Source of the DNA: Pseudomonadota bacterium
GTDB lineage: Bacteria; Desulfobacterota; Desulfobacteria; Desulfobacterales; JBDRRP01
Direction: 5' to 3'
DNA: 64,000 bases
NCBI GenBank assembly: GCA_043825735.1
Contig: JBDRRP010000107.1
Coordinates: 124,001 to 188,000 of the forward strand
Shown: positions 1 through 64,000 of the stretch, one piece after another
How the letters are laid out: the number at the start of each line of letters is the position of its first letter
Numbering within the stretch: position 1 is the stretch's first letter
The notes under the pieces: model-generated
Seen by the model: only the letters and a program-made list of their open reading frames with translations
Databases searched by the model: none
Told to the model about the DNA's origin: nothing
Made by a program: the position numbers and the translations under genes

Positions 1-169
1 ATAATTTGCACTCAACCGATAGCTCTTCACATGAAGCGCATCTGTATACATTTCTTGCTGCGGTGGAACTCTCGGTCAATCTATGTATTGTTTTTTTGAA
101 ACACCACGAGCAGTAAGCCTGCACATGGATCTCTGATGTGGACTTTACAGGTGAGCTAATCTGAGTCAA
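1..169 (-). CDS. Partial ORF running off the left edge, Cys-rich Zn-ribbon-like N-terminus
   Basis: Hand translation of the minus strand: ...VQAYCSWCFKKTIHRLTESSTAARNVYRCASCEELSVECKL; two CxxC pairs. Start uncertain (TTG 169 or GTG 124). Confidence 0.4.
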   Translation of the reverse strand, partial: MTQISSPVKSTSEIHVQAYCSWCFKKTIHRLTESSTAARNVYRCASCEELSVECKL

Positions 170-685
170 AGAGTGCGCCTCATTTGATATTTTATCTGAG
201 ATTCTAATTAGTTGTCAGGTAATGAGTGATGCCGGTATATATATTTACGCCAGTCATTCGTTTCGAAACAAAACAGCGCAGATGATGTAAAGTCAAGTTA
301 GGATTCCGATAGAAGCACGAGCCGAACGTTACGAATTCACGGATTAGTCAATATCGGGAGCCAGCGGTGTTTCAGTCTCAAGTCGCGATTTATATCTGTT
401 GCGACACCAACGACAGTTCTCGGCTGGGCGTCACACAACGCATCCGTTTTCTATAGACTAAGAGCGCAGACGAGGGCTAACGCTGAAGTTGAAAACCAGG
501 CGGCATCCTCTAATATGGCGCTAACGCTTCTACTGTAATGGTATCGGACATCCGGACAGCATGTGGTTTGACCACTTTGACGAATTCTCCCCAACGGCTA
601 ATCCAGCAAAGCAACTCAAGGAACCACCACCGATCACGAATATTGCCGAAAGCCAGCATACCGATACGGGTTTTTTGGAAAGGCA

Positions 686-976
686 ATGGGCAAGACAAGC
701 GTGAAAAAGAAAACGGCCTCGTTGCGATTGAAGCTGTGCAAACACTGCAAGGGGTTTATTCGTGCCGACTTTATGGCTCAGCATAACCGCGAGTTCCATT
801 CCGGTTCTCAAAAAGGAAGCGGCAAGGTCAAAAAGGGGTGGGTGAGGAAAACCTGTTCAGAGTGCGGTGAAACCTATCTTGGCAGGAAAAACTACGATGG
901 GGTGCCGCTATGCCTGGACTGCGGGGAGGACATATTTGAGGCCGGAAAGAGAGGCCCCAAGAGGAAAAAAAGATAA
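686..976 (+). CDS. Small basic Zn-finger-like hypothetical protein
   Basis: CKHC-x11-HNREFH (C2H2-like) plus CSEC...CLDC; Lys/Arg-rich termini. Confidence 0.55.
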   Translation: MGKTSVKKKTASLRLKLCKHCKGFIRADFMAQHNREFHSGSQKGSGKVKKGWVRKTCSECGETYLGRKNYDGVPLCLDCGEDIFEAGKRGPKRKKR

Positions 977-1113
977 GTCATTCGCCGCTCAACCTTTCCT
1001 TATATATCGGATTTCGATAGCGTACCATCTGAACCGAGTGAAAGCATTCGCCATTGCTGAATTAGGGCAACCGTATTATCGTTTCCATGCAGAGCGGGGG
1101 CGGGTCTGTGAAG

Positions 1114-2319
1114 CTAATTCAGCGGTGCGGCGGACACTTGGCCGCTATATCGGTGGGATTCCTCCATCATTGGTTGTTCCAGTCTCAGGCGCAGGGCGTT
1201 GAGTCCTTCCAGGATATCGCCGAATGTTTCAAAGCTGTTGTCGATTTCATCTGCGGGAATTCGGCGGTCCGCCAGCGTAATGGCGGCCGTGACGGCCTCT
1301 TGGGCGTCACGGCGGCGATTCAAGTGATAGAAACTGAGCGCCATGCGGTAGGAGCACTCCGCCCGGTAGCCGGTCGCTGTCAGCGGGGCGGCCTCCAATC
1401 GTTCGGAAAGCGCCTTGAAATCGGAGAGGGCCGGCGCCCAGCGTCCCGACGCCTGCAGTGCGCGACCCCGGTAATACAGGTCGATGAGGCCGACCGAGCG
1501 TTTTTGCCGAACATTTTCTGCCAGCAGCGACAGCGCCTCCAGCGGATGGTTGTGGTCGATGAGTGCGGCAGCGAGATTGTAGCTGGTTTCGTGCGCCGAG
1601 TAAACGCCGTGGGCGACGACGAACCGCATCTGTTCGAGCCCGACTTCCCGGCGATCCGTCATCCAGAAAGCAATGTTGCTGATGAACTTGGACCGGGCGC
1701 TGCGCCAGTAGTTGTAAGTGCCGATGCCCATGTAGGCATCGTAGATCTGGGGCGCGGTGCGAAGCGCATGCTGAAGATTGTCGACGGCGCCCGTGATGTT
1801 GGTGAGCGCCGACATCCACTGGCCCCGCCGAAACCGATTAAGGGCGCGAAATCCCTTAGCCGCGCCGATAAAGACATGCAGCCAGGGGTCTTCGCCGGTT
1901 TCGAGCAGTGAGCGCCCTTTTTCGATAGCTGCATCCAGGTGCGCGTCCATGGCGGCCGTAAAACGATTTGTTCGGTATGTGTTCATCCAGCTCTGATAGG
2001 CGGCGGCACGGATGAAATCCGGAGCCGGGTGATGGGGACGCTGCCGCGAGAGGTCGTCGAGCAGGGCCATGCACGCTTCGAAACGTTCTTGGTACACCAA
2101 CTCGACGCTTTGCCGAAACGCGGCGTCGATCAAGGGATCGCTGATTGCCAGGGCCTCGGCGGGGTCGGCGGGCGTCTGGTCCATGACACCGGCGGTCGCC
2201 GGGAGCCGGACCATGACCAGCAGTAGCACCAATGCCGGCCACCACCGGCACAGGGGGCTTCGGCGAAATGAATGAGGCCGCGATCCAAATCGACCGTGGC
2301 TTTGGCACGTTGCGCACAT
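1114..2319 (-). CDS. Exported TPR-like helical repeat protein
   Basis: Hydrophobic signal-like stretch (WWPALVLLLVMVRLPATAG); TPR-like motifs (DAYMGIG, LYYRGRAL, SYRMALSF). True start may be downstream of 2319. Confidence 0.75.
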   Translation of the reverse strand: MCATCQSHGRFGSRPHSFRRSPLCRWWPALVLLLVMVRLPATAGVMDQTPADPAEALAISDPLIDAAFRQSVELVYQERFEACMALLDDLSRQRPHHPAPDFIRAAAYQSWMNTYRTNRFTAAMDAHLDAAIEKGRSLLETGEDPWLHVFIGAAKGFRALNRFRRGQWMSALTNITGAVDNLQHALRTAPQIYDAYMGIGTYNYWRSARSKFISNIAFWMTDRREVGLEQMRFVVAHGVYSAHETSYNLAAALIDHNHPLEALSLLAENVRQKRSVGLIDLYYRGRALQASGRWAPALSDFKALSERLEAAPLTATGYRAECSYRMALSFYHLNRRRDAQEAVTAAITLADRRIPADEIDNSFETFGDILEGLNALRLRLEQPMMEESHRYSGQVSAAPLN

Positions 2320-2401
2320 GCTGATAAATATGTGCCGTAAAACACTTGAAATGCGTTATGCCCGGGTTAGAATCTCGCCAAGCCAGATACATTTCTTTTC
2401 A

Positions 2402-2773
2402 TCAAAATATATTCTCATAGACATCATAAAAGTTCTTTTCGCCGACCAGAACATCCACTTGGCCTAGAATATCTCTCCCTCTCTTACAGTATTGCCATTT
2501 CTTCCAGCCTTCGGCAGTCTCCCATTTGCTGACGACCAGGAAAGATTCAGGATCATCGGTGCTTCTTAATGTTTCTCTGGAAATGTATCCGGGTTGTTTT
2601 ACTGCGCTGTCGATCAACTTTTTGAGAAGCGGCAGCAGCTTTTCTGATTCACCAGTTTTCAACGTGCGTTTAGTTGTGATGTAGACACTTATTTCGTCGT
2701 AACCGCAGTAGCGCACCTTACTATCGAATAGGGTCTTTCCAATAATCTGCTCAGCATTTAGCCCGAGAGTCAT
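2402..2773 (-). CDS. Antibiotic biosynthesis monooxygenase (ABM) domain protein
   Basis: QPGYISRETL...FLVVSKWETAEGWKKW is typical of ABM. N-terminus looks extended or chimeric. Confidence 0.7.
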   Translation of the reverse strand: MTLGLNAEQIIGKTLFDSKVRYCGYDEISVYITTKRTLKTGESEKLLPLLKKLIDSAVKQPGYISRETLRSTDDPESFLVVSKWETAEGWKKWQYCKRGRDILGQVDVLVGEKNFYDVYENIF

Positions 2774-2832
2774 CCCCCGCCTTCATCGCCGAAGTCGATG
2801 CCCGGTGAGACGGCGACGTTGGCCTTGTCCAT
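2770..2832 (-). pseudogene. Remnant resembling a class I aminotransferase C-terminal motif
   Basis: Translates MDKANVAVSPGIDFGDEGGG*, like the VAVxPGxxFG motif. Confidence 0.4.
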
Positions 2833-3452
2833 TCCGGATTTGGATAGAGGGCGGTTGAGCAAAACGAAGCCGCTTGCCCTCACCCTCGCCTCTATGGCCA
2901 CGTTTAGCGCCTCCAGCGGGGTTGGAAATGAGCAGCGCTCGCTACCGGGAAGAAAGAAAAGTCTAAAAAGACAAGGCTAAGAAGCGTGAAAAAAAGAAAG
3001 CCCAGAAACGGTGAAAATAGCAGATTCAGTGGGGCTCGATTCGATCTCTAACATTGATTAAATGTTTGGCGAACATTGTATCGGTATCAAATCCAGCAGA
3101 TCGTTGTCCCATGCCTCAATGGTGCAGCATGCCTCCGCCACCCCAGTTTTATCTCTACGATCGTTGGCACTTATGGAAGATCTCATCCTGTTGATTTCGG
3201 CAAGAAACTATCGCACCAGTTATGTCGTCGCCAAATTGTCGTGGTTCTGTATACTATGCTGCAAAGCGTCAGCATTCTTTCGAAATAGTCGCGCTCGCTT
3301 TGAATATGATGTCTCGGGGAGAGATCGGGTATTCCAGGACAAGATATTCAGGGGGGAGGTGACGAGACTCAGCATCCCCCGTTCGAAATCCGGCATGATT
3401 CCATTACCACAAAACATTGGCATTGTTGAATATTGACTAAGGATGGGTATGT

Positions 3453-4397
3453 ATGGACGGAGCCCTGATGAAGTTCGTGCAAATTGGGTTATCCAAAAGG
3501 GTTGTCAGTCTGATGCTGGTTGCTGCCGGATTCACCGCGGTATTGTTTTACCTCACCTGCATAGACGTGTGTGCGGGTGTTGCCGGAACCATGGCTGGAA
3601 TCGATCTCAAATACATCGGTTTGGCCTATCTGTCTGCGGTCGGCGCCGGGGTGTTGATGCGCCGGCAGTCTATCGTGTTTGCTTTGCTTTCGGCCGGTAT
3701 CGGGGCTGAAAGCTATCTGGTGGGCTACCAGATCAAGTACGGCGAATTTTGCCCTTTTTGCATGGTGTTCGGCATCGTTGTCGTTTGCTTGTGGATCCTG
3801 CAGTTTGACCGTCGGCGGTGGCGCATGATGGTGCTGATGCCGATCGGTCTGGCGATGATCTGGCTGACTTTCGATGCTGCGTTGCCCGCATACGGTGCCA
3901 CGGCGCCGGGTCTGCCTGAATTTGGCCGCCACGGTGTGCAACTGCGGGTGTATACCGACTATTTTTGCAGTCCCTGCAGCCGGATCGAGCCGGAAATGGA
4001 AGCTTTTCTGAAGTCCCTGGTCGATGGGGGCAAGGCGCGGGTGATATTTATCGATGTGCCGCTTCATCGCAACACGCCGATGTATGCCAGGCTGTACCTG
4101 CGTATCATCGATCAGCGCAGCACTATCACCGATGCACTGCGCCTGCGGCGCTTGCTGTTCGATGCAGCCGAAGAGGGCATCGTCGACGCGCAGCGCCTCG
4201 AGGTGCACATCCAAAACGCCGGGTTTACGCCGACCGGCGTAGACCCCAAGCCCTTGCTTGATACGTGCAATGCCTTTTTCAAACACGACGGGATCCGGGC
4301 AACGCCGACCTTGGTGGTGGACCGAGGCACCGGTGCCGAGACCGTTGACGGTGGCTCGGCGATTCTATCGGCCCTGAAAGCCTTGCTTGAAAACTGA
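3453..4397 (+). CDS. VKOR-like membrane domain fused to a DsbA/thioredoxin-fold domain
   Basis: Several TM helices with FCPFC, then YTDYFCSPC and GIRATPT (cis-Pro loop). Confidence 0.8.
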   Translation: MDGALMKFVQIGLSKRVVSLMLVAAGFTAVLFYLTCIDVCAGVAGTMAGIDLKYIGLAYLSAVGAGVLMRRQSIVFALLSAGIGAESYLVGYQIKYGEFCPFCMVFGIVVVCLWILQFDRRRWRMMVLMPIGLAMIWLTFDAALPAYGATAPGLPEFGRHGVQLRVYTDYFCSPCSRIEPEMEAFLKSLVDGGKARVIFIDVPLHRNTPMYARLYLRIIDQRSTITDALRLRRLLFDAAEEGIVDAQRLEVHIQNAGFTPTGVDPKPLLDTCNAFFKHDGIRATPTLVVDRGTGAETVDGGSAILSALKALLEN

Positions 4398-4450
4398 GAA
4401 ATTCTTCGGATATACGAATTCACGAACTCTGCGGAGCGGCTGAGCTGGAC

Positions 4451-5566
4451 ATGGAAGCCAACGGTAAACTGCTGATCGTCGATGACGAACCCCGGATGTG
4501 CGAGAGCCTCAAAGCGGTGTTGGCCGGCGATCACTACGATATCAATACCGCCACATCGGGGCGTAGCGCCGTGGCAATGCTCACCGCGAAAAAATTTGAC
4601 CTGGTCCTGATGGATTACGTCATTCCGGATATTTCAGGTCCCCGGCTGATGAAGCAAACCCGCGAACTCAACCCGGAGGCGGCGCTCATTGTCATGACCG
4701 GTTACGCCAGCGTCGATAAGGCGGTAGACGCGCTGAGGCTGGGGGCGTTCGATTTTCTCCAGAAGCCGTTTGACTGCGATGAACTGAGGGCGGTGATCCG
4801 GCGCGCCCTTCAACCGGGCCCTCGAAAGCTGACGTCCTCCAACCAAGCTCAGAGCGCTTCACCGCTTTCGCCGGTGCCTGCTCAGACCTTCGTTGGGGAT
4901 TTGGCTTCCGGCACGCCCGAGCCCAAAGGCACGGAGATCGGAAGTGTCGTCCAGGACGCATTTTGTGTTACGGGAGATACACCGATCGATGATATCAAGG
5001 CCGTTCTCAAGCGGGACGAACCGGTCAGTTCGGTTGTCGTCATCGAAGAGCGCAGGCCCATCGGACTTGTCATGAGCATCCATCTGGACCACGCGCTGAG
5101 CCACCCATACGGGATCTCCCTTTACTCCAGCCGACCCGTTCGAGCCCTGATGGACAAATATCCGCTGGTGTTGGAATACGATACCGAAATCGCGGAGGCC
5201 GCCAGACTGGCCATGATGCGGCCGGCGCAAAATCTCTACGATCACCTTGTGATCACCAAGGATGGGGAGGTCTTGGGTACGGTATCGGTGAGGACGATGC
5301 TGCAAACCCTGAATCGTCTGCAGGGGGAGCGCTCTTGCCAACTTGAGCATGCCTACGCCAGCTTGCAAAGGGCGCTTGAAAAAGTAAAGAAACTGAGCGG
5401 ACTGGTACCTATCTGCGCGCAGTGTAAAAAAATCAGAGACGATCAGGGCTACTGGAATCAAATCGAGGCGTTTATCGAGGCCCACTCCGATGCCGAATTC
5501 AGCCACAGCATCTGCCCTGAATGCGTTGCCTTACTGTACCCCGGTTTGGACCTGTCCCGGCCGTAG
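4451..5566 (+). CDS. Response regulator: REC + CBS pair + C-terminal Cys/His motif
   Basis: LLIVDDE, DLVLMD, MTGY, FLQKPF; CBS-like middle; PICAQCKKIRDDQGYW...HSICPEC tail. Confidence 0.85.
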   Translation: MEANGKLLIVDDEPRMCESLKAVLAGDHYDINTATSGRSAVAMLTAKKFDLVLMDYVIPDISGPRLMKQTRELNPEAALIVMTGYASVDKAVDALRLGAFDFLQKPFDCDELRAVIRRALQPGPRKLTSSNQAQSASPLSPVPAQTFVGDLASGTPEPKGTEIGSVVQDAFCVTGDTPIDDIKAVLKRDEPVSSVVVIEERRPIGLVMSIHLDHALSHPYGISLYSSRPVRALMDKYPLVLEYDTEIAEAARLAMMRPAQNLYDHLVITKDGEVLGTVSVRTMLQTLNRLQGERSCQLEHAYASLQRALEKVKKLSGLVPICAQCKKIRDDQGYWNQIEAFIEAHSDAEFSHSICPECVALLYPGLDLSRP

Positions 5567-5569
5567 GCG

Positions 5570-6331
5570 TCACCCGAATCGTCCGGTGATGTAGTCTTCG
5601 GTCTCCTTGAGGGCGGGGCGGGTGAACAATGCTTCTGTTTTGCCCGATTCAACCAGGCGCCCCATGTAAAAAAAGGCCGTCATATCCGAAACCCGCGCGG
5701 CCTGCTGCATGTTGTGGGTAACGATGATGATGGTGTATTGCGCCTTGAGCTGGTGGATGAGATCTTCGATTTTCTGCGTTGCGATGGGGTCCAGCGCCGA
5801 ACACGGCTCGTCCATGAGGATGACTTCCGGCTGGACCGCCAGTGCGCGAGCGATGCACATTCGCTGCTGTTGACCGCCGGACAGCCCCAGGGCGGAATCT
5901 CCCAGCCTGTTGGCGACTTCATCCCACAAAGCGGCCTTTCTCAGGCTCTGTTCCACACAATCTTCGATGAGGGCTCTCTTTTTCAGTCCGTTGACGCGTA
6001 GCCCGTAGGCCACATTTTCGAAAATGCTTTTGGGAAACGGGTTTGGTTTCTGAAACACCATGCCGATGCGCCGCCGAAGATCCACCACATCGGTGCCGGG
6101 GGTGTACACATCGACACCATCAAAAATCACCTGGCCTTCGAGTCGGGTGTCGAGAATGAGGTCGTTCATCCGGTTCAGACACCTCAGGAAGGTGCTCTTA
6201 CCGCAGCCGGAGGGACCAATCAGCGCGGTGACCTCCAGCGGTGTGATGTCCAGATGGATATCATGGAGGGCCTTGGCATCGCCATAATAGAAATTTACGT
6301 CTTTGACGGCTATTTTTACAGCACCACTCAT
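5570..6331 (-). CDS. pstB: Phosphate ABC transporter ATPase
   Basis: [46 protein letters not shown]. Confidence 0.97.
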
Positions 6332-6373
6332 TTGGCATTCCTTTGGAGCGTTTCGGCCCTATCGGCCGAGGGC

Positions 6374-7318
6374 TTACCTCCGCTTACGACGCAGATGGGA
6401 GCGATAGACAACGGCCACGAAATTCATGCCGAGAACCAGCGTGATCAAGACCAGCGCCGTACCGTACTGAAGGGGGCGGGTCGCCTCGATTTCCGTTCCG
6501 GCTGTCGCCAGTACGTAAATGTGGTAAGGCAGGGCCATGATTTCGTCGCTCAATGAAGTGGGCAGATCCGGGGTGTAGAAGGCCGCCGCCGTGAACATGA
6601 TCGGTGCGGTCTCCCCGGCGACACGGCTCAAAGATAGGATCCCCCCGGTCAGGATGCCCGGCAGAGCCGCCGGCAGAACCACCCGCCAGATCGTTTGCAG
6701 TTTGGTGCCGCCCAGCCCAAGACTCGCTTCACGATAGGTGTCGGGCACGGCGCGCAGCGCTTCCTCGGTGGCGCCGATGATCACGGGCAGGCACATGACG
6801 CCCAGCGTCAGGGCGCCGGAGCGCAGGCTCACGCCCAGGTTCAGATAAATGCAAAAAAATGCATATCCGAAAAGACCGAACACCACGGAGGGGATTCCGG
6901 CCAGGTTGTTGATTCCAAGACGGATGGCGCGCAGCACCCGTCCCGGCCGTGCGTATTCGGTAAGGTAGATGGCAGAGGCGATCCCGATGGGGAATGCCAC
7001 CAACAGGGCACCGGTGCTCAGCAGCAACGTTCCGACGATGCAGGGCAGGATGCCCCCCTGGGTCATGGATTCGCGCGGCGGCTGGGACAAAAACGCCCAG
7101 TTGATGGCCTGCCAGCCTTTTACGGTGATAAAGCCCACCACCGCGGCCAGGGCGAGCCCGTTGACCATTGCGGCTAACCTGAAACTCAGAAAGACGGCGC
7201 TCTGGATGGCGACACGGCGCTGGCGGTCCCGGTTCGGCGGGGAAAGCACCGGCAGTTCTTCAGGGATGGGCGCTTCGCCGGCATCCGCGGCGGCGGCAAA
7301 GGATGTGTCAGATGTCAT
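6374..7318 (-). CDS. pstA: Phosphate ABC transporter permease
   Basis: LAGIPSVVFGLFG, REASLGLG, SRVAGETAP; position in operon. Confidence 0.95.
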   Translation of the reverse strand: MTSDTSFAAAADAGEAPIPEELPVLSPPNRDRQRRVAIQSAVFLSFRLAAMVNGLALAAVVGFITVKGWQAINWAFLSQPPRESMTQGGILPCIVGTLLLSTGALLVAFPIGIASAIYLTEYARPGRVLRAIRLGINNLAGIPSVVFGLFGYAFFCIYLNLGVSLRSGALTLGVMCLPVIIGATEEALRAVPDTYREASLGLGGTKLQTIWRVVLPAALPGILTGGILSLSRVAGETAPIMFTAAAFYTPDLPTSLSDEIMALPYHIYVLATAGTEIEATRPLQYGTALVLITLVLGMNFVAVVYRSHLRRKRR

Positions 7319-7327
7319 AAGGGTCCC

Positions 7328-8236
7328 TTACAGGGTGGCATCTCCAACCTGCCGGTAGCGGTGCGCGATGATGTCTGCCACGATGTTGAAACAAAGGGTG
7401 AACAGGAACAAAACGATGCCGATGGCGAACAGTGCATGGTAATGGTCGCCGCCAACCGGCGCTTCCGCCATTTCCGCAGCAATGCTGGCCGGAAGCGGCC
7501 TGACCGGGTCAAACAGCGAGCGCGGCACTAGTGCGGCGCCACCGGCCACCATGAGCACGACCATGGTTTCTCCGATGGCGCGGGACATGCCCAGGATGAC
7601 GGCGGTACAGATGCCCGACACGGAGGCCGGCAAGATGACCCGCACGATGGTTTCCCAGTGACTGGCCCCCAGCGCCAGTGACGCCTCCTTCAGGTTGACG
7701 GGCACGCTGTAGATGGCGTCCTCGGATATGCTGCAGATGGTGGGAATCGACATGAAGGCCAGCATCAGCGCGGCGTTGAAAAGGTTTAGGCCGGTGGCAA
7801 TGTCGATGCCCACGGCCGCACCCATCGACTGCAGTAGCGGCGCCATGACCACCATTCCGAAGAAGCCGATCACCACGGAAGGCAGCGCCGCCAGTAGTTC
7901 TATCAGTGGCTTGACCAATTCCCGGACGCGGTAAGCGGCGATTTCCGACAGGTAAACGGCTGTCATGACGCCCAGCGGAATGGCGATGAGAGAAGCGATC
8001 ACAGTGACGCTCACCGATCCGATGATCAGCGGATAGATACCGAAATCGGGGTTGTCGTCGGTCGGATACCAGTCGCATCCAAACAGGAAATCCGTGACGC
8101 TGACCTGATTGAAAATCGGAACGCCCTCGGCGAACAAAAATATCGTGATCAGCAGTAAAATGGAAACGGAGGCGGTTGCGATGATGAGAAACAGGCCGTG
8201 GATCACGCGTTCTCTTTGCTGCCGATCGGGTGCCAT
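7328..8236 (-). CDS. pstC: Phosphate ABC transporter permease
   Basis: ELLAALPSVVIG, EASLALGA, SRAIGETMVV. Confidence 0.95.
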   Translation of the reverse strand: MAPDRQQRERVIHGLFLIIATASVSILLLITIFLFAEGVPIFNQVSVTDFLFGCDWYPTDDNPDFGIYPLIIGSVSVTVIASLIAIPLGVMTAVYLSEIAAYRVRELVKPLIELLAALPSVVIGFFGMVVMAPLLQSMGAAVGIDIATGLNLFNAALMLAFMSIPTICSISEDAIYSVPVNLKEASLALGASHWETIVRVILPASVSGICTAVILGMSRAIGETMVVLMVAGGAALVPRSLFDPVRPLPASIAAEMAEAPVGGDHYHALFAIGIVLFLFTLCFNIVADIIAHRYRQVGDATL

Positions 8237-8314
8237 TTATGCCGGAGACTCCTGAGTGAGCATTAATATGGATCAGCATACCGAAATACGTCACTGCAAT
8301 TGCGAATCGAAGCG

Positions 8315-9154
8315 TTAGTAAAGCGGGACAAAGCCGGCTTCCCGAATCAGTTTCTGTCCCTTTTCGGGGTGCAGCATGTAATTGATGAAAACCGCGATGG
8401 TGTCCTTGGGCCAGTTGTTGGTGAACATGTAAAGCGGCCGGCTGATGGGGTAAAGACCATTGAGCGTGGTTTCCTCGCTGCCGACGATGCCGTTGACCGG
8501 AAGTGCTTTGACGTCCTTGTTGAGGTATCCCAAACCGATGTAGCCGATCGCGTTCTTGTTGCGCGATACCGCCTGGGAAACCGCACCGTTGGAGGCCTGG
8601 AGCAGGGCGCCGGGGAAAACCCGCTGCTTGTCGAGCACTTTTTCGTTCCACACTTCATAGGTGCCCGATGACGTGTCCCGGGAGACCACCACGATTTGAC
8701 GGTCGTCGCCCCCGACCTCGCGCCAGTTCATGATCTCGCCTTTGTAGATGCCTTTGAGCTGTTCAATGCTCAAATCGGTGATCGGGTTTTCAGGATGCAC
8801 GACGGGAACGATACAATCGTAGGCCACGGCGAACGGCACCGGGTAGACGCCGTTGCTCATGGCCATTTTGACTTCTCTGTCCTTGATAAAGCGGGAGCTG
8901 TCGGCAATGTCCGTGGTGCCGTCGATGATGGCTTTGATGCCGTTGCCGGATCCGCCGCCCGAGATGGAGATTTTCACCTCCTGAAAATCTTTCATAAAGG
9001 CCTCACCCACCTTTTGCGCGATGGGCAGAACCGTGGTTGACCCCTTGATGACGATGTGCCCCATGACGGCACTGTCGCACCAGGCGGTTGCGGATGAAAA
9101 ACCGACGATCGGAAGAATTAGGGCAAATACTCTGATGAGATTGCGAAGTGTCAT
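8315..9154 (-). CDS. pstS: Phosphate ABC transporter substrate-binding protein
   Basis: KGSTTVLP, GGGSGNG, SRDTSSGT, AIGYIG, YPISRPLY; signal peptide. Confidence 0.95.
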   Translation of the reverse strand: MTLRNLIRVFALILPIVGFSSATAWCDSAVMGHIVIKGSTTVLPIAQKVGEAFMKDFQEVKISISGGGSGNGIKAIIDGTTDIADSSRFIKDREVKMAMSNGVYPVPFAVAYDCIVPVVHPENPITDLSIEQLKGIYKGEIMNWREVGGDDRQIVVVSRDTSSGTYEVWNEKVLDKQRVFPGALLQASNGAVSQAVSRNKNAIGYIGLGYLNKDVKALPVNGIVGSEETTLNGLYPISRPLYMFTNNWPKDTIAVFINYMLHPEKGQKLIREAGFVPLY

Positions 9155-9264
9155 TTTTCCCCTCTCCTTGATGATGGGTGCGCCGGCGGCCGGCTTGCTG
9201 ATGACGGGATATCACGAAAAGGTGATGCGCGTGAATTCCGCACTCAACATCTCTAACTTATCAT

Positions 9265-9281
9265 TGTTAGGTCCGTGTCAG
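9265..9281 (-). promoter_or_regulatory. Pho-box-like direct repeat upstream of pstS
   Basis: Minus strand CTGACA-cggac-CTAACA, 11-bp period. Confidence 0.45.
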
Positions 9282-9364
9282 CGCGCCGTGGTTTTATGCT
9301 GCCGTTGAGCGTTCGGTGCCGGCACCCGGCGCATCGAGCGTGGTGACCGGCAGCCGATTCACGG

Positions 9365-12300
9365 TCAATTGGGGCGCGTCATCTTTTCCGTGATGTCTTC
9401 CGCAGGAACGGCGCTGGAAATTTGCGCCACCACATTGCCAAGGTGGCGGATGTCCTCGGCCACCTTTCGAGACAGCGCAAGGATCTCCTCATCATTTTGT
9501 TCGCGGCACGCCTGCTCGAGACCCATGGCGTGCTCGTATAAATGCGTCGCCGAGATGTTGCCCGATGCCCCCTTGAGGGAGTGCGCTGATCGCGCCGCCT
9601 GGACATAATCACTTCCGGAAAGGAAGTCTTGGAATTGTGATGACACATCGGGGTAAGCGCTGCAGTACTCCGCCACGATGTCAATGAACACTTTCAAATC
9701 GACGCCCAGGCGGTGCATGCCTTCGGTGATGTTGAGGCCGGGCACTGCAGCGGGAAAAGCGCCCGCAGGCCGACTGGCCTCGACCGCTTTCGTATCACAC
9801 CGGCGGATGTGGCGCCGAAGGGCGGCAAAAAGCTCCTTTCTGTCGATGGGCTTGGACACATAGTCGTCCATGCCGGCCTTCAGGCACCGCTCACGGTCGC
9901 CCTGCATGGCGTGGGCGGTCATGGCGATGATGGGCAGATCGCGGAGGGCCGCGTCCTCCCGGATGGCGCGGGTGGCGCCGTAGCCGTCGAGTCCCGGCAT
10001 CTGAATGTCCATCAATACGGCGTCAAAGCGTTTTCGGGCGAGCTTATCAAGGGCGATGCTGCCGTTTTCTGCCGTGTCAACGGATACCGCCGCCAGTTTC
10101 AGAATCTCTTCGGCAACGCGTCGGTTGATGGGGTTGTCCTCGACCAGGAGAACCTGTGCGCCGTGCAGTTCATCCGGGTCTCCCAACCCTTCGGGGGCGA
10201 CGTCCGGCTGTATCGATTCGTGGCCGCAGATCTCCATCATGGTGTCCAACAGATGGGAGAGCTTGACCGGTTTCACCAGGTAGCTTTCCACGCCGGCGGC
10301 TTCGGCCCGCTGGATGTCTTCTTCCTTGCCGCTGGCGCTGACGATGATGATGTGCGGCGCCGATTCGGGCGATGCTTTTATGATGCGTTCAGAGGCGCTG
10401 ATACCGTCGATGCCCGGCAGTTCGAGGTCCATCAGGATCAAATCAAAGGGCGTTTCGCCGCGGCTCTGGCAAAGACGCAGTGCCGCCTCGCCGGTAAAGA
10501 CCCCTTCGGCCCGGCATCCAAAGCTTTCCACCATGCGCTTGAGGACATCCATCGTGTAGGGGTTGTCTTCAACGATCAGCACCTGAAGGCCCGTCATGGC
10601 AAAGATCATCCGCTTGGCAACCCCGGCGTCATTGTGCACCCGAGAAAAAACGCTCGTGAAAATGAAGCTGGTGCCCCGGCCCGGTGTGCTCCGAAGCCAG
10701 ATCCGGCCATCCATCATTTCAACGATGCTTTTGCTGATGGCCAAGCCCAGCCCGGTGCCACCGTATTTACGGGTGGTGGAGCCGTCGGCCTGAGTGAAGA
10801 CCTCGAAGAGCCGCCGCTGCACTTCGGGCGCGATGCCGATGCCCGTATCCCTGATTTCGAAAATCAGCGTCGTTTGGTCCCCGCTCTGGGCTTCTACGGT
10901 GACGGTGATGTGGATCTCTCCCTGTTCGGTGAACTTGACGGCATTGGACATGAGATTGGCCAACACCTGACGCAGACGCAACGGGTCGCCGATCAGACGC
11001 TCGGGCACCGTCGGGCTGACATCAACGACCATTTCGATCCGCTTTTTCAGCATGCGATCCAGGAAAATGTCTGCGACTTCGTCGATGACACTGCGGAATT
11101 GAAACGGGATGCGCTCGAAGTCGAGCTTTCCGGCCTCTATCTTGGAAAAATCGAGAATGTCGTTGATCAGTCCCAGAAGCGACTTTCCCGAAGACTGGAT
11201 GATCTGTATGTACTCGCGCTGTTTGCGGTCCATCGATGCCGTGGTCAGCAGATCACAGACACCGATGATGCCGTTTAAGGGGGTGCGGATTTCATGGCTC
11301 ATATTGGCCAGGAACTCGCTTTTGGCGCGGCTGGCAAGTTCCGCCTTCTCCTTGGTGTCGCACAGGAGTTCCCGCGTTTTTTTGATTTCCGTTATGTCGA
11401 TCAGCAGGGCGCGGATGCCCCCCGGCACCCCGTTTCGGATCAATGGGGTCGAGCGCATGATGACGGGAAAAGTCCCGCCGTCCGCCCGGCGCACGAGAAA
11501 TTCCTGGTCGTCGGCATCGGCGCCATCGAGGGCGGCCAGACAGGCGCTGTCGAAGCGGTCACGCTCCTCGGCGGCGACGAGATCCGACACGGTGAACCCC
11601 GAGGAGAGCGTTTCTGGCGGATAGCCTGTGGATTCGACGGTTTTCCTGTTGAAGAAAGCCAGCCGGCCGCCCTGATCCATTTCGATGAGGATCTCGGGCA
11701 GCATTTCGGCCAGTTCACGGTAGCGGTGTTCGCTCTCACGCAGGGCTTTGACCACCTGCTTGCGGCCGGTGATGTCCCGGGCCACGCCGTACGTGCCCAT
11801 GAAGCGGGTGTCCTTGTCATCCGGAGCGGCGTTATAGACGCCGGAGGCATAGAGTTCGAACACCGGCGGCGTGTATCGATCCACCGGCCATGCCCCGGTC
11901 TTGGGCGCCAGGTGGATCTCGTGGGCACGGGTGGCGCGCTCGCCGGTGCGCCGCTCGTTGATCCGGTAGCTGATTCCAGCGTCCACCGCAGGGGGGACCA
12001 CCGCGGAGTAATGCTGCCCGATGAGTTCGCCGGGGGAGTAGTGCAGGAGTTTTTCCACCGCACCGCCCACGAAGCTGAATCGGCCCTCGGCGTCCAGCAT
12101 GTAAATGATGTCCGGCGAGTTGTTCACCAGGGCGCTGTAATTCTTTTCGGATGCCCTGAGGCTGTTTTCCGCGCGACGCCGCTCCTGGATCTCCCGGTTC
12201 AACTGCTGGTTGGCGGCCACCAAATCGGCGGTGCGCGCGGTAACGGTCTGCTCCAACTGGGCATTGAGGCGGTTGAGGGCTTCAACCGCCTCACGATGCT

Positions 12301-12676
12301 CCGCTTTTAGGCGTATGTGGGCTACGGCGTTGTCAACGCGCTTGATCAGTTCGTCCGGTTCAAAGGGTTTGCGGATGAAGTCGAAGGCCCCGCGGCGGAC
12401 CGCCTTGATGGCTGCCTCCGGGCTGCGGTCACCGGTAATGATGATAAAGGCCCTGTCGTCACGGCTGCCGCCGGTGGCGTCCATGAGGTCAAAGCCCGTC
12501 ATGCCGGGCATCATCAGGTCCAGCAGCACCACCCCGGCCTTGCTGTCGGTCAGCATCGCGGCGGCTGTGTTCGGGTCGTTGACCGCCACGGGCCGGTAGC
12601 CCCGCTTTTCAAGCAGCGCGACGATGCTGGCGGTCATGCGGGGGTTGTCGTCGACGACTATAATTTCAGAAGTCAT
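9365..12676 (-). CDS. Hybrid sensor histidine kinase (REC-PAS-PAS-HisKA-HATPase-REC-REC-Hpt)
   Basis: FLANMSHEIRTPLNG, NLMSNAVKFT, DTGIGI, GGTGLGL, two C-terminal REC domains, AHSLKGASG. Confidence 0.95.
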   Translation of the reverse strand: MTSEIIVVDDNPRMTASIVALLEKRGYRPVAVNDPNTAAAMLTDSKAGVVLLDLMMPGMTGFDLMDATGGSRDDRAFIIITGDRSPEAAIKAVRRGAFDFIRKPFEPDELIKRVDNAVAHIRLKAEHREAVEALNRLNAQLEQTVTARTADLVAANQQLNREIQERRRAENSLRASEKNYSALVNNSPDIIYMLDAEGRFSFVGGAVEKLLHYSPGELIGQHYSAVVPPAVDAGISYRINERRTGERATRAHEIHLAPKTGAWPVDRYTPPVFELYASGVYNAAPDDKDTRFMGTYGVARDITGRKQVVKALRESEHRYRELAEMLPEILIEMDQGGRLAFFNRKTVESTGYPPETLSSGFTVSDLVAAEERDRFDSACLAALDGADADDQEFLVRRADGGTFPVIMRSTPLIRNGVPGGIRALLIDITEIKKTRELLCDTKEKAELASRAKSEFLANMSHEIRTPLNGIIGVCDLLTTASMDRKQREYIQIIQSSGKSLLGLINDILDFSKIEAGKLDFERIPFQFRSVIDEVADIFLDRMLKKRIEMVVDVSPTVPERLIGDPLRLRQVLANLMSNAVKFTEQGEIHITVTVEAQSGDQTTLIFEIRDTGIGIAPEVQRRLFEVFTQADGSTTRKYGGTGLGLAISKSIVEMMDGRIWLRSTPGRGTSFIFTSVFSRVHNDAGVAKRMIFAMTGLQVLIVEDNPYTMDVLKRMVESFGCRAEGVFTGEAALRLCQSRGETPFDLILMDLELPGIDGISASERIIKASPESAPHIIIVSASGKEEDIQRAEAAGVESYLVKPVKLSHLLDTMMEICGHESIQPDVAPEGLGDPDELHGAQVLLVEDNPINRRVAEEILKLAAVSVDTAENGSIALDKLARKRFDAVLMDIQMPGLDGYGATRAIREDAALRDLPIIAMTAHAMQGDRERCLKAGMDDYVSKPIDRKELFAALRRHIRRCDTKAVEASRPAGAFPAAVPGLNITEGMHRLGVDLKVFIDIVAEYCSAYPDVSSQFQDFLSGSDYVQAARSAHSLKGASGNISATHLYEHAMGLEQACREQNDEEILALSRKVAEDIRHLGNVVAQISSAVPAEDITEKMTRPN

Positions 12677-12688
12677 TGGGTGCGCCTC

Positions 12689-14866
12689 TCAAGTGCTGAA
12701 TGCCCGCGCTGGTGAGTGCTCCGTTGCGGCCTGGGGAAATGTTTCCGGCGCCGGGGGGATATCGCCGGCGTCTTGCGGGCAAACCGGTAGCCGAATGGTG
12801 AACACCGTGCCCCTGTCCGGAGTGCTGTCAAACGTGATGATTCCTCCGATGTCGGTGACCGCGGCGCGGACGATGCAAAGCCCCAAACCGGCGCCTCCGG
12901 CCGTTTTGGTGCTGTTAAAGGGCTGAAACATGACGTCCTTGACGGCGGCGCTGATACCGGGGCCGTCGTCACTGACGGTGATACGGATCGCATCCGGAGC
13001 GGTCTTTCCCCCGGGTGCGCGGTCCGATGCGGTGTGGACATGGATATTGCCGCCGCCGGCGAGCGCTTCAGCGGCATTTTTGATGAGATTGAGAAGAATC
13101 TGCTTGATCTTGTCGCGGATGCTGTACACCGCGGGCAGGGCTTCGTCGAGGTCCAGGTGGATGGTCACCCGATGGGGTGAGGGCTGCGAGGCCCTGGCCA
13201 CGGTCACCATTTTACCGATGATCTCGTTGACCGACAGCCACTCCCGGGGAGCATCGGACGCCGGCAGGATCAAGTGTTCCAAAAGGCCGCCGATGCGCCC
13301 GATCTCCTCGTCGATGACGGTCAACTCTCCCTGGGCGGCGTGATCCCGGGGCAGTTTCAACCGCAGCACATTCAGGTAGTTTTTGATGATGCTCAGCGGC
13401 GTTCTGATTTCGTGGGCCGTTTTCTTGATGATCAGCCGTTGCATGGCGGGCCCGGAGTGCCGGGCGCCGGGGGCGGTCGCCGCCGGCAGCGGATCGCCGC
13501 AGCGGCGGGCGGCGGCGATTGACAGCGCCTGCACCGCATCCAGGTCAATGCCGTGGCCTGCGGCCGCGTCCGTACCGCAGACCACCATGCCCGGCAGCGG
13601 GTTGCCGGTTCCGAAGGGCACGGCGACAAGCCCCGGCGTTCCCAGGCGGTCGATGATCTGGCGGTCCATTATTAGCGCTTCGGCGGTGTCGCAATCAAGC
13701 ACGGCCGTCCGGCCGCTGCGCCATGCCGCGGCGATGCCGCTGGCGCTGCCGGCGGGAATTTCAATCGCCGTGCCGGGGTTGTCCATCCCCGGTGTGGCGT
13801 GAACCACCGCCAGCACATCGCTTTCGGACTCGTGACGGAAGACGATGCAGGGGGCGAGCCCGCAGAGCATGGAGATGGCATTGGCCAGTCGATCCAGGAC
13901 CGCAGCGGGGTTGTCGGTCTTGTCAAAGGCTTCCATGGATGCGTTCAGGGCCATCTGCCGGGTCATGCGCCGGCCCAGGCCCTGCGGCAGTGCCGGCGCC
14001 GCATGGGGGGGACGCTCGCCGCCCGATGCGGCCAATGGCAGCCCCAGTTTTTCGTGGACGTGATGGATTTCCTCGGTGGTCGCCGACAGGATGTCTTCCG
14101 CCTGAAGGCGCCTCAGTCCGGTAAACCCGCTGATAAATGCATGATCAGCCGGTGTCCCGGCCGCCATACCGTCGGCCAGTGCGTCGGCCAGCGACACGGT
14201 TTTGACCAGGGGCAGCGCGGTGCGCAGGGCTTCCATGGGATAGTGCCGGAACCGGATCACCCCCCGGACCGCCGACAGGGGGTATCCACCGGGCAGCAGG
14301 GCTTCCGAGATCTGACAGATGCGGCGCAGGTCTTCGGACGGGACCTCGGGGGCGCCCTGGGCGGCCGAAGGCGCTGCGGCGCCGGCCCACGCATCCATCA
14401 GCAGAGGCAACCGGCCGATCCCGGTCAGCAGACCGCAAAGGTAGGCGATGTCGCCGTCGTCACGATTGAGGCAATGGGACAGCCGGCGGGCCAGGGCGGC
14501 CGCCGTTACAGAACGCCGCCAGTAGTGGTAATAGGCGGCCTGAAATGCTCCATCAAAAACAAGCGGGCCGCTGGCGGCCAGCCCGCATGATGCCAGCAGT
14601 CGCAGGCCGGCGGCGCCGAGGCGATCCACCGTTTTGAACAGGTGGTGCGCCGCGGCGGAGGCGTCCGCTGCGGCTGGCGCGGTGCGCAGCAGGCCGCACA
14701 TCAGCACCGGCTCCCTGGAGATCACCTCCACAATGTCCGGTATGTTGAATGCTTGACGGTCCAGCAACGCCAGAAGACGCTCTATGGCCTGTGGCAGCAC
14801 GGGGAGGGGGCCGTATGGCTTTACCGATGGGGCGAATGATTCATTTTTTAGCGCTGTGCCAGCCAC
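12689..14866 (-). CDS. HDOD + GAF-like + histidine kinase
   Basis: LPVLPQ...SREPVL...AYLCGLLTGIGRL (HDOD); AHEIRTPL, NLIKNAAEA, DDGPGI, GAGLGL. Confidence 0.88.
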   Translation of the reverse strand: MAGTALKNESFAPSVKPYGPLPVLPQAIERLLALLDRQAFNIPDIVEVISREPVLMCGLLRTAPAAADASAAAHHLFKTVDRLGAAGLRLLASCGLAASGPLVFDGAFQAAYYHYWRRSVTAAALARRLSHCLNRDDGDIAYLCGLLTGIGRLPLLMDAWAGAAAPSAAQGAPEVPSEDLRRICQISEALLPGGYPLSAVRGVIRFRHYPMEALRTALPLVKTVSLADALADGMAAGTPADHAFISGFTGLRRLQAEDILSATTEEIHHVHEKLGLPLAASGGERPPHAAPALPQGLGRRMTRQMALNASMEAFDKTDNPAAVLDRLANAISMLCGLAPCIVFRHESESDVLAVVHATPGMDNPGTAIEIPAGSASGIAAAWRSGRTAVLDCDTAEALIMDRQIIDRLGTPGLVAVPFGTGNPLPGMVVCGTDAAAGHGIDLDAVQALSIAAARRCGDPLPAATAPGARHSGPAMQRLIIKKTAHEIRTPLSIIKNYLNVLRLKLPRDHAAQGELTVIDEEIGRIGGLLEHLILPASDAPREWLSVNEIIGKMVTVARASQPSPHRVTIHLDLDEALPAVYSIRDKIKQILLNLIKNAAEALAGGGNIHVHTASDRAPGGKTAPDAIRITVSDDGPGISAAVKDVMFQPFNSTKTAGGAGLGLCIVRAAVTDIGGIITFDSTPDRGTVFTIRLPVCPQDAGDIPPAPETFPQAATEHSPARAFST

Positions 14867-15300
14867 AGTGTTTAGCCATTTTCAGGAGTGTGTGGGAAAT
14901 CTCGACAACTTGGGAGCACCGCAGCGAAAGTTTGCCGGCATGCCACCACATCATCCCAGGAAAAGTCCGAGCAAAAATGACAATTTCTTCGAATGGCGCG
15001 CCGCTGGTTCAGTTTGCACTCCCGGAGTCCCTTCTTGTGAAAGACCAGTCTTTTCAACGATTGCCTCCCATTTCGGGTTTTCGTTAGAGGCTCATGCGCC
15101 ACCCGCTTTCCGTTCCGAATGGGCAAGTAAAAACCCCGACCAGTCGAGAGAAATCGTCTGGCCGGGGTTTTCTGGTACCTGTGCGAGCAGGCCATCAAAA
15201 TGCCCCTGCGGTGCGGCACGTTGTGTTGAGCGTGCCCGGCCTCCCATTATCCACAGCCTGGAATTGTTGTTGGACGGCGTTCTGATAAATAGGGTGCGGA

Positions 15301-15317
15301 TGTTAGATAGATGTTAA
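15301..15317 (-). promoter_or_regulatory. Pho-box-like direct repeat upstream of the kinase operon
   Basis: Minus strand TTAACA-tctat-CTAACA, followed 9 nt later by TATTTAT (-10-like). Confidence 0.5.
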
Positions 15318-15372
15318 AGGCGGCAGAAAAAAAGGCGAAATCATTGCCACTGTCAGCAGGCCTCATCGCGCG

Positions 15373-17406
15373 CTATTTTCCTTCCAAGTCATTTTCCATC
15401 GGCGTCAGCGCGTTGCCACGAACCACCGGGGCGACCCGCAGGCGTTTGTCTTTGGATTCGTAGAGTTGGATGGTCCCGGGCTCGAAGCGTTCCGCCTCGG
15501 CTGTTTTATCCTTGAGCAGCGTCTCGGCCGACACCTGGGAGTTCACCACCCTGGGGGTGAGAAACACGTAAAGATTGGTTTTCTCCTCGGCGTCCGACGT
15601 GGCCTTGAACAACCATCCCAGCACCGGGATATCGCCGAGCAGCGGCACTTTGGTAATCTTCTTGTTGATGGCTTCGTCGATCAGGCCACCGATGACCAAC
15701 GTGGAATTGTTTTCCACAAGGACGGTGGTCTCGATGACGCGTTTGAGGGTGGTGGGGCGGTCTGTGGATGTCGTGGACGCGTCGTCGAGTTTGCTGACCT
15801 CCTGGGAGATGCTCAGCCGGACAAGGTTGTCCTTGCTGATATGAGGGGTGATTTTGAGCGTGATGCCCACGTCGCGGTATTCATACGAGCTGTAGGTCTC
15901 CAACCCGGCATCGGCGGCAGAGCGGGTCTGGAAGGCCACATTCTTACCCACGGTAATAGTGGCCTCCTCGTTGTCCATGGTGAGAATCTGGGGGTTGGAG
16001 AGGATGTGCACATTCTTGTCCTGCTGATAGGCCTGAACCACTGCGGCGAGGTTGGAAAATGTGGCCCCGCCGATGACAATATCGCCGGCCAGCGTCATGA
16101 CGGAACCACCGGGCGGCAGCGTGCCGCCCTTGATGCCGGTGGTGTTGGTGTAGCTCGAGCTGCCGACCTGCCCGCTGAACCCGCCGCCGGCGACGGCTGG
16201 CCGTTTGTTCACCGAGTACTCGCCGTAGGCCTGCCATTCGGTGCCCAGATCAAAGGACTTGTTTACGTCCACTTCAACGATAAGCGACTCGATGTAGACC
16301 ATGGCCCGCGGGATGTCGAGCTTCTTGATGATGCGCTCCAGCAGCGCATAGTCGCTTTTTTCGCCCATGATGACGACGCTGTTGGTGGCCTTGTCGGCAG
16401 CGATGGTGACATCCTGGGAAATGGTCGGTGCGTCTTTTGCCTTGTCTCCGGTGTTCTTGTCTTTTTTCGGCACTGCCTTGAGCACGTCCACGATCTCTTC
16501 TGCCTTGGCATGCTGCAGATAGTAGACCTGAACGTTGCCGTCGTCGCCGGGCGTTTCCTTGTCCAGCATCCGGATCAGCTCCTTGATGCGCAGGGTGTCC
16601 GTTTCGCTGGCCAGGAACACCACACTGTTGGAGCGTTCATGGGCGACGAATTTCAGCGACTTTTCAGTCGCCTCCTTTTTGGCGGAAGGGGTCGGGCTGG
16701 TGAACATTGACGAAAGGATGGACACGGTCTTTTTAGCGTCGGAACGCTCCAGGGGATAGACGGTGATCTCGCTGCCCGTCGCCGGCACGTCGATGGCTTT
16801 AAGGATCGTGAGAAGCCGGCTGATGTTGGACTGCACATCGGTGATGATCACCGTTCCGGCCGGTTCGTAGGCCAGGACCACGCTGTTTTTGCTCACCAGC
16901 GGCGTAAGCAGTTTCTGGATCCGGTCGGGATCGGCATAGTGGAGCTGGATCAATTGGGTCACGACTTTGTCTTCGTTTGACGCCGCCGACTCTTTGAGCA
17001 GGGTCGTGACATTTTTTGTCCGGGCCTCCGGGGCCGGTACGATTTTGGTGACATCGCCGCTTTTGACGGCGGTGAATCCGTGGACATCCAGCACCGATTC
17101 AAAGACCCTGAAAGCTTCCGAGAGGGAAATCTTGTTGGGGGAAATGATGGTCACCTTGCCGCGCACCTTGTCATCGACGATGAAATTGGTGCCGGTCACT
17201 TCGCTGATGAACCGGATGAAGACATCGATGTCCACGTCGTTGAAGTTGATCGTGATGAAACGCTCGGCCGGAGCAGGTGCGGCACCGGCGGGCAGCGAAC
17301 CGTTCACCGCCAGGGCGAGTGCGAGAAAAGCGGCCAGCGCCAGCGTGCCGACGACGCGGCGGATTGGTGCTGCCGGTGATGGCGTGATCGTGTTGAACGG
17401 TTTCAT
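15373..17406 (-). CDS. gspD: Type II secretion secretin
   Basis: ITINFNDVDI, N-domain repeats, LDIPRAMVYIE, KVPLLGDIPVLGWLF, LYVFLTPRVV. Start reassigned to MKPFNT (17406). Confidence 0.95.
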   Translation of the reverse strand: MKPFNTITPSPAAPIRRVVGTLALAAFLALALAVNGSLPAGAAPAPAERFITINFNDVDIDVFIRFISEVTGTNFIVDDKVRGKVTIISPNKISLSEAFRVFESVLDVHGFTAVKSGDVTKIVPAPEARTKNVTTLLKESAASNEDKVVTQLIQLHYADPDRIQKLLTPLVSKNSVVLAYEPAGTVIITDVQSNISRLLTILKAIDVPATGSEITVYPLERSDAKKTVSILSSMFTSPTPSAKKEATEKSLKFVAHERSNSVVFLASETDTLRIKELIRMLDKETPGDDGNVQVYYLQHAKAEEIVDVLKAVPKKDKNTGDKAKDAPTISQDVTIAADKATNSVVIMGEKSDYALLERIIKKLDIPRAMVYIESLIVEVDVNKSFDLGTEWQAYGEYSVNKRPAVAGGGFSGQVGSSSYTNTTGIKGGTLPPGGSVMTLAGDIVIGGATFSNLAAVVQAYQQDKNVHILSNPQILTMDNEEATITVGKNVAFQTRSAADAGLETYSSYEYRDVGITLKITPHISKDNLVRLSISQEVSKLDDASTTSTDRPTTLKRVIETTVLVENNSTLVIGGLIDEAINKKITKVPLLGDIPVLGWLFKATSDAEEKTNLYVFLTPRVVNSQVSAETLLKDKTAEAERFEPGTIQLYESKDKRLRVAPVVRGNALTPMENDLEGK

Positions 17407-17416
17407 GCGGGGTGCC

Positions 17417-18283
17417 TTATCGTATGGTGTATTGGATCGACTGATCCCGGTTTCTTCGCCTGAGCGTGATGGTCGCCGTATCCGTTTCAGCCAGCGTTTC
17501 CAAGAGCCGGAGCACGTCCTCCGGGCCGGCCAGAGCCTGCTCATTGATGGCGGTGAGGATATCGCCGTTTTGAAACCCCAGGCGTCTGAAAACGGATGAC
17601 GGCTGAATGGTGTTGAGCTGAATACCGATGACGGCGTCGCCGTCCATGCCCGGCGCCATGGCGATGCCGGCCGCGAGCGCGTCGGCACCCGCGGCGGCCT
17701 GGGCGATGAGCGTTCGCGGTATCACCAGGGGGCGCGGGCGCTGCGACGCGTCTGCTTCCGGCGGGGTGGCGGTGATTCGCGGGGCAGACGGTGCTCCGCC
17801 GCGGGCTAAGGGCGCGGCCATTTCCAGCACCTCGTTTCGGCCCTCGACGGTGAGCACCACGCGGTCGGCCTCAATCAGCCGAACGACGGCGTTCTGGATG
17901 GGGTCGCCCACCCGGTAGAGTTGCTGGCGCCGCTGTTTCGAGTCTTCGATGACGGCGGTGGACAAGGCGGCATCGTCGGTGACGGTGCCCAGCAGTTTGA
18001 GCGGCAGCCGTGTGGGGGCCAGCGCCGCCATCTGCAGGGCCGATGCCGCCGGAGACATGTCCCCGTTGTCGGTGTTGAACAGGTTGCGCGCCGTGATGGC
18101 CCGGACATCGCCGGCCGGCCGCGGCGTCTTTTCCGGCGCCGGCCGGGGCGGGGCGCTGGTAGCGGCGCCGGAGGCCACCGGCGAGGTCGCATTGTCCATG
18201 ACAGTCCGGTAGGCGCCGATCCCCAGGACCACCACGGCGCACAGCAGCAGGGCATTGGCGGCCGTCAGCACGTAACGAACCAT
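17417..18283 (-). CDS. gspC: Type II secretion protein C (TM, HR, PDZ)
   Basis: RNLF, LKLLGTV, YRVGD, LGFQNGDILTAIN. Confidence 0.9.
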   Translation of the reverse strand: MVRYVLTAANALLLCAVVVLGIGAYRTVMDNATSPVASGAATSAPPRPAPEKTPRPAGDVRAITARNLFNTDNGDMSPAASALQMAALAPTRLPLKLLGTVTDDAALSTAVIEDSKQRRQQLYRVGDPIQNAVVRLIEADRVVLTVEGRNEVLEMAAPLARGGAPSAPRITATPPEADASQRPRPLVIPRTLIAQAAAGADALAAGIAMAPGMDGDAVIGIQLNTIQPSSVFRRLGFQNGDILTAINEQALAGPEDVLRLLETLAETDTATITLRRRNRDQSIQYTIR

Positions 18284-18286
18284 GGG

Positions 18287-18808
18287 TCAGTTCCCCACCA
18301 TTTGAAATTCGAGGACGGCGTCGATGGTGCGCTGGGCGTCACTGGTGCGGTTGATGGACATGCGCCGCACCCCGACGGTGTCGCCGGTGCGCTCCACCAA
18401 GGCCAGGTATTGGACCAACTGCGCCAGGGAGATTCCCTGAAGCTTCATTTCCACGGTGGAGAGCGTGTATGGACTCTCCTTGTCTTCGATGGTCGACGGT
18501 TTCATGTAGGCGATCCGGTCCTTTAAGGCGATGAGGCCGGCCTTTTGGTCCAGCACGGCGAACAGCGTGTCGCCTTTGGCGCCATCGGCGATGCGCCGGC
18601 GGGTGGCTTCGACGCGCTGGCGCAGCGCCGTGGTTTCGGCTTCGAGGACCCGCATGTCGGTCAGGGTGCGGGCCTTGGCGGCAAGCACACGTTTGAGCTG
18701 CCGGTGGCGCGCCGTCAGTGGAAAGACCGCCAGCTGCATCACGAGAAACCCGACGATACCGGCGACGGCCGCGGCAAGGGCTCCTTTTTCCCGCCGGCTG
18801 AGATTCAT
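18287..18808 (-). CDS. gspM: Type II secretion protein M
   Basis: MNLSRREK + single TM + ferredoxin-like C-terminus; operon position. Confidence 0.85.
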   Translation of the reverse strand: MNLSRREKGALAAAVAGIVGFLVMQLAVFPLTARHRQLKRVLAAKARTLTDMRVLEAETTALRQRVEATRRRIADGAKGDTLFAVLDQKAGLIALKDRIAYMKPSTIEDKESPYTLSTVEMKLQGISLAQLVQYLALVERTGDTVGVRRMSINRTSDAQRTIDAVLEFQMVGN

Positions 18809-20226
18809 GACGGCACCAGTTTGAGTTTGAAGCTGACACGGTTTCCGGATTTCTCCATGCTGGCCGAGGTGATGGTCACCGACGCGAACCGGCCGGCGTC
18901 TTGCAGGCCGTTCTTGATGGCGTCCACGGCGTTGAAGGAATCCGTGCTGCCGGTGATGGCGATGCCTTCAGGCCCCGACACCAGCCGGGTCAGCTCCACG
19001 TCGATGGCGGCCGGGATGTGGCTGCTGACGGCCACCAGCATGTCCAGGCTGCTGTAGGGGGCCAGGCCGCCGCCGGGCACCAGGGCGATTTTGCGCATCT
19101 CCTTGAGCTTCAATTCCATCTGGTGCAGGGGGTCGACGATACGTGTCACTTCAGGAAAGGCGCCCCGGAAAATGCCGGTGATCTGGGTGTCCATAGCCTG
19201 CACCTGCCGAGACAGGTGACGGGTAGCCATGGCCATGTCGCCAAGGGCGAGGATGGCGGCCAGCGTGACCAGGCAGGCTGCCGTCACGATCTGACGTTTG
19301 TGTTTTTTCCAAAGCGAGCGGCGGGAGTAAGCGCCGCGTCTGAAATTGAGCAGCGGTGCGCCCGCCGCCAGACCGAGCGCCAGACACCAGGATTCCAGAA
19401 GGCCGCTCGGCGCATCGTCTTCGCCGGTGGCAGCGATGGCTATCGCATCGACCGGAGCGGCGAACCGCTCGACATGGACAGCCGCCTCCAGCCCGATCGG
19501 CTTGCCGGTCGAAACCACGCGGGTGAACTCAGGCGCGCCGCCCAGGCAGTGCGCGGCAGCCCAACGGGTGCGGTTTATTTCCGCCGCCAGGCGCTGTGTA
19601 CGCGCCGGGCCGTCGGGAGGCATCGGTACCGATCGCAGAAAGCCGATGGCGCCGCCCGCCGGCACGATCAGGGTCGCCTGCCGGCTGCCGGCATCGATAA
19701 ACATGTCGACGTTTTCGTCGGGCGCGGTGCCTGCCCGGTGCACCGCCATGGCCGTGCCGCCCACCGTCACCAGGTCAGGATCGATCCCGGCGGCGGCCAG
19801 GACCCCCAGGAGGGCCTCAAGGCGCTGCCGGGAAATGGCCGCCACACACAAGTCGCTTTCCCGGGCGTTTTCATCCCGCTGCGGCAGGCGGATAAAATCG
19901 GCCATCACTGATTCCGGCGCGCAGGCCATGACCGTCTCCAGTTCAAGAGGCAGCACCTGCCGTATTTTGCGGATGTCCGTGAACGGCACGCGCAGGTGGC
20001 GAAAATGAAACAGCTCGCCCGGCAAAGCGACGGCCGTCGGCCCCCGGTGCGGCCCCAGCGCCGCCACCAGTGATGCCAGTGCCTCGGGGAGCAGATCCTC
20101 CAGCACGCCGTCGGCCAGCGGCACACTGGCCGATGCCGCAATGCGCCCGCCCCGGAAACCGCCGCAGACGGCGACCGCGGCCACTGAATCGTCCCGGATG
20201 GCGATGCCCACGTGCCGCCGGCTCAT
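18805..20226 (-). CDS. gspL: Type II secretion protein L (PilN-like C-terminus)
   Basis: VGIAI, FRHLRVPF..KIRQVLPLELE, LNFRRG, TM. Start reassigned to MSRRHV (20226). Confidence 0.85.
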   Translation of the reverse strand: MSRRHVGIAIRDDSVAAVAVCGGFRGGRIAASASVPLADGVLEDLLPEALASLVAALGPHRGPTAVALPGELFHFRHLRVPFTDIRKIRQVLPLELETVMACAPESVMADFIRLPQRDENARESDLCVAAISRQRLEALLGVLAAAGIDPDLVTVGGTAMAVHRAGTAPDENVDMFIDAGSRQATLIVPAGGAIGFLRSVPMPPDGPARTQRLAAEINRTRWAAAHCLGGAPEFTRVVSTGKPIGLEAAVHVERFAAPVDAIAIAATGEDDAPSGLLESWCLALGLAAGAPLLNFRRGAYSRRSLWKKHKRQIVTAACLVTLAAILALGDMAMATRHLSRQVQAMDTQITGIFRGAFPEVTRIVDPLHQMELKLKEMRKIALVPGGGLAPYSSLDMLVAVSSHIPAAIDVELTRLVSGPEGIAITGSTDSFNAVDAIKNGLQDAGRFASVTITSASMEKSGNRVSFKLKLVPS

Positions 20227-20278
20227 CGGTGGCGCCTCCGGCTGTCCGCGGGACGCTGCGGCGCTGTTTTGTCCATGC

Positions 20279-21367
20279 TCATGACGACTCCCAGAATAGA
20301 ATGCGGCAGTCCCATTGCCCGGTGGCCTCGTGGCGGTAGCGTGCAACCACGGCCCCGGCCACGGCGCGCATGGCGCCGGAGCGGGCCGTGGATTCGATCC
20401 GGAACACGTCGCTGGACAGGGTGACCAGCGCCGGGTCGATCGTGATGTCGCCGCATCCGGGGGCCTGTTTGTACCAGGTCGGATCGGCCAGCGTTTCCAC
20501 GTGACCCCCGGCGGCCAGTACGGCGCGGTACTCTGTGATGGCGCCGGCAAGATCGCGAAGGTCCTCATCGAGAAGGCCGGCGATCACCGCCGCGTCAGCC
20601 GTGTTGATATTGATCTTGCCGTCGAACCCGAAACGGCCCCCGTCGGCGCTGGTCGCCCCGAACACGGTCACAAACGGAAAGATGCCGCCGGCCTCGCCGG
20701 CGCCCGTCATCAGTTCGCGGGTAACGCCGCGGACGCCGGCCAGCTCCCCGGTGTGGTGCAGGGGGCCGTTGGCCGGCACGGTTGCCGGGCTCTGATCCCG
20801 GTAGTACTCCGCTTCGGCGCCGGTGAGACAGGTGGTGGCGTCGTCGTCGCCGCTGTCTAACCAGTCTTTCAAGGCATTGACCACGGTGGTGGTATCGACG
20901 GGTTCGGCCATGTCATGCGTGGCCTGCCAGTTTTCCAGAAACCGCGTCAGCAGCAGCCGCTGCGGTTCGTTGAACTGGCGGCCTTCGGGAAACTCCACCA
21001 GCGCATTGAGCTGGATGCGGCTGCGCTCGTCGGTGATGCGCACCGTGACCTGACCGGTTTCAAACGGCAGCGCCGCCGTAACGGCCTCAACGGCTTGCGG
21101 CGATGCCCAGGCGTCCGTCGGGCCGTCGATGTCATTGGCGAGGCGGTCGTCGATAAGGATGGCCATGGCGGTTTGGACGCCCGATGCCGCCATCTGGGTC
21201 AGAGCGTCCCGGTCCCGCGACACGGCGGCCAGAGACAAGGCGGCCCGCGCCGCGCGGTGGGCCTGAAGACCGATGGCGACGGCAACGGCGATGAACGCCA
21301 GGGTGACCAGCAGGGCGATCCCCCGGTCATTGGCGGCAACGCCGTTGCAGCGCGTCATGCGCGTCAT
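20279..21367 (-). CDS. gspK: Type II secretion minor pseudopilin K
   Basis: RGIALLVTL, DERSRIQLN, LKDWLD, GAEAEYY, KININTA. Confidence 0.92.
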   Translation of the reverse strand: MTRMTRCNGVAANDRGIALLVTLAFIAVAVAIGLQAHRAARAALSLAAVSRDRDALTQMAASGVQTAMAILIDDRLANDIDGPTDAWASPQAVEAVTAALPFETGQVTVRITDERSRIQLNALVEFPEGRQFNEPQRLLLTRFLENWQATHDMAEPVDTTTVVNALKDWLDSGDDDATTCLTGAEAEYYRDQSPATVPANGPLHHTGELAGVRGVTRELMTGAGEAGGIFPFVTVFGATSADGGRFGFDGKININTADAAVIAGLLDEDLRDLAGAITEYRAVLAAGGHVETLADPTWYKQAPGCGDITIDPALVTLSSDVFRIESTARSGAMRAVAGAVVARYRHEATGQWDCRILFWESS

Positions 21368-22206
21368 TTGAGCGGCTCCCGGATCACGTTGAGTGCAAGG
21401 CGGGTTTCAAACGGGCGCGGCGCGTCAGGCCCGCCGAGAACGAACCGCACGCCCACCGAGGCCGGCAGCGCGGTGCCGCTGTCTTTGCTTTCGGAGTCCC
21501 ATTCGTCGTGGGAACGGCCCTCGGCATCGTAAAAGGTGAGTGACCACTCGCGCAGCCCGCGGCACACCGCGGGGCCGTGGATCTCCTCGGCGGTGGCGCC
21601 GGTGCCCAATAACCGGTCGAAGCGCCGCACCGTGTAGGTGCCGTCGGTGTCGGGTTCGACAAAATAAATGATTTCGGCGATGCCGCCCCGGGCCGCTTCG
21701 GAAAGCGGCACATGGGCGCTGGACGCAAACCGCAGTCGCGGAAACGAGGCTCCCGCCACGGATTCAGCGACGGCGGTGAACCGGTATGGATGCGGCGGCG
21801 CGTTGAACGCCGGCGGCGCATACTGGGGCGGCAGTTCGCTGAAGGCGCCGTCAATATCCGTGGCCAGGCGCCCGAGAAAAGCGCGGGCCATGCCGCCCAC
21901 GGCCATCTCGTCCGTCATGGGCCCCACCGAACTGAAGATGGACCGATGCGAGAGAAAGACCGTACTCACCACGATGCTGAAAACGAACATGGCCACCAGA
22001 ATCTCCATGAGGGTGAACCCGCCGGTCCCTCCGGCCCAACACGCATGAAAGCGGTTCCGCGCCAAGACGCGGTGACGCCGGCAAGGGCACTTGTCATCGG
22101 CGAAATCCGCGGGCATGACCGGGGGCGCGCCCGGCGCCGCTTCGCTGCGCACTGATGATTTCGTTGCCGACCGACCCTGCATACCCGGCCCCCCTTGTTT
22201 TTTCAC
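21364..22206 (-). CDS. gspJ: Type II secretion minor pseudopilin J
   Basis: GFTLMEILVAM prepilin motif; C-terminal LPASV; real start may be further downstream. Confidence 0.85.
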   Translation of the reverse strand: MKKQGGPGMQGRSATKSSVRSEAAPGAPPVMPADFADDKCPCRRHRVLARNRFHACWAGGTGGFTLMEILVAMFVFSIVVSTVFLSHRSIFSSVGPMTDEMAVGGMARAFLGRLATDIDGAFSELPPQYAPPAFNAPPHPYRFTAVAESVAGASFPRLRFASSAHVPLSEAARGGIAEIIYFVEPDTDGTYTVRRFDRLLGTGATAEEIHGPAVCRGLREWSLTFYDAEGRSHDEWDSESKDSGTALPASVGVRFVLGGPDAPRPFETRLALNVIREPLK

Positions 22207-22619
22207 CTGGGCCCACCGAGATGATAGCGCCTCAGGCGGTAAGATTGTGCGCCGTCGGCCGAGATGACGAAAACCTCGATTCTAAACAATCTTTCGGCGG
22301 ATGCCTTCAGCGGCGCATCGCGCACCGGGGCCACGGTCACCCGCCAGCGCCAACCCGGGGCCGCGTCTCCGAACGCTCCTTCGTCCACACCGGCCTGAGG
22401 ACCGTCTCCGCCGATGGTCTCCACAAGCTTGCCCTGGGCCAGATACGGGGCACGGGTGCTGAAGCCGGTCGCCGCCGTCATGGCCAGCGACTGCAGGTGC
22501 AGGCGGAAGAGGGGGATCAGGACGATGGCCAGAATGGCCGCCGACGCCAGGATCTCCATCAGCGTGAAGCCGCCCTCGCTAAATCCGTTATCTGCGGCTG
22601 TCCGATCTTCTCTTGTCAT
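22203..22619 (-). CDS. gspI: Type II secretion minor pseudopilin I
   Basis: GFTLMEIL; WRWRVTV; operon position. Confidence 0.85.
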   Translation of the reverse strand: MTREDRTAADNGFSEGGFTLMEILASAAILAIVLIPLFRLHLQSLAMTAATGFSTRAPYLAQGKLVETIGGDGPQAGVDEGAFGDAAPGWRWRVTVAPVRDAPLKASAERLFRIEVFVISADGAQSYRLRRYHLGGPR

Positions 22620-22719
22620 TTAATCGTTATCTGCGCGGCCCGCGGCCGGCGATCGTCCATTTCCGCCGCAAAGTCGATGACGCCGTAAAGTAGGCATTTT
22701 TCTCGCAAAGTACGCAACG

Positions 22720-23250
22720 TCAGGCGCCTCCGTCGCGGACCCGCACTTCCGGCAGAAACGGTTCGATTTCCAGGCTCATCACTTCGCGGCCGGCTTTGGC
22801 GATGGCGATGACCGCGCCGCTGGCGACGCCGTCGGCGCTGAACCGGATCATAGCCCTGCCGGCGGTGACCGACGTGCCGTCGGTGAAGACAACACGGGTG
22901 ATTTCAAGGCCCTGCGGCATCCGGTATCCGGTTGGCCCATCCTCGGAACGGCCATTTTCCGCCGCCGGTGACGACGTCGCGGCCCACAGGCGTCCCTCGT
23001 CGAGATCCACTACGAGAAATCGCGAGGCCCCTTTTTCGACGGCCTCCGCGCGCAGGTCCCCGGCCCGCTGAACGATCCACCGGGCGGTTCGAAAACGCGC
23101 GTCTGAGAATGCCGTGTTCGCGAACTTCGGCACAGCAAAAAAGAACATGATACTGATCAGGGACACCACCACGATGAGTTCAAGGAGCGTGAACCCCCGA
23201 TCGGCGGCGCCGCCTGTACCGCAGCGTGTTGGATCTGAGGTCGGGACCAT
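22720..23250 (-). CDS. gspH: Type II secretion minor pseudopilin H
   Basis: GFTLLELIVV; IRFSADG. Confidence 0.85.
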   Translation of the reverse strand: MVPTSDPTRCGTGGAADRGFTLLELIVVVSLISIMFFFAVPKFANTAFSDARFRTARWIVQRAGDLRAEAVEKGASRFLVVDLDEGRLWAATSSPAAENGRSEDGPTGYRMPQGLEITRVVFTDGTSVTAGRAMIRFSADGVASGAVIAIAKAGREVMSLEIEPFLPEVRVRDGGA

Positions 23251-23709
23251 CTATTCCAATTGCCAGTTGTTGATGTCCGCATTCTTTCCCTCGCCGCCGG
23301 CTACTCCGTCGGCCCCGAGCGACGACAGGTCGATTTCTCCGTTGACCCCCGGACTCAGGTAGATGAAGTCGTTGCCCCAGGGATCCTTGGGAATCTTGCC
23401 CTTTTCAAGGTAGCCGCCGGCGCGCCATTGCCTGGCCGGCTGCCCGGATTCGGGCTGCTGCACCAAGGCCTGCAGGCCCTGCTCGGTGCTGGGGTAGTTG
23501 CCGTTGTCCAGCTTGAAGAGTTTGAGCGCCGTTTCAATGCTCTCGATCTGCATGCGGGCCTTGAGCTGCTTGGCCTCGTCCGGGCGCCCCATGAGCTTGG
23601 GCACGATGAGCCCGGCCAGGATGCCTAATATGACCAGGACCACCATCAGTTCGATGAGCGTAAAGCCGGTGTCGGACCCGACGTGCACCGTAGTGCCGGT
23701 AGAAGCCAT
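23251..23709 (-). CDS. gspG: Type II secretion major pseudopilin
   Basis: GFTLIELMVV, YPSTEQGLQAL, PKDPWG, SLGADG. Confidence 0.96.
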   Translation of the reverse strand: MASTGTTVHVGSDTGFTLIELMVVLVILGILAGLIVPKLMGRPDEAKQLKARMQIESIETALKLFKLDNGNYPSTEQGLQALVQQPESGQPARQWRAGGYLEKGKIPKDPWGNDFIYLSPGVNGEIDLSSLGADGVAGGEGKNADINNWQLE

Positions 23710-23872
23710 TTCAAAATCTCCCTTGAAGCCCGCAACCGCCGGGGCGCATGTGGCTGCGCGCCGGCCCCATGATTCATTCGTGCCGACCGGTGAATGGTTC
23801 TCGACGTCCCGGATCGAAGCGCCAATTACTACTGGAGCCGTGTTGCCGGCGCGTTAAGATCTCGTGAAGCGC

Positions 23873-25090
23873 TTATTTGACCAGCTGATTCATTTCGAAG
23901 ATGGGCAGGCAGACGCTCAGGACGATGAACCCGACGACAACGGCCATGGCCAGAATCATGACCGGCTCGAGCAGCGCGGTCATCCGCAGGGCATAGTTCT
24001 CCACCTCCCGCTCGTTGACCGTCGCAATTTTCGACAGCATGGCTTCGAGCTGCCCGCTGCTTTCCCCGACACGGATCATTTGAACCGCCATAGGCGGAAA
24101 CACATCCGCAGCGGACAGGCACTCGCCCAGGGGCCGGCCTTTTTCGACGGCGTCGGCGGCCGCGTCCACGGCCGCGACGATCACCGTGTTGCCCACCACG
24201 TTGCGCACGATGCCCAGCGCCGGCATCAGGGATACCCCGTTTTCAAGCAGTGAGCCGAGGGTGCGCGAGAACCGTGCCGCAGCAAGTTTGCGGATCAGCG
24301 TGCCGGCCAGCGGCAGCTTCAGAACGAAACGGTCCGCAAGGCGGCGCCCCCATGTCGTTTTCAACACGCCGCGCAACAGTGCGGCGGCGCCGGCAGCAGC
24401 CAGCGCCAGAACCCACGCATACAGTTTAAGCCCGTCGCTGACGGTGATCAGCACCCGCGTGGGCAGGGGGAGCACGGCGTTCATCTCCCGAAATATGCCG
24501 GTGATCGTGGGTACGATGTAGGTAAGCAGCAGAAAGAGCACCGCGGCGCCGGCAACGGCCATGAGCGCCGGGTAGGCCATGGCCGTTTTGATGCGGTTGT
24601 TGAGATCGATCTGCTTTTCAAGGATGTCGGCCAGGCGCTCGAGGACGATGTCCAGCGAGCCGGACGCCTCACCGGCCCGCACCATGTTGATATACAGGGG
24701 TGAAAACGATCCCGGGGCGGCGGAAAGGGCTGCGGCGAAGCTGTTGCCTTCCACGATGGCGTCTTTCAGATGGGAGAGCAGCTTTTTCACCCGGTGGGTG
24801 CCGGGCTGCACCAGAATCGCATCGATGGCGGCGACCAGGGGAAACCCGGCTGCGATCAGGGTGGCCAGCTGCCGCGTCAGCATGGCCACGTCCGCCGGGC
24901 CCACCTGCGTCAGCCGCTCCAATGAAAACCCCCGGGCCGACGGCTGCGCCTTGCCGGTTTCCCGCACGTGGACCGGGTACATCTTGAGGCTTCGGATCTT
25001 CTGCCGCGCCGCCGGAAGGCTGTCGGCATCCATGACGCCGCTGGCGCGGACGCCCCCCGGCTTGAGCGCGGTATACTCGAAAACGGGCAT
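23873..25090 (-). CDS. gspF: Type II secretion inner-membrane platform protein
   Basis: MPVFEY start (25090), TRQLATL, AGEASG, GESSGQL, LLEP. Confidence 0.95.
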   Translation of the reverse strand: MPVFEYTALKPGGVRASGVMDADSLPAARQKIRSLKMYPVHVRETGKAQPSARGFSLERLTQVGPADVAMLTRQLATLIAAGFPLVAAIDAILVQPGTHRVKKLLSHLKDAIVEGNSFAAALSAAPGSFSPLYINMVRAGEASGSLDIVLERLADILEKQIDLNNRIKTAMAYPALMAVAGAAVLFLLLTYIVPTITGIFREMNAVLPLPTRVLITVSDGLKLYAWVLALAAAGAAALLRGVLKTTWGRRLADRFVLKLPLAGTLIRKLAAARFSRTLGSLLENGVSLMPALGIVRNVVGNTVIVAAVDAAADAVEKGRPLGECLSAADVFPPMAVQMIRVGESSGQLEAMLSKIATVNEREVENYALRMTALLEPVMILAMAVVVGFIVLSVCLPIFEMNQLVK

Positions 25091-25106
25091 GACAATCGTT
25101 CCGATG

Positions 25107-25123
25107 TTCACAATTTGATAACA
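25107..25123 (+). promoter_or_regulatory. Pho-box-like direct repeat in the gspF/exeA divergent region
   Basis: TTCACA-atttg-ATAACA, 11-bp period. Confidence 0.4.
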
Positions 25124-25325
25124 ATTCGGCAGTAAGGTGCGGTTCGCACCATAGGCGGCGATTACTAGGAAAGTGTGAGGCGGCCGATAGTTCACCGGCA
25201 CCGGCGGGGCTCTTTGTAAAGAGCGATTGAACCACTGAGCACACGGAGATTTGGTATATAAAAACAGCCTTGATCCGAAGATGAATGGTGTTGCTTCGGC
25301 CTTCAGCCCATACACCTAAACAAAC

Positions 25326-26333
25326 ATGTACACAGAATTCTTCGGCCTCAGAGAAAAACCCTTCCGGCTCGTGCCGAATCCCGACTATCTGTTCCTGGGA
25401 GCCCACCATCGGGAGGCGTTGGCGCACCTGGTCTACGCTGTTGGTGCCGGGGAAGGCTTTCTGGCCATCATCGGCGAGGTGGGCACCGGAAAGACAACGC
25501 TGTGCCGGGCTTTTCTGGATGGCCTCGACGAGACAACGGTTTCCGCCTATCTGTTCAACCCGGCCCTCGAAGCAAGAGATCTGATGAGGACCATCTGCAC
25601 GGAATTTAATATTGTCCATGATGCCCACGCAGACATGGCGTCTCTTAGCGACGCCGTGAACGGTTTTCTCCTGGCCCAGGCTCAGGCGGGCAATGACGTC
25701 ATCCTGGTTATCGACGAAGCGCAGGGCCTCAGCCGCGATGTGCTCGAACAGCTTCGCCTGCTGTCCAACCTGGAGACCACCCGTCGAAAACTGATCCAGA
25801 TCATTCTGGTGGGGCAGCCGGAGCTCGAGAACACGCTTGCTGCTCATGATCTCCGGCAGCTCCGGCAGCGTATATCCCTGAGCTGCCGCATCTTGCCGCT
25901 GAGTCTGGAGGACACCGGCCGGTACATTTCCCATCGCATGGCAACAGCCGGGAAGGCCGCGCCGTCCCCGTTCACTTCAGGGGCCGTCCGCCGCATCCAC
26001 CGATACTCGAAAGGGATTCCTCGCCTGATCAACATCGTTTGCGACCGTTGTCTGCTGGCGGCATTTACCACCGGGCATCGAACGATAGACAAGAAAACGG
26101 TGATCGCAGCCGCCCGTGATCTCGGCGGCGGCGGTATCGGCAGCTTTCTTGGGAAACGGCGGATCACTGTTGTGGCTGTCGCCGCCGGCGTCGCCCTTTT
26201 GGCGCTCACCACCGGCGCCGCCATCGGGCTGTGGCATACAAGAAGCCAAATCATCGGATCTGCCCATCAATTACCAACCAGCAACTTCGTTGAAAAAAAG
26301 TCGCTTCGCGAATTTCACAGGGCAGGCCAGTAA
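25326..26333 (+). CDS. exeA: ExeA/GspA-family AAA ATPase
   Basis: MYTEFFGLREKPF, GEVGTGKT, IDEAQ, LVGQPEL, GIPRLIN, C-terminal TM. Confidence 0.92.
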   Translation: MYTEFFGLREKPFRLVPNPDYLFLGAHHREALAHLVYAVGAGEGFLAIIGEVGTGKTTLCRAFLDGLDETTVSAYLFNPALEARDLMRTICTEFNIVHDAHADMASLSDAVNGFLLAQAQAGNDVILVIDEAQGLSRDVLEQLRLLSNLETTRRKLIQIILVGQPELENTLAAHDLRQLRQRISLSCRILPLSLEDTGRYISHRMATAGKAAPSPFTSGAVRRIHRYSKGIPRLINIVCDRCLLAAFTTGHRTIDKKTVIAAARDLGGGGIGSFLGKRRITVVAVAAGVALLALTTGAAIGLWHTRSQIIGSAHQLPTSNFVEKKSLREFHRAGQ

Positions 26334-26355
26334 CTATCAACCAGGAATCAATTCA

Positions 26356-27156
26356 TTGTCCCTCATCCTAAGCGCCTTGCAGAAACTTGAAACCGCCTCC
26401 GGCGGCAACGAAGATGCGCCTATTTGGCGCACGCCGATCGAGTCGCGCGAAAACCGAAGGGCATTCCGGCATCGGTCAGGCCGCAGGGCCGGGGCGGCGT
26501 TGCTCTCAACCCTGGCCGTCACATGCTTCGGTATCGCGGGCTATATTCTTGCCGGCTACTGGGAAGGCCGTGGCATCGATGAAAAGCGTGCTGTCCATGG
26601 TGATTTGAAACCGGTTGCAACAGTTGCCCGGCCATCCACACCGATTGTCAACAGGGCCGATTCAATGACGGCGAATTTTGACGCCTCCAATTCTCAGGAG
26701 AAAAAAGCAGTGAAAACCACCGAAGGGGAAGAAGGACAAACATCGGAGATGAAGCCACCGCAGGCAATGAAGGCTTCCAGAAAAGCCCACATTTCGGCAG
26801 TAAGGTCTGTGCCGAAGCCGGCGGGCACGGAAAAGGTGAGTAAACGGCCGTCTATGCCAGACAAGTCCGCGATGAACCGAATTGTTCCCTTCCCGTCGCC
26901 TGCCCTCTCACCGGACAGGGCTGAGCTGACAGCCGCGGGTGAGCCGCTACCTGTGGCAGAAGGCCTGACACTGATGGCCGTATCCTGGTCGGATCACCCC
27001 GAAAACCGACTGGCCGTCATCAACGGCCGAATCATCCGGGAAGGCGGACGCATCGAAGGCCACGACGTCCTCCAGATTGCCGCCGAGCAGGTGGTGCTCG
27101 GCAGCAACGGTCGGCGCCTCAGCATTGGCTTCATCAAACGATCGCCCGGGGAATAG
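26356..27156 (+). CDS. exeB: ExeB/GspB-family protein
   Basis: TTG start giving MSLILSALQKLE (GspB-type N-terminus), TM, low-complexity linker, AVINGRIIREG. Confidence 0.8.
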   Translation: MSLILSALQKLETASGGNEDAPIWRTPIESRENRRAFRHRSGRRAGAALLSTLAVTCFGIAGYILAGYWEGRGIDEKRAVHGDLKPVATVARPSTPIVNRADSMTANFDASNSQEKKAVKTTEGEEGQTSEMKPPQAMKASRKAHISAVRSVPKPAGTEKVSKRPSMPDKSAMNRIVPFPSPALSPDRAELTAAGEPLPVAEGLTLMAVSWSDHPENRLAVINGRIIREGGRIEGHDVLQIAAEQVVLGSNGRRLSIGFIKRSPGE

Positions 27157-27334
27157 CTTATAAAATGAATAATATCAGTATAATATTAGCTTTTTTGATG
27201 CTATTGCCAATGTTCTTGACCAAAGGCCGAAACTGCAGTGTGATCATGCCATTATAATGTAGAATCACAAATCAGCCGTTGACGCCCCTTTGTGATTGGC
27301 CCAGTATGTGAAGCAAACCGAACATGGAGGGATT

Positions 27335-27595
27335 ATGATCAATAAATCCTGCACTACAGAAGACCTCTTAAACGCACTGAAAGGGAAAAGCCTGATGGAT
27401 GCCATCTCGCTGGTAGAGCGCGAGGCCACCCGGGTCGAGCCTAAGGCCTACCGCAATGGCACCGTTGGCAGCACTGATCTGTGCACCGAAGCGTTGAAGG
27501 CGACCATCATGTACCTGCGATACGGGGTCCGATCCTCGAAACTTCCTGAGAACATGCTCACCGCGGCTATCGCCGCAAGAGATATCAACGCGTAA
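27335..27595 (+). CDS. Small hypothetical protein
   Basis: GGAGG RBS before ATG 27335; no recognised family. Confidence 0.55.
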   Translation: MINKSCTTEDLLNALKGKSLMDAISLVEREATRVEPKAYRNGTVGSTDLCTEALKATIMYLRYGVRSSKLPENMLTAAIAARDINA

Positions 27596-27674
27596 TCGTC
27601 ATCTTTTTTCGATCCGATTTGCATTTGGCATTGGAAAACGGAACTATCTACCATTTTAAGGTGACTATGATTTA

Positions 27675-27903
27675 CGAGTTGCGCCGTGGGGTTTCATTTT
27701 TCGATTCTGGCGGCCGATGATGTGGGCGCTGCCCGAGTGCCGGCCGCCACCGGCAAACCGGACCCGGCGCAACAGCAGCGGCGCCAGTGGCTCACGGCGC
27801 GTGTCCATCACCTCAGACAATTTCGTCATGAATCTGCGCCGGCGTGATCATGACCGGCGATATTTCGGCGGCATCGAAAAAAGAAACCCCGCGGCGCCGC
27901 TCG
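27675..27903. repeat. 229-bp segment bounded by 31-bp imperfect inverted repeats (MITE-like or long hairpin)
   Basis: 27675-27705 matches the reverse complement of 27873-27903 at 27 of 31 positions. Confidence 0.6.
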
Positions 27904-27909
27904 ACCTTA

Positions 27910-28078
27910 CTGGTGAATAAATACCTCCTTTATGGTCTACGGATTAACCCTAATTACATCCGACTATCGCCTTATGGAAGGTTCAGGTGAGTTTTCCGTG
28001 TTGCCCAACAGATGATAGCGAAAGGTTCACCTGCCGATGCATCCGCTGCCTGACAAGCTCGATATTTATTATCTCCAG
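27910..28078. ncRNA. Candidate ~170-nt structured RNA (6S-like rod), strand unresolved
   Basis: Nested complementary blocks: ctgg/ccag, aataaata/tatttatt, cggat/atccg, caggtga/tcacctg; no ORF. Confidence 0.4.
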
Positions 28079-28335
28079 CACGCTTAAAATAATCCCCGCA
28101 TAAAACGCTCTCGTCCATTACGGTGAGAGGATTTTTTTCCAACACGTCAATCGACTCCCGATTCAGACATCGAATTTCCCGCCGCAGCCGGCATGCTCAT
28201 GTTTTCGTAACAATCTTAAAGTAGCATCCCAACGTCAGATTAAATGGCAGCGCAAAATAGGGCGGCTGCTTGTGGGGCTCACCGCTTTGGATGAGGGTTG
28301 TCCGGCAACCGGCAGGCACATGAAAAATCACCATA

Positions 28336-29052
28336 GTGACGTCGACGATGGCTCATGAGCGGTTCGCCCCGTGCTGGGTGCGGTTAGCCGGATTCAACCT
28401 ACTTTTGATTATGATGGTGGTGAGCGCCGTCTCGGATCCGCTTCTCGAAGCAGAGCTGATCCGCCAGGTCTCCGCCGAATATGGAACCCCGGCTGCCAAT
28501 GCTGTCGCACGCTGGCAGCGACTGATGCAAGAGCAGTCAAAGGAAGACAGTCTGATCACCCTGAAGGCGGTGAATACCTTTTTTAATAGCATCCCCAATG
28601 TTTCGGATGCCGACCACTGGGGGCGGGATAACTACTGGGCCACACCGGTGGAGCTTTTGGCGACAAACGGCGGCGATTGCGAGGATTTTGCCATCGCCAA
28701 GTATTTTACGCTCAAGGTATTGGGTATCGCCGAATCAAAGCTGCGGATCACCTATGTGCGCGCTTACAGCCGCGGCAACGGCGGGTTGAAAATAATCCCC
28801 CACATGGTGCTGGCCTACTACCCAATGGCAGATGCAGAGCCGCTCATTCTGGACAATATTGTCGAAGACATTCGACCGGCTTCCCAGCGAAAAGACCTCG
28901 TGCCGACATTCGGTTTCAATGGCGAGGGACTCTGGTACGCAAAGGCGCGGGGCAGCGGCCACCGCCTCGGCGGTATCGAAGGGATGCCCCTTTGGCAGGA
29001 TTTGCTGACGCGGATGGGGCGGAGCATGCAAGCAGGCAGAAAAGTCCGATAA
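28336..29052 (+). CDS. lapG: LapG-like periplasmic transglutaminase-like cysteine protease
   Basis: YWATPVE, GGDCEDFAIAKY, HMVLAYY, LILDN; adjacent to lapD. Confidence 0.92.
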   Translation: MTSTMAHERFAPCWVRLAGFNLLLIMMVVSAVSDPLLEAELIRQVSAEYGTPAANAVARWQRLMQEQSKEDSLITLKAVNTFFNSIPNVSDADHWGRDNYWATPVELLATNGGDCEDFAIAKYFTLKVLGIAESKLRITYVRAYSRGNGGLKIIPHMVLAYYPMADAEPLILDNIVEDIRPASQRKDLVPTFGFNGEGLWYAKARGSGHRLGGIEGMPLWQDLLTRMGRSMQAGRKVR

Positions 29053-29280
29053 GCAACTTTGTCATTCCGAGAAACCTGCGACGATGAATCTCAACTGGGC
29101 ACCGGGGGGCCCCTATCTTTTAGGGCGCGGGGTTTGCTCCCGCCCGTGGCCGGTCAACCCGTGCGGTTGAGGGCTTCCATGCCGATAGCGGGAGGGATGC
29201 CCCCTCCCCCTCGCCAAGCAGCCGGAAACCCCACCGGAGAACAGTGCATAACCATGTTGGATTTTTTCGGCGGTATCAAT

Positions 29281-29340
29281 CTTGAAACTTGAACTTGGAA
29301 CCTTGAACCAGAAACCTTGAACGCGGCGCAGCCGCCAACC
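29281..29340 (+). repeat. Heptamer tandem repeat (CTTGAAC-like) plus conserved GAACGCGGCGCAGCCGCC tail
   Basis: Same unit at 62262-62305 and 63350-63412. Confidence 0.75.
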
Positions 29341-29357
29341 AGCAACCGGGAACCCCC

Positions 29358-31304
29358 TTGTCCCTATCTCGCGCCCTTGTCGCTTTTCTCTCGCTGCTGC
29401 TGCTGCTGATCCTTGCCGGGATCTTCATGGTCAGCATTGGCAACAGCCGGACGTTCCTGGAGGCTCAAATGGCTTCCCATGCCCAGGACACCGCGACATC
29501 GCTGGGCGTGACGCTGACCTCGGCCATCGCGCAAGGTGACGCGGCAGCGGCAATGAACATGGTGGACGCCATTTTCGACCGCGGATACTACGAATATATA
29601 AAGGTCACCGCCGCAGATGCTCAGATCGATTTCGAGCGGCGCAATCCCATGGCTGTGGCCCGCGTTCCGGCGTGGATGATCCGCCTCGTACCGCTGGCGT
29701 GCCCCGACGAGACGGCCGACATCATGAACGGGTGGCAGCCTGGCGGGACGGTGGCTGTGCGCAGCCACCCGGGCTACGCCTATGCCGAGCTGTGGTCCAA
29801 CGTAAAAGGTTTTTTATATTGGTTTCTTGGGGCCTGGGCTGCCGGCACGGCGCTGATGATCGCCGGGCTTCATTTTCTGCTGTCCCCCTTGCGCGAACTG
29901 GAGGCGCAGGCCGCGGCCATCAGCAACCGGGAGTTTCCGGTCATCGAAAAGCAGCCCTGGAGTCGGGAAATGCGGCGGGTGGTCGCCGCCATGAACCGCA
30001 TGAGCGAAAAACTCAAATCCATGTTTCACGATCAGGCGCAGTTTATTGAAATCCTTCGGAAGGATGCCTACACGGATTCGGTCACCGGCCTGTCCAACCG
30101 CCGCCATTTCGAGGCCCGGCTGCGGGATGTGCTGGAAGCCGCCGATCCGGCCTTGCCGGGCACGCTATTGCTTCTCTGCATCGAGGATTTCAAGCGTTTC
30201 AATCAGCAACAGGGGCGCATGGCGGGCGATGCGATGCTGCGCGCGGTCGCCGGCATCATTTCGAGGGCCTGCGACGGGCAGTCGGGTGAGGTGATGGTTG
30301 CCCGATTGAACGGCGCTGAATTCGCCGTCCTGGTACACGGCATCGATGGGCCGGCGGCCGATGAACTTGCCGGCCGGGTGCTCTCCGCGCTCGGAGCCCT
30401 GGACCGACAGGCCGGGTACGACAAGGCGTTGGTCTTTTCCTGCGGAATGGCCGATACCGCGGGTTGCGAGACCACCGGGCAGGTGCTTGCCGAAGCCGAT
30501 CTGGCCCTGCGCGCCGCCCAGACCTCAGGAAAAACCGGATGGCAGCGCGCCGAAAGCCGGGTTTGTCAGCCCCAGGATATTCTCACGGCCGGGCGACTGC
30601 GGCAGATACTTCAGGAGCACATGGATCGCGAGGCGGTGGTCCTGGCCTATGCGCCGGTGATTCGTCTGGTTGACGGGAGCGTTCACCACCATGAGATTTT
30701 GGCCCGGCTGCAGACCGATACCGGCGAACGGCTCGCGGCAGGGCTTTTTGTCCACATGGCCGAACAGATGGGCTGTATCGCCCGGCTGGACCAGCTGGTC
30801 ATCGAAGCGCTCGAGCGGCAGATGGCCTCCGGGGCGGCCCCGGCGGGAGATCTTGCCGTCAACATTTCGGCCACGTCTCTTCAAGATGACGGGTTCGTCG
30901 ACTGGCTGTGCGGTTTTCTTGAAAAACGACCGGATGTGGCCAACCGGCTGTGCATTGAAGCGACGGAGCAGGGTGTCGTTTCCCATCTGGATGCGCTGCA
31001 GCGGCATGTGTCGCGAATTATCGGTGTCTGCGCTGGGTTCGGCCTGGATCGGTTCGGCATGGGCGGTGGGCCGTTCGGCTACCTCATCCGGCTCAAGCTG
31101 GCCTATATTAAGATCGACGGGAGTTTCATCCGAGGCATCGCCGGCAGCCGCGAAGGTCAGTTTTTCGTCAATGCCATCGCCAACATCGCCCGCGGCCTGG
31201 ACATCCAGGTGGCGGCCAGCCATGTCGAAAACCAGGAAGACCGGGACACTCTGGTATCATTAGGCGTCGATGCCGCATTTGGGCGATGGCTCAACGGGAA
31301 GTGA
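29358..31304 (+). CDS. lapD: LapD-like c-di-GMP receptor (periplasmic, HAMP, degenerate GGDEF, EAL)
   Basis: SHAQDTATSLG, IFDRGYY, GWQ output motif, RLNGAEF (degenerate GGDEF), EIL, YIKIDGS. Confidence 0.92.
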   Translation: MSLSRALVAFLSLLLLLILAGIFMVSIGNSRTFLEAQMASHAQDTATSLGVTLTSAIAQGDAAAAMNMVDAIFDRGYYEYIKVTAADAQIDFERRNPMAVARVPAWMIRLVPLACPDETADIMNGWQPGGTVAVRSHPGYAYAELWSNVKGFLYWFLGAWAAGTALMIAGLHFLLSPLRELEAQAAAISNREFPVIEKQPWSREMRRVVAAMNRMSEKLKSMFHDQAQFIEILRKDAYTDSVTGLSNRRHFEARLRDVLEAADPALPGTLLLLCIEDFKRFNQQQGRMAGDAMLRAVAGIISRACDGQSGEVMVARLNGAEFAVLVHGIDGPAADELAGRVLSALGALDRQAGYDKALVFSCGMADTAGCETTGQVLAEADLALRAAQTSGKTGWQRAESRVCQPQDILTAGRLRQILQEHMDREAVVLAYAPVIRLVDGSVHHHEILARLQTDTGERLAAGLFVHMAEQMGCIARLDQLVIEALERQMASGAAPAGDLAVNISATSLQDDGFVDWLCGFLEKRPDVANRLCIEATEQGVVSHLDALQRHVSRIIGVCAGFGLDRFGMGGGPFGYLIRLKLAYIKIDGSFIRGIAGSREGQFFVNAIANIARGLDIQVAASHVENQEDRDTLVSLGVDAAFGRWLNGK

Positions 31305-31365
31305 TAGATCCGTTTTCACCAACTGCTGTGAGCGCGTGCGCTCAGCGAGGTAAAGCAAAAGCGAA

Positions 31366-33099
31366 ATGACCATTCATCCACGCATCCTGTGCATATGCAG
31401 CGGCATTTGCCTGATTACCGGCTGCCTGCTTCTCACCGGCTGCAGTCTTGGGGGGGGAGTGCAGAATGTCCCTCCGGGCATCGATGCCAAAGCGGCGGTG
31501 GACGCCTACCATGATGGCCAGCGCGCCTATGACGATGGCCGCTATGGCAGCGCCGTGTCCATTTTGACGCACGCATTGGCCGCGGCGCCCGGATATGCGG
31601 AATTGCATCTGCTGCGCGGCAAAGCATTCGCCGCCCTGGGCGAATACGGCCCGGCGGTGAGGGACTACGCCAAGGCGTTGGCCGGCAATCCGGACGATGC
31701 GACTGCCTATTACCTCAGGGGGTTGGCCTGGGAGCGGGCAGGGAATCAACAAATGGCGATCGCGGATTTTGACAGCGCCCTTTCAAAAGACCCTGGCTTT
31801 ATCGACGCCTTGCAGGCGATCGGATTGACCCACTTTCACAATGGCCAGTATGTGGATGCCGTGGCCGCGCTGAACCGCGCCATTGCCGAAAAGCCCGAGG
31901 ACCCCGTCGCGTTGACGTACCGCTGCGCCGCGCGGCTCAAAGCGGGCCATCCCGGCGGCGCCATCGAAGACTGCACGAAAGCGATCAATCTTGATCCGCT
32001 ATATGCCGAGGCGCGGTTGAATCGGGCGCTTGCAAGCGATGCGCTTCAAGACCGGGAGTCGGCCATGGCCGATCTGGACGAAGCCCTCAAACTGGACCCC
32101 GGTCATTTCGAAGCGCGCCACCACAGGGCGGTCATCAGCATGGAAATGGGCGATTATAAAAAGGCGGCAGCCGACTGGCAGCAGACCATCCGCCAGTCCG
32201 GGGAACTTCCGCAGGTGTATTTCAACCTCGGGTTCGCATTGCTGGAGATGAAGCGCTACGAGGACGCCGAATTCAGCTTCACCCGAACCATCGCCCTCAG
32301 CCCGACGGACTCAGAGGCCTTCTACAACCGAGGTTATGTGCGCCAGCAGCGGGGCAATTTCCTTGGGGCTGAGGCCGATTTCTCCCGCGTCCTGGATTTG
32401 CGGCCGGCGGACTACAAAACCGTCTTTTCACGCGGCCTTGCCTTATTGGGTTTGGGGCGATTCAAGGGGGCGGATGCGGATTTCTCCAGTGCGTTACAGC
32501 TTTCTCCGGGCTCTGCGGAGGCCCAACACGCCCGCGGCCTTGCCAGATTGCGGGACGGAAACCTCGAGGGTGCTCTTGCGGACGTCCGGCTGGCTCTGGG
32601 GCGCGAGCCCGGCAACACCGCATTCCGAGCCACGCTGGATCGCGTCGAGGAAGCCATGGTCGAGGCGGGCAGGGTCCATCGGGTGGCGCAGGTCGCTGAC
32701 GTTCGCACCGCCCCCACGGCGGCAGCGCCGGCGGTCGGCAAGGTCGCGCCTGGAGTGTGCCTCCGGGTGGATGACGTCGCCGAAGGCTGGTCACTGGTGG
32801 CGCAGGACCGGTGGGTCCCATCGAGTGCGCTCGCGCCCGGGGTAAAAACCGCCGGCTGCGCGGCCGGTGTGACCCACACGCTCATCGCGCCTGCAACGAT
32901 TCACCTCGGTCCGTCTGCGATCGCCGGTCCCAACGGCGCTCTCGATTTCGGTGCGCTGGTCTCAGCAGAAGACACCGTGGACGGGTGGCTCCGCCTGGGT
33001 TCCTATCGCTGGGTTCAGGCCCGGCATCTGCTGCCGGTCGTCCAGTTCTCGCCGCCTCGGATAAAGGCCCCGCCGATCCTGAGTTTCAAAAAGGAGTAG
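31366..33099 (+). CDS. TPR-repeat lipoprotein with C-terminal SH3-like repeats
   Basis: Lipobox LLTGC; many TPR units (AYYLRG, AFYNRG); two GW...WV motifs. Confidence 0.85.
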   Translation: MTIHPRILCICSGICLITGCLLLTGCSLGGGVQNVPPGIDAKAAVDAYHDGQRAYDDGRYGSAVSILTHALAAAPGYAELHLLRGKAFAALGEYGPAVRDYAKALAGNPDDATAYYLRGLAWERAGNQQMAIADFDSALSKDPGFIDALQAIGLTHFHNGQYVDAVAALNRAIAEKPEDPVALTYRCAARLKAGHPGGAIEDCTKAINLDPLYAEARLNRALASDALQDRESAMADLDEALKLDPGHFEARHHRAVISMEMGDYKKAAADWQQTIRQSGELPQVYFNLGFALLEMKRYEDAEFSFTRTIALSPTDSEAFYNRGYVRQQRGNFLGAEADFSRVLDLRPADYKTVFSRGLALLGLGRFKGADADFSSALQLSPGSAEAQHARGLARLRDGNLEGALADVRLALGREPGNTAFRATLDRVEEAMVEAGRVHRVAQVADVRTAPTAAAPAVGKVAPGVCLRVDDVAEGWSLVAQDRWVPSSALAPGVKTAGCAAGVTHTLIAPATIHLGPSAIAGPNGALDFGALVSAEDTVDGWLRLGSYRWVQARHLLPVVQFSPPRIKAPPILSFKKE

Positions 33100-33240
33100 A
33101 TCGTGTCGCCGCCCCGGAGGGCGGCGGGCGCGGATGGATATCGATTGCCAAAGCGGGGACACCGTTCGGCAGAGACTGGGCCCCGGTATCGGCCAATTAG
33201 TCGAAGGACATCGGCGATGGGTGGTTTCTCTGGCTACGGG

Positions 33241-33409
33241 GAATCCCCCCCCGGCCCCCCTTTTACAAAGGGGGGAGCCCCTCCGGCAACCATTTTACAA
33301 AGGAGGGAGTCCCTCCGGCAACCCTTTGGAAAAGGCCCCGCCGTCCAAGTCCCCCTTTGAAAAAGGGGGATTTAGGGGGATTCGAAAAAGGGGGATTTAG
33401 GGGGATTTT
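33241..33409. repeat. Cluster of CCCCC-TTT-n-AAA-GGGGG palindromes (REP-like)
   Basis: ccccctttgaaaaagggggatttaggggga and variants. Confidence 0.85.
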
Positions 33410-33659
33410 CAAAATGGAAAGTCTTTCGTTCTTGTGGTTTGACCACTGACAGCGCGTCCAACTGTCGCCACGGGACGATCATCATTCCGGTTCAGACACA
33501 GTTTTTCCCCGAAGGCCGAAACGCTGCATGGTCACCGTTGCTTTGATCCGCTGTTTGTGGATGGTTTTCGGTCGCGGAAGTACTTGACAGGCAATTACAA
33601 ACGCTGTAGCGTTGTGAAAATTCGATATAATAGATCGAAATTTCACAGGTGCTGGCATC

Positions 33660-34811
33660 ATGATCGATCGCCCCCAGTTTCTTCAAGAGATTCATTTTCA
33701 ATTCGAGGTTCACCCGGTCGTTGCCATTTTGGGTCCTAGACAGTGTGGAAAAACCACTTTGGCCAGGATGTATGCGGAGCGGTTCATCAATGAGACGGTG
33801 AACCGCTTTGACCTGGAAGACCCTACGCACCAGTCACGGCTCGAATCTCCGATGCTGGCGCTTGAGGCATTGCAAGGGTTGGTCATCATCGATGAGGTGC
33901 AGCGTTCTCCGGCTTTGTTCGAAGTGTTGCGGGTATTGGTCGACCGGGAAAAAAATCCGGCGCGCTTTCTCATTTTGGGCAGCGCATCGCGCGAACTCAT
34001 TCGACAATCATCCGAGAGCTTGGCCGGCAGAATCGGCCATATTGAATTGACCCCATTTTCGATTGATGAACTGGGCGTGCAACATCTCGCCAAGCTCTGG
34101 TTTGCCGGAGGCTATCCGCCGTCGGTTCTATCCAAAACCGATGCGATCGGTACTGCCTGGCGCAAAGCCTATATATCGACATTTCTTGAGCGTGATATCC
34201 CCAACCTCGGGTTTTCCATACCCCCCTCTGCGCTCAGACGGTTTTGGATGATGTTGGCCCATTACCATGGACAAACCATGAATTATTCGGAATTCGGGCG
34301 CTCTTTTGGTGCATCGGATAATACCATTCGAAGATACTTGGACTTGTTGACGTCCACGTTCATGATTCGGCAACTGCCGCCCTGGTATGAGAACATCCAA
34401 AAGCGGCAGGTCAAGGCGCCCAAAATTTACTTCCGCGACAGCGGCATTTTCCACTCTCTGATTGGCGTGCAAAACGCAGAAGAGTTGCATTTTCATCCCA
34501 AACTCGGGCCTTCTTGGGAAGGCTTTGCCATCGAGACCATTATTCGTCATTACAGAGCAGGTGAGGGGGAATGCTATTTCTGGTCCGCCTATGGCCGTGC
34601 CGAATTGGACCTGCTCATTTTCAGCGGGTCAAAGCGGATAGGGTTCGAGATCAAACACACAGATGCTCCAAAAACTACCCACTCCTTGAAAACGGCGATC
34701 AGCGATCTGCATATCGATCACGCGTTTGTCGTATATCCAGGAAAGGATTTTTTTCCTCTGACGTCAAGCATTGATGCCGTAGGGCTTGAGAACCTGGTGA
34801 GCGAAGGCTGA
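33660..34811 (+). CDS. AAA+ ATPase (AAA_14 + DUF4143 type)
   Basis: GPRQCGKTT, IDEVQR, LGSAS, ESLAGRI, KAPKIYFRDSG, ELDL..FEIK. Confidence 0.9.
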   Translation: MIDRPQFLQEIHFQFEVHPVVAILGPRQCGKTTLARMYAERFINETVNRFDLEDPTHQSRLESPMLALEALQGLVIIDEVQRSPALFEVLRVLVDREKNPARFLILGSASRELIRQSSESLAGRIGHIELTPFSIDELGVQHLAKLWFAGGYPPSVLSKTDAIGTAWRKAYISTFLERDIPNLGFSIPPSALRRFWMMLAHYHGQTMNYSEFGRSFGASDNTIRRYLDLLTSTFMIRQLPPWYENIQKRQVKAPKIYFRDSGIFHSLIGVQNAEELHFHPKLGPSWEGFAIETIIRHYRAGEGECYFWSAYGRAELDLLIFSGSKRIGFEIKHTDAPKTTHSLKTAISDLHIDHAFVVYPGKDFFPLTSSIDAVGLENLVSEG

Positions 34812-34938
34812 AGACCCGTATCCAGTTTCTTCAGTCATCTTGAGTTCTCCGTTGAAGAAGCAGAGATGGGCGGAGAATTTGTGTGCGCAGTGAATCGATC
34901 ATACGCCCCCCTCCGTTCTTGAAATGGCCGATCCATCC

Positions 34939-34974
34939 AAGTCCCCCTTTGAAAAAGGGGGATTTAGGGGGATT
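34939..34974. repeat. CCCCCTTT-AAAGGGGG palindrome copy directly after the exosortase stop
   Basis: Same motif as 33348-33380. Confidence 0.8.
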
Positions 34975-34976
34975 CA

Positions 34977-36068
34977 TCACCCCCGCCCCCCATCCACGCC
35001 ACCCCCCAGAATCGCCACAACCCGCCGGTCCTTCAGCGCGCCCTCGCCATGCTTGGCACGGATATGATCGATAATCCCCGCCTTTTCTTCTCCGCAGATC
35101 GGGCAGACGGTTCCACTTCGCATCTCTTTGAAGAGTTCGTCGCGCACAAAAAACAACCACAGCCCGAAGGGCAGAATCCACTGGTTGAGGATGATCAGCG
35201 CCACGAGGGGGCCAAAGGCGTAGCGGAAATGAAACTCGAGATAAAGCACCTTGATCAATCCGAAGATGAAGTAGGCTGCGACCAAAACGCCGAGACCGAT
35301 GCCGATCTGACGGGCTTTTCGCCGCCATCCGGTGTGCCGCGAGGCCAGCATGAGGGCGGAAAAGGCCACGAAGTGAAACGTGTTGAAAGTATCCGGGTAG
35401 CGTTTCAACTCTACGGGGACGGTCGCGGCCATTCCGAAAAGCGATAGCACCCAGCCAATGGCGAGCAGGTTGACACGAACGAAGGCCTCATCCAGAAACA
35501 GCCAGAGGATGAACAGGGCGCACGATGCGGCGGCGAAGCGCGCGGCAAACAGCGGCATGCTGTCTTTGGGGGGCGATTCGGCGGTCTCTCGAAGCCAGAT
35601 CATGCAGACAATGAGCACCATAAGGATCATTACGATCTGGCCGATATAGACATGGGCGATCTCGAACCAGAACCGCGAGTGCATCCCCACGATCACGATG
35701 AAGGCGAGCCTCGTCAGGTTGAACACAAACAGGCTGGGGATGCCGAGCGCCAGACCGAGGGCCTTGTGCCTGAGATCCGATGGATAGGCCAGCACGAAGC
35801 CGGAGAAAAGAATGATCACGAAGATCGCCGAGCATTCGGTGATGATTTTTACGCTGAATCCGGCCGTAGTGATGTTGACGCCCCGTACCGCCGCATCGAC
35901 GCCGAGCGCCGACAGGAGTATCCCGGTCAACGACGCCGTATAGGTGTTCATGGGGCCGATGAATGCCGTCGGCGGCAGATAGTTGACCAATGTATAGGAA
36001 ATGCCGCAAAAGAGAAGAAATTTGATCGTGAACGCAGCCATCGTTTTTTGAGGGGTGAGAGTAGTCAT
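34977..36068 (-). CDS. Exosortase/archaeosortase-family protein with extra membrane domain and C-terminal C2H2-like motif
   Basis: Triad motifs IITECSA (Cys), NLTRL (Arg), FEIAHVY (His); tail CPIC-x9-HIRAKH. Confidence 0.88.
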   Translation of the reverse strand: MTTLTPQKTMAAFTIKFLLFCGISYTLVNYLPPTAFIGPMNTYTASLTGILLSALGVDAAVRGVNITTAGFSVKIITECSAIFVIILFSGFVLAYPSDLRHKALGLALGIPSLFVFNLTRLAFIVIVGMHSRFWFEIAHVYIGQIVMILMVLIVCMIWLRETAESPPKDSMPLFAARFAAASCALFILWLFLDEAFVRVNLLAIGWVLSLFGMAATVPVELKRYPDTFNTFHFVAFSALMLASRHTGWRRKARQIGIGLGVLVAAYFIFGLIKVLYLEFHFRYAFGPLVALIILNQWILPFGLWLFFVRDELFKEMRSGTVCPICGEEKAGIIDHIRAKHGEGALKDRRVVAILGGGVDGGRG

Positions 36069-36333
36069 TACTGTTTACGTCCTTCAGCAACTCGATTTTC
36101 TAAAATACGCTTATGCAGAAACCTCCAGCAGGTCTCTTCCCACAATGATGTTTAACCACGGGGTCACGGAGGGCACGGAGATTTTGTAATCAAAATTAAC
36201 TACTTTTGATTTTCGCCGTGACTCAGTGGTAATCAAGCAGGTGTGGGGTAATGACCTTTGAAAGAGCACTATAGCTTCATAGAGAAGCGTATTCTAAAAA
36301 GTTCAGGTTAAAGTACTTGCCGATTTCAAGGAT

Positions 36334-36512
36334 GCCGGTGCTCCCCGGGAAAGTTCCCCTTTAGAAAAGCCTCTGCTGCTCATGTCCCCCGTTGAGAAAG
36401 CCCCCGCGGTTAAAGTCCCCCTTTGAAAAAGGGGGATTTAGGGGGATTTGGTATTTGGATTTCCCACGGCGCTAAGAAAATCCCCCCCGGCCCCCCTTTT
36501 TCAAAGGGGGGA
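36334..36512. repeat. Composite CCCCCTTT-AAAGGGGG repeat unit
   Basis: Several palindromes with flanks shared with 47610-47790 and 49499-49850. Confidence 0.85.
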
Positions 36513-36925
36513 GAAAAAGAAGCCTACGGCCCACTTATGGAAAATAGGGTACAACTGCTAAGGTGTTTACAGGGACCGGAGTCGGCCAAATATATACCCA
36601 GGCAGGCCGGTTGAGCGACTGCAGGAGGATGAATCCGCCGCATCGGTTTCCGTTCACACCATACGATGGCGGAAGGGTCGGAACAAGGCTGAAAATATAA
36701 CCTCTCAGCAAGCAGAACCGGCTAACCTCCGGATAGTCCTCAATCGAATTCTAACTTGACACGGGGCGGTGGTCTCTGATTTTTATCGGGGCTGGTCTTC
36801 CGAACGAATCGATACTCGACGACGTTTCGGATTTGGGAAGAACGATTTTTACTCCACCCAAAGTTCGACGGAATCCGAAATATTCCTGGGCACTTTGCTG
36901 ATCCGCCGCCGGCGGGTACCAGAAA

Positions 36926-36970
36926 ACCCGGGACCGGCTGCAGGTGCGGCCGGTCCGGGTCCTCTTTTTT
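36926..36970 (+). terminator. Intrinsic terminator in the leader of the 37005 gene
   Basis: Stem acccg-ggaccggctgca / tgcggccggtcc-gggt, then cctctttttt. Confidence 0.75.
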
Positions 36971-37004
36971 TAACGCGCCATTCAGCCTTCAACGGGTCGA
37001 TGCC

Positions 37005-37928
37005 ATGAGATTATACCAGCGAAATAGTGTTTTTCTATTTTGCGCGATGCTGGCCTGGCATGTCACGGTGGATTGCCAAGCGTCCTACGTGCTGGGCACT
37101 TCGACCAGCGCCACGGTTACGGTCAGCGAAAATGGCGAGACCGTATTCAGCGGCTACGACAGTATGCGGCATGGCGTTTATTCCGCCAGCCGTGCTTTCG
37201 ATTCACTTCCTCGGATTGGCGGTGGTGACATCATCTCAGCGGAGGGCCGCGCTTACGCCGACTCCGCCAGCGCGACCATTGGTGCCTATGCCCATACCAG
37301 CGGCAAAGGTGTTTTGATCGACCCTGGATCGTCGACCGCTGTTTATGCGGCATCCATCTCCAATCTGACCGTACGGTACCGGGTCGTTTCGGATATGATT
37401 CCGGTCGGCACTCCGGTGGACCTTGTCGCAGAACTGTTGTTTCACGGAACGATGGACATGAAGTATTACCCGGTTAACGGGTTTCTCGGTATCTATGACA
37501 CTGTGAAAGCGTATGCCCCGGACGATACCCTTGTTGCCCAACACCAAGGCGGCGCATCTTACAGCAGTACTTGGGGGGCGTCTGTTAATGGCGGATGGAC
37601 TTATGGGGCTGCCCGGGATCCAAATCTCGATTTCGATGTGAGTTATATCGGCCAGTTGCAGTTTTCAGGCATCGTCGGCGATCAATTCGTCTTCTCGATG
37701 GATTTGTCGACCAACCTTCAGGAAGGCTCTTATGCATACAGAAAGATCATTGAAGGCGATATTCAGGGTAGCTACGAACTTTTCGCAACGGATCCGGACA
37801 CCGGTTTGATCATGGATTCTGTTTTCCTCGAACCCCAACCGGTCCCGATTCCAGCCGCCGCCTGGTTTTTCGCATCCGGCCTGGCCTGCCTGTCGGGTAT
37901 ACGGCGCCGGTCACGGAAGAGGCTTTGA
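37005..37928 (+). CDS. Exosortase-target surface protein (VPxPA/PEP-CTERM-type tail)
   Basis: Signal peptide; C-terminus VPIPAAAWFFASGLACLSGIRRRSRK. Confidence 0.9.
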   Translation: MRLYQRNSVFLFCAMLAWHVTVDCQASYVLGTSTSATVTVSENGETVFSGYDSMRHGVYSASRAFDSLPRIGGGDIISAEGRAYADSASATIGAYAHTSGKGVLIDPGSSTAVYAASISNLTVRYRVVSDMIPVGTPVDLVAELLFHGTMDMKYYPVNGFLGIYDTVKAYAPDDTLVAQHQGGASYSSTWGASVNGGWTYGAARDPNLDFDVSYIGQLQFSGIVGDQFVFSMDLSTNLQEGSYAYRKIIEGDIQGSYELFATDPDTGLIMDSVFLEPQPVPIPAAAWFFASGLACLSGIRRRSRKRL

Positions 37929-37944
37929 TCAGTCAGGATCATTC

Positions 37945-38089
37945 CGCCCCCCCTTTTACAAAGGGGGGAGAGAGAGAAGACCCCTTGGATACGGTGGGGT
38001 AGTGGGAGTCAGGCGGTGAGGACTGGGGGTGAACACCGGTGCAACGCCATGACAAGTCCCCCTTTGGAAAAGGGGGATTTAAGGGGATT
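37945..38089. repeat. Pair of CCCCCTTT-AAAGGGGG palindromes
   Basis: Copies at 37945-37968 and 38054-38089. Confidence 0.8.
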
Positions 38090-38133
38090 CCGAGCCAGGA
38101 GTTTCGTAGGGAACCGCAAAAAGGACACAGAAG

Positions 38134-38300
38134 ATGAAAATGGGTTTGGCAATACTATCCGCCCTTGTCGCGTTGCTTTGTTTTTCACCCGGTGGCGTTG
38201 CCGCGCCCAGGAATCTATCCATCATCGGAACCGCCGGTTACGACAGCAACGGCGATGGGGCAATCGAGTCCTACAACCTCTGAAGGTGATGTGACTTCGT
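38134..38300 (+). pseudogene. Internally deleted remnant of a secreted DUF1566-type gene
   Basis: 38134-38283 gives signal peptide + LSIIGTAGYDSNGDGAIESYNL*, then out-of-frame EGDV like the RDGDV end of the next gene. Confidence 0.5.
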
Positions 38301-38391
38301 CATTCTCATCAAAGTGTTATCGTTGGAAATCAATCAAGGCCCTGATGGTGCCAATTACCGTATAATCGTTTCGATGAGGATTGTGAATATC

Positions 38392-39084
38392 ATGAAAGCC
38401 TTTCTTAGATTTCTATCGGTGGTCCTGTTCACGGCATTTCCGAATATGGTATCCGCGGAATTGATCGATCGTGGTGGCGGACTGATTTACGATACCGTGC
38501 TTGATGTCACCTGGCTTCAGGACGTTAATTGGGCAATGACATCAGGGCACCACAAAGATGGAAAAATGACTTGGCCGGAGGCCATGGAATTCGTCGCGAA
38601 CCTGAAATACTACGATCCGGTTCGAAAGGTGGCTTGGGATGATTGGAGGCTGCCAACGGCGAAAAACCGTGACGGCAGCGGCCCTGATCGAGGGTACTAT
38701 ACCCGGAACAGCGAACTGGGCCACATGTACTACAACAATTTGGGCAATCGCGGTCTTTACCCTGAAGAAAAAAACAAGATCGACGGCAGGGATAAATCCC
38801 GCGGCAATCCCAGAACCAGAAAAACACCGCAGGAGGACTATGGATTGAAAACCAGTGGACCGTTCATCAACCTGACGCTGTCCTCGGAATTCTGGACAAG
38901 CACAGAGGCCCCGCGCTACTCTCCAAAGGATGATCCCAGGCACCCGATCAATGCCTGGGATTTTTTTATGAACACCGGCACTCAGTCCTACTGCGACAAA
39001 TGGGACCACTGGTTTTTCGCATGGCCGGTCAGGGATGGCGATGTGGCTTCTTTAATCGAGGACAACAAAAGCGTGAATCAATAA
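38392..39084 (+). CDS. Secreted DUF1566/Lcl-C-like protein without a sorting tail
   Basis: Signal peptide, LIDRGGGLIYD...TWLQD, DDWRLP, SELGHMYY, FWTST, AWPVRDGDV. Confidence 0.85.
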   Translation: MKAFLRFLSVVLFTAFPNMVSAELIDRGGGLIYDTVLDVTWLQDVNWAMTSGHHKDGKMTWPEAMEFVANLKYYDPVRKVAWDDWRLPTAKNRDGSGPDRGYYTRNSELGHMYYNNLGNRGLYPEEKNKIDGRDKSRGNPRTRKTPQEDYGLKTSGPFINLTLSSEFWTSTEAPRYSPKDDPRHPINAWDFFMNTGTQSYCDKWDHWFFAWPVRDGDVASLIEDNKSVNQ

Positions 39085-39147
39085 ACCGTTTCCTGATGAA
39101 TAGAACCATTGTATATTTTCCGACTTTCACGAGACGTCACCTCGGCT

Positions 39148-39972
39148 TCAGTCAAACCGTGAAAGGCTGTCCTGGTAAAATTTCAGCCGGTCCCGGTCAT
39201 GGACAGGGGGCAGGGCTCCGGTGGACATCTTCACCGCCGCTTCGTAGGCCGCATCCGATTGGCCGGTTCCGATGCGCTGTTCCACCATATCGATCAGTTT
39301 TTGAAGCCGGAACCTGGGGTCCCGCGGGTTGCCGCCGGCCTCTGCCGAACCGGCAGGGTTCAAGGTAGGATGAGTCGCATCATCCATCGGGGCCGAGGTC
39401 CCAGGCGATTCATTGCCACCAGTAAGACCGGCAGACCCGGCGCCGCCTGGATACGATTCCGGATATCCGCCGGCAACAGGGATACCGGATCGAGAGGGGA
39501 GCGCGGAAACCATGTTGCGGTTCTGGCCGGCGCGATTATTGCCTGATTTGACGCCGGGGCGTTTTACAACCGATAAATCGGAACTATCGGAATTGTCTTT
39601 TGGTGATTCACCCTGCGAGGGAATGCTGACCATAACATGGAGTCTTCCCCCGCTGCCGCCCGGTTTGAAGACCGCCGCATAGTTCACATCCCTCAAAACG
39701 GAAAGCAGGACTTGATGGATGTCGGCCTGCCGGAAATCGAAGTCCCGGGTAACGGAACCGACGGCATCGTATATATACAGGTCGAGACCTGTGGAACGGG
39801 AAAGGCTTTCAAGGAAAGCGCTCACCGATACGCTCCGGGCGCTGAAGGTGACATGGCCCTTGTTTACCGTCATCGGAATTTCATCCGGAGCCGATGCTCC
39901 GGCTGCTGAAAAATGACAGCAAATATAAAGGATGCATGCTGGGATGGTCACTATGAAAAACCGGGTCCTCAT
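39148..39972 (-). CDS. Exported protein with STN/secretin-N0-like domain and low-complexity linker
   Basis: Signal peptide from MRTRF (39972); VTFSARSVSVSAFLESLSRSTGLDLY. Confidence 0.6.
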   Translation of the reverse strand: MRTRFFIVTIPACILYICCHFSAAGASAPDEIPMTVNKGHVTFSARSVSVSAFLESLSRSTGLDLYIYDAVGSVTRDFDFRQADIHQVLLSVLRDVNYAAVFKPGGSGGRLHVMVSIPSQGESPKDNSDSSDLSVVKRPGVKSGNNRAGQNRNMVSALPSRSGIPVAGGYPESYPGGAGSAGLTGGNESPGTSAPMDDATHPTLNPAGSAEAGGNPRDPRFRLQKLIDMVEQRIGTGQSDAAYEAAVKMSTGALPPVHDRDRLKFYQDSLSRFD

Positions 39973-40694
39973 GAGAAATCTCCCGTTGTTGGAAACGAGG
40001 TTCTGAATCCACATGCCCCAGTCCCTTCCGGGAAGGGCGTGTTTGATATGGCCATACCCACCCGGTAACACCGATTTGTTTGCGCAAGATGAGTGTCTGC
40101 ACCGATCCGAAAAAGCGCCACATGGTTTTGCACAGTGCATCCAGATGCGGTGGGTGCGACCGGTCCGGCGACGGGCGGCCGTGCCATGCCCATAAATAAA
40201 ATACTGACCACTAATATTTAGCAAATACGGCAAGTCTAAAAAGGCCGCATTCGGGGAGGACGGCTTTACATGCCACCTGCGGCAGGCAATCCGGACAGTC
40301 CCGTAAAAAGGCTTAAAAGTAACGCTGTCATACCCGGTAGTTCGTGTACGTCCAGAAATGCCTCTCCCCGGGCGTGAGGGGATAGGGAAGGGGCACTATA
40401 TATGAGCGATAACTGTTTAATTGCGGGTGGTTGACACCATCATCACGCCCCTCTCCAATCGAGAGCTGGAGATGAGCACACCGCCCACGGTTGGAAACGA
40501 TAACCCCCGTAAGAAACGCAGAATGCCGGCTCCGGCCGGCGTGACGGCAAAAAGATCGCTTCGGCTTTTCCGGGAGCATCCATTTTGAAGAATCACCAGA
40601 TGCCGGTGCGATCGATGCTTTCTGAGGAGACCCTTCGTTGAAAAAAAATGCACCCGTCGAGAAAAGCAAAAAGAAAAAATGCAGTGAGTTCGAA

Positions 40695-40871
40695 ATGTTA
40701 AATGATTACGAATCACGGTTTGTCAGGCTGATGGAGTTTCTCAGCGCGCTCAATGGCGGTGGATTCACCGGCTATGTCAAGATCAATTACAGCCAGGGGG
40801 CGATCGCCCGCGTCGAGAAATTTGAAGAAGTCTTAAAGAGCAATAAAAAATCCGTAATTACAAATGATTAG
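40695..40871 (+). CDS. Small DUF2292/YezD-like protein (58 aa)
   Basis: GFTGYVKINYSQGAIARVEKFE resembles the FG-x-V-x-I...G-x-I-xx-IE pattern of DUF2292. Confidence 0.6.
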   Translation: MLNDYESRFVRLMEFLSALNGGGFTGYVKINYSQGAIARVEKFEEVLKSNKKSVITND

Positions 40872-41048
40872 AACCGCGATGGACAATACGATCAGGCTTG
40901 CGAGCCATTCCCGGCAGGGTTTGCCGAAAAACCATCGAAGCCTAATAAAGTGCTAACACGGCCTCGGTAGAAGACAGAAAACTGAATTGAGAGGGGATTG
41001 AAAAACCCCTGATCGGGAACTTGGCCGATTCGCTTTCGCGAACACCGG

Positions 41049-41097
41049 AAAGCCCGAACCCAAAGCGCTCAGCGCGTAGTGGGTTCGGGCTTTTTTT
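41049..41097 (+). terminator. Intrinsic terminator 55 nt upstream of the 41152 gene
   Basis: aaagcccgaaccc / gggttcgggcttt stem, T7 run. Confidence 0.85.
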
Positions 41098-41151
41098 GTT
41101 TTCACACGGGGAGCGCCTCCCAGTCGACTGGATGAAGAATTAAGGAGCGGT

Positions 41152-42021
41152 ATGAGAATCTGGCTGGTCATATTGACACTGTTTTCACTGGTGGCGGCCG
41201 CCGCGCCGTCAGACGCCTATTTCGAGTCTCCGTCATTGAATCTCTTTCAGGTCGTCTACAAGGCCGGCGGCGTTGAAGTGGTTACGGATCTGGGTGCTAT
41301 CAAAAACGCTCAGGGCGATACCGCATTGCAGCCCGGGCAGACGCTGGCGCCTTCGGCGGGGGTATCGCACCTGGCGTTCAGTGCCTTCGGAACGGAAACC
41401 GCCTGGGGTGACCTTCGGGTCGCCTATTTTGGGACCGATGCCGACAACTTCACCTGGTTTGCCACTGCCAGCGCAGACAAGCCCGATTTTAAAGGCAGCA
41501 GCGAAGAGTTCGGATACGCTAATTTCTCCTTTTCAAATTACTATAAAGCCCAATCCGCATCCCAGGGAACCAATCCAGTGACCGGGCAATCCGATTACTT
41601 CCATGACCCGAATCCCGAGTTGGCGATGATCCCGGCGCTCCACCGGTCATTGATGCACACCGCCTATAATATCGGTATGAATCATGCTTACGACAGCGCA
41701 ACCGGAGACTGGTCGGCATTGCCGGACGCAGGCACCTTTGCCGGACTTCTTGCGGGACCGGTCGGAGAAGTCGACCTGTCGGATATGGCCGCCTTCGGGT
41801 ACGTGGACATGTATCTCTGGAGCGCCGAAGATCTTGCCGCGCCCTACGGCGTCCTGCGATTGACAGATAACGGTGAGACGGCGCTGATGACCTATATCGC
41901 GCCGACGACGCCGATACCCATCCCCGCCAGCATCGTTCTTCTCGGCAGCGGCATTGCCGGGGTCGTCGCCGCAAGAAGAAAAAGAAATCGAAATTCTGAC
42001 GAGCGGCTCATTGAGCGATAA
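41152..42021 (+). CDS. Exosortase-target surface protein (IPIPA tail), paralogue of 42438
   Basis: AGGAG RBS, signal peptide, IPIPASIVLLGSGIAGVVAARRKR; shares AYF, DLG, GYVD motifs with next gene. Confidence 0.9.
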   Translation: MRIWLVILTLFSLVAAAAPSDAYFESPSLNLFQVVYKAGGVEVVTDLGAIKNAQGDTALQPGQTLAPSAGVSHLAFSAFGTETAWGDLRVAYFGTDADNFTWFATASADKPDFKGSSEEFGYANFSFSNYYKAQSASQGTNPVTGQSDYFHDPNPELAMIPALHRSLMHTAYNIGMNHAYDSATGDWSALPDAGTFAGLLAGPVGEVDLSDMAAFGYVDMYLWSAEDLAAPYGVLRLTDNGETALMTYIAPTTPIPIPASIVLLGSGIAGVVAARRKRNRNSDERLIER

Positions 42022-42171
42022 CGAAAAGGCGGTAGTATTCAATAAAACAGTTCATCGGCAAGCGCGAACAAGTTTCCTTAAACAAGAGACGGCGGCATCG
42101 AAGGGAGGTGGTAGAAAGCAATCCGGGTTTACGAGGTTAAGCAGCAATCAACCATCAGAATAAATGATTCT

Positions 42172-42396
42172 TCCTCCAGAAAAAGCCAAACCCGCCGTGA
42201 GGCGGGGACGGAAAGCGACGGGTCTTGAACCCACCCACCTTCGCGGCAGCAGACGGTGCAGACTGGCACAGGGTCTCTCGATAGAGATCCACGAAAGTAG
42301 CAGCAAAGAAAAGACAACCAGGGATCGACCATACCAGTACTGCCGGAAGCGACAACGCGAAGCGATGATGGACAAGACAGCCGGGCTGCCTGGGAG
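42172..42396 (+). promoter_or_regulatory. c-di-GMP-I (GEMM-I) riboswitch with large P3 insertion
   Basis: gccAAAcccgcc-GTGA-ggcggg-GACGGAAAG-cgacgggtcttg ... caagacagccgggctgcc; P1 ctccag/ctgggag. Confidence 0.85.
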
Positions 42397-42437
42397 ACTA
42401 CTCGCAACACCACATTAATGAACTGGAGGAGAATTCG

Positions 42438-43196
42438 ATGAAACGCATGATGAGCATATTGTTGGCGGCATTTCTGATTTTCGCCGTCGCAGGGCCGGCA
42501 GCGGCCTACTTCGATGACCTGCACCTGATCCGCAGCATTTACACCAATGCCGGAACAACTGAAATCGGCTCAGACTTGGGTGCGGATGTCTCCACACTCA
42601 CCCTGGCCAACCCGCTCAACGATTTCCGCGGCGACCTGATCGCCCTCAGCGCTTTTGACGGCGGCGATCTGGCTGTTGGCTACTGGGCACACGCGCAAGC
42701 CAATACTGATTTTTATGCCACAGGCCTTGTGGGCGGCACCCTGACAATGTACGGCCGCAAGCAGTCGGCGGCCGACGGTGTCATGAACGCCACGCAGGCG
42801 CTTTATGCAGCTGAAAATGCTACCACAGCAACCATCATCAAACCGGACCTCGGTTCGTACTTCAATAAGTTTGAAGTAAATGGCAATAACCTCGGGTCTA
42901 TGGGTAGCATCCTTAGCACTCCGATCATGACGGCGAGCTTGGCTGATCTGGCGACCGTTGGCTATGTCGATCAGGCGCTGTACTTCTTCGATTACAATGG
43001 CAGCTCAAGCGCCAAAAACGGTATTGAAGTGGCGACTATCCGCACTTTCCTGACCTTCGACGGTACTACCATGGACCTTGCCGGCGACAAGATCGCCACC
43101 GTGATTAATCCTTCGGCCGTTCCGGTTCCTGCCGCGGTGTGGCTGCTGGGCTCCGGTCTTCTGGGCCTCATCGGCATCCGCCGCCGCAACGCCTAA
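42438..43196 (+). CDS. Exosortase-target surface protein (VPVPA tail)
   Basis: GGAGG RBS, signal peptide, VPVPAAVWLLGSGLLGLIGIRRRNA. Confidence 0.93.
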   Translation: MKRMMSILLAAFLIFAVAGPAAAYFDDLHLIRSIYTNAGTTEIGSDLGADVSTLTLANPLNDFRGDLIALSAFDGGDLAVGYWAHAQANTDFYATGLVGGTLTMYGRKQSAADGVMNATQALYAAENATTATIIKPDLGSYFNKFEVNGNNLGSMGSILSTPIMTASLADLATVGYVDQALYFFDYNGSSSAKNGIEVATIRTFLTFDGTTMDLAGDKIATVINPSAVPVPAAVWLLGSGLLGLIGIRRRNA

Positions 43197-43203
43197 CGGT
43201 GTG

Positions 43204-43251
43204 GCGCTCTAAACGCTCTTAACGATCAAAACGCTCTAAACGAACCAAACG
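43204..43251 (+). repeat. 9-bp-unit tandem repeat (AACGCTCTA/AACGAACCA)
   Basis: Related to the array at 62129-62223. Confidence 0.7.
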
Positions 43252-43270
43252 AAAAAAGGGGAGATACATC

Positions 43271-44701
43271 ATGTTGAAGAAAATGTTCAAAGGCATCCTG
43301 ATGGGCGGCGCCCTTCTGGCGCTGACCGTCCCGGCCGCTCAGGCGGCTGATGTCAACATCAACCTCTACGGCGCCTCTGCCCAGCACCTGTTCTGGAACG
43401 ATGCTGCCGACGACTTCCTGGCTTCCCAGTCCTGCACCGGCATTGCCCAAGACGAGTATAACAGCAAACACGGCATCACCCGCGGTACCTGTGGCGCCGA
43501 CAATGTTTACATCCGTTATTCCTCCAAGGCTTCTTTCGACGGCATCTATGCGGTCAAGGGTGCTGTCAACACAGACAGCTGTACGACTGCTTTCCAGCGC
43601 AAAATGGTCGACGAAGCCTCCTGCACGGACTGGGTGCTGGGCGGAACCGCCTGCAGTGCGCTCAAATGCCAGGATGTGACAGTCGGCGCCTCCGACGTAG
43701 CCGGCGACAGTTTCCTGCAGAGCAGTGCGGGACAACTCAAAGGACCCAATGGCGGGGGTTACATCACCCGTTCTTTTCCGGCCACCGGCGTGGATACCTC
43801 CGGCTTAATCGCGAGGCAGCCGGTTGTCGTTCCCTTCGGCTTTTTTGCCAACAACACCGTCAACAAGACCAAGTGCATCGGTCCTGATCCGCTCACCCCG
43901 ACCCCGGCCGCCCACAAGGCCGTTTCCACCTGGGGTTATCAGTGCTACGACCCGGATGAGGACGGCAAGTCCGAAGACTGCATCGGCTTCTACAAGTGTG
44001 TCGGCGGTACCTGCTCCGGCGGTGTGAACTCCGGCAATGCCTGCACCCAGGCCAACCAGTGCCCGGATGTGGCCCTTGAAAACACTAACTGCCAGCGCAT
44101 ACCGTTGGACAACATCAGCCGCATCATGGCAGTCAACATCTTCTCAGGACAGGCTTGGTACTGGACGGACTTCGGCGCCTGGTACAACAGCGACCCCATC
44201 GTTGCCTGCCTTCGCCATGCCGGCTCCGGCACACATTCCACCCTTGACTGGGCAGTCATGAGAAGCGCCGCCGGCGACTGGGGCTGGCCCTTGGTGACAG
44301 AAGAAAGTGCCGCTGACCCGACGGTGTGGTTCAACGACGGTTCCTCCGACGAAATGAAGTGCATCAACACGCTGGCCGGCGCCATCGGTTACGCCGATGC
44401 CGATCAGCTCGAAGGCAAATCCAACTACGAGAACGTCCACGCCTTGAAGTACAACGGCATCGAGCCCCGCCGGACCAAGGTCCGCAACGGCGAGTACGAC
44501 TTCTACTCCAATCAGTGGCTCTACTTCAACCACACTCCGACGGTTTTTGAAGAAGCACTGGTCTCGTTCGCTTCCGATCCGGCAAAAATTCCCGCGTCCA
44601 AGGCCAAGTTCTGGGCGGCCAGCGGCGAAATGGTGTACAACAAAAGCAACGACCGCGTTTATCCGGGGTATATCGGCGCTGGCCTTCCGCAGCTGCCGTA
44701 A
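43271..44701 (+). CDS. Secreted Cys-rich PstS/DING-like periplasmic-binding-fold protein
   Basis: Signal peptide; YGASA, GASDV, RHAGSGT, AIGYAD, NGEYDF in PstS order; 16 Cys. Confidence 0.8.
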   Translation: MLKKMFKGILMGGALLALTVPAAQAADVNINLYGASAQHLFWNDAADDFLASQSCTGIAQDEYNSKHGITRGTCGADNVYIRYSSKASFDGIYAVKGAVNTDSCTTAFQRKMVDEASCTDWVLGGTACSALKCQDVTVGASDVAGDSFLQSSAGQLKGPNGGGYITRSFPATGVDTSGLIARQPVVVPFGFFANNTVNKTKCIGPDPLTPTPAAHKAVSTWGYQCYDPDEDGKSEDCIGFYKCVGGTCSGGVNSGNACTQANQCPDVALENTNCQRIPLDNISRIMAVNIFSGQAWYWTDFGAWYNSDPIVACLRHAGSGTHSTLDWAVMRSAAGDWGWPLVTEESAADPTVWFNDGSSDEMKCINTLAGAIGYADADQLEGKSNYENVHALKYNGIEPRRTKVRNGEYDFYSNQWLYFNHTPTVFEEALVSFASDPAKIPASKAKFWAASGEMVYNKSNDRVYPGYIGAGLPQLP

Positions 44702-44753
44702 CCCTAAAAAATTACACCGAAGGGCACCCTTCGGCAAGTGGCTTAATACGAAG

Positions 44754-44786
44754 AAAGGGCCTTCCTCGGAAGGCCCTTTCCCTTTT
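44754..44786 (+). terminator. Intrinsic terminator after the PstS-like gene
   Basis: aaagggccttcc-tc-ggaaggcccttt followed by cccttt. Confidence 0.75.
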
Positions 44787-44882
44787 GAGTGATCGACGCC
44801 TGGGGGGATGTTTCACAGAAATCAAATAATATGACAAACTGCAATGAACCCGGATACCCGAAAAGACGGTAAAGCCAAAGCA

Positions 44883-45070
44883 TGATGAGGCCGTAAAAAT
44901 ACCGAAAAATGTCATCCTTAGCGAAGCGAGGGATCTCATCAAAAAGAAATACAATGATATTACAGAAGGTCGAGATTCCTCGTCGCAAGCCTTTGGGGGC
45001 GTAGCGCGCAGAGCGAAGACCGCTCTTCGCAATGACAGGGTTACTTTTCGGACTTTTTACCTGTTTATCA
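44883..45070. repeat. Composite palindromic intergenic element
   Basis: Outer gtaaaaa/tttttac; inner tgtcat...atgaca and gatctc...gagatt pairs. Confidence 0.55.
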
Positions 45071-45135
45071 AAGCATGGCAGGATCGACTCCGCCTGCAGT
45101 TTTCACTTACAAGTTGATTGAAAGGACTTTCCACG

Positions 45136-45969
45136 ATGCACATGAGTAAAATTGTCGGATGGGTGACGCTGTTTTCACTGATCATGGCAGGTATGGTCGC
45201 GTGTGCCGGAATCGGCGTTCGCCGGCCGATCGAATCCGGGGAACGGTTGTCTCTCGATTTCACCTGCCGTTTGGCGGACGGCAGGCTTGCCGCCAGCACG
45301 GATCCCACTGCCGAAAATCTTCCGAAATCTGATATTGCCGCAGTTTTCAGAACGCGGAAGGCGAAAGAGCCCCTGATCGTGACCGCCGGAAGTGACGAAA
45401 AACTGTACCGCAAACCCGGTGAGCGCGGATTCGAGGGGGAGATCGTCGCCCAGCTTGCGGCCGCAGCGGTCGGCGGAAAACCCGGAGAGGCCCGGAAAAC
45501 CATTCTCGAAGCGCCGGTAGGGCAGATGAAACCCAATGAGCGGTTGCTCGAGATGGCGAAGGTGCGCATCCGGCCGAAACAATTCCGCATGAACCGGGAG
45601 GAGTACCGCATGCGTACCGGCGGAAAGGAAAATCCGGTTGTCGGAGATGAGTTTACCATCGATCCCAGTTTTCCCGGAAAGGTGACCGGCGTTACCGATA
45701 CGGAAGTCATCGTGGTGTTCGATGCCGAAATCGGCAAAACGGTCGAAACACCGCTGGGCCAGGGAATCATCCGCGACGGCGGAATACACTATGAAATCGT
45801 CATCGACGCCAAGGCCGGCGATCTCGTGAGATCCGGGGCCATGGTGGGGCGAATCATCGCCGTGGAAGAACGAAGCGTCACCATCGATTATGGGAGTGCT
45901 TTCGGCGGTGAAAAGCTGTTTTGCGATTATCGGGTTGAAAGGGCTGAAAAAGAAGAAAAAAAGGAGTAG
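45136..45969 (+). CDS. Degenerate FKBP/SlyD-like probable lipoprotein
   Basis: MVAC lipobox-like; IESGERLSLDFT, DYGSAFGGEKL (degenerate DFNHPLAGK); paralogous to 46282. Confidence 0.7.
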   Translation: MHMSKIVGWVTLFSLIMAGMVACAGIGVRRPIESGERLSLDFTCRLADGRLAASTDPTAENLPKSDIAAVFRTRKAKEPLIVTAGSDEKLYRKPGERGFEGEIVAQLAAAAVGGKPGEARKTILEAPVGQMKPNERLLEMAKVRIRPKQFRMNREEYRMRTGGKENPVVGDEFTIDPSFPGKVTGVTDTEVIVVFDAEIGKTVETPLGQGIIRDGGIHYEIVIDAKAGDLVRSGAMVGRIIAVEERSVTIDYGSAFGGEKLFCDYRVERAEKEEKKE

Positions 45970-46077
45970 AAAATTACCCTTTAAAGATATTTGGCTCATT
46001 CTTTTCTAACTTTACTTCCATATACATAGACTTTGATGATTGGGCACTGGTTGCCGGAGTGGGATAGGGCAGAGCGG

Positions 46078-46150
46078 GAATCCCCCCCGGCCCCCCTTTT
46101 TCAAAGGGGGGAGTGAGGAAAACCTCCCCGGCCCCACCTTTCTTACAGGG
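46078..46150. repeat. CCCCCTTT-AAAGGGGG palindrome copies
   Basis: aatcccccccggccccccttttt caaagggggg. Confidence 0.8.
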
Positions 46151-46281
46151 GGAAGAGAAAAACTTCCTTTGAAAAACGGGGGGAAGGGGGCAGGTCCGGG
46201 AGCTTTATTCAGAACCGGAAAATGAAGTGAGCCGCGTACGAGAAATCTGGACGGAATTCAAAGCTGCCATAAAGGAAATAG

Positions 46282-47577
46282 ATGATGAATACAGTTGCGA
46301 AACACCGGCTGAAATGTGTGTCGATATTTCTTGTCATCCTTTCCCTGGCGATGCCGGTTTGCTGGGCCGGGACATCAGCGGATGGAAAAACAGCGCCCGG
46401 CAAAAAAGCCGGCCAAGACATTAGCAAGGCGGAAGCGGTCGAGATGCTCAACAAGGCGGTCGAACGGGCAAAGGCGACCGGGAGCACCGTTCACATCGAT
46501 CTGCCCACGGACCCCAGTCGCGTCGAAGCCGGGGATCTGATCACGGTCGAGTATACGGTTCGATTGTCCGATGGGGCTCTCGTCAGAACGACGCAGCCGG
46601 CAAAAACGCCAAAAAAGACGGATACCGCAGCGGCCATGGAAAACAGATACCTTAGTGGCCCGGAGGAGATTCTGGCCGGAGACAAAGGCGTTTTCCCGGG
46701 AATCGGCTTGTCCTCGGTCGGCCTTAAAATCGGCGAAAAAAAGACCGTTGTCGTCAAGCCCGAGGACGCTTTTGGAGCGACCGATCCGGGAAAGCGGATT
46801 AACCTGCCCTGCATCAAGATGGTGCCGGTGCGGGTGAATCTGCCGCCGGCGGCCTGGATGGAGCGGTTCAACGCCTTTCCGGTGGTCGGCAGGGAGGTCA
46901 ATCTGATCCCATATTTCAAGGCGCGTGTCCTCGATGTGGCCGAGAATTTCGTGACCTTGGAATTCCAGGTCAAGGATGGCCTGCGGATCGATGAAGACTT
47001 CGGCTCCTTCGATGTCTCCATCGTCAATGACCAGATTCGGATGCAGCTCACCCCCACCATCGGAGCACCGTTTCAGATGGACCCGAACCAGAAAGGGCAG
47101 GGCTCACCGCAAAATGGGCGGATCGTTTCCACTGACGGCGAAACCTTCACCGTCGATTTCAACCATCCACTGGCAGGAAAAGACCTGCATATCGATCTGG
47201 AAGTCGTCAGTCTCATTAAGTCCACCGAATTAGCCAACACGACCTTGCCCTGGATGGAATCCCTCGATGGCGCCGATACCGCAGCACGGAAGGCTCACAA
47301 GCCGTCGGTGCTGGTCCTTTACGCATCGTGGTGCAGTTGGAGCAAGAAACTGCTTAGCGAGTCGCTTGAGGATCCGCGGATCAAACGGATGAAAGATGAT
47401 TTCGTCTGGGCAAAGGTAGACTCCGATCAGGACCAGGAGATCAAAAAGCAGTTCAATCAGAACGGCTTTCCGCTGGTGGTGATCAAGGACGCCGAAGGAA
47501 AGGAAGTGAAACGGTTCGACGGGTACACGGATGCAGCCACGCTGGCCGCGGCGCTGAAAAAGCTGCAGAAGAGCTGA
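46282..47577 (+). CDS. Exported FKBP/SlyD-type PPIase fused to a thioredoxin-like domain
   Basis: GDLITVEY, PEDAFG, DFNHPLAGKDL; C-terminal ASWCSWSK (CxxS) and GFP cis-Pro loop. Confidence 0.87.
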   Translation: MMNTVAKHRLKCVSIFLVILSLAMPVCWAGTSADGKTAPGKKAGQDISKAEAVEMLNKAVERAKATGSTVHIDLPTDPSRVEAGDLITVEYTVRLSDGALVRTTQPAKTPKKTDTAAAMENRYLSGPEEILAGDKGVFPGIGLSSVGLKIGEKKTVVVKPEDAFGATDPGKRINLPCIKMVPVRVNLPPAAWMERFNAFPVVGREVNLIPYFKARVLDVAENFVTLEFQVKDGLRIDEDFGSFDVSIVNDQIRMQLTPTIGAPFQMDPNQKGQGSPQNGRIVSTDGETFTVDFNHPLAGKDLHIDLEVVSLIKSTELANTTLPWMESLDGADTAARKAHKPSVLVLYASWCSWSKKLLSESLEDPRIKRMKDDFVWAKVDSDQDQEIKKQFNQNGFPLVVIKDAEGKEVKRFDGYTDAATLAAALKKLQKS

Positions 47578-47609
47578 AGCTGCGGAACCGGTGGCGCTTA
47601 AAGGGGTTG

Positions 47610-47790
47610 TGGTATTTGGATTTCCTTCGGCCCTCCGGGAAATCCCCCCCCGGCCCCCCTTTTTCAAAGGGGGGAGAAAGAGGAAGAGCCTTATTTCAAA
47701 GGGGAGAGAGAGGCGGGGTGTCCCGGTTCATCGATAGGAAAAGTCCCCCTTTGGAAAAGGGGGATTTAGGGGGTTTTGGTATTTGGCCCC
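47610..47790. repeat. Composite CCCCCTTT-AAAGGGGG repeat unit
   Basis: Palindromes with ggtatttgg flanks. Confidence 0.85.
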
Positions 47791-47905
47791 CAATCGGCCT
47801 GGCAAGGCTGTCGGTTTGTAAATGTGCGATAATTCAGGTCCAACAGACGGGGCGAAGGGGGAACGCTTGCCGAACTCCCTCGGTCTTTCTTGATATCGGA
47901 GGGAT

Positions 47906-49486
47906 GTGTTTCATTTGAAGGGGTCGCTATTTCTCATGGTGGCGCTGATCGTCGCAACGGCAGCGGTGTGCCGCCCGGTTGAGGCTTCTACTGAGACCGA
48001 GGATGTCACCTTCGAGATCAAGACCTTTTCCGTCGAGGGCAACACCGTTCTTGCCGAACGGGATCTCAACCGTCTGCTCGAAACCTTCACCGGAGACGGC
48101 AAGACTGCGGCGGACGTCGAGGCGGCGCGGGATGGGCTTGAGCGGTTCTACCACCAGAACGGCTACCCTACGGTTTTGGTCAATATTCCGGAGCAGACGG
48201 TGGACCACGGACTGGTGAGCCTGCAAGTGATCGAAAGCCGGATCCGCAGGGTGCGGGTTACAGGAAACAAGTACCACACCATGGAGAGCATTCGAAGGCA
48301 TCTGCCGAGCCTGAGTTCCGGAGAAATCCTTTACCTTCCCAAAATCAGAAGGGAACTCGCCCGTGCCAACCGTGTTCCGGATCTTCAGGTGGCACCTGTT
48401 CTGGCCCCGGGAAGGGAATTGGGCAGCATTGACGTCGAATTGAAGGTCGAAGACCGTTTGCCGCTGCACGGCAGCATCGAACTCAACAACCGGTCCTCTC
48501 ATGACACGACTCCCATGCGGTTGAACGGGTCGATTCGGTACGACCATCTCTGGCAGCTCGAGCACTCGCTTTCACTCCAGTTTCAGGCCTCGCCGCAGGA
48601 CTGGAGCGAAGTGAAGGTGTTCTCAGGGTCCTACTCCCTGCCGGCGCCGTGGCAGGACGACCATCTTCTGTCTTTTTATTATATATACTCCGACAGCGCG
48701 ACGGCCACCGGTGACGGGTTCAGCGTGATCGGGAGGGGCAAAATCGCTGGGGCGAGATATGTGATGGGGCTGCCGCCCGTGGAACGCTACCAGCACAACA
48801 TCACGCTGGGGATTGATCACAAAGATTTCAAAGAAGACCAGGCCGGCGAGGAGAAACCCATCGCGTACACACCTGCCACCGTCGGATACGCTTCATCCAT
48901 GGCTGACGAATTTGGAACCACCCAATTCAGCGCGTCCGTCAACCTGCTTTTCAGGGAAGTTTTTTCGGATCCCTCGTCCCAGTTCGAGGCGAAGCGAAAC
49001 GGCAGCCGAGGCAATTACATCTATTTTACCGGAGGCATCGAACGGAGGCAAAAACTGCCATTGGATGCAGGTTTGTTTGTGAAGCTTGACGGGCAGATCG
49101 CCGACCAGCCGCTCATCAACAACGAACAGTATGCGGGCGGCGGCGTGGGAAACGTCCGGGGATTCAAGGCAGCCGAGGTACTGGGGGATAACGCCATTCA
49201 CGCGACCATCGAGGTCAACAGCCCCGAATGGCGTCAGCTTTTCGATTTGAAAGGCAACTGGTCCATGACGCCGTATGTTTTTTACGATGTCGCCAATCTG
49301 CACGTCATCGATGCCTTGCCGGAGCAGACGCCGAATTTCTTTCTGGCCGGGACCGGTTTCGGCGTCGAGGGCGGAATCTGGGGAAATACCTACTATAAAC
49401 TCGATTGGGGCTATGCCCTCGAATCGACAGGCAATACCGCCAGCGGAGAGAACCGGTTTTACTATCAGATGCGGTATGTGTTCTGA
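47906..49486 (+). CDS. ShlB/FhaC/HecB-family (TpsB) outer-membrane transporter
   Basis: POTRA (VEGNTVL, YHQNGY, IPEQ), GGVGNVRGF (VRGY/F loop), terminal aromatic YVF. Confidence 0.92.
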   Translation: MFHLKGSLFLMVALIVATAAVCRPVEASTETEDVTFEIKTFSVEGNTVLAERDLNRLLETFTGDGKTAADVEAARDGLERFYHQNGYPTVLVNIPEQTVDHGLVSLQVIESRIRRVRVTGNKYHTMESIRRHLPSLSSGEILYLPKIRRELARANRVPDLQVAPVLAPGRELGSIDVELKVEDRLPLHGSIELNNRSSHDTTPMRLNGSIRYDHLWQLEHSLSLQFQASPQDWSEVKVFSGSYSLPAPWQDDHLLSFYYIYSDSATATGDGFSVIGRGKIAGARYVMGLPPVERYQHNITLGIDHKDFKEDQAGEEKPIAYTPATVGYASSMADEFGTTQFSASVNLLFREVFSDPSSQFEAKRNGSRGNYIYFTGGIERRQKLPLDAGLFVKLDGQIADQPLINNEQYAGGGVGNVRGFKAAEVLGDNAIHATIEVNSPEWRQLFDLKGNWSMTPYVFYDVANLHVIDALPEQTPNFFLAGTGFGVEGGIWGNTYYKLDWGYALESTGNTASGENRFYYQMRYVF

Positions 49487-49498
49487 TTTCAATGCCAG

Positions 49499-49850
49499 TA
49501 CCGGTGCATCACCAGAACAAGTCCCCCTTTGGAGAAGGGGGAGGCGGAAATCCCCCCCGGCCCCCCTTTTGCAAAGGGGGGAGAGTGGGGAAGCCCTTTT
49601 GCAAAGGGGGGAGAGAGGAAAACCCTTTGGAAACGGGGGTAGTGGAAGTCCGGCGGAGAGAGTTATGCCCCACCGGTGCATCGCCAGGACAAGTCCCCCT
49701 TTGGAAAAGGGGGATTTAGGGGGATTTGGTTTTTGGATTTCACCCGGGCCAAGAAATCCCCCCCGACCCCCCTTTTTCAAAGGGGGAGAAAGAGGAGCTC
49801 CCCTTTTTCAAGGGGGGGTGAAAGAGGAGATCCCCTTTTTTAAAGGGGGG
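49499..49850. repeat. Largest cluster of CCCCCTTT-AAAGGGGG palindromes
   Basis: About eight palindromic copies between tpsB and tpsA. Confidence 0.88.
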
Positions 49851-50029
49851 AGAAAGCGAAGGTTCCGCTTTTCAAACTGGGTGAGGCAATTTCTGGTTTG
49901 TTATGGAGAACCGGCTTTCAAAAAGAAGCGCAACGCGGGCTGAGATCGATGAAGGAGCAAAAAGCGAAAACCGGGTCTCGCGCAGAGGCGCAGAGGCGCA
50001 GAGAATAACGGGTTTTATAGGATGACCAC

Positions 50030-53000
50030 ATGAACATCATACGGAAACACCTGAAACGGTTCCGGTTCATTCAATACTGGCTGGTGCTGTCCCTTTTCAT
50101 TTCACCGACCGGTGCAGGGGCGAAGACCATTTTTCAGGGGGCATTTCGAAACACCACACCCCCGCCGTCGGGCACTGTGCCTGTTTTGCTGCCCGGATTC
50201 GTTCCCAGCGGGGCGAGCGTCGATGACCCGGTGACCCAGGCGGGTGCCGAGTACCCGATCCTGGTCAAGATCCGGCAGGACGCCGATTCGCCGAAGGTGA
50301 CCCTCAAATGGGCGTCATTCAACATCGGCGATCAGGTCAACGTGCATTTCGATCAGGCCAACTCGTCTGACGTGGCCTTGAACCGGATCTATGACCAGAG
50401 CCCCAGCCTGATCTATGGCAAACTGTCGGCCACCGGCCGCGTGTTTCTCGTCAATCAGAACGGCATCGTCTTCGGTCCCGGATCCGAGGTCAACCTCAAC
50501 ACCCTGATCGCCTCTTCGCTCAACATTTCGGATTCCGATTTCGAAAAGGGACTGTGGCGGTTTCAGGCGGAAAATTATCTCGGCAAGGCAGACTACACAC
50601 TGCCCGGCGCCGTCTCCAATCACGGCGACATTCTCCTCGATCCGCTGGGCGGGGTTTACCTGGTGGCCCCGAATGTCGAAAACGCCGGCACCATCACGGC
50701 GCCCATCGGGCAGATCGGGCTGGCGGCCGGCACCGATGTCGAAATCGCCCCGGATCCCTTCCCCAACAGCACGCGGGGGGCACTGGTGGTCAATGCCAGG
50801 GCAGGGGCCGGCACCGCCGAAAACCTGGCGGGCGGCAGACTGGAAGCCGAGACCGGCACTATCGGCATGTACGGCAAGGTGGTGCGCCAGGAGGGGCTCA
50901 TCCGGGCCGTCACTGCGATCCGGCGCAAAGGGCAGATCGAACTGCGGGCTTCGGACCGCGTGGAGACCGTTGCCGGAAGCGTCATCGAAACCCCCATTAC
51001 GGAGTCCGACGAGGCTGTCCACGAATCCTTCGATTTTGCCGGCGGCACCATCCGCATCGAGGGCCTCGACGCCGCCAACCCGGTGAATCCTCAGATACCG
51101 GTCCCCACCTTCGACCACCACGGCACCATTTCCGCGCCTGCCGGCACCATCACGGTGAATGCGGGTCAGCGGATTTTTCTGGACACCCGAAGTGTCATCG
51201 ATGTGGGAGGGATCTGGGCCCAGCGGTCGGCGGCGGACAACATCGTTTCGATGCAGCTCAATTCTGTGGAACTGAGAGACGATTTCTTTCAGAAAGGCGG
51301 TTTCCTCCAAGGCAAGACCGTCTATTTTCACCGGATTCACGGAACGGCCATCGGCAACGCCGCGGCTCACCTCCAATCGGACGTGCTGACCGCCCAGGAG
51401 CGCGCAGTATCCGGCGGGGTGATCAACCTCACCGCAGGGGCCGGCGACATCATCATCAAATCCGACGCCCTCCTCGATTTTTCGGGCGGTGGTTACCGCT
51501 ACGCCGGCGGCACCGTAGAGACCACCCAGCTTTTTTCCCAGAATGTTACATTCAACATCGCCGACGCGCCATCCAACATCCGATATGACAGGATGGCCCT
51601 GCAGGGCGAATACAGTCAGGCTTACACGGAAGGCGCCGACGCCGGTCAGCTCAACCTCCATGGAAGAAGAATCGTTCTCGATGGCAGGATCGACGGATCG
51701 GCGACCCAGGGTATTTACCAGACCGCAGCCGCAGAACCTGTCAATGCCCACGGTTTTCAGAAAGCCAAAGGCTGGATCTTACCGAAAGGCGGGGACCTTT
51801 ACATCGGCCGCCCGTTCACCGGTTCGAGCCCGGAAATCAAAAACGCCATCGTGGAAGACATCCTGATCGAAGGCGCGCTCGATCCGCTGCCGCTCTCGTT
51901 CAAGGTCGACGACGATCTTCCGTCCCTCTACGATAGCGGGCGAACCAACGCCAATGGCGACCCGCTCCGGTTGACGCGGCTTTCCTCCGATACGCTGAGC
52001 AACGCCGGCCTTGGCAGTCTGGTCATTTACGCCAACACCGGAGTGAGCATTACGCCGGAGGCCCGCATCAGCCTGGCGCCGGAAAGCCGCGTCAGCATCA
52101 CTGCGCGAAGCATCCTTCATCAGGGAACGATATCGGTGCCCGCCGGATCGGTGGCTCTGGCCGTCGCCGACAACAAGACATCCTTCGACCAGGTGTTCGG
52201 GCAGGACAACCGGGATTATCACGTCGAGATGGCCGAGCGGATCCTGCTGGATACCGGCAGTGTCATCTCCGTCGCCGGAGAGCGGGTCAACAACAACCAG
52301 ACGAACCAGGCCCCGTCGGTTCGACCGGCCAAACTGGCCGGCGGCAGCATCAGTGCCCTGGATAACACGGTGGCCGGTGCCGATATCGTGATGAAAGCAG
52401 GCGCGGCGCTCGATGTCAGTGGCGGCTATGAACTGGATGCCCGGGGTGGTCTGGATTCCGGCGCCGCGGGAAGTATCACCCTTCGGGCGCGATCCCTTGC
52501 CCTGGATGGAAGGATCGAAGGCTTCTCTTTTCAGGGCGAAGAAGGCGGGCGCCTGGATTTGGGCGCCTGGAACATCCGGGTGGCAAACGAACACATCGCT
52601 CTGCCGGAATCGTTTGAGATGGCGGACCGCCTTCCCGAAGGCCTGATGAATTCCCTGTTGCTCGATCCCGCGATGCCGGCCGCCGGCGGTTTCACGAAGA
52701 TCGCGTTGCAAAGCGTTTTTGATGCCACCGTCTCCTCCGGGATTACCCTGGCGCCGTCGTTTCAGAAACGGGGTCTTGACGGTCAGCGCCGTCTCACACG
52801 GCTGACAGTGGCCCCGGAAGAGATCGGCGGATCCAGCATCGCGATCACTGCCGGGCAGGACCCGCCCAACATGCCCACGAATGAAAACGATCTTGCGGTT
52901 CTCACCGTGGAGCCTTTCGCCGCCATTGTTGCCGCACCCGGCGGGAGCATCAACCTGTCTGCGCCGGCGGTGAGAATTGACGGCGCCCTGCGCGCACCTG

Positions 53001-56000
53001 CCGGTACGGTCGCCGCCAAAGCCACTCAGAAAGACCTTGTCACCGGCAATGGTGCCGTCCTTTACGCCGGTGGTTTTCTCAAGCCCGATCGGTCTGCGAG
53101 GCTCCCCGGCGGACTCATGGGGTACACACCGATGGATGCCGGATCGGTGTCATTATCGGCTTCCACCGGAACCCTGAAACTATCGGCCGGCAGCATTATC
53201 GATGTTTCGGGGACCGCGGCTGTCAGCGATCTGGTGTTTGATGCGGGTCGGTATCAATGGGTTAACCATGCAGGCGCTGCCGGATCGTTGTCACTGGTTG
53301 TTTCCGATACGGATGCCATGGTTTTGGACGGCACTCTCAACGGAAAGGCGTTTCTGAATTCGGTACCCGGCGGCGTTTTGTCCATCCAGGGTACCGATGC
53401 CGCAAAGGCGCTCATGATCAGCGGCGGTCAACTCCAGGGCTGGGCCGACAGCGGTTTCGGCGCCATTCGACTGGCCAGCACCAGTGCAGTCCGGTTCAGC
53501 GGAACGGCCGCCATCGATTTGAGCCAGGATTTTACAATCGATGCACCCCGGATCGAAGATGCGCTGGTTGGTGGCACCGTTGCCGCAGAAGCTGATGCCA
53601 GCGACATCACCATCCGTGCCAACTCGGTCCATCTCACCAACACCTTCTGGCCCGGCACGGTCGCTTCCCAAGGGGGAAATGCCCGGCTGAGTATCACCGG
53701 AGGGCAGGTCGATGTCGAGGGCGGCATCGTTTTCTCCCGCTTTGGCCAGGTATCCATCGCCGCGGAGGGAGACCTCACCCTTGCGGACCGGTTATACCGT
53801 ATGGAAGGAAGGGATCCCCTGTGGCGGGGGGAGGTGATATCGAGCGGTGATATTACCCTGAAGGCCAGGCGGATCTATCCGCGGCAGGTCTTCGATGAAC
53901 TCGATCCTTCAAAGGCATCGCCATCGACAGTGCGCATCCAGGCGGGCGATATCCTGACCGTGTTGCCCGGCATCTCACAGGCTGTCGACACCCCCATTCA
54001 TTCGGCCGGCGGGGATCTGACCCTGATCGCCGGCGGTATCGACATCAAGGGATACCTCGCCGCTCCGCTGGGAACCATCACCATCACGGCCACCGACAGG
54101 GCGTATCTGGACGGCGGCAGCCGGCTGTCGGTCGCCGGCGCCGCTGACGTGCACTATGGCAAGGCCGATGAAGTCTTCTGGTATACCTTCTCCAAGGAAG
54201 ACGGTTCCACCGACGCACCCGTCACCGTGGACGCCGCACCCGAAAAGGCCATTCATATCAGCGGCAGCGAGGTGATCTTCAGAGATGGCGCTGAAATCGA
54301 TATCTCCGGCGGCGGAAGCCTTTTTGCCTATGCTTTCTATCCATCTCCAGAGGGATCGGTGAATCCGTTCTCGGCCGGCGGCCGAAAGGTGGTGATGCCC
54401 GCCGGGCTCGCCCCCGTTTCCGGCGAGGCATTGTACCTGGAAGGCGCGGGCGCCCTGCCTGCCGGGAATTATGTCGTCGTGCCCGAGTCTTTTGGGTTCT
54501 CACCGGAAGCCTACATCATCGAACCCGTCGATATGATGCCGGCACCGGGTCGGCAGATCCGCACCGCGGAAGGCTATCCGGTTGCGGCCGGCTACGAAAC
54601 GATTGTCGGCACCGGCTACCGGAGCGCTCAGTCCCGGGGCTATGCCGTACGAAAGGCATCGGAGGTAAAAAGCAGTGAAGGGTATTTCGTCTACCGTGAA
54701 ATCGATGCGGGCGACGCCGGAAAGCTCGTTATCGACGGAGCCGTTTCAACAGTCATGCAGGGCAACATCATCGCCGATGCCGTCCCCGGGTTCCGACCGG
54801 CGAGCCTGAGCCTGAGCGGCAGGGAAATCACGGTGGCGCTCTCGGGATCGGAGAAACTCGACAATTTCGATTTCGATACGCCCCTTTCCGAGACCTACCG
54901 GAACAAGCTCTATCTCGATGCTGCCGCCGTGGGCCAGATGCAACTGGAGACGCTCAACCTGGGCAATACGGCTTCGACGACACGCATTTCTTTGGCCGAG
55001 GGGACGCGGCTGAGGGCCGAGCATGTCAGCCTGAACGCGGAGGGCGATATTCTGATGAATGGCGACGCGGCCATCATGGGTATCGGCGACAGCGCCACGG
55101 CATCGCTGGTGACAACCGGCGGCAGCATTCATATCTCGGCACTCGCCCAGGTGACCGCATCCGGGAATATTTCGATAGACACCGGCTCCCTCGTGATGGC
55201 TGGCGTGCTGAACGCTGGCGGCGGGTTGATCCTGTCTTCCAAAACCCTGTCGCTGAAATCGGATCGAATGACGCTGCTGGCCGCCGGCGCCGACGCCACG
55301 GCGCACACCGGCAGCCTCATCCTGGGATCGGCGCTTTGGACCACTTTCGGGCAATATGCCGGCGTCACACTCACCGGCCGGGAGCAATTGGTTTTCGATG
55401 GGGATGCCACCCTGTCGGTGTCAACGACGGCGATCGGGTTCGATACTCCCTGGATTGTCGGCAGGGACGCGACCGGAGACGGTAAAGCGCTGGTCACCAT
55501 CGACGCCAAGAGCATCGGCCTCAAGAACTCGAGCCTGGTGACCGATGCCGTCGGCATCGGCGGACAAGGCAGTATCACCCTCGTCGGCGACACCGTTGAG
55601 TTGGGTCATGGCAACATCGGTTTTGACGGATTCGGGCTCGTGGAAGTCAACAGCGACGACATCATGGCGGTCCGAGGGGAGGGAGCGATCCACTCCGGCG
55701 GAGGCATCAAATTGACCGCATCGAAGATGATCACCGGGTTTTACCAGGATGAAAACATCGCATCCGAAAATGCCGGATATGCTTTCACGGCCGCCGCCGG
55801 GAATATCGAAATCGCCGGCACCGGGGTGAATTCCGATACCGAGAGCATCCCCGGCGGGCGGCTGCATTTCGAGGGAACGTCCATTACCCTCGATACCCAT
55901 ATCGAGACGCCATCCGGGCAGGTCGTTTTTCTCGCGACCGGCAGCGGTGCCGGCGACGGCATTTTCCTGGGTGCGGATGCGGATATCATCGCCAGAGGTA

Positions 56001-59000
56001 CCGATCATTTTTCCGGCGGGTCGGTTTCATTGACATCCACGGGAGGCAAAATCAGCCTTGCCAAAGGTTCCATGATCGACGTTTCCGCCGGCGCACAGGG
56101 AGATGCCGGCAGCCTCGCCCTTTCGGCGGTCACCCTGGGCGTCTCGATCCAGGGGGAGCTACACGGAAACGCTGAAGGGGTTGGCAGGCTTGGCGGGTCC
56201 TTTTTCCTTGAGACCGACTCCCTGGATATCGTTCCGGGAACCGGCGAAAACCGGCTGGGAACGGTGATCCAGTTGCTGTCCGGGACGCAAGGGGGCTTTG
56301 ATAAGGACATCACCATCAGGACGCGCTCGGGTGATTTGTCGGTGCCGACAGGCCTGGCGATCGAAGGCCGCACTGTTTCTCTTACCGCCGATACCGGCAA
56401 CATCGAGTTGTCCGGCCGGATCGACGCTTCGGGGGCGGATGGCGGGGGCATGGTCAGACTCAATGCCGGCGGCGACTGGATTACGCTCTGGTCGGGAAGC
56501 CAGATTGCGGCCAACGGCCTGAGCGATGGCGTTGCCGGCGGTGACATTTCACTCGGTGTCGGCAAAAATGGATATATCGTGCTCATGAGATCCACACTTA
56601 ACGTCTCCCCGGGCAATGGCGGAGAGGGCGGCGGCATCTATCTGCGTGCGCCGAGAAACGCAGCCAATGACGACGTCAACGTGTACTTTCTGGGAGCCCG
56701 CATCGATGGTGCCTCCCGCGTCACCGTCGAAGGCGTCGGAGCGCCCATCACCGCATCGACGGTGACCAGCGGCATGCAGGCCATGACGGACTGGAAAACC
56801 AGCGCGGAAGTCTTTATGGGCAGCCTTGTCACCGTCGGTGAAACGACGAAGACCAACCGGCAGGTGATCGTCGACCGGTTGGCCGGCGGATTGCTCAATG
56901 ACGGCGGAGAGGTCCCCATCGACGTGATCCCAGGTCTCGAGATTGTCAACGACGGCGACATCAGGCTGGGAGATTTGAATGATGCACAATTGTCCTCTCT
57001 GGACCTGAGCGCCTGGCGCTTCGATGGTCGGGCCGGTGCAATGACAATACGGGCCGGCGGCAACCTGACGATCACGGACCACCTCGTGGATCACCCGACC
57101 ATCGGAATTCGAAAAAATGCCGAAACGACCGGTTCCGGCTCCTGGGCCATCACGCTCGCGGCCGGGGCTGACCTTACCAGTACTGACCCATTCGCCATCA
57201 ACTATGGGGTCGGGGATCTCGAATTGACCAATGGCGTGATGGTGTATTCCGAAAGCGCGCCCATCCGTTTGGCTTCCGGAAACGATACGATTATCGGGAC
57301 CGCCAGCACCACCAGCTATATGGTCAATACGGCCACCCGGTACAACCTGGGCACCTTTGACGGGGATATCACAGGGCGGGTCGGCGGCGATCTCGAAATC
57401 AACGGCGGGGTCATCCAGTCCGCCTTGGGCGACATCGATATCGATACGAAGGGCAACCTGTATCTGAATCTGGACACTGGCATCAAGGGATCCATTCGAA
57501 CCACCGGTGCCGCTGCCGGCACGGCCTACAACGATTACTGGCGCTACTCCGGCGGCGGCGACATCCGCCTGACAATCGGCGGCAGTGTTACCGGAGGGGT
57601 TTACGAGGGCGGCTGGGACCATAATTATAAATCGCGCGCGCCTTACGAATGGGCGGCGAGCTACCAGAACAACAAGGTCACCTCGGGGCTGGCCACCATG
57701 GGCGGCGGAGACCTGACGGTTTTCACCGGCGGCAACTTCTATACACAGGCCGGCACCTTTGGCGAAGGCGACCTCAGGATCTTCGCCCGAGGCGATGTGG
57801 ATGGACGCTTCTTAGTGAAAGCCGGGCATGACAGCAGCATCGAATCGCTCGGTAATTTCGGATCCAAGCCGCTCCTTTCAAATCAGGCCATCGAAATGTT
57901 CGATGCCCGGGTCGGTATCACGGCCCTCGGAAACGTGTCCATCGGGGCCGTGGTCAACCCCACCATCGCCCGGGCGAATTTTAACGGTGTTTTCTGGAAT
58001 CTGACATACACGGAAGCATCCGCCATCGACATCGCCGCGGTCACCGGCAGTGTGACGCTTCACGGCGACAGCCGATATTACAACAACATCGGAACTGCCA
58101 TTCAACTGGAATCCATTTTGCCGGGGACGGTGAGCATCTTTGCCGGTCAGGACATCCGGCTGCTTAATGAGTTTGCCATGGCCCCGGCGGCCGAAGGCAA
58201 CCTGACACTGAACGCCGGGGGGACCATCGACGGGATCTACACCAAACCCAACGATCCCCAGTTCTATTACGCTCTGATCGCGATGTCGGATCTGCCGCCC
58301 GAAGCGGTTTATGGGGCGCATCGGGATTTCGACACCAGCCGGCTCTTTTCCGGCGCAAGAGACCTCGAATCCCATGCGGACCTGCCGATCCATGGCGCGT
58401 CGGATACCACGGAAGTCCGCATCACGGCCGGAGAAGACATCCGGAATCTGTTTCTGACGCTTCCCGAGCCGGCTGTGATCCGGGCCGATAGGGACATCCG
58501 CAATATCAACTACTTCGGGCAGAATATCCGTTCAGGCGATGTTTCCATCCTTTCGGCCGGCAGGGATATTTCCCAGAACTCGCCGACCAACCGGACCACC
58601 GCGGGCATCACTCAGAACGGCCCCGGAGCCCTGGTCGTGATCGCCGGCAACACCATCGATCTCGGCAATTCGGAGGGCATCCAACTGACCGGAGCGGCGT
58701 TCAACACCGCGCTGGATTCTGACGGCAGCGAACTGCTCCTCATGGCCGGATACTCCTCGGCACCGTCCATTGTCGATACGGAAGCGTTTTTTAACCAGGT
58801 CAGGAAGGCCGGTGAAGATTACAGCCTTCTCATGGCCTCGGGCAACCGGGCTGGTGCCAAACAGTATATCGATCAATTTCGGAGCGACACCGTCGATGAT
58901 TTTTTTGGCGAAACCGCCAAGGGAGCCGGTGACATCGACATGATCACTTCACAGATCAGCAGCGGGGCCGGCGGTGACATCTACGTGTTGAACCGAGGCA

Positions 59001-59716
59001 GATACAATGTCGGGAGAAGCACCCTGCCGGACAGTGGCGAGGACGATGACGACGAAAAAGGCACCGGCATCATCACCGCCTCCGGTGGCGGCATCAACAT
59101 CTTCTCCATCGGGGACGTGAACGTCAATGAATCCCGCGTCATGACGTTTCTGGGCGGGGATATCACCATCTGGAGTGACCAGGGGAGCATCAACGCCGGC
59201 CGGGGTGCGCGGACTGCCGTGAGCGTGGACCCGCCGGAGCCCGTGCCGGACGATAACGGCGTACTGGTGCTTCAGTTCACTCCCCCGGCCGTCGGCAGCG
59301 GCGTGCGGACGCTGACATACGATCCCGACGGCATCGAAGGGCCGAAAACCGAACCGCTGGCCGGCGACGTATACCTGTTTGCCCCGGAAGGGATCATCGA
59401 CGCAGGGGAAGCCGGTATCTCGGGACGTCGCGTGGTGTTAGGTGCCACGGCCGTGCTGAACGCTCAGAACATCACTTTCTCAGCCGGCTCTGTGGGTGTG
59501 CCGGTGGGCGGTGATACTGCCATTTCATTAGGGGCACTATCCGGCGTCGGTGCCTTGTCAGAAACCAAGGCACTGGCGGACCAGACGGCGGTGAATCAGT
59601 CCGGCGGTAAACGGTTGAACGACAGCGAGAGCCAGTTGGCCGAATCGCTGATGCCGAGTTGGCTTGATGTACGGGTCATCTCCTTCGAAGAAGAAGAAGA
59701 AGAAGAAGAAGAATAA
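50030..59716 (+). CDS. Filamentous-haemagglutinin-family TpsA exoprotein, DUF3739-type C-terminus (3228 aa)
   Basis: TPS domain (WASFNIG, LNRI, VFLVNQNGIVFG), beta-helix repeats, C-terminal GDITIWS..INAGRG...LFAPEGIIDAGEAGI. Confidence 0.93.
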   Translation: MNIIRKHLKRFRFIQYWLVLSLFISPTGAGAKTIFQGAFRNTTPPPSGTVPVLLPGFVPSGASVDDPVTQAGAEYPILVKIRQDADSPKVTLKWASFNIGDQVNVHFDQANSSDVALNRIYDQSPSLIYGKLSATGRVFLVNQNGIVFGPGSEVNLNTLIASSLNISDSDFEKGLWRFQAENYLGKADYTLPGAVSNHGDILLDPLGGVYLVAPNVENAGTITAPIGQIGLAAGTDVEIAPDPFPNSTRGALVVNARAGAGTAENLAGGRLEAETGTIGMYGKVVRQEGLIRAVTAIRRKGQIELRASDRVETVAGSVIETPITESDEAVHESFDFAGGTIRIEGLDAANPVNPQIPVPTFDHHGTISAPAGTITVNAGQRIFLDTRSVIDVGGIWAQRSAADNIVSMQLNSVELRDDFFQKGGFLQGKTVYFHRIHGTAIGNAAAHLQSDVLTAQERAVSGGVINLTAGAGDIIIKSDALLDFSGGGYRYAGGTVETTQLFSQNVTFNIADAPSNIRYDRMALQGEYSQAYTEGADAGQLNLHGRRIVLDGRIDGSATQGIYQTAAAEPVNAHGFQKAKGWILPKGGDLYIGRPFTGSSPEIKNAIVEDILIEGALDPLPLSFKVDDDLPSLYDSGRTNANGDPLRLTRLSSDTLSNAGLGSLVIYANTGVSITPEARISLAPESRVSITARSILHQGTISVPAGSVALAVADNKTSFDQVFGQDNRDYHVEMAERILLDTGSVISVAGERVNNNQTNQAPSVRPAKLAGGSISALDNTVAGADIVMKAGAALDVSGGYELDARGGLDSGAAGSITLRARSLALDGRIEGFSFQGEEGGRLDLGAWNIRVANEHIALPESFEMADRLPEGLMNSLLLDPAMPAAGGFTKIALQSVFDATVSSGITLAPSFQKRGLDGQRRLTRLTVAPEEIGGSSIAITAGQDPPNMPTNENDLAVLTVEPFAAIVAAPGGSINLSAPAVRIDGALRAPAGTVAAKATQKDLVTGNGAVLYAGGFLKPDRSARLPGGLMGYTPMDAGSVSLSASTGTLKLSAGSIIDVSGTAAVSDLVFDAGRYQWVNHAGAAGSLSLVVSDTDAMVLDGTLNGKAFLNSVPGGVLSIQGTDAAKALMISGGQLQGWADSGFGAIRLASTSAVRFSGTAAIDLSQDFTIDAPRIEDALVGGTVAAEADASDITIRANSVHLTNTFWPGTVASQGGNARLSITGGQVDVEGGIVFSRFGQVSIAAEGDLTLADRLYRMEGRDPLWRGEVISSGDITLKARRIYPRQVFDELDPSKASPSTVRIQAGDILTVLPGISQAVDTPIHSAGGDLTLIAGGIDIKGYLAAPLGTITITATDRAYLDGGSRLSVAGAADVHYGKADEVFWYTFSKEDGSTDAPVTVDAAPEKAIHISGSEVIFRDGAEIDISGGGSLFAYAFYPSPEGSVNPFSAGGRKVVMPAGLAPVSGEALYLEGAGALPAGNYVVVPESFGFSPEAYIIEPVDMMPAPGRQIRTAEGYPVAAGYETIVGTGYRSAQSRGYAVRKASEVKSSEGYFVYREIDAGDAGKLVIDGAVSTVMQGNIIADAVPGFRPASLSLSGREITVALSGSEKLDNFDFDTPLSETYRNKLYLDAAAVGQMQLETLNLGNTASTTRISLAEGTRLRAEHVSLNAEGDILMNGDAAIMGIGDSATASLVTTGGSIHISALAQVTASGNISIDTGSLVMAGVLNAGGGLILSSKTLSLKSDRMTLLAAGADATAHTGSLILGSALWTTFGQYAGVTLTGREQLVFDGDATLSVSTTAIGFDTPWIVGRDATGDGKALVTIDAKSIGLKNSSLVTDAVGIGGQGSITLVGDTVELGHGNIGFDGFGLVEVNSDDIMAVRGEGAIHSGGGIKLTASKMITGFYQDENIASENAGYAFTAAAGNIEIAGTGVNSDTESIPGGRLHFEGTSITLDTHIETPSGQVVFLATGSGAGDGIFLGADADIIARGTDHFSGGSVSLTSTGGKISLAKGSMIDVSAGAQGDAGSLALSAVTLGVSIQGELHGNAEGVGRLGGSFFLETDSLDIVPGTGENRLGTVIQLLSGTQGGFDKDITIRTRSGDLSVPTGLAIEGRTVSLTADTGNIELSGRIDASGADGGGMVRLNAGGDWITLWSGSQIAANGLSDGVAGGDISLGVGKNGYIVLMRSTLNVSPGNGGEGGGIYLRAPRNAANDDVNVYFLGARIDGASRVTVEGVGAPITASTVTSGMQAMTDWKTSAEVFMGSLVTVGETTKTNRQVIVDRLAGGLLNDGGEVPIDVIPGLEIVNDGDIRLGDLNDAQLSSLDLSAWRFDGRAGAMTIRAGGNLTITDHLVDHPTIGIRKNAETTGSGSWAITLAAGADLTSTDPFAINYGVGDLELTNGVMVYSESAPIRLASGNDTIIGTASTTSYMVNTATRYNLGTFDGDITGRVGGDLEINGGVIQSALGDIDIDTKGNLYLNLDTGIKGSIRTTGAAAGTAYNDYWRYSGGGDIRLTIGGSVTGGVYEGGWDHNYKSRAPYEWAASYQNNKVTSGLATMGGGDLTVFTGGNFYTQAGTFGEGDLRIFARGDVDGRFLVKAGHDSSIESLGNFGSKPLLSNQAIEMFDARVGITALGNVSIGAVVNPTIARANFNGVFWNLTYTEASAIDIAAVTGSVTLHGDSRYYNNIGTAIQLESILPGTVSIFAGQDIRLLNEFAMAPAAEGNLTLNAGGTIDGIYTKPNDPQFYYALIAMSDLPPEAVYGAHRDFDTSRLFSGARDLESHADLPIHGASDTTEVRITAGEDIRNLFLTLPEPAVIRADRDIRNINYFGQNIRSGDVSILSAGRDISQNSPTNRTTAGITQNGPGALVVIAGNTIDLGNSEGIQLTGAAFNTALDSDGSELLLMAGYSSAPSIVDTEAFFNQVRKAGEDYSLLMASGNRAGAKQYIDQFRSDTVDDFFGETAKGAGDIDMITSQISSGAGGDIYVLNRGRYNVGRSTLPDSGEDDDDEKGTGIITASGGGINIFSIGDVNVNESRVMTFLGGDITIWSDQGSINAGRGARTAVSVDPPEPVPDDNGVLVLQFTPPAVGSGVRTLTYDPDGIEGPKTEPLAGDVYLFAPEGIIDAGEAGISGRRVVLGATAVLNAQNITFSAGSVGVPVGGDTAISLGALSGVGALSETKALADQTAVNQSGGKRLNDSESQLAESLMPSWLDVRVISFEEEEEEEEE

Positions 59717-59753
59717 AGTCGCTACGCGATTTTATATGTAAATACTGATTGAA

Positions 59754-61559
59754 TTGGAGGTCGGGTTGGGAAGAATGAATATTCAAAAAGTTGTCTTGTA
59801 TTTACTTTTGACCACTTGTTTTTTACATACGGGATTCGCCGCAGGCGAATCCCATGCGTGGTGGAACGACCAGTGGAAATATCGGAAGAAAATCACTCTC
59901 AACACATCTGCCACGGGGGGCGAAATCCAGAGCAGCCTTGCTGATTTCCCGCTACTGCTGCGGCTTCATTCAGCCAACTTGACTTTTGTCAACGTTAAGG
60001 AAACCGGAGAAGACATCCGGTTCGTTGCGGCAGACGACAAGACACTGCTCAAGCACCACATGGAGCAGTTTGATGGGTTGGGTGAGATGGCGCTGGCCTG
60101 GGTGAAGGTGCCAAGCATAGCGGGCAACTCGCCGGCCAACAGCATCTGGATGTATTACGGCAATCAGGATGCCGCCGGGGCCGAAGACATGAAGGGCACG
60201 TATGAAGGCGGGTTCGTGGGCGTCTACCATTTCAACCAGATCGAAGGCATTCCGCAGGACGCGAGTTCCTACGGCAACAATGCCGCCGAGTTCACGGCCG
60301 CCATGGGACTGCCCGGCGTGATCGGCAACGGCGCCACTTTCAGCGGGGCCGGGGACCGGATGCGGATTGCGGATTCACCGTCGCTGAATTTTTCAAGCGG
60401 GTTCACCATTTCAACCTGGTTCAAACTACCGCAGCTTCAAAAGGATGCCTACCTGTTCTTCAAGGGTAGTGATTCGAGCGCCCTGCTTGTCGGCACGAAT
60501 GGCAACGATGTGTTCTGCCGTCTCACGATCAGTGAGAAGAAAACCCTGGAGACGATCACCAACGCCGAACTGACGTTGGACACGTGGCACCACCTTGCAG
60601 TGACCGGCATGGCGGGCGGCAAATTGCAGATTCTTATCGACGGCATCGACAGGAGTGGGATCGATCTGCCGCCGGTCCTGCCGGAAATCAAGGGAGATGT
60701 CTTCATCGGATCGGCTGCCGACGGCAGCCACGGATTCGCCGGGGATCTGGACGAGCTGAAAATCTCCGCCATGGGCCGCACCCCGGACTGGTCCGTCGCC
60801 GGGTTCCGATCCCAGGGGCCCGAAGCGGCGCTGGCATCCTTCGACTTGGAAGAGGTGACCGAGAGCGGCGGCATGCCGGTATTCTATCTTGCCACCGTTT
60901 TCAAGAACATCACCCTCGACGGTCTGGTGATTATCGGCATGCTCATGATTCTGGCGCTGTTCAGCTGGATCATCATGATCAGCAAGGCGGCCTTTTTGTG
61001 GCTGCTGGGCAGCGACAATGCCAAATTTCGCGACCTCTACCGCCAGGCGGAAGACGTGGCGACCGTGCCCGCCGACAAGGCCTCGCTCAGCAACTCCTCG
61101 TTTTTCAGGATCTATCGAGGCGGCATGGACAGCATCAAAGCCTGGTTTGGCGAGTCCTCGGCGGAAAATCCCTGGCGACGGCCGCTGACCGTCAAGGAGA
61201 TCAAGACGTTCAAGAATGCGCTGGAAAAAGGGCTGATCGAGGAGGCCCGGCGAATGAACACCTGGCTCATCGTATTGATCATGTCCATCTCAGGTGGGCC
61301 GTTCCTGGGTCTGCTGGGAACGGTGTGGGGGGTCATGAACACCTTTGCCGCCATGGCCGAAGCGGGTGAGGCCAATATCGCGGCCATTGCCCCGGGCGTT
61401 GCCTCGGCCCTGGCAACGACGGTATTTGGTCTCATCGTCGCCATCCCGGCGCTCTTTGGCTACAACTTTCTGGCCGGTCGCATCAAGGACATCACGGCGG
61501 AGATGGCCGTATTCGTGGACGACCTGGCCCTGACCATGGAAAACCGGCACGCGGAGTAG
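59754..61559 (+). CDS. DUF2341 + LamG-like + MotA/TolQ/ExbB fusion
   Basis: WWNDQWKYRKKI, DIRFV, WVKVP, WMYYGN; WHHLAVT, LDELKIS; GPFLGLLGTVWG, IAPGVASAL. Start may be ATG 59775. Confidence 0.92.
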   Translation: MEVGLGRMNIQKVVLYLLLTTCFLHTGFAAGESHAWWNDQWKYRKKITLNTSATGGEIQSSLADFPLLLRLHSANLTFVNVKETGEDIRFVAADDKTLLKHHMEQFDGLGEMALAWVKVPSIAGNSPANSIWMYYGNQDAAGAEDMKGTYEGGFVGVYHFNQIEGIPQDASSYGNNAAEFTAAMGLPGVIGNGATFSGAGDRMRIADSPSLNFSSGFTISTWFKLPQLQKDAYLFFKGSDSSALLVGTNGNDVFCRLTISEKKTLETITNAELTLDTWHHLAVTGMAGGKLQILIDGIDRSGIDLPPVLPEIKGDVFIGSAADGSHGFAGDLDELKISAMGRTPDWSVAGFRSQGPEAALASFDLEEVTESGGMPVFYLATVFKNITLDGLVIIGMLMILALFSWIIMISKAAFLWLLGSDNAKFRDLYRQAEDVATVPADKASLSNSSFFRIYRGGMDSIKAWFGESSAENPWRRPLTVKEIKTFKNALEKGLIEEARRMNTWLIVLIMSISGGPFLGLLGTVWGVMNTFAAMAEAGEANIAAIAPGVASALATTVFGLIVAIPALFGYNFLAGRIKDITAEMAVFVDDLALTMENRHAE

Positions 61560-61562
61560 CCC

Positions 61563-61970
61563 ATGCGACGCAATCTGTTCGAACAATCGGTGTTTGATGA
61601 AATCAACGTAACGCCGCTGCTGGACCTGGCCTGGACCCTGCTGGTCGTGTTTATCATCGCCGTGACGGCGGCGGTTCAGGGAATCAAGGTCAATTTGCCC
61701 AAGGCCAGCAACGTGCCCAGCATGGTGAAGCCAAAAACCAAGGCGATCACCATCGCCGCCAACGGGCAGATGTATCTGGACGCCTTTCCGGTGAGCATGC
61801 AGGATCTGGAAACGCGGCTTCGCCAGTACAAGGCCATCGACCCCAACTTCCCGGTGGTCATCAAGGGGGACTCCAAGATCTACTACCAGGCCGTCATCGA
61901 TGTTCTGGACCTGCTTCAGAAGCTGGAGATCACCCAGATGGGACTGGTGACGCAGAAGCTGGTGAAGTAG
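61563..61970 (+). CDS. exbD: ExbD/TolR biopolymer transport protein
   Basis: EINVTPLLDLAWTLLVVFII, VNLPKA, VVIKGD. Confidence 0.92.
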   Translation: MRRNLFEQSVFDEINVTPLLDLAWTLLVVFIIAVTAAVQGIKVNLPKASNVPSMVKPKTKAITIAANGQMYLDAFPVSMQDLETRLRQYKAIDPNFPVVIKGDSKIYYQAVIDVLDLLQKLEITQMGLVTQKLVK

Positions 61971-62128
61971 AACAGCATGCCGAGGGCTGAAGACTGAAGG
62001 AAAACCAAAGATGGATCGCGCAGAGACGCTGAGGCGCAGAGAAAAGCAAATAGAATGGTGAAGACTTGAAGGGGCGGAGCGTGAGGGCGGATGGCGGATT
62101 GCAAAGAACAGGAAACGCGGGCGGCTAT

Positions 62129-62223
62129 CAACGCTCTTAACAAACCTAACGCTCTTAACAAACCTAACGCTCCTAACGAACCTAACGCTCCAAACGAACC
62201 TAACGCTCTAAACGATCCCAACG
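62129..62223 (+). repeat. Tandem array of 18-bp (2x9) units AACGCTCYTAACRAACCT
   Basis: About five degenerate copies; no unique spacers. Confidence 0.85.
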
Positions 62224-62261
62224 AATGTGGTGAATCGCAAAAAGGCTTTGCTTTTAACCTC

Positions 62262-62305
62262 AAACCTTGAACTTTGAACCCGGAACGCGGCGCAGCCGCC
62301 AACCA
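62262..62305 (+). repeat. Heptamer repeat plus GAACGCGGCGCAGCCGCC tail
   Basis: Second copy of the 29281 unit. Confidence 0.75.
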
Positions 62306-62318
62306 CCAACCGACTTTT

Positions 62319-63005
62319 ATGAAAAACCGGAATCAAAAAGTTGTGATCCTTACCGGCGCATCGGTCATCGCCCTGTGCATGATCTGCGTCGGGGTGTGGA
62401 TCATCAAAATGCTGGTAGCCGACGACAGCCAGAAGCGCCACCGGAGGATCCAGCAGATCACCATGCTCAAACCGCCGCCGCCGCCGAAGGTCAAGGAAAT
62501 GCCGCCGCCGCCCGAGATCAAGAAGAAAGATGAGATCGTCGAGCAGCCGCCGGAGGAGACTCCGCCGGAAGACCAGCAGGATGCCAGCGACGAACCGCCG
62601 CCGGGTGACGACCTCGGGCTCGACGCCGACGGGTCGGGCGGTGCGGACGGATTCGGGCTGCGTGCCAAGAAGGGTGGGCGGGCGCTCATCGGGGGGGGAC
62701 TGGGGACGAACTCACTTCTCCGAAAATATGCCTGGTACACTGAAATTCTGCAGAGCGAGATTAGAAAGCGGGTGAGAAAGTACCTGGAAGAAAACGGGGG
62801 CGTTCCCAGCGGCAGTCTCAATACCTACGTCAAGATCCGTATAGACGCGGCTGGACGCATCAACAACTTCAAAATATACGGATCTTCGGGAAATGCCTCC
62901 ATGGATCAAGCGGTCACCGAGGCCATCAAGATCACCCAATTCGGTGAAACGCCGCCGGATGGGATGCCCCTTACCATGAAGCTGAAGATATCGTCGAAGG
63001 GATAG
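62319..63005 (+). CDS. tonB: TonB/TolA-family energy transducer
   Basis: N-terminal TM, Pro/Glu-rich linker, C-terminal SSGNASMDQAV. Confidence 0.85.
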   Translation: MKNRNQKVVILTGASVIALCMICVGVWIIKMLVADDSQKRHRRIQQITMLKPPPPPKVKEMPPPPEIKKKDEIVEQPPEETPPEDQQDASDEPPPGDDLGLDADGSGGADGFGLRAKKGGRALIGGGLGTNSLLRKYAWYTEILQSEIRKRVRKYLEENGGVPSGSLNTYVKIRIDAAGRINNFKIYGSSGNASMDQAVTEAIKITQFGETPPDGMPLTMKLKISSKG

Positions 63006-63184
63006 AAGGGCAGGGGACAGACGGAAAGACAGTGGGCAGAGAACAGGGGGAAGAAAATTCCGGCTATTGGTTATGCACCATTCTCCAGTGACTGGGCATG
63101 CGTTGCCTGGAAAGATGATATTCTTCGCTGCAACGAGAGCGCCTGGCGTGGGATCCCAAACGGGCGGCCCGGACCACGAGATAA

Positions 63185-63281
63185 TGTAGGGTGCGGGGTT
63201 TATCCCCGCCCGTACTCGGGTAACCGGAGACGATTGGGTCATCTTCGCCAATCGTGGGAGGGGATAATCCCCTCCCCCACA
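63185..63281. repeat. Pair of GTAG-type REP-like hairpins
   Basis: gtagggtgcggggtttatccccgccc and gggagggggataatcccctccc; a similar pair lies at about 29121-29210. Confidence 0.55.
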
Positions 63282-63349
63282 AAAGTGCATAACCGGATTC
63301 CGGATTAAGGCTATGTCACCACAGAAGAGCGGGGAAAACGGAGTTTTTA

Positions 63350-63412
63350 AACCTTAAATCTTGAACCTTGAACTTCGAACCCTGAACCCTGAACGCGGCG
63401 ACGCCGCCTACC
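63350..63412 (+). repeat. Heptamer repeat plus GAACGCGGCGACGCCGCC tail
   Basis: Third copy of the 29281 unit. Confidence 0.75.
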
Positions 63413-63440
63413 AGAAACGTTTTTTGTCGGGAGTTTACCT

Positions 63441-64000
63441 TTGAGAAAACAACGAACTTTGATCGCGGCACTCGTTATCGCCGGCATGCTGCTGGTGTCG
63501 CCGTGTATCGGATTTCCCGAAAGTCAGCAGGACGCCGGAAAGGGGTTCGAAGGTACCGAAGCACTCATTGAACTCCTTAAGGAAAAAGGCGTCATCACGG
63601 AAAAAGAGGCTGAGCGGTTCGTTGACCGGTATCGCACCAATGAACGGCGGCAGCCGTCTCAGGTGATCACCATCGTCCCCCGGGAACAGTCCGACGAAAT
63701 GGTGACACGCATGACCCGGCAGGTCACCGACCAGGTGACCAATGACCTTCAGAATGTCCAGCAGGACCTGGACGGAATGAGCGAAGAATTGCTGCGGCGT
63801 TCACGGCTCCAGGAGAAAAAAATCGAAGATCTCGAACGGGTGCTCAAGGATGACCACGGCACCAAGCTTTTCAATTCGAGCTGGGCCCAGCGCATCCGGT
63901 TCGGAGGAGACGTCAGGCTTCGTCACCGCAGGGATTTTTATGCCAAGGACAATGCGAGATTCGTTCCCAAAGTCGGCAGCCTGACCGAATATAAAGACAT
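63441..64000 (+). CDS. Putative porin, truncated by the window edge (not in ORF track)
   Basis: TTG after GGGAG; signal peptide, LIELLKEKGVITEKEA, coiled coil, SWAQRIRFGGDVRLR. Confidence 0.8.
   Translation, partial: MRKQRTLIAALVIAGMLLVSPCIGFPESQQDAGKGFEGTEALIELLKEKGVITEKEAERFVDRYRTNERRQPSQVITIVPREQSDEMVTRMTRQVTDQVTNDLQNVQQDLDGMSEELLRRSRLQEKKIEDLERVLKDDHGTKLFNSSWAQRIRFGGDVRLRHRRDFYAKDNARFVPKVGSLTEYKD

What the first reader, a model, noticed from the sequence alone, without database searches (positions are those of the whole stretch)
34977..64000. Candidate c-di-GMP-controlled surface system joining exosortase sorting, two-partner secretion and a TonB motor
Seen: an exosortase, three VPxPA-tailed proteins, then a co-oriented run from 40695 to the edge: PstS-like protein, two FKBP chaperones, TpsB, giant TpsA, DUF2341-ExbB, ExbD, TonB, porin, with a GEMM riboswitch inside. 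Known: TPS systems are not TonB-dependent; I recall the TpsB/DUF3739/DUF2341/ExbD/TonB/porin cassette as recurring but functionally uncharacterised. Inference: these genes build one energised envelope or matrix apparatus, possibly for phosphate scavenging in biofilm, with exosortase-anchored proteins as cargo or coat.
Basis: partly seen in the sequence, partly recalled or inferred. Interest (0 to 1): 0.85.

Follow-up and report, generated by a model that had tools for sequence, protein, structure and literature searches.

The report
Motor-gripped giant adhesin secretion cassette
This gene cluster builds a giant secreted surface protein whose inner tail is predicted to be gripped by a proton-driven motor, next to a phosphate-binding-type protein and an anchored surface protein, and it carries an RNA switch not found in Rfam; a related cluster in Pseudomonas aeruginosa is known but unexplained.

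Summary
The genes are there as described, and they are linked. A VPxP-CTERM gene lies directly before the PstS-fold gene in 72 of 73 related loci, and all 39 long loci hold cassette genes. The core resembles P. aeruginosa pdtA/pdtB-exbB2-exbD2-tonB4-PA0696, described in print as uncharacterised. This scan noted the cassette once before in another genome (e1-6656792).

Three additions:
(1) TpsA ends in a conserved strand (36 of 38 homologues; background 36 of 1002). It is modelled on the cassette's TonB C-terminal domain: ipSAE 0.67, best control 0.03; that mark was reached by 116 of 157 solved and 2 of 215 mismatched pairs; the pass may reflect memory of TonB-box complexes. This suggests a TonB-coupled two-partner system.
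(2) A covarying RNA that overlaps a terminator, with no Rfam match, precedes four VPLPA genes in this genome.
(3) The riboswitch extends to about 42402 and probably turns translation on.

Corrections: Pho-box-like repeats mark relatives but were not found here. The cassette is not the general PEP-CTERM exporter (7 versus 106 of 301 genomes). The nearby XrtH is probably not the cognate sortase. Nothing is shown experimentally.

The parts
34977..36068 (-). Exosortase H (XrtH) with an extra C-terminal membrane part; probably not the sortase of the VPLPA tails
   Evidence: TIGR04177 110 bits > 86; XrtH homologue within 10 kb in 11 of 78 loci
36884..36972 (+). Copy 1 of the new stem-bulge RNA, overlapping a terminator-like hairpin ahead of PEP gene 37005
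   Evidence: Model R1 33.7 bits; sequence and fold
37005..37928 (+). VPLPA-CTERM protein, only distantly like the PEP3 family
   Evidence: TIGR03370 over cut-off; own HMM, E 1.5e-14
38314..39084 (+). Lcl_C-like protein with no sorting tail; accessory
   Evidence: PF07603 E 7e-7, below cut-off
39148..40233 (-). Unknown protein, homologues beside the cassette in a few relatives; accessory
   Evidence: No Pfam or NCBIfam hit; homologues in L056, L061, L127, L128
40695..40871 (+). Conserved 58-aa ORF heading the run ('YezD-like' is my recalled label, from no call); candidate antiterminator protein
   Evidence: Homologue in 46 of 78 loci; no family hit
41015..41055 (+). New conserved RNA: a GGG/CCC-closed stem with two bulges and a variable hairpin; its 3' strand is also the 5' arm of the terminator
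   Evidence: 59 copies in 49 of 79 sequences; 94% paired, covariation 0.219 vs 0.105 shuffled, 0/500; no Rfam match
41050..41101 (+). Intrinsic terminator, mutually exclusive with the motif stem
   Evidence: Fold -35 kcal/mol, z -6
41152..42021 (+). VPLPA-CTERM protein, PEP3-family paralogue
   Evidence: TIGR03370; own HMM, E 5e-39
42172..42402 (+). c-di-GMP-I (GEMM) riboswitch variant with a ~145-nt insert in P2; its 5' strand can pair with the ribosome-binding site of 42438 (ON switch, inferred)
   Evidence: Rfam RF01051 43.4 bits; fold; homologues
42438..43196 (+). PEP3: VPLPA-CTERM protein of a family that nearly always precedes the PstS-fold gene; no clear solved relative
   Evidence: 72 of 73 loci; AF2 pLDDT 90; best VIA Z 4.1, no Foldseek hit at E<=0.001
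43271..44701 (+). Cys-rich (16 Cys) PstS-fold protein; signal peptide without a lipobox by eye; no ABC genes beside it
   Evidence: G34, S36, S88, D142, R315, S319, G320 invariant in 78 sequences
45118..45969 (+). FKBP-like predicted lipoprotein; apparently fused to the next gene in several relatives (single ORFs of 610-790 aa)
   Evidence: tblastn to 46282 E 9e-10
46282..47577 (+). FKBP + thioredoxin (CxxS here; CxxC in about half of homologues); likely foldase for the Cys-rich partner (inferred)
   Evidence: PF00254, PF13899; motif count
47906..49486 (+). TpsB (POTRA_2 + ShlB barrel)
50030..59716 (+). TpsA, 3228 aa: TPS domain, DUF3739 near the C-terminus
   Evidence: PF05860, PF12545, TIGR01901
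59657..59695 (+). TpsA residues 3210-3222: conserved terminal strand plus acidic tail; predicted TonB-binding box
   Evidence: 36 of 38 homologues vs 36 of 1002 background ORFs; interface in model
59754..61559 (+). DUF2341 + LamG + MotA/ExbB
61563..61970 (+). ExbD
   Evidence: PF02472
62274..63005 (+). Cassette-specific TonB (membrane anchor, Pro-rich linker, TonB_2 domain); last strand 234-243 contacts the TpsA tail in the model
   Evidence: matched in 49 of 50 genomes carrying the PstS-fold gene
63441..64000 (+). Start of Porin_5 (577 aa, ends at 65174 outside the window); followed by a coiled-coil gene at 65204-65923
   Evidence: PF16930 E 5e-104; only copy in the genome

Best explanation
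The run encodes one envelope-spanning device. TpsB threads the giant TpsA outward from its N-terminal TPS domain (established TPS logic). The C-terminal tail stays in the periplasm (inferred). Its last strand pairs with the last strand of the cassette's own TonB (modelled). ExbB/ExbD/TonB can then pull on or hold the filament using proton motive force (inferred), for example to tension, retract, release or sense load on it. The Cys-rich PstS-fold protein, folded with help from the FKBP/thioredoxin proteins, and its fixed partner PEP3, anchored by an exosortase, form the ligand-binding surface part. Porin_5 is the likely entry channel (inferred, untested). For the family, the most likely purpose is capturing phosphate or phosphorylated nutrients at the cell surface in a sessile state. 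In this genome expression is gated by a terminator-overlapping RNA and a c-di-GMP-type ON riboswitch, with no detectable Pho box. Odds by step: one functional unit 0.9; TonB binds the TpsA tail 0.6; phosphate capture is the purpose 0.4.
For: Linkage: 72 of 73 loci, and 39 of 39 long loci; this TonB in 49 of 50 genomes; gene order kept in most of the 40 regions fetched. A PEP-CTERM gene, a hypothetical gene, then TpsB-TpsA-DUF2341-ExbD-TonB-porin also occur in Aquabacterium. Tail strand in 36 of 38 TpsAs, including four proteobacterial ones, against 36 of 1002 other ORFs; absent from the longest open stretch of the genome's second TpsA on contig C4. Complex model: ipSAE 0.67, best of 3 controls 0.03; mark reached by 116 of 157 solved complexes and 2 of 215 mismatched pairs (counts hold only roughly, my own alignments were used); runs agree in at least 92% of contacts; partner pLDDT at least 54. 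Pfam found no TonB-dependent receptor domain in any gene of the run. Phosphate: PstS fold with invariant site residues (residue equivalence to E. coli PstS is recalled); three-repeat Pho-box-like motif upstream in relatives, 13 of 47 scoring >=11/12 against 0.4% of shuffles; PhoB binds the pdtA and phdA promoters (PMC4971064); the new RNA also precedes metallophosphoesterase-like genes (5 loci, by eye).
Against: The complex pass may come from memory of solved TonB/TolA-box complexes (A4 resembles HasB, TonB and TolA), and the partner's pLDDT is low (54-56). TonB was not modelled against Porin_5 or TpsB. Periplasmic retention of the tail is untested. A review states that type V translocation needs no gradient (PMC5422565). 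No Pho box here: best score -4.8 upstream of 40695, although the same matrix scores 17.8 elsewhere in this genome. The genome has a canonical pstSCAB operon at window 5570-9154. Klebsiella and Cupriavidus cassettes show no annotated PstS-like gene within 20 kb. The Aquabacterium hypothetical protein matches A1 only at E 0.04. PAO1 tonB4, pdtA and PA0696 mutants were as virulent as wild type in zebrafish (PMC2729926). Surveyed genomes are kin, and some loci share a genome.
Confidence: 0.5

Rival explanations
1. TonB energises Porin_5 (or the coiled-coil partner) for uptake. TpsA is a co-regulated adhesin or scavenger, as HxuA is to HxuC, and its tail binds something else such as TpsB.
For: TonB and Porin_5 are adjacent in nearly all regions fetched. 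Porin_5 has a long N-terminal periplasmic part (by eye). HxuABC precedent (PMC5422565). A Methylomagnum plasmid has binding protein, TpsB, TpsA and porin with no ExbB/TonB hit in the 41-kb stretch.
Against: Porin_5 gave no plug or TonB-receptor family hit. The TonB-TpsA tail model passed with controls near zero.
Confidence: 0.25
2. A biofilm or matrix fibre system. PEP3 and the PstS-fold protein are abundant structural coat subunits and phosphate is not transported. c-di-GMP switches it on together with the neighbouring polysaccharide cluster.
For: GEMM riboswitch in front of PEP3. The cassette lies in the genome's one exosortase/polysaccharide island, with 5 of 6 VPLPA hits and both exosortases. 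Weak likeness of PEP3 to flocculation protein PepA, E 2e-6, far below cut-off. A hairpin after the PstS-fold gene would raise PEP3 and PstS-fold levels over the machinery. No Pho box here.
Against: Phosphate-site residues are invariant; Pho-box-like repeats in relatives. This rival does not exclude the best explanation.
Confidence: 0.2
3. The cassette is the outer-membrane export machine for PEP-CTERM proteins in general.
For: All 7 phylum genomes with full-length Porin_5 have an exosortase; 48 of 50 genomes carrying the PstS-fold gene have one; an exosortase lies within 60 kb of the TonB in 25 of 49 (hand count).
Against: 99 of the 106 exosortase-positive genomes had no full-length Porin_5 among those searched. 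Cassettes without nearby PEP-CTERM genes exist. Two closed chromosomes (G332, G333) have no exosortase near the cassette.
Confidence: 0.05
4. Chance neighbourhood of unrelated surface genes in an island.
For: Large intergenic gaps; the T2SS is linked in only 4 of 49 genomes (hand count); XrtH lies within 10 kb in only 11 of 78 loci.
Against: 72 of 73 and 39 of 39 linkage; shared leader RNAs.
Confidence: 0.02

Closest known systems
P. aeruginosa PUMA3/sigma-VreI regulon: hxc T2SS, lapA, pdtA, pdtB, exbB2-exbD2-tonB4, PA0696-PA0700 (PMC2729926, PMC4971064, PMC7035377; passages read)
   Same: TpsA/TpsB next to ExbB/ExbD/TonB, a putative porin, a helical protein and a peptidyl-prolyl isomerase. 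The papers call the TonB system uncharacterised and PA0696-PA0700 unknown, and noted in 2009 that these genes co-occur in other bacteria. I matched by these annotations and by proteobacterial plasmid homologues, not by aligning PAO1 proteins.
   Different: No STN/ECF/FecR (vreAIR) module in the run; FKBP/thioredoxin instead of a PpiC-type isomerase; a fixed PEP-CTERM partner; a GEMM riboswitch and a new attenuator; no Pho box in this copy; T2SS 14-25 kb away and rarely linked in relatives.
Two-partner secretion (type Vb), including H. influenzae HxuABC (PMC5422565, passages)
   Same: POTRA-barrel TpsB and a TpsA with a TPS domain; HxuABC couples a TpsA to TonB-dependent uptake.
   Different: There TonB acts on a separate receptor (HxuC). 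Here no such receptor was found, and TonB is predicted to bind TpsA itself.
TonB-box or TolA-box beta-strand complexes (recalled; VreA discussion in PMC2729926)
   Same: A short hydrophobic strand extends the C-terminal sheet of a TonB/TolA domain.
   Different: The box is at the extreme C-terminus of a secreted filament. The modelled register is antiparallel (my reading of the contact list).
PEP-CTERM/exosortase systems (XrtD/VPLPA-CTERM, XrtH)
   Same: VPLPA tails, two exosortases and a polysaccharide cluster in one island.
   Different: One PEP-CTERM family is tied to a PstS-fold gene and a TPS-TonB cassette, which most exosortase genomes lack.
c-di-GMP-I riboswitches (Rfam RF01051; variants RF03167, RF03168)
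   Same: Above gathering score here; relatives score best with the GGC and UAU variant models.
   Different: Swapped pair at the base of the first hairpin in 35 hits, long P2 insert here; ligand untested.
Protein-dependent ribonucleic antiterminators such as BglG/SacY RAT (recalled)
   Same: Short bulged stem whose 3' strand overlaps the terminator.
   Different: Different sequence; no Rfam match at E<=1 in 8 loci; no binding protein identified.

Membership tests
Two-partner secretion (type Vb) | TpsB with POTRA domains and ShlB-type barrel | tested here: met
   PF08479 and PF03865 over cut-off
Two-partner secretion (type Vb) | TpsA with N-terminal TPS domain | tested here: met
   PF05860 E 6e-24, TIGR01901 over cut-off
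Two-partner secretion (type Vb) | Translocation without an external energy source | not testable with these tools
   Stated for type V in PMC5422565; only suggests a later TonB contact
P. aeruginosa pdtAB-exbB2D2-tonB4-PA0696 locus | TpsA/TpsB with ExbB, ExbD, TonB, putative porin and a PPIase in one cluster | tested here: met
   against the gene table in PMC7035377; homologous plasmid clusters
P. aeruginosa pdtAB-exbB2D2-tonB4-PA0696 locus | Orthology to the PAO1 proteins themselves | not tested
   No PAO1 sequence was fetched
P. aeruginosa pdtAB-exbB2D2-tonB4-PA0696 locus | PUMA3 (VreA STN protein, ECF sigma, anti-sigma) beside the cluster | tested here: not met
   No such family among the ORFs scanned from 33660 to the polysaccharide cluster; rest of the genome not searched
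P. aeruginosa pdtAB-exbB2D2-tonB4-PA0696 locus | Pho box in the promoter | tested here: not met
   Window best score -4.8, island best 10.5 and not at a promoter; present in many relatives
PstS of a PstSCAB transporter | PstS fold and phosphate-site residues | tested here: met
   equivalence to E. coli residues recalled
PstS of a PstSCAB transporter | Family score over cut-off and pstCAB neighbours | tested here: not met
   43.9 bits vs 206.6; the canonical operon is separate, 5570-9154
PEP-CTERM/exosortase system | Sorting tails and an exosortase in the genome | tested here: met
PEP-CTERM/exosortase system | Cognate VPLPA-specific XrtD | tested here: inconclusive
   Best model TIGR04152 at 371 bits, cut-off 400, for the gene at C107:213.5 kb
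c-di-GMP-I riboswitch | Covariance score over gathering threshold | tested here: met
   43.4 vs 35 bits
c-di-GMP-I riboswitch | Binds c-di-GMP rather than 3',3'-cGAMP | not testable with these tools
   The specificity position reads G here and in 35 hits with the swapped pair, A in 1; the G/A rule is recalled
Classical TonB-dependent transport | Plug-and-barrel receptor with an N-terminal TonB box in the cluster | tested here: inconclusive
   No such Pfam hit; Porin_5 has no solved relative by sequence and was not folded
Known Rfam RNA family (for 41015-41055) | Match to any of 4227 models | tested here: not met
   None at gathering score in the window; none at E<=1 over the motif in 8 related loci

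The most novel reading that the evidence does not exclude
DUF3739-type TpsA proteins are the direct substrates of a dedicated ExbB/ExbD/TonB motor: a powered two-partner system in which a C-terminal TonB box lets the cell pull on a 3000-4000-residue surface filament to haul in, release or sense captured phosphate-bearing material. The same tail would be the missing outer-membrane partner of VreA's TolA/TonB-like domain in P. aeruginosa, making TpsA/TpsB a split TonB-dependent transducer; this fits three vreAIR repeats each being followed by a tpsA in R. palustris and Janthinobacterium (PMC2729926). The leader RNA would be a new attenuator class for secreted-protein regulons of Desulfobacterota.
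Probability: 0.35. Interest if true: 0.9.

Novelty: new variant of a known kind. Interest (0 to 1): 0.76.

Why it matters
Two-partner secretion is described as needing no energy input, and TonB as acting on plug-and-barrel receptors. A TonB box on a TpsA would join the two. It would give a testable job to the P. aeruginosa exbB2-exbD2-tonB4 genes, still called uncharacterised in 2020, and a candidate partner for VreA. One peptide-binding assay and one strand deletion test it. The leader RNA is a separate, cheap-to-test candidate for a new regulatory class. The PEP3 family gives a PEP-CTERM protein a fixed genetic partner.

Tried and rejected
Expression: no RNA holder listed, so no reads were laid.

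PEP3 fold: no Foldseek hit at E<=0.001 and best VIA Z 4.1, rmsd 3.7, 95 aligned; this does not show a new fold. Atlas feature hits were under 0.9; structure hits were unnamed clusters. Porin_5: no solved relative by sequence. The 58-aa ORF could not be looked up in the Atlas.

Homology of the Aquabacterium PEP and hypothetical proteins and of a Methylomagnum protein to PEP3 or the PstS-fold family: motifs line up by eye, but profile scores are not significant (probability 1-19%; HMM negative for Aquabacterium). The Methylomagnum binding protein does match (E 7e-13 in a 14-sequence set).

T2SS as a fixed part: rejected (Gsp within 10 kb in 4 of 78 loci; GspD N0 within 60 kb of the TonB in 4 of 49), though all 50 genomes have a secretin N0 match somewhere. 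LapG cleavage of TpsA: no recalled LapG-type site seen in the tail, by eye. Sigma-70 promoter scan: fewer hits than shuffles. The new RNA was not found in five proteobacterial plasmid loci.

Print searches. None listed a paper on a TonB box in a TpsA or on this RNA; I saw listings only, apart from the passages cited. The supplements of PMC5737381 and PMC11109978 could not be read and may describe the RNA or the GEMM variants. Faure 2013/2014 and Ball 2002 were not read.

Full report
OBSERVATION. The window is G000:C107:124001-188000. The closest named relative of its PstS-fold gene is Desulfobacterium sp. N47 at 69%. Beyond the edge come the rest of Porin_5, a coiled-coil gene, TPR/mannosyltransferase-like genes, further VPLPA genes, a polysaccharide cluster and an XrtD-like exosortase. 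Five of the genome's six VPLPA hits, both exosortases and its only Porin_5 lie in this ~72-kb island. Upstream in the window are pstSCAB (5570-9154), a type II secretion cluster (15373-27156) and lapG/lapD-like genes (28336-31304).

LINKAGE. A profile of 78 PstS-fold homologues (A1; chosen from the 120 listed) retrieved 78 genome loci, the best 80 of 133 confirmed stretches, mostly Desulfobacterota and Nitrospirota. By my tail pattern, 72 of the 73 loci with over 500 nt upstream have a co-oriented VPxP-CTERM gene directly ahead; the exception has a homologous gene that the pattern missed. All 39 loci of 20 kb or more hold TpsB, TpsA, ExbB or Porin_5; 66 of all 78 do. The upstream PEP proteins form one family, which includes window genes 41152 and 42438. 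For 50 of the 78 loci, picked mostly for long contigs, 49 genomes carry a match to this TonB, nearly always single. Forty regions around these show TpsA-ExbB-ExbD-TonB-Porin_5-coiled coil in mostly the same order. The loci are kin, and a few share a genome, so these are not independent counts.

LIMITS OF THE LINK. In an even sample of 301 phylum genomes, 7 (this one included) have full-length Porin_5, and 35 more have only shorter or weak matches. An exosortase is found in 106, including all 7. So the cassette here goes with exosortases, but most exosortase genomes lack it. By hand count, an exosortase lies within 60 kb of the TonB in 25 of 49 genomes (many other contigs are short, but two closed chromosomes are unlinked), and a GspD N0 domain in 4 of 49. 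Five of 13 plasmid hits were opened. Aquabacterium has a PEP-CTERM gene and a hypothetical gene ahead of the full cassette. Methylosinus and Klebsiella pair it with STN/ECF/FecR genes, Methylosinus also with a PBP_like_2 protein. Cupriavidus has it beside a T2SS with no TpsA in view. Methylomagnum has binding protein, TpsB, TpsA and porin.

WHAT IS KNOWN. I read passages, not whole texts. [quoted passage not shown] PMC2729926 notes that PUMA3, TPS, ExbBD and PA0696 co-occur in several proteobacteria, and that single mutants were as virulent as wild type in zebrafish. It also models VreA's C-terminal domain as TolA/TonB-like and speculates about an outer-membrane partner. PMC4971064 shows PhoB binding to the pdtA and phdA promoters. 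PMC5422565 states that type V translocation uses no hydrolysable energy or gradient and describes HxuABC. PMC10599522 gave only context on Geobacter PEP proteins.

THE TPSA TAIL. After DUF3739 and a poorly conserved linker, conservation returns at residues 3211-3219: five positions are hydrophobic in all 36 aligned sequences. My pattern matches 36 of 38 TpsA C-termini, four proteobacterial ones included; the two misses differ by one conservative residue. It matches 36 of 1002 other long ORFs (a set that includes shadow ORFs), and not the longest open stretch of the genome's second TpsA, on C4. It looks like a TonB box (recalled likeness). ESMFold2 with my 36-row alignments placed TpsA 3210-3222 against TonB's last strand (234-243) and a helix (148-171): ipSAE 0.67, best of three controls 0.03. 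That mark was reached by 116 of 157 solved complexes and 2 of 215 mismatched pairs, counts that hold only roughly for my alignments. Runs agree in at least 92% of contacts, and partner pLDDT is at least 54. The domain resembles HasB, TonB and TolA structures, so the pass may be from memory of such complexes. It supports binding and does not show it. A VreA-type protein from Methylosinus matches our TonB C-terminal domain (E 1e-6 against a 27-protein set), which prompts the idea that it reads the same tail; this is untested.

THE BINDING PROTEIN AND ITS PARTNER. The 476-aa protein folds as PstS (pLDDT 93; Foldseek E 2e-12, TM by target 0.82), and the site residues are invariant. It has 16 cysteines (5-27 in homologues), no lipobox by eye and no ABC neighbours, so it is not the transporter's PstS. 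The family is wide: 344 clusters at 50% identity with E<=1e-30. PEP3 folds confidently (pLDDT 90) with no clear solved match.

REGULATION, RIBOSWITCH. The Rfam hit is real, but folding and homologues show P2 closing at about 42373-42402 around a ~145-nt insert. The 5' strand can instead pair with the ribosome-binding site of 42438, which suggests a translational ON switch (inferred). Among the 78 loci, 35 pattern hits have G at the specificity position with a swapped basal pair, and one has A. Relatives score best as c-di-GMP-I-GGC or -UAU variants. The ligand is untested.

REGULATION, NEW RNA. A second RNA lies at 41015-41055. My pattern finds 59 copies in 49 of 79 sequences. I aligned 55 of them, dropping one edge-cut copy, one duplicate locus and two second copies. 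Pairs: 94% standard; covariation 0.219 against 0.105 shuffled, 0 of 500; two core pairs show double changes (10 and 6 sequences). The pattern itself favours pairing, so this is an upper estimate. The 3' strand is also the 5' arm of a strong terminator. The genome has four copies, all in the island and each ahead of a VPLPA gene. A motif-first metagenome scan (80 loci fetched of at least 123) found a terminator arm after 65 of 80. Of the 63 with 700 nt downstream, 29 precede PEP3-family genes, 40 have a PEP tail downstream and 25 a GEMM; others precede metallophosphoesterase-like or protease-like secreted proteins (by eye) or a TpsA. The small ORF lies upstream in 27 of 75. The model hit 4 of 6 Porin_5-positive and 0 of 74 other genomes (80 of the 300 given; only 74 candidates scored per genome). 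Rfam has no match. My odds: protein-dependent antiterminator 0.5 (the 58-aa ORF is a weak candidate, being absent from most motif-first loci), small-molecule riboswitch 0.35, other 0.15.

REGULATION, PHO BOX. A de novo motif of three 11-bp repeats lies upstream in most of 47 relatives' promoter regions; 13 of 47 score >=11/12 on a recalled Pho pattern against 0.4% of shuffles. It is not found in this window's promoter or island, though the same matrix finds a good site elsewhere in the genome.

MECHANISM AND VERDICT. Shown by tools: gene content, linkage, folds, the conserved tail and the RNA structure. Modelled: the TonB-tail contact. Inferred: tail retention in the periplasm, pulling, the porin's role, phosphate capture and the switch logic. 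Best reading: a TonB-coupled two-partner device with a phosphate-binding-type surface module (0.5). Rivals: TonB serves the porin (0.25), matrix fibre (0.2, not exclusive), general PEP-CTERM exporter (0.05), chance (0.02). It is a member of type Vb secretion. It works like, but fails two features of, the PUMA3-controlled locus (no vreAIR, no Pho box here). I class it as a new variant of a known but unexplained kind. Interest is 0.76, carried by the testable TonB-box hypothesis and the new RNA. The claim that these two are not in print rests on searches of an open-access library; two key supplements were unreadable.

Noticed in passing
window 5570-9154 (-): Canonical pstSCAB operon, all four genes over NCBIfam cut-offs, downstream of two large histidine kinases and co-oriented with the T2SS cluster.
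   Followed up: partly
window 15373-27156: Type II secretion cluster (GspD, C, L, K, G, F) with a divergent ExeA-like ATPase (TIGR03015, 284 bits, under cut-off) and GspB; a second GspD lies on C58. Linkage to the cassette is rare in relatives.
   Followed up: yes
window 28336-31304 (+): LapG-like C93 protease and LapD-like c-di-GMP receptor; also beside the cassette in L134, with weak LapD-like hits in L049 and L050. Target adhesin not identified.
   Followed up: no
window 33660-34811 (+): AAA_14 + DUF4143 ATPase next to the exosortase.
   Followed up: no
L001:12498-14546 (window-equivalent 74498-76546): Protease-like secreted protein (by eye) with TSP3 repeats and the genome's only IPTL-CTERM-like tail (16.9 bits, under cut-off); candidate substrate of XrtH.
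   Followed up: partly
L001:3942-10283: Membrane proteins with TPR repeats and/or mannosyltransferase-like (PMT) domains; homologues near the cassette in 12 of 78 loci; possible glycosylation of the surface proteins.
   Followed up: no
window 36400-36515, 47744-47764, 49522-49542, 62130-62200: Repeated intergenic palindromes and short tandem repeats that inflate the gaps between genes.
   Followed up: no
window ~42027-42035: One 8-base match to a recalled RfaH ops core just after gene 41152; chance level, not tested in relatives.
   Followed up: no
G000:C4 ~6800-10800: Second TpsB/TpsA pair; the longest open stretch of the TpsA lacks the terminal strand.
   Followed up: partly
35 phylum genomes: Shorter or weaker Porin_5 matches (mostly 420-480-aa frames), often several per genome; their neighbourhoods were not examined.
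   Followed up: no
L176, L182, L194, L210, L240; L170, L177, L181, L184, L216: The new RNA precedes secreted metallophosphoesterase-like and protease-like genes (by eye), hinting at a wider regulon of secreted scavenging enzymes.
   Followed up: partly
L091:14278-19612 (Methylomagnum plasmid): Three paralogous secreted proteins sit where PEP3 would, ahead of the binding-protein gene; they lack sorting tails and two carry Cys-rich repeats; homology to PEP3 not significant.
   Followed up: partly
L094 (Klebsiella quasipneumoniae conjugative plasmid): Whole PUMA3-type cassette on a conjugative plasmid near insertion sequences and arsenic-resistance genes, so the cassette may move between hosts.
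   Followed up: no
L062:8975: The one riboswitch copy with A at the specificity position (Nitrospirota), possibly cGAMP-sensing by the recalled rule.
   Followed up: no

Follow-up and report, generated by a model that had tools for sequence, protein, structure and literature searches.

The window, a 64,000-nucleotide stretch of a 314-kb contig (C107) of a Desulfobacterales genome, carries on its forward strand a small gene (40638-40871), a 41-nt bulged RNA hairpin (41015-41055) and an intrinsic terminator (41049-41097), followed by a gene for a VPLPA-CTERM surface protein (41152-42021; TIGR03370 above cut-off). Further along the same strand are a c-di-GMP-I riboswitch (42175-42263; RF01051, 43.4 bits), a second VPLPA-CTERM protein gene (42438-43196), whose product was PepA-like in the profile scan at a score below the PepA cut-off, and a gene for a protein with a PstS-like periplasmic-binding fold (43271-44701; TIGR02136 at E 1.7e-11, below cut-off; PDB 4ecf at E 2.6e-4). 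A terminator-like stem at 44753-44780 precedes a TpsB gene and a 9.7-kb adhesin gene. In the reading developed below, the small protein would be an antiterminator acting on the hairpin, and 41152-42021 the first gene gated in this way. A short intergenic repeat recurs in the window (33134-33400, 34883-35074, 36423-36614, 38016-38188, 46040-46225, 47607-47918 and 49405-49943); it reads SPFxKGG/KGDLGGF in spurious ORFs and is probably a REP- or MITE-like element.

The small conserved protein

The initial annotation had proposed a gene of 58 aa starting at ATG 40695. That the ORF is a gene was borne out by its conservation: single-sequence searches with the small protein found 10 relatives, and a profile built from 28 rows recovered 257 representatives at E ≤ 0.001. 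The start probably lies further upstream, at TTG 40638, and the product probably has 77 aa, because GAGGAG is located 8 nt 5′ of this TTG and the closest homologues (P0002 and P0004) have 78 aa each. The single-sequence search of 301 genomes of the order gave matches in 19, of which 15, including this genome, were genuine; those in G090, G093, G219 and G257 lay inside long ORFs or had E > 0.001 and were discarded as spurious, as were G003 from a draw of 150 genomes of the order and G441 from a phylum sample. A search of the genome itself found a single copy of the gene.

The protein has a Lys-rich N-terminus followed by a helix and a beta-hairpin, and carries the family signature FTGY-K-N-SQG-I-R-EKFEE. 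Across 149 rows, the core glycines G26 and G35 never vary, and conservation reaches at least 90% at F24, T25, N31, Q34, R39, E41, E44 and E45. The AlphaFold model (pLDDT 82) has a helix-strand-strand order, with a helix at residues 4-21 and strands at 27-33 and 36-43. The ORF ending at 40871 is thus a real conserved gene of an alpha-beta-beta family. Scans against Pfam and NCBIfam gave no match at E ≤ 1, PHROGs gave nothing informative, and structure searches revealed neither a sensor domain nor a recognisable RNA-binding fold. Nothing clear emerged from fold searches of the PDB with Foldseek (best E 0.58) or in the VIA-wide comparison (best Z 3.6), and the best match in BFVD was an unnamed 65-aa protein (E 0.048); such weak results do not establish the protein as a new fold. 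Its predicted dimer scored 0.40 against a mark of 0.42.

Variants of the gene occur elsewhere. A subfamily among proteins P0113-P0157 begins directly at the helix, and at one locus (L009, G298:C42:437-731) the small gene is present in two tandem copies, in a genome with six copies of the RNA motif. By eye, one 355-aa protein (P0158) fuses the small domain to a homologue of the window ORF 45118-45969; it is a single record from the search of longer proteins, the sole fusion, and possibly reflects a lost stop codon.

Hairpin and terminator downstream of the small gene

Comparison of the loci of homologues yielded a single shared element, which in the window lies at 41015-41055 (forward strand) and scored 47.9 bits against a covariance model whose training set included this copy. 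The motif has a 3-bp GC base. A 2-nt bulge separates this from a 4-bp stem (with one mismatch in the window copy), a bulged G separates the 4-bp stem from a 3-bp one, and beyond an asymmetric loop comes the apical hairpin, which is variable. An exact-pattern scan of metagenomes found at least 125 stretches, from which 124 loci were examined, with at least 106 distinct motif strings. At the pair that the search pattern left unconstrained, the 106 strings listed had UA (85), CG (15) or UG (6), and none had CA. When 37 copies that the covariance model had detected, most of them not in the pattern set, were aligned by fitting to the model structure, two-sided changes were present at 5 of 10 core pairs and 98.9% of the cells could pair. 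RNAalifold predicted the same core from 67 rows. Judged from the covariation at the free pair and at the core pairs, the pairing of the motif is under selection; part of the conservation of the base and the U-rich stem is imposed by their need to pair with the arm of the terminator. At the gathering score, Rfam 15 gave no match to the motif in the window, and 10 pattern-matching loci also gave none at E ≤ 1; the pattern had 0 matches in viral contigs. Three metatranscriptomes from the same study contained no contigs covering the element, a result that carries no weight for or against its expression. On these comparative grounds, the element is a conserved structured cis-regulatory RNA that no Rfam family matches.

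The terminator at 41049-41097, which had already been proposed at these positions, was confirmed by folding (-32.2 kcal/mol, z -7.4). It has 7 nt in common with the hairpin, its 5′ arm being the 3′ strand of the putative antiterminator, and the two folds are mutually exclusive. Among the 105 metagenome copies listed, a terminator was found on the same arm in 91 (shuffled sequences: mean 0.6, maximum 3), and 14 had no terminator by the rule used. The terminator was the stabler fold in 89 of the 91 listed (medians -25.8 for the terminator and -14.3 for the hairpin), and the default outcome would therefore be a stop.

The competing fold had been drawn differently in the initial annotation, as the second of two similar tandem stems. 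That a fold upstream excludes the terminator held up, with 7 nt in common, but the terminator arm pairs on its 5′ side with 41015-41027 and not with 40960-40968. The tandem arrangement did not survive comparison, which left one conserved hairpin. The first stem (40894-40943, forward strand) is a marginal, non-conserved hairpin outside the motif: its z was -1.7, 12 of 200 shuffles folded equally well, an unfiltered search with the covariance model did not match 40894-40943, and its words were found in 0 of 58 regions downstream of homologues. The pairing drawn for the second stem is the lowest-energy fold of the isolated stretch (z -1.8), and its 5′ arm (40960-40968) was likewise found in 0 of the 58 regions.

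The motif had also been expected to follow homologues of the small gene. This held only in part: it lies directly 3′ of the gene in only 4 of 14 genomes selected by the protein first, but is present somewhere in all 14, sometimes on other contigs (weakest E 0.002). Among the 75 informative metagenome copies listed, 38 have the small ORF upstream, within 30 nt in 24 of them and at distances reaching 975 nt, and 37 are orphans, defined by the lack of the ORF within at least 600 nt of upstream sequence; these loci were collected by way of the motif, and a further 31 copies were too short to judge. In one draw of 150 genomes of the order (at least 90% complete), 8 contained both the protein and the RNA, 1 (G019) had the protein without the RNA, 2 had the RNA without the protein, and 139 had neither, so that the RNA was found in 8 of 9 Desulfobacterales genomes with the protein and in 2 of 141 without it. 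In G019 the RNA was later found at E 0.002. In G062 and G133, drafts of 97% and 96% completeness, the RNA is present and the protein was not found even at E ≤ 5. When only the 71 VPLPA-CTERM-positive genomes were considered, the split was 8, 1, 1 and 61 in the same order (Fisher p ~1e-8, a value overstated by kinship), and the RNA therefore tracks the protein and not the targets. In the phylum sample, protein and RNA occurred in the same 2 of 150 genomes. The 8 genomes with both span 7 families, several of which also hold members with neither, and the distribution is patchy within families f20, f29, f35 and f75. The co-occurrence could partly reflect a single mobile gene cluster, and related genomes are not independent. 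Taken with these reservations, the distribution suggests that the small protein is the likely ligand of the hairpin.

Target genes and putative Pho-box promoters

Four strong motif copies are present in this genome, all on contig C107 and each before a gene whose product has a VPLPA-CTERM tail. The second copy in the window, with its terminator (36884-36975, forward strand), scored 33.2 bits and is outside the training set; it has no small ORF upstream and precedes the VPLPA-CTERM gene 37005-37928. On the reverse strand, a weak further copy (15162-15209; 13.8 bits, E 0.2, not significant alone) with a strong terminator, together spanning 15110-15209, has a Pho-like repeat near 15316 and precedes an HDOD-GAF kinase gene (14866-12692), beyond which the same strand carries a hybrid kinase gene and pstSCAB (9154-5573). 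Contig C107 contains all the motif copies, pstSCAB, type II secretion genes, TpsB/TpsA and exosortase H, as well as 10 of the genome's 31 strict Pho-like repeats, described below, and looks like a phosphate-starvation surface island.

Among 70 motif strings in longer loci, 51 have a downstream ORF, and 20 of these 51 ORFs matched PEP- or VPLPA-CTERM models at E ≤ 1e-4. Re-scanning of 26 other downstream ORFs revealed 6 weak PEP/VPLPA tails and 5 calcineurin-like phosphoesterases. Further targets are filamentous-haemagglutinin, TpsB-like, UpxY and glycosyltransferase genes and one alkaline phosphatase gene. At L065 the copy precedes a gene for an UpxY-family antiterminator, which suggests a cascade of two antitermination systems; at L095 it precedes an exopolysaccharide-type glycosyltransferase gene. 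By eye, c-di-GMP-I riboswitch-like sequences adjoin the motif and terminator at L016, L019, L171, L192 and L197; the one in the window is confirmed by Rfam.

PhoB sites consist of two 11-bp direct repeats (available text of PMC3978041), and such promoter repeats, the mark of a Pho regulon, were found in the regions upstream of the motif and of the ORF. A Pho-like repeat lies upstream of the ORF in 27 of 43 cases at period 11, compared with 10-11 at other periods. It was also found before 14 of 37 held-out orphan leaders (0.7 expected), and its local variant before 14 of 24 genome-derived leaders (1.3 expected). Upstream of the ORF in the window there is no Pho-like repeat (best score 1.4). A probable Pho-box promoter lies instead between the ORF and the motif, at 40941-40973 on the forward strand, with half-sites 40941-40946 and 40952-40957 at the 11-bp period and a possible -10 element at 40968-40973, from which we infer a transcription start near 40980. 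The 5′ arm of the second stem of the initial annotation sits in the spacer of this promoter. The promoter is 57 nt before the hairpin, a spacing similar to that of two orphan copies, and because it separates the ORF from the motif, the regulated transcript in this genome probably does not include the window ORF. A sigma-70 consensus promoter was not found after the terminator, which the probable promoter precedes.

The pattern of 40941-40973 recurs upstream of the best phoB match and of two pstS genes. In its strict local form it occurs 31 times in the genome, including these three genes and three motif copies; its derivation used both pstS genes and another three motif copies, and the hits at phoB and at 40941-40957 are independent of this derivation. 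Further strict repeats are located at ~511 (C107:124511) and ~45996 (C107:169996), the latter before an FKBP-thioredoxin gene (46282-47577). A matrix trained on other lineages did not rank the pst genes of this genome highly, and a looser local pattern showed no genome-wide peak at period 11 (54 matches versus 44-94). The genome encodes 6 PhoB-like proteins, none over the cut-off. The assignment to PhoB rests on the likeness of the repeats and on gene context, and another OmpR-family regulator with 11-bp repeats may act here.

Two other candidates for the upstream signal were rejected. The strict sigma-54 pattern was found in 1 of 45 regions upstream of the ORF (0.8 expected) and the loose one in 7 of 45 (2.1 expected, maximum 5), far below the 11-bp repeat (19 versus 1.8). 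A 10-nt word before three local copies was present in 0 of 66 metagenome leaders and was read as the local last half-site of the repeat.

Proposed regulation, alternatives and relatives

With the hairpin in the leaders of genes for PEP-CTERM proteins, phosphatases and other surface or secreted proteins, the reading to which we give slightly better than even credence is a protein-dependent attenuator in the style of BglG and its RAT site, built with an unrelated protein and gating a phosphate-starvation surface regulon, the binding itself being presumed from comparative data. PhoB would start transcription at the Pho-box promoters, and the small protein would bind the bulges of the nascent hairpin. 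The bound hairpin would persist until the polymerase has cleared the U-tract, resulting in read-through. The small protein would act in trans on every motif copy in the genome. A feed-forward delay would result wherever the small gene is itself preceded by a Pho box and followed by a copy. In this genome the small gene is without a Pho box and could therefore supply a second input, with c-di-GMP possibly a third. The initial annotation had already envisaged read-through into the surface-protein cluster under the control of the small protein or another ligand; covariation, terminator overlap and co-occurrence lend this good comparative support, but its drawn boundaries and its tandem arrangement were not retained.

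A small-molecule riboswitch sensing a phosphate-status metabolite or a nucleotide messenger, with the protein merely co-regulated, would account for the conserved bulges and the ON-switch platform, which fit an aptamer, for the coherent phosphate and surface targets, and for the apparent absence of the protein from 2 of the 10 RNA-positive genomes. At ~40 nt, with one hairpin and few conserved unpaired bases, the motif is small for an aptamer, however; moreover, 61 of the 62 VPLPA-positive genomes that lack the protein gave no match to the RNA, and the ORF is at most 30 nt from the motif in 24 listed copies. We regard this explanation as unlikely. About equally unlikely, in our view, is processive antitermination, in which the hairpin would be a loading site (like lambda nut) and the polymerase, modified by the protein, would pass several terminators further along these long operons for adhesins and surface proteins. 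The 14 of 105 listed copies without an overlapping terminator, the common tandem copies, the stem at 44753-44780 before the TpsB and adhesin genes, and the similar protein-then-RNA order of ConAn (available text of PMC8191782) are consistent with it, but the 91 other listed copies overlap their own terminator exactly at the common arm, where simple competition suffices, and most orphan copies precede single short genes.

The short distance from stop codon to motif (at most 30 nt in 24 of the 38 linked copies listed) would suit translation-coupled attenuation, with ribosomes ending on the small ORF masking or freeing the 5′ strand and the peptide secondary. This is very improbable given the 37 of 75 informative listed copies without an ORF upstream, the distances of up to 975 nt, the invariant residues and confidently predicted fold of the protein, and the probable promoter that separates ORF and motif in the window. 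Finally, the hairpins could belong to the ordinary terminators of one dispersed gene cluster, free of any ligand and with fixed read-through. The window hairpin alone is indeed no stabler than shuffles (z -1.1); the covariation and fixed bulges outside the terminator, the placement in leaders and the tight co-occurrence with one protein family leave this explanation hardly any credence.

The protein-dependent attenuator thus preferred resembles BglG/LicT with RAT, in which a hairpin with two internal loops overlaps a stabler terminator and forms only when the protein is bound (available text of PMC3105407). As with the CAT domains of BglG, SacY and LicT, the target is a short two-bulge hairpin partly overlapping a stabler intrinsic terminator (available portions of PMC3105407 and PMC12591593), and the presumed ON-switch logic and use of one protein for several sites are similar. 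Unlike these proteins, the small protein is a 77-aa single domain of predicted alpha-beta-beta fold, without CAT (PF03123), PRD or another sensor domain; Pfam and NCBIfam gave no CAT or PRD match in the window protein or its homologues. The RNA, the phosphate and surface targets and the occurrence in Desulfobacterota also differ from those of BglG/RAT. ANTAR proteins (AmiR, NasR, EutV; PF03861) likewise provide protein-dependent read-through of leader terminators in multi-site regulons, but their targets are dual hairpins (Table 1 of PMC12591593), whereas the motif here is a single bulged hairpin, and PF03861 did not match the small protein. In ConAn1/ConAn2, a protein gene and then an RNA element stand at the start of a long operon, as here; the ConAn system, however, works processively, with an RNA that serves as the antiterminator, and belongs to Gram-positive conjugative plasmids (PMC8191782, available text), whereas the RNA here overlaps its terminator and recurs as orphans. 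PF17362 (ConAn1-like) matched neither the window protein nor its homologues.

A 2025 review lists CAT, ANTAR and HutP as types of protein-dependent attenuation (available text of PMC12591593). No entry listed by a full-text literature search described the motif or the small-protein family, and the motif is unmentioned in the available text of two motif-discovery papers (PMC11109978 and PMC8632094); the supplement of PMC11109978 covers Geobacter and Desulfobacteraceae motifs and may list it, so that a prior unnamed listing is possible. On the comparative evidence, the RNA switch is real and well supported; it has a probable new protein partner and would be a variant of protein-dependent attenuation.

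The small ORF had initially been called DUF2292-like. The HMM check of this assignment gave no PF10055 match at E ≤ 1 in the window protein or 46 homologues (22-bit cut-off), nor at E ≤ 10 at the small-protein locus in a search of the genome itself, and any resemblance is remote at most. Alignment of the two families with hhalign gave a gapless stretch of 36 columns at E 0.003 and a probability of 11%, with only 5 DUF2292 rows, and E 0.02 with a smaller alignment; the Atlas score for DUF2292 likeness was 0.81, which is a lead only. The helix-strand-strand order is common to the predicted models of the small protein and DUF2292/YezD/OscA, but the signature residues differ. DUF2292 genes, too, can have a hairpin with a similar short core 3′ of the gene, sometimes overlapping a terminator: this was found at 3 of 5 true DUF2292 loci (L203-L205), with a terminator at L203 and as tandem hairpins at L204. 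Compared with this hairpin, the motif here is a longer RNA with extra stems, and its covariance model did not match the 5 DUF2292 loci; Rfam gave no match to the DUF2292-associated hairpin. The targets also differ, being phosphate and PEP-CTERM genes here and sulfur and phage genes for DUF2292; in the case of oscA, a gene for a sulfate-binding protein belongs to the same transcriptional unit (available text of PMC3596284). In viral sequences, 6 of 109 matches to the DUF2292 hairpin pattern had a DUF2292-like ORF upstream (L223, L224, L232, L246, L278 and L323), and 5 of these 6 are among the 10 that passed the terminator rule; a DUF2292 protein query against annotated phages gave no match. In the literature search, no report of RNA binding by a DUF2292 protein came up.

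A remote kinship of the two families gains plausibility from the parallel arrangement of gene and hairpin at DUF2292 loci. It is conceivable, though we hold this only tentatively, that they belong to an unrecognised superfamily of stand-alone RNA-binding antiterminators of ~45 residues and alpha-beta-beta fold that includes DUF2292/YezD/OscA, with a cognate bulged hairpin for each branch: the phosphate-starvation surface regulon here, sulfur scavenging and phage operons elsewhere. If true, attenuation proteins would comprise one more class alongside CAT, ANTAR and HutP, and a widespread DUF would acquire a function. With a protein of 77 aa and an RNA of 41 nt, a test would be precise and cheap and would also make a DUF2292-type function testable, and a protein-plus-hairpin ON switch with natural variants could serve as a regulatory part. 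For sulfate reducers and syntrophs, in which the control of such surface and phosphatase genes is poorly known, the proposed switch would link phosphate limitation to PEP-CTERM surface proteins, phosphatases and adhesins.

Follow-up and report, generated by a model that had tools for sequence, protein, structure and literature searches.

In class I c-di-GMP riboswitches (GEMM-I), according to the sections of PMC6140456 used here, G20 reads one guanine of c-di-GMP and C92 pairs with the other, while in cGAMP riboswitches an A replaces G20; a picomolar KD is quoted for Vc2 in the same source. Length variation is touched upon in the corresponding excerpt of the 2007 GEMM paper, which speaks of 'variable-length stems of P2' (PMC1950547). 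No description of P3 inserts of more than 100 nt was found in the c-di-GMP-I/GEMM literature searched. The locus described here lies in a window of 64,000 nucleotides, the whole stretch of DNA that was analysed, in which the original prediction had placed a c-di-GMP-I aptamer with both halves intact and a structured insert of about 145 nt in P3. The alignment to RF03167, the sequence itself and the minimum free energy (MFE) fold agree with this description. Taken together, the locus is probably a normal class I aptamer which carries an orphan expansion at the P3 tip and exerts translational ON control over a VPLPA/PEP-CTERM gene.

The class I aptamer (GEMM-I) occupies positions 42176-42394 of the + strand and is 219 nt long, with a 5' half at 42176-42227 and the matching 3' half, beyond the insert, at 42373-42394; as read from the sequence, gggtcttg (42220-42227) and caagacagccgggctgcc (from 42373) are separated by a gap of 145 nt. 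When cmscan was run with permissive filters on 42100-42480, RF03167, whose model includes P1, aligned end to end over 42176-42394 (51.9 bits, E 1.5e-11, below the cut-off of 59), leaving 148 nt unaligned in the P3 loop; the full-length alignment was obtained with RF03167 only, and permissive filters were needed for it. In this alignment P1 is CCAG/CUGG and the P2 base CC/GG, the sole non-standard pair being G42217-G42384 in P3. The P1-P2-P3 junction, with a GNRA-capped P2 of 2 bp plus 6 bp, is that of c-di-GMP-I, and so is the 5' regulatory position before a gene of envelope/extracellular function. In addition, the MFE structure of 42165-42445 (-93.4 kcal/mol, z -3.94, with no equally stable sequence in 200 shuffles) contains the long-range P3 pairing GGGUCUUG/CAAGAC as well as an insert with its own helices, and a degenerate pattern of the two halves, 139-169 nt apart, matched once in the window and in none of 100 shuffles. 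Since an 8057-nt Logan contig (run X1) spans 41900-42700 and is identical to the window throughout, the insert is not an assembly join; the contig was assembled independently, yet X1 may be the source of the window, so that the check is not fully independent. The features of the locus are collected in Table 1.

Table 1. Features of the riboswitch locus in window coordinates
Feature	Position	Strand	Basis or remark
Anti-Shine-Dalgarno tract GAUUCUUCCUCCAG	42166..42179	+	last 4 nt CCAG 42176-42179 = P1 5' strand
G20-equivalent ligand-contacting G	42185	+	RF03167 alignment position 10, directly 5' of 2-bp P2 base
P2	42186..42211	+	cmscan alignments, MFE
P2 2-bp base	C86-G11, C87-G10	+	followed by AAA internal loop
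P2 6-bp stem CCCGCC/GGCGGG	42191-42196/42201-42206	+	GUGA (GNRA) tetraloop 42197-42200
AAA linker (A47-equivalent 42212) and P3 5' strand	42212..42227	+	sequence, cmscan, MFE
P3 5' strand with 3-bp extension UUG	A42214-C42224, UUG 42225-42227	+	
Insert at P3 tip, 145 nt	42228..42372	+	imperfect helical P3 extension, 8-bp hairpin, A-rich stretch
Pseudo-3' half inside insert	42245..42263	+	closes 'short' aptamer in default Rfam scan
True P3 3' strand CAAGAC-AG-CCGGGCU	42373-42387	+	cmscan; GC junction to 42389, C92-equivalent 42389
P1 3' strand CUGG	42390..42393	+	SD-region CUGG competes for CCAG 42176-42179
Ribosome site CUGGAGGAGAAUUCG then AUG	42423..42440	+	SD GGAGG 42425-42429, start codon 42438-42440
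Regulated gene, 252-aa secreted VPLPA-CTERM (PEP-CTERM-type) protein	42438..43196	+	TIGR03370, Pfam

As regards the ligand pocket, alignment to the model consensus places G42185, A42212 and C42389 at the equivalents of the ligand-contacting G20, A47 and C92 (Vc2 numbering). Because of these three bases the binding site is, to judge from its sequence, of the standard c-di-GMP type and not of the cGAMP pattern. The original prediction had likewise taken the G at the G20-equivalent position as favouring c-di-GMP over cGAMP, and G42185, A42212 and C42389 bear this out when set against the part of PMC6140456 used for the comparison. To count as the 'GGC' variant represented by RF03167, a sequence should have a G where A47 would stand and reach 59 bits, and the window has an A there and 51.9 bits; the GEMM-Ib cGAMP type is recognized by an A at the G20-equivalent, and the window has G at 42185.

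The gene behind the aptamer carries a VPLPA-CTERM sorting signal (TIGR03370, 28.7 bits, NCBIfam cut-off 25.35), while the Pfam PEP-CTERM match stays under its cut-off (18.8 versus 20.7 bits); there is also a weak, sub-threshold similarity to the flocculation protein PepA, and the N-terminus, judged by eye from the translation, is signal-peptide-like. An upstream paralogue (41152-42021, +) has a VPLPA-CTERM domain too and shares the N-terminal motif AYF..L..(V/I)Y; no riboswitch core was found before it. Near-full-length homologues of the 252-aa gene were detected at 12 loci among 401 genomes of the order, and in nine of the 12 a c-di-GMP-I aptamer lies directly upstream, with lengths of 80, 82, 83, 86, 88, 91, 122 (L054), 149 (L046, the closest homologue, 58% identity) and 175 nt (L052); upstream of the other three no aptamer core was found. 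Together with the window there are thus ten riboswitch leaders, with aptamers of 80-219 nt, four of which have enlarged P3 tips (inserts of about 48, 75, 100 and 145 nt), their P3 arms being at least 40 nt longer than the rest. In the riboswitch-less homologues (L050, L051, L055), GGAGGTGAT recurs about 110-150 nt before the start (around 1370-1400), directly after the preceding terminator; this shared motif may be the start of a small ORF or another leader element.

The homologous leaders also bear on the question of which 3' half closes the aptamer. A default Rfam scan of the whole window returned RF01051 as the sole family, with 43.4 bits against a curated gathering score of 35, but on a short alignment (42175-42263) closed by a segment within the insert. 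The expectation that covariance searches might miss the switch on account of the insert was therefore right only in part: the full-length RF03167 match does lie under the cut-off, with permissive filters needed to see it, while the default scan finds the locus above threshold, though with a wrong 3' boundary. Searched alone, the insert matches no Rfam family at E<=10, those of clan CL00126 included. Under RF03167 the short form, in which five pairs are non-standard (three in P1 and two in P3), reaches 49.4 bits, and the long form 51.9 bits despite the penalty for a 148-nt insertion; Rfam scores alone barely decide between the two. With a model built from six short homologous leaders (R1), complete short leaders score 84-93 bits, L054 75.2 and the short form of the window 44.7, which is what the bare 5' half of L046 reaches (44.9 bits), so that the pseudo-3' half adds nothing; R1 alignments of the window, L046 and L052 extend over the 5' parts only, the inserts being left unbridged, and alignment A3 was left out of the pair counts. 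Moreover, the distal 3' half GCCGGGCUGCCUGGG is letter-for-letter identical to that of the homologous leader L049 and ends 43 nt before the AUG (28-56 nt in the ten leaders), where the short form would end 174 nt from it, and forcing the short P3 gives -75.2 kcal/mol instead of the -93.4 kcal/mol of the MFE, a cost of about 18 kcal/mol. These findings identify the distal 3' half as the genuine one. The segment 42245-42263 is judged a chance resemblance, and the truncated Rfam call is due to its closing the model.

The expression platform can be read from the sequence flanking the aptamer. The CCUCC of the anti-Shine-Dalgarno (anti-SD) tract overlaps the P1 5' strand and finds its complement in the CUGGAGG of the ribosome site; a perfect 8-nt inverted repeat joins TCCTCCAG (42172-42179) and CTGGAGGA (42423-42430), the latter with the SD inside. 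The duplex of GAUUCUUCCUCCAG with CUGGAGGAGAAUUC has an energy of -18.1 kcal/mol, reached by none of 1000 shuffles, and is paired in the MFE, with a predicted unpaired probability of at most 0.03 for 42426-42432 in the absence of ligand. In seven of the ten leaders the anti-SD/SD duplex is equalled by at most 5% of 1000 shuffles, complementarity above shuffles being absent in L052, L048 and L047. A pyrimidine anti-SD abutting P1 recurs among the leaders and its flanks co-vary (UUGACCUCCA/UGGAGGUCAA in L054, ACUCCUUU/AAAGGAGU in L053). No terminator-like site was found on the + strand between aptamer and gene, nor a sigma-70-like promoter in the scan of 41900-43400. The single terminator-like site of that scan is the reverse complement of P2 (42206-42191, -), where the A-rich 5' junction gives the T-run, which may be a general property of the antisense of this aptamer. 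No RNA run was found to include the stretch. Contigs from two metatranscriptome runs and from X2 match 42175-42228 only; they are riboswitches of other organisms and have no bearing on expression.

The sequence data show the aptamer, where the insert sits, that it is not conserved, and that the two tracts are complementary in most homologous leaders; ligand binding and the direction of the switch we infer. CCAG belongs to P1 and to the anti-SD alike, and two CUGG copies therefore compete for it. Without ligand, GAUUCUUCCUCCAG (42166-42179) would pair with CUGGAGGAGAAUUC and bury the Shine-Dalgarno sequence; once c-di-GMP is bound, the closer CUGG (42390-42393) would keep CCAG (42176-42179) in P1, leaving a shorter and weaker masking helix, and translation would go up. 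On the folding models a translational ON switch is likely. The fold with a masked SD and an open P1 is predicted at -93.4 kcal/mol; forcing P1 raises this to -83.2, and freeing the SD as well raises it to -76.8. The gap of about 10 kcal/mol could be paid by ligand binding in the picomolar-to-nanomolar range. With P1 forced, a 9-bp remnant of the masking helix is predicted which covers three of the five SD bases, and induction may therefore be leaky or partial here. The insert would be mostly self-paired, lengthening P3 away from the ligand pocket, and should take no part in the exchange, since P3 and insert are folded in both predicted states.

An OFF-type or non-translational switch, with ligand-bound P1 stacking on the 9-bp anti-SD helix and the ribosome site closed, is considered unlikely. 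In the model with P1 forced, GAUUCU.CCU stays paired with AGGAGAAU(U/C), as such a switch would have it, and the portion of bioRxiv 10.1101/617340 used here describes Vc2 of Vibrio cholerae as an off-switch which sequesters the ribosome-binding site. Nevertheless, CCAG is unable to pair with both CUGG copies, so that forming P1 can only make the masking helix shorter, its net energy going from -16.6 to -6.4 kcal/mol, and the leaders L046, L049 and L070 keep only about 3 nt of anti-SD outside P1. Furthermore, matrix and surface proteins are in general among the functions that c-di-GMP turns on, which also speaks against an OFF switch before such a gene.

The translational ON switch leaves the insert itself to be considered. 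Its size is 145-148 nt, depending on whether it is delimited from the sequence or from the cmscan alignment. The MFE shows an 8-bp hairpin at 42271-42290 followed by an A-rich, mostly unpaired stretch (about 42291-42333), conspicuous against the 55-60% G+C of the surroundings; an excess of A over T on the + strand extends across 41950-42450, with an AT skew of up to 0.58. Among the stems proposed at the outset, ttcgcg/cgcgaa and the tctctcgatagaga hairpin (within the 8-bp stem) are found in the MFE, whereas ggcag/ctgcc is not, ctgcc pairing instead with the GCAGACUGG segment. Folded alone, the insert reaches -41.5 kcal/mol (z -2.17, with 4 of 200 shuffles as stable), and its reverse complement (z -1.84) does about as well as the + strand. 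In its own 6.8-Mb genome no further copy was found by blastn, the five matches being the insert itself and four segments of 15-20 nt (E 0.46-3; best non-self match 19 nt, E 0.46), unlike a MITE or repeat element, which would have further genomic copies. It is absent from 60 relatives, where blastn of 42150-42460 matched only query positions 16-81, i.e. the conserved 5' half, and a protein-anchored search of metagenome contigs with P0001 yielded no relative. No second aptamer core was found in the insert, the core pattern occurring once in the 64-kb window at 0 mismatches, so that a tandem or nested c-di-GMP riboswitch is not at hand; Tandem Repeats Finder reported no tandem repeats. The other c-di-GMP-I matches of the same genome (E <= 3.5e-6) are 80-97 nt long.

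Two further explanations were tried and rejected. For an internal duplication, the insert was compared with the true 3' half, with the 5' half and with the 3' half plus platform, and the best local alignments were at shuffle level (reached by fractions of 0.18, 0.40 and 0.50 of 1000 dinucleotide shuffles, respectively), and a 15-nt direct repeat (42308/42371) was taken as chance given these values. For a coding explanation, the overlapping ORFs 42164-42418 (+) and 42129-42524 (-) had no Pfam match at E<=1.

Long P3 arms have also been sought elsewhere. The two-half pattern with a gap of 139-169 nt was run on 185,579 species genomes and on JGI metagenome contigs, giving 12 and 18 loci respectively, of which 24 were submitted to cmscan and all 30 to a regex check. 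Twelve proved to be tandem riboswitches, two short single matches and 15 single aptamers of 196-220 nt, the remaining locus (L088) being on the same 60,454-nt contig as L086. The single long aptamers form several unrelated groups: two from Methylococcaceae, five of Desulfobacterales type, six with two hairpins and two singletons (L096, L101). None of the 30 loci contains a homologue of the insert (best blastn E-value 1.6).

The two-hairpin family (L086:597-812(-), L089:295-505, L090:295-514, L093:295-514, L094:256-453 and L104:176-377; one Deltaproteobacteria MAG plus metagenome contigs) has a conserved domain of about 135 nt in the P3 5' strand, between GCCACG and CACGGGUCC, downstream of which come a normal short P3 hairpin and then an intrinsic terminator; in the fold of its alignment A1, three of the 52 predicted pairs show compensatory changes. 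An AU-rich P3-tip family (L078:597-806(-), L084:595-804, L095:84-293(-), L100:295-495 and L103:295-496) has an insert of about 150 nt conserved on five contigs of Desulfobacterales type, and its 3' half GCCGGGUUGCC is able to pair with GGCAAUUCGGC further downstream, behind which a U-run lies, an arrangement that resembles a transcriptional platform. In the two Methylococcaceae loci (L077:597-799(-) and L083:595-810) the P3 tip is a near-perfect long hairpin, with -84 to -94 kcal/mol per aptamer, which looks like a palindromic element.

Gap classes of 46-76 and 139-169 nt were scanned. The shorter class gave 40 matches in 21 of 301 genomes of the order, about 10 of which come from normal aptamers behind which the 3' motif occurs once more. 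This second GCYRGRYYGCC copy, 20-45 nt behind aptamers of normal length, may be part of the expression platform (genomes G132, G244, G295, G210, G243, G174, G264, G298 and G086; loci L111-L113, L117 and L120-L124). The best 150 of 426 c-di-GMP-I matches in 151 genomes of the order measure 73-116 nt. Medium P3 arms are thus common in some genomes, and those near 150 nt, though rare, recur.

In the light of these searches, the insert looks like a lineage-specific, non-conserved expansion of the P3 tip that is tolerated locally, and we infer that it is functionally neutral or merely stabilizes P3. The second sensing or protein-binding domain suggested by the original prediction is not supported: the insert has no Rfam match, is single-copy and absent in 60 relatives, and folds with a z of only -2.17, while the homologous leaders lack an insert or have unrelated ones, of 48-100 nt. 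The four long arms showed neither pairwise similarity nor a common motif above shuffles. Since they differ in length as well as in sequence, they constitute evidence against a conserved second domain. Such a pattern of unrelated sequences is what would be expected of a permissive loop gaining and losing sequence, although the recurrence of long arms in four of ten leaders could also reflect selection for a long arm.

One proposal, which concerns origin only, is that the insert derives from a small palindromic mobile element, now decayed, or from a local duplication, tolerated in the P3 loop. Its imperfect inverted arms around a non-pairing centre and the similar folding of both strands (z -2.17 and -1.84) fit with it, as do the near-perfect long hairpins at the same place in L077 and L083. 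It is nonetheless rather unlikely, because there is no second copy in the genome (best match 19 nt, E 0.46) and none in 60 relatives, no tandem repeat was detected, and similarity to the aptamer halves is at the level of 0.18-0.50 of 1000 shuffles.

More doubtful is a functional accessory module, whether a platform for Hfq/S1-type or other proteins on the A-rich loop, a second sensor, or a folding timer in which the 5' end of the insert, CCUUCGCGGC (42238-42247), would transiently unfold P2 until the remaining insert is transcribed. The enlarged P3 arms in four of ten homologous leaders all have A-rich unpaired stretches; when transcripts are cut off at 42250-42280 and at 42330, their predicted MFE structures replace P2 by a pairing of 42194-42202 with 42239-42247; and large P3 domains are conserved in other lineages, for example in families A and B. 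Nevertheless, the four long arms are conserved neither in sequence nor in length, no homologue appeared in any search, no Rfam family was matched, and the z of -2.17 is modest; of the three other long arms, two belong to leaders rich in A+T, in which A-rich stretches are to be expected, and the pairing against P2 is predicted from truncated RNAs and lacks comparative support. In a broader form, the P3 arm would be a recurrent docking site for accessory RNA domains, the window insert being one of them and tuning the switch, which we hold to be quite improbable. If true, tuning could proceed by locking of P3, by delayed folding through P2 pairing or by showing an A-rich loop to a protein, and the long P3 arms in four of ten leaders of this surface-protein gene family would find an explanation. 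Finally, a reading in which the short form 42175-42263 does the work, or competes as a decoy, while the distal 3' half is left over as a relic is highly improbable: the short form has 43.4 bits with RF01051 (gathering score 35), 49.4 bits with RF03167 and a CUGG at 42262-42265, behind the pseudo half, able to close P1, but against it stand the five non-standard pairs, the lack of any gain under R1, the penalty of about 18 kcal/mol, the 174 nt to the AUG (28-56 nt in the leaders, read to the distal 3' half) and a distal 3' half which is the same GCCGGGCUGCCUGGG as in L049.

A normal aptamer with a locally tolerated expansion has consequences for annotation, since a standard Rfam scan gives a wrong, truncated aptamer here and leaves the true, full-length one under threshold; aptamers with a long P3 are under-called or mis-delimited. 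Together with some 15 unrelated aptamers, each about 200 nt long, from public genomes and metagenomes, the window indicates that the P3 arm tolerates inserts of 140-165 nt, and the locus offers a natural test of P3-tip tolerance. Structurally, the locus is a variant within a familiar riboswitch class, and its P3 is an extreme case of a region already known to vary. Furthermore, the leader family provides a clean and testable translational ON platform, as predicted, with the anti-SD overlapping P1, and would tie c-di-GMP directly to surface proteins of the exosortase type (VPLPA/PEP-CTERM). If the insert were functional, it would represent an accessory domain on a second-messenger riboswitch, which current evidence makes unlikely.

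In comparison with the aptamers of about 200 nt found elsewhere, the window has in common with them a single core, 140-165 nt between the halves and, for most of them, an insert in or on P3; none resembles the window insert in sequence (best blastn E-value 1.6). Families A and B are conserved over several contigs and have terminators behind them, whereas the window insert is an orphan combined with a translational platform; in family A, moreover, the extra domain sits in the P3 5' strand, and in the window at the P3 tip. The c-di-GMP-I-GGC variant RF03167 is the best-scoring model for the full-length alignment of the window, but its consensus reads GACGC-G-AA where the window reads GACGG-A-AA, with an A where the variant has G; the name 'GGC' is taken here to refer to these three variant positions. 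The GEMM-Ib 3',3'-cGAMP riboswitches of Geobacter (e.g. Gs1761) are alike in fold and in belonging to deltaproteobacterial-type genomes, and differ in having an A at the G20 position (PMC6140456, sections used) in place of the G42185 of the window. With the RF01051 riboswitches, Vc2 and Vc1 of Vibrio cholerae among them, the window shares the three-helix junction, the GNRA-capped P2, the AAA linker and the G/A/C ligand bases, as well as a place in the 5' leader of a gene of extracellular or surface function, as far as the excerpts of PMC1950547 and PMC6140456 describe it; the difference lies in the roughly 145 extra nucleotides of the window P3. The P2 tetraloop of the window is GUGA, and the 11-nt GAAA receptor is therefore not expected. 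As for regulation, Vc2 is reported to be an off-switch (bioRxiv 10.1101/617340, in the part used), in contrast with the window, where the anti-SD overlapping the P1 5' strand predicts ON, and Vc1 is reported to activate expression (PMC4744006).
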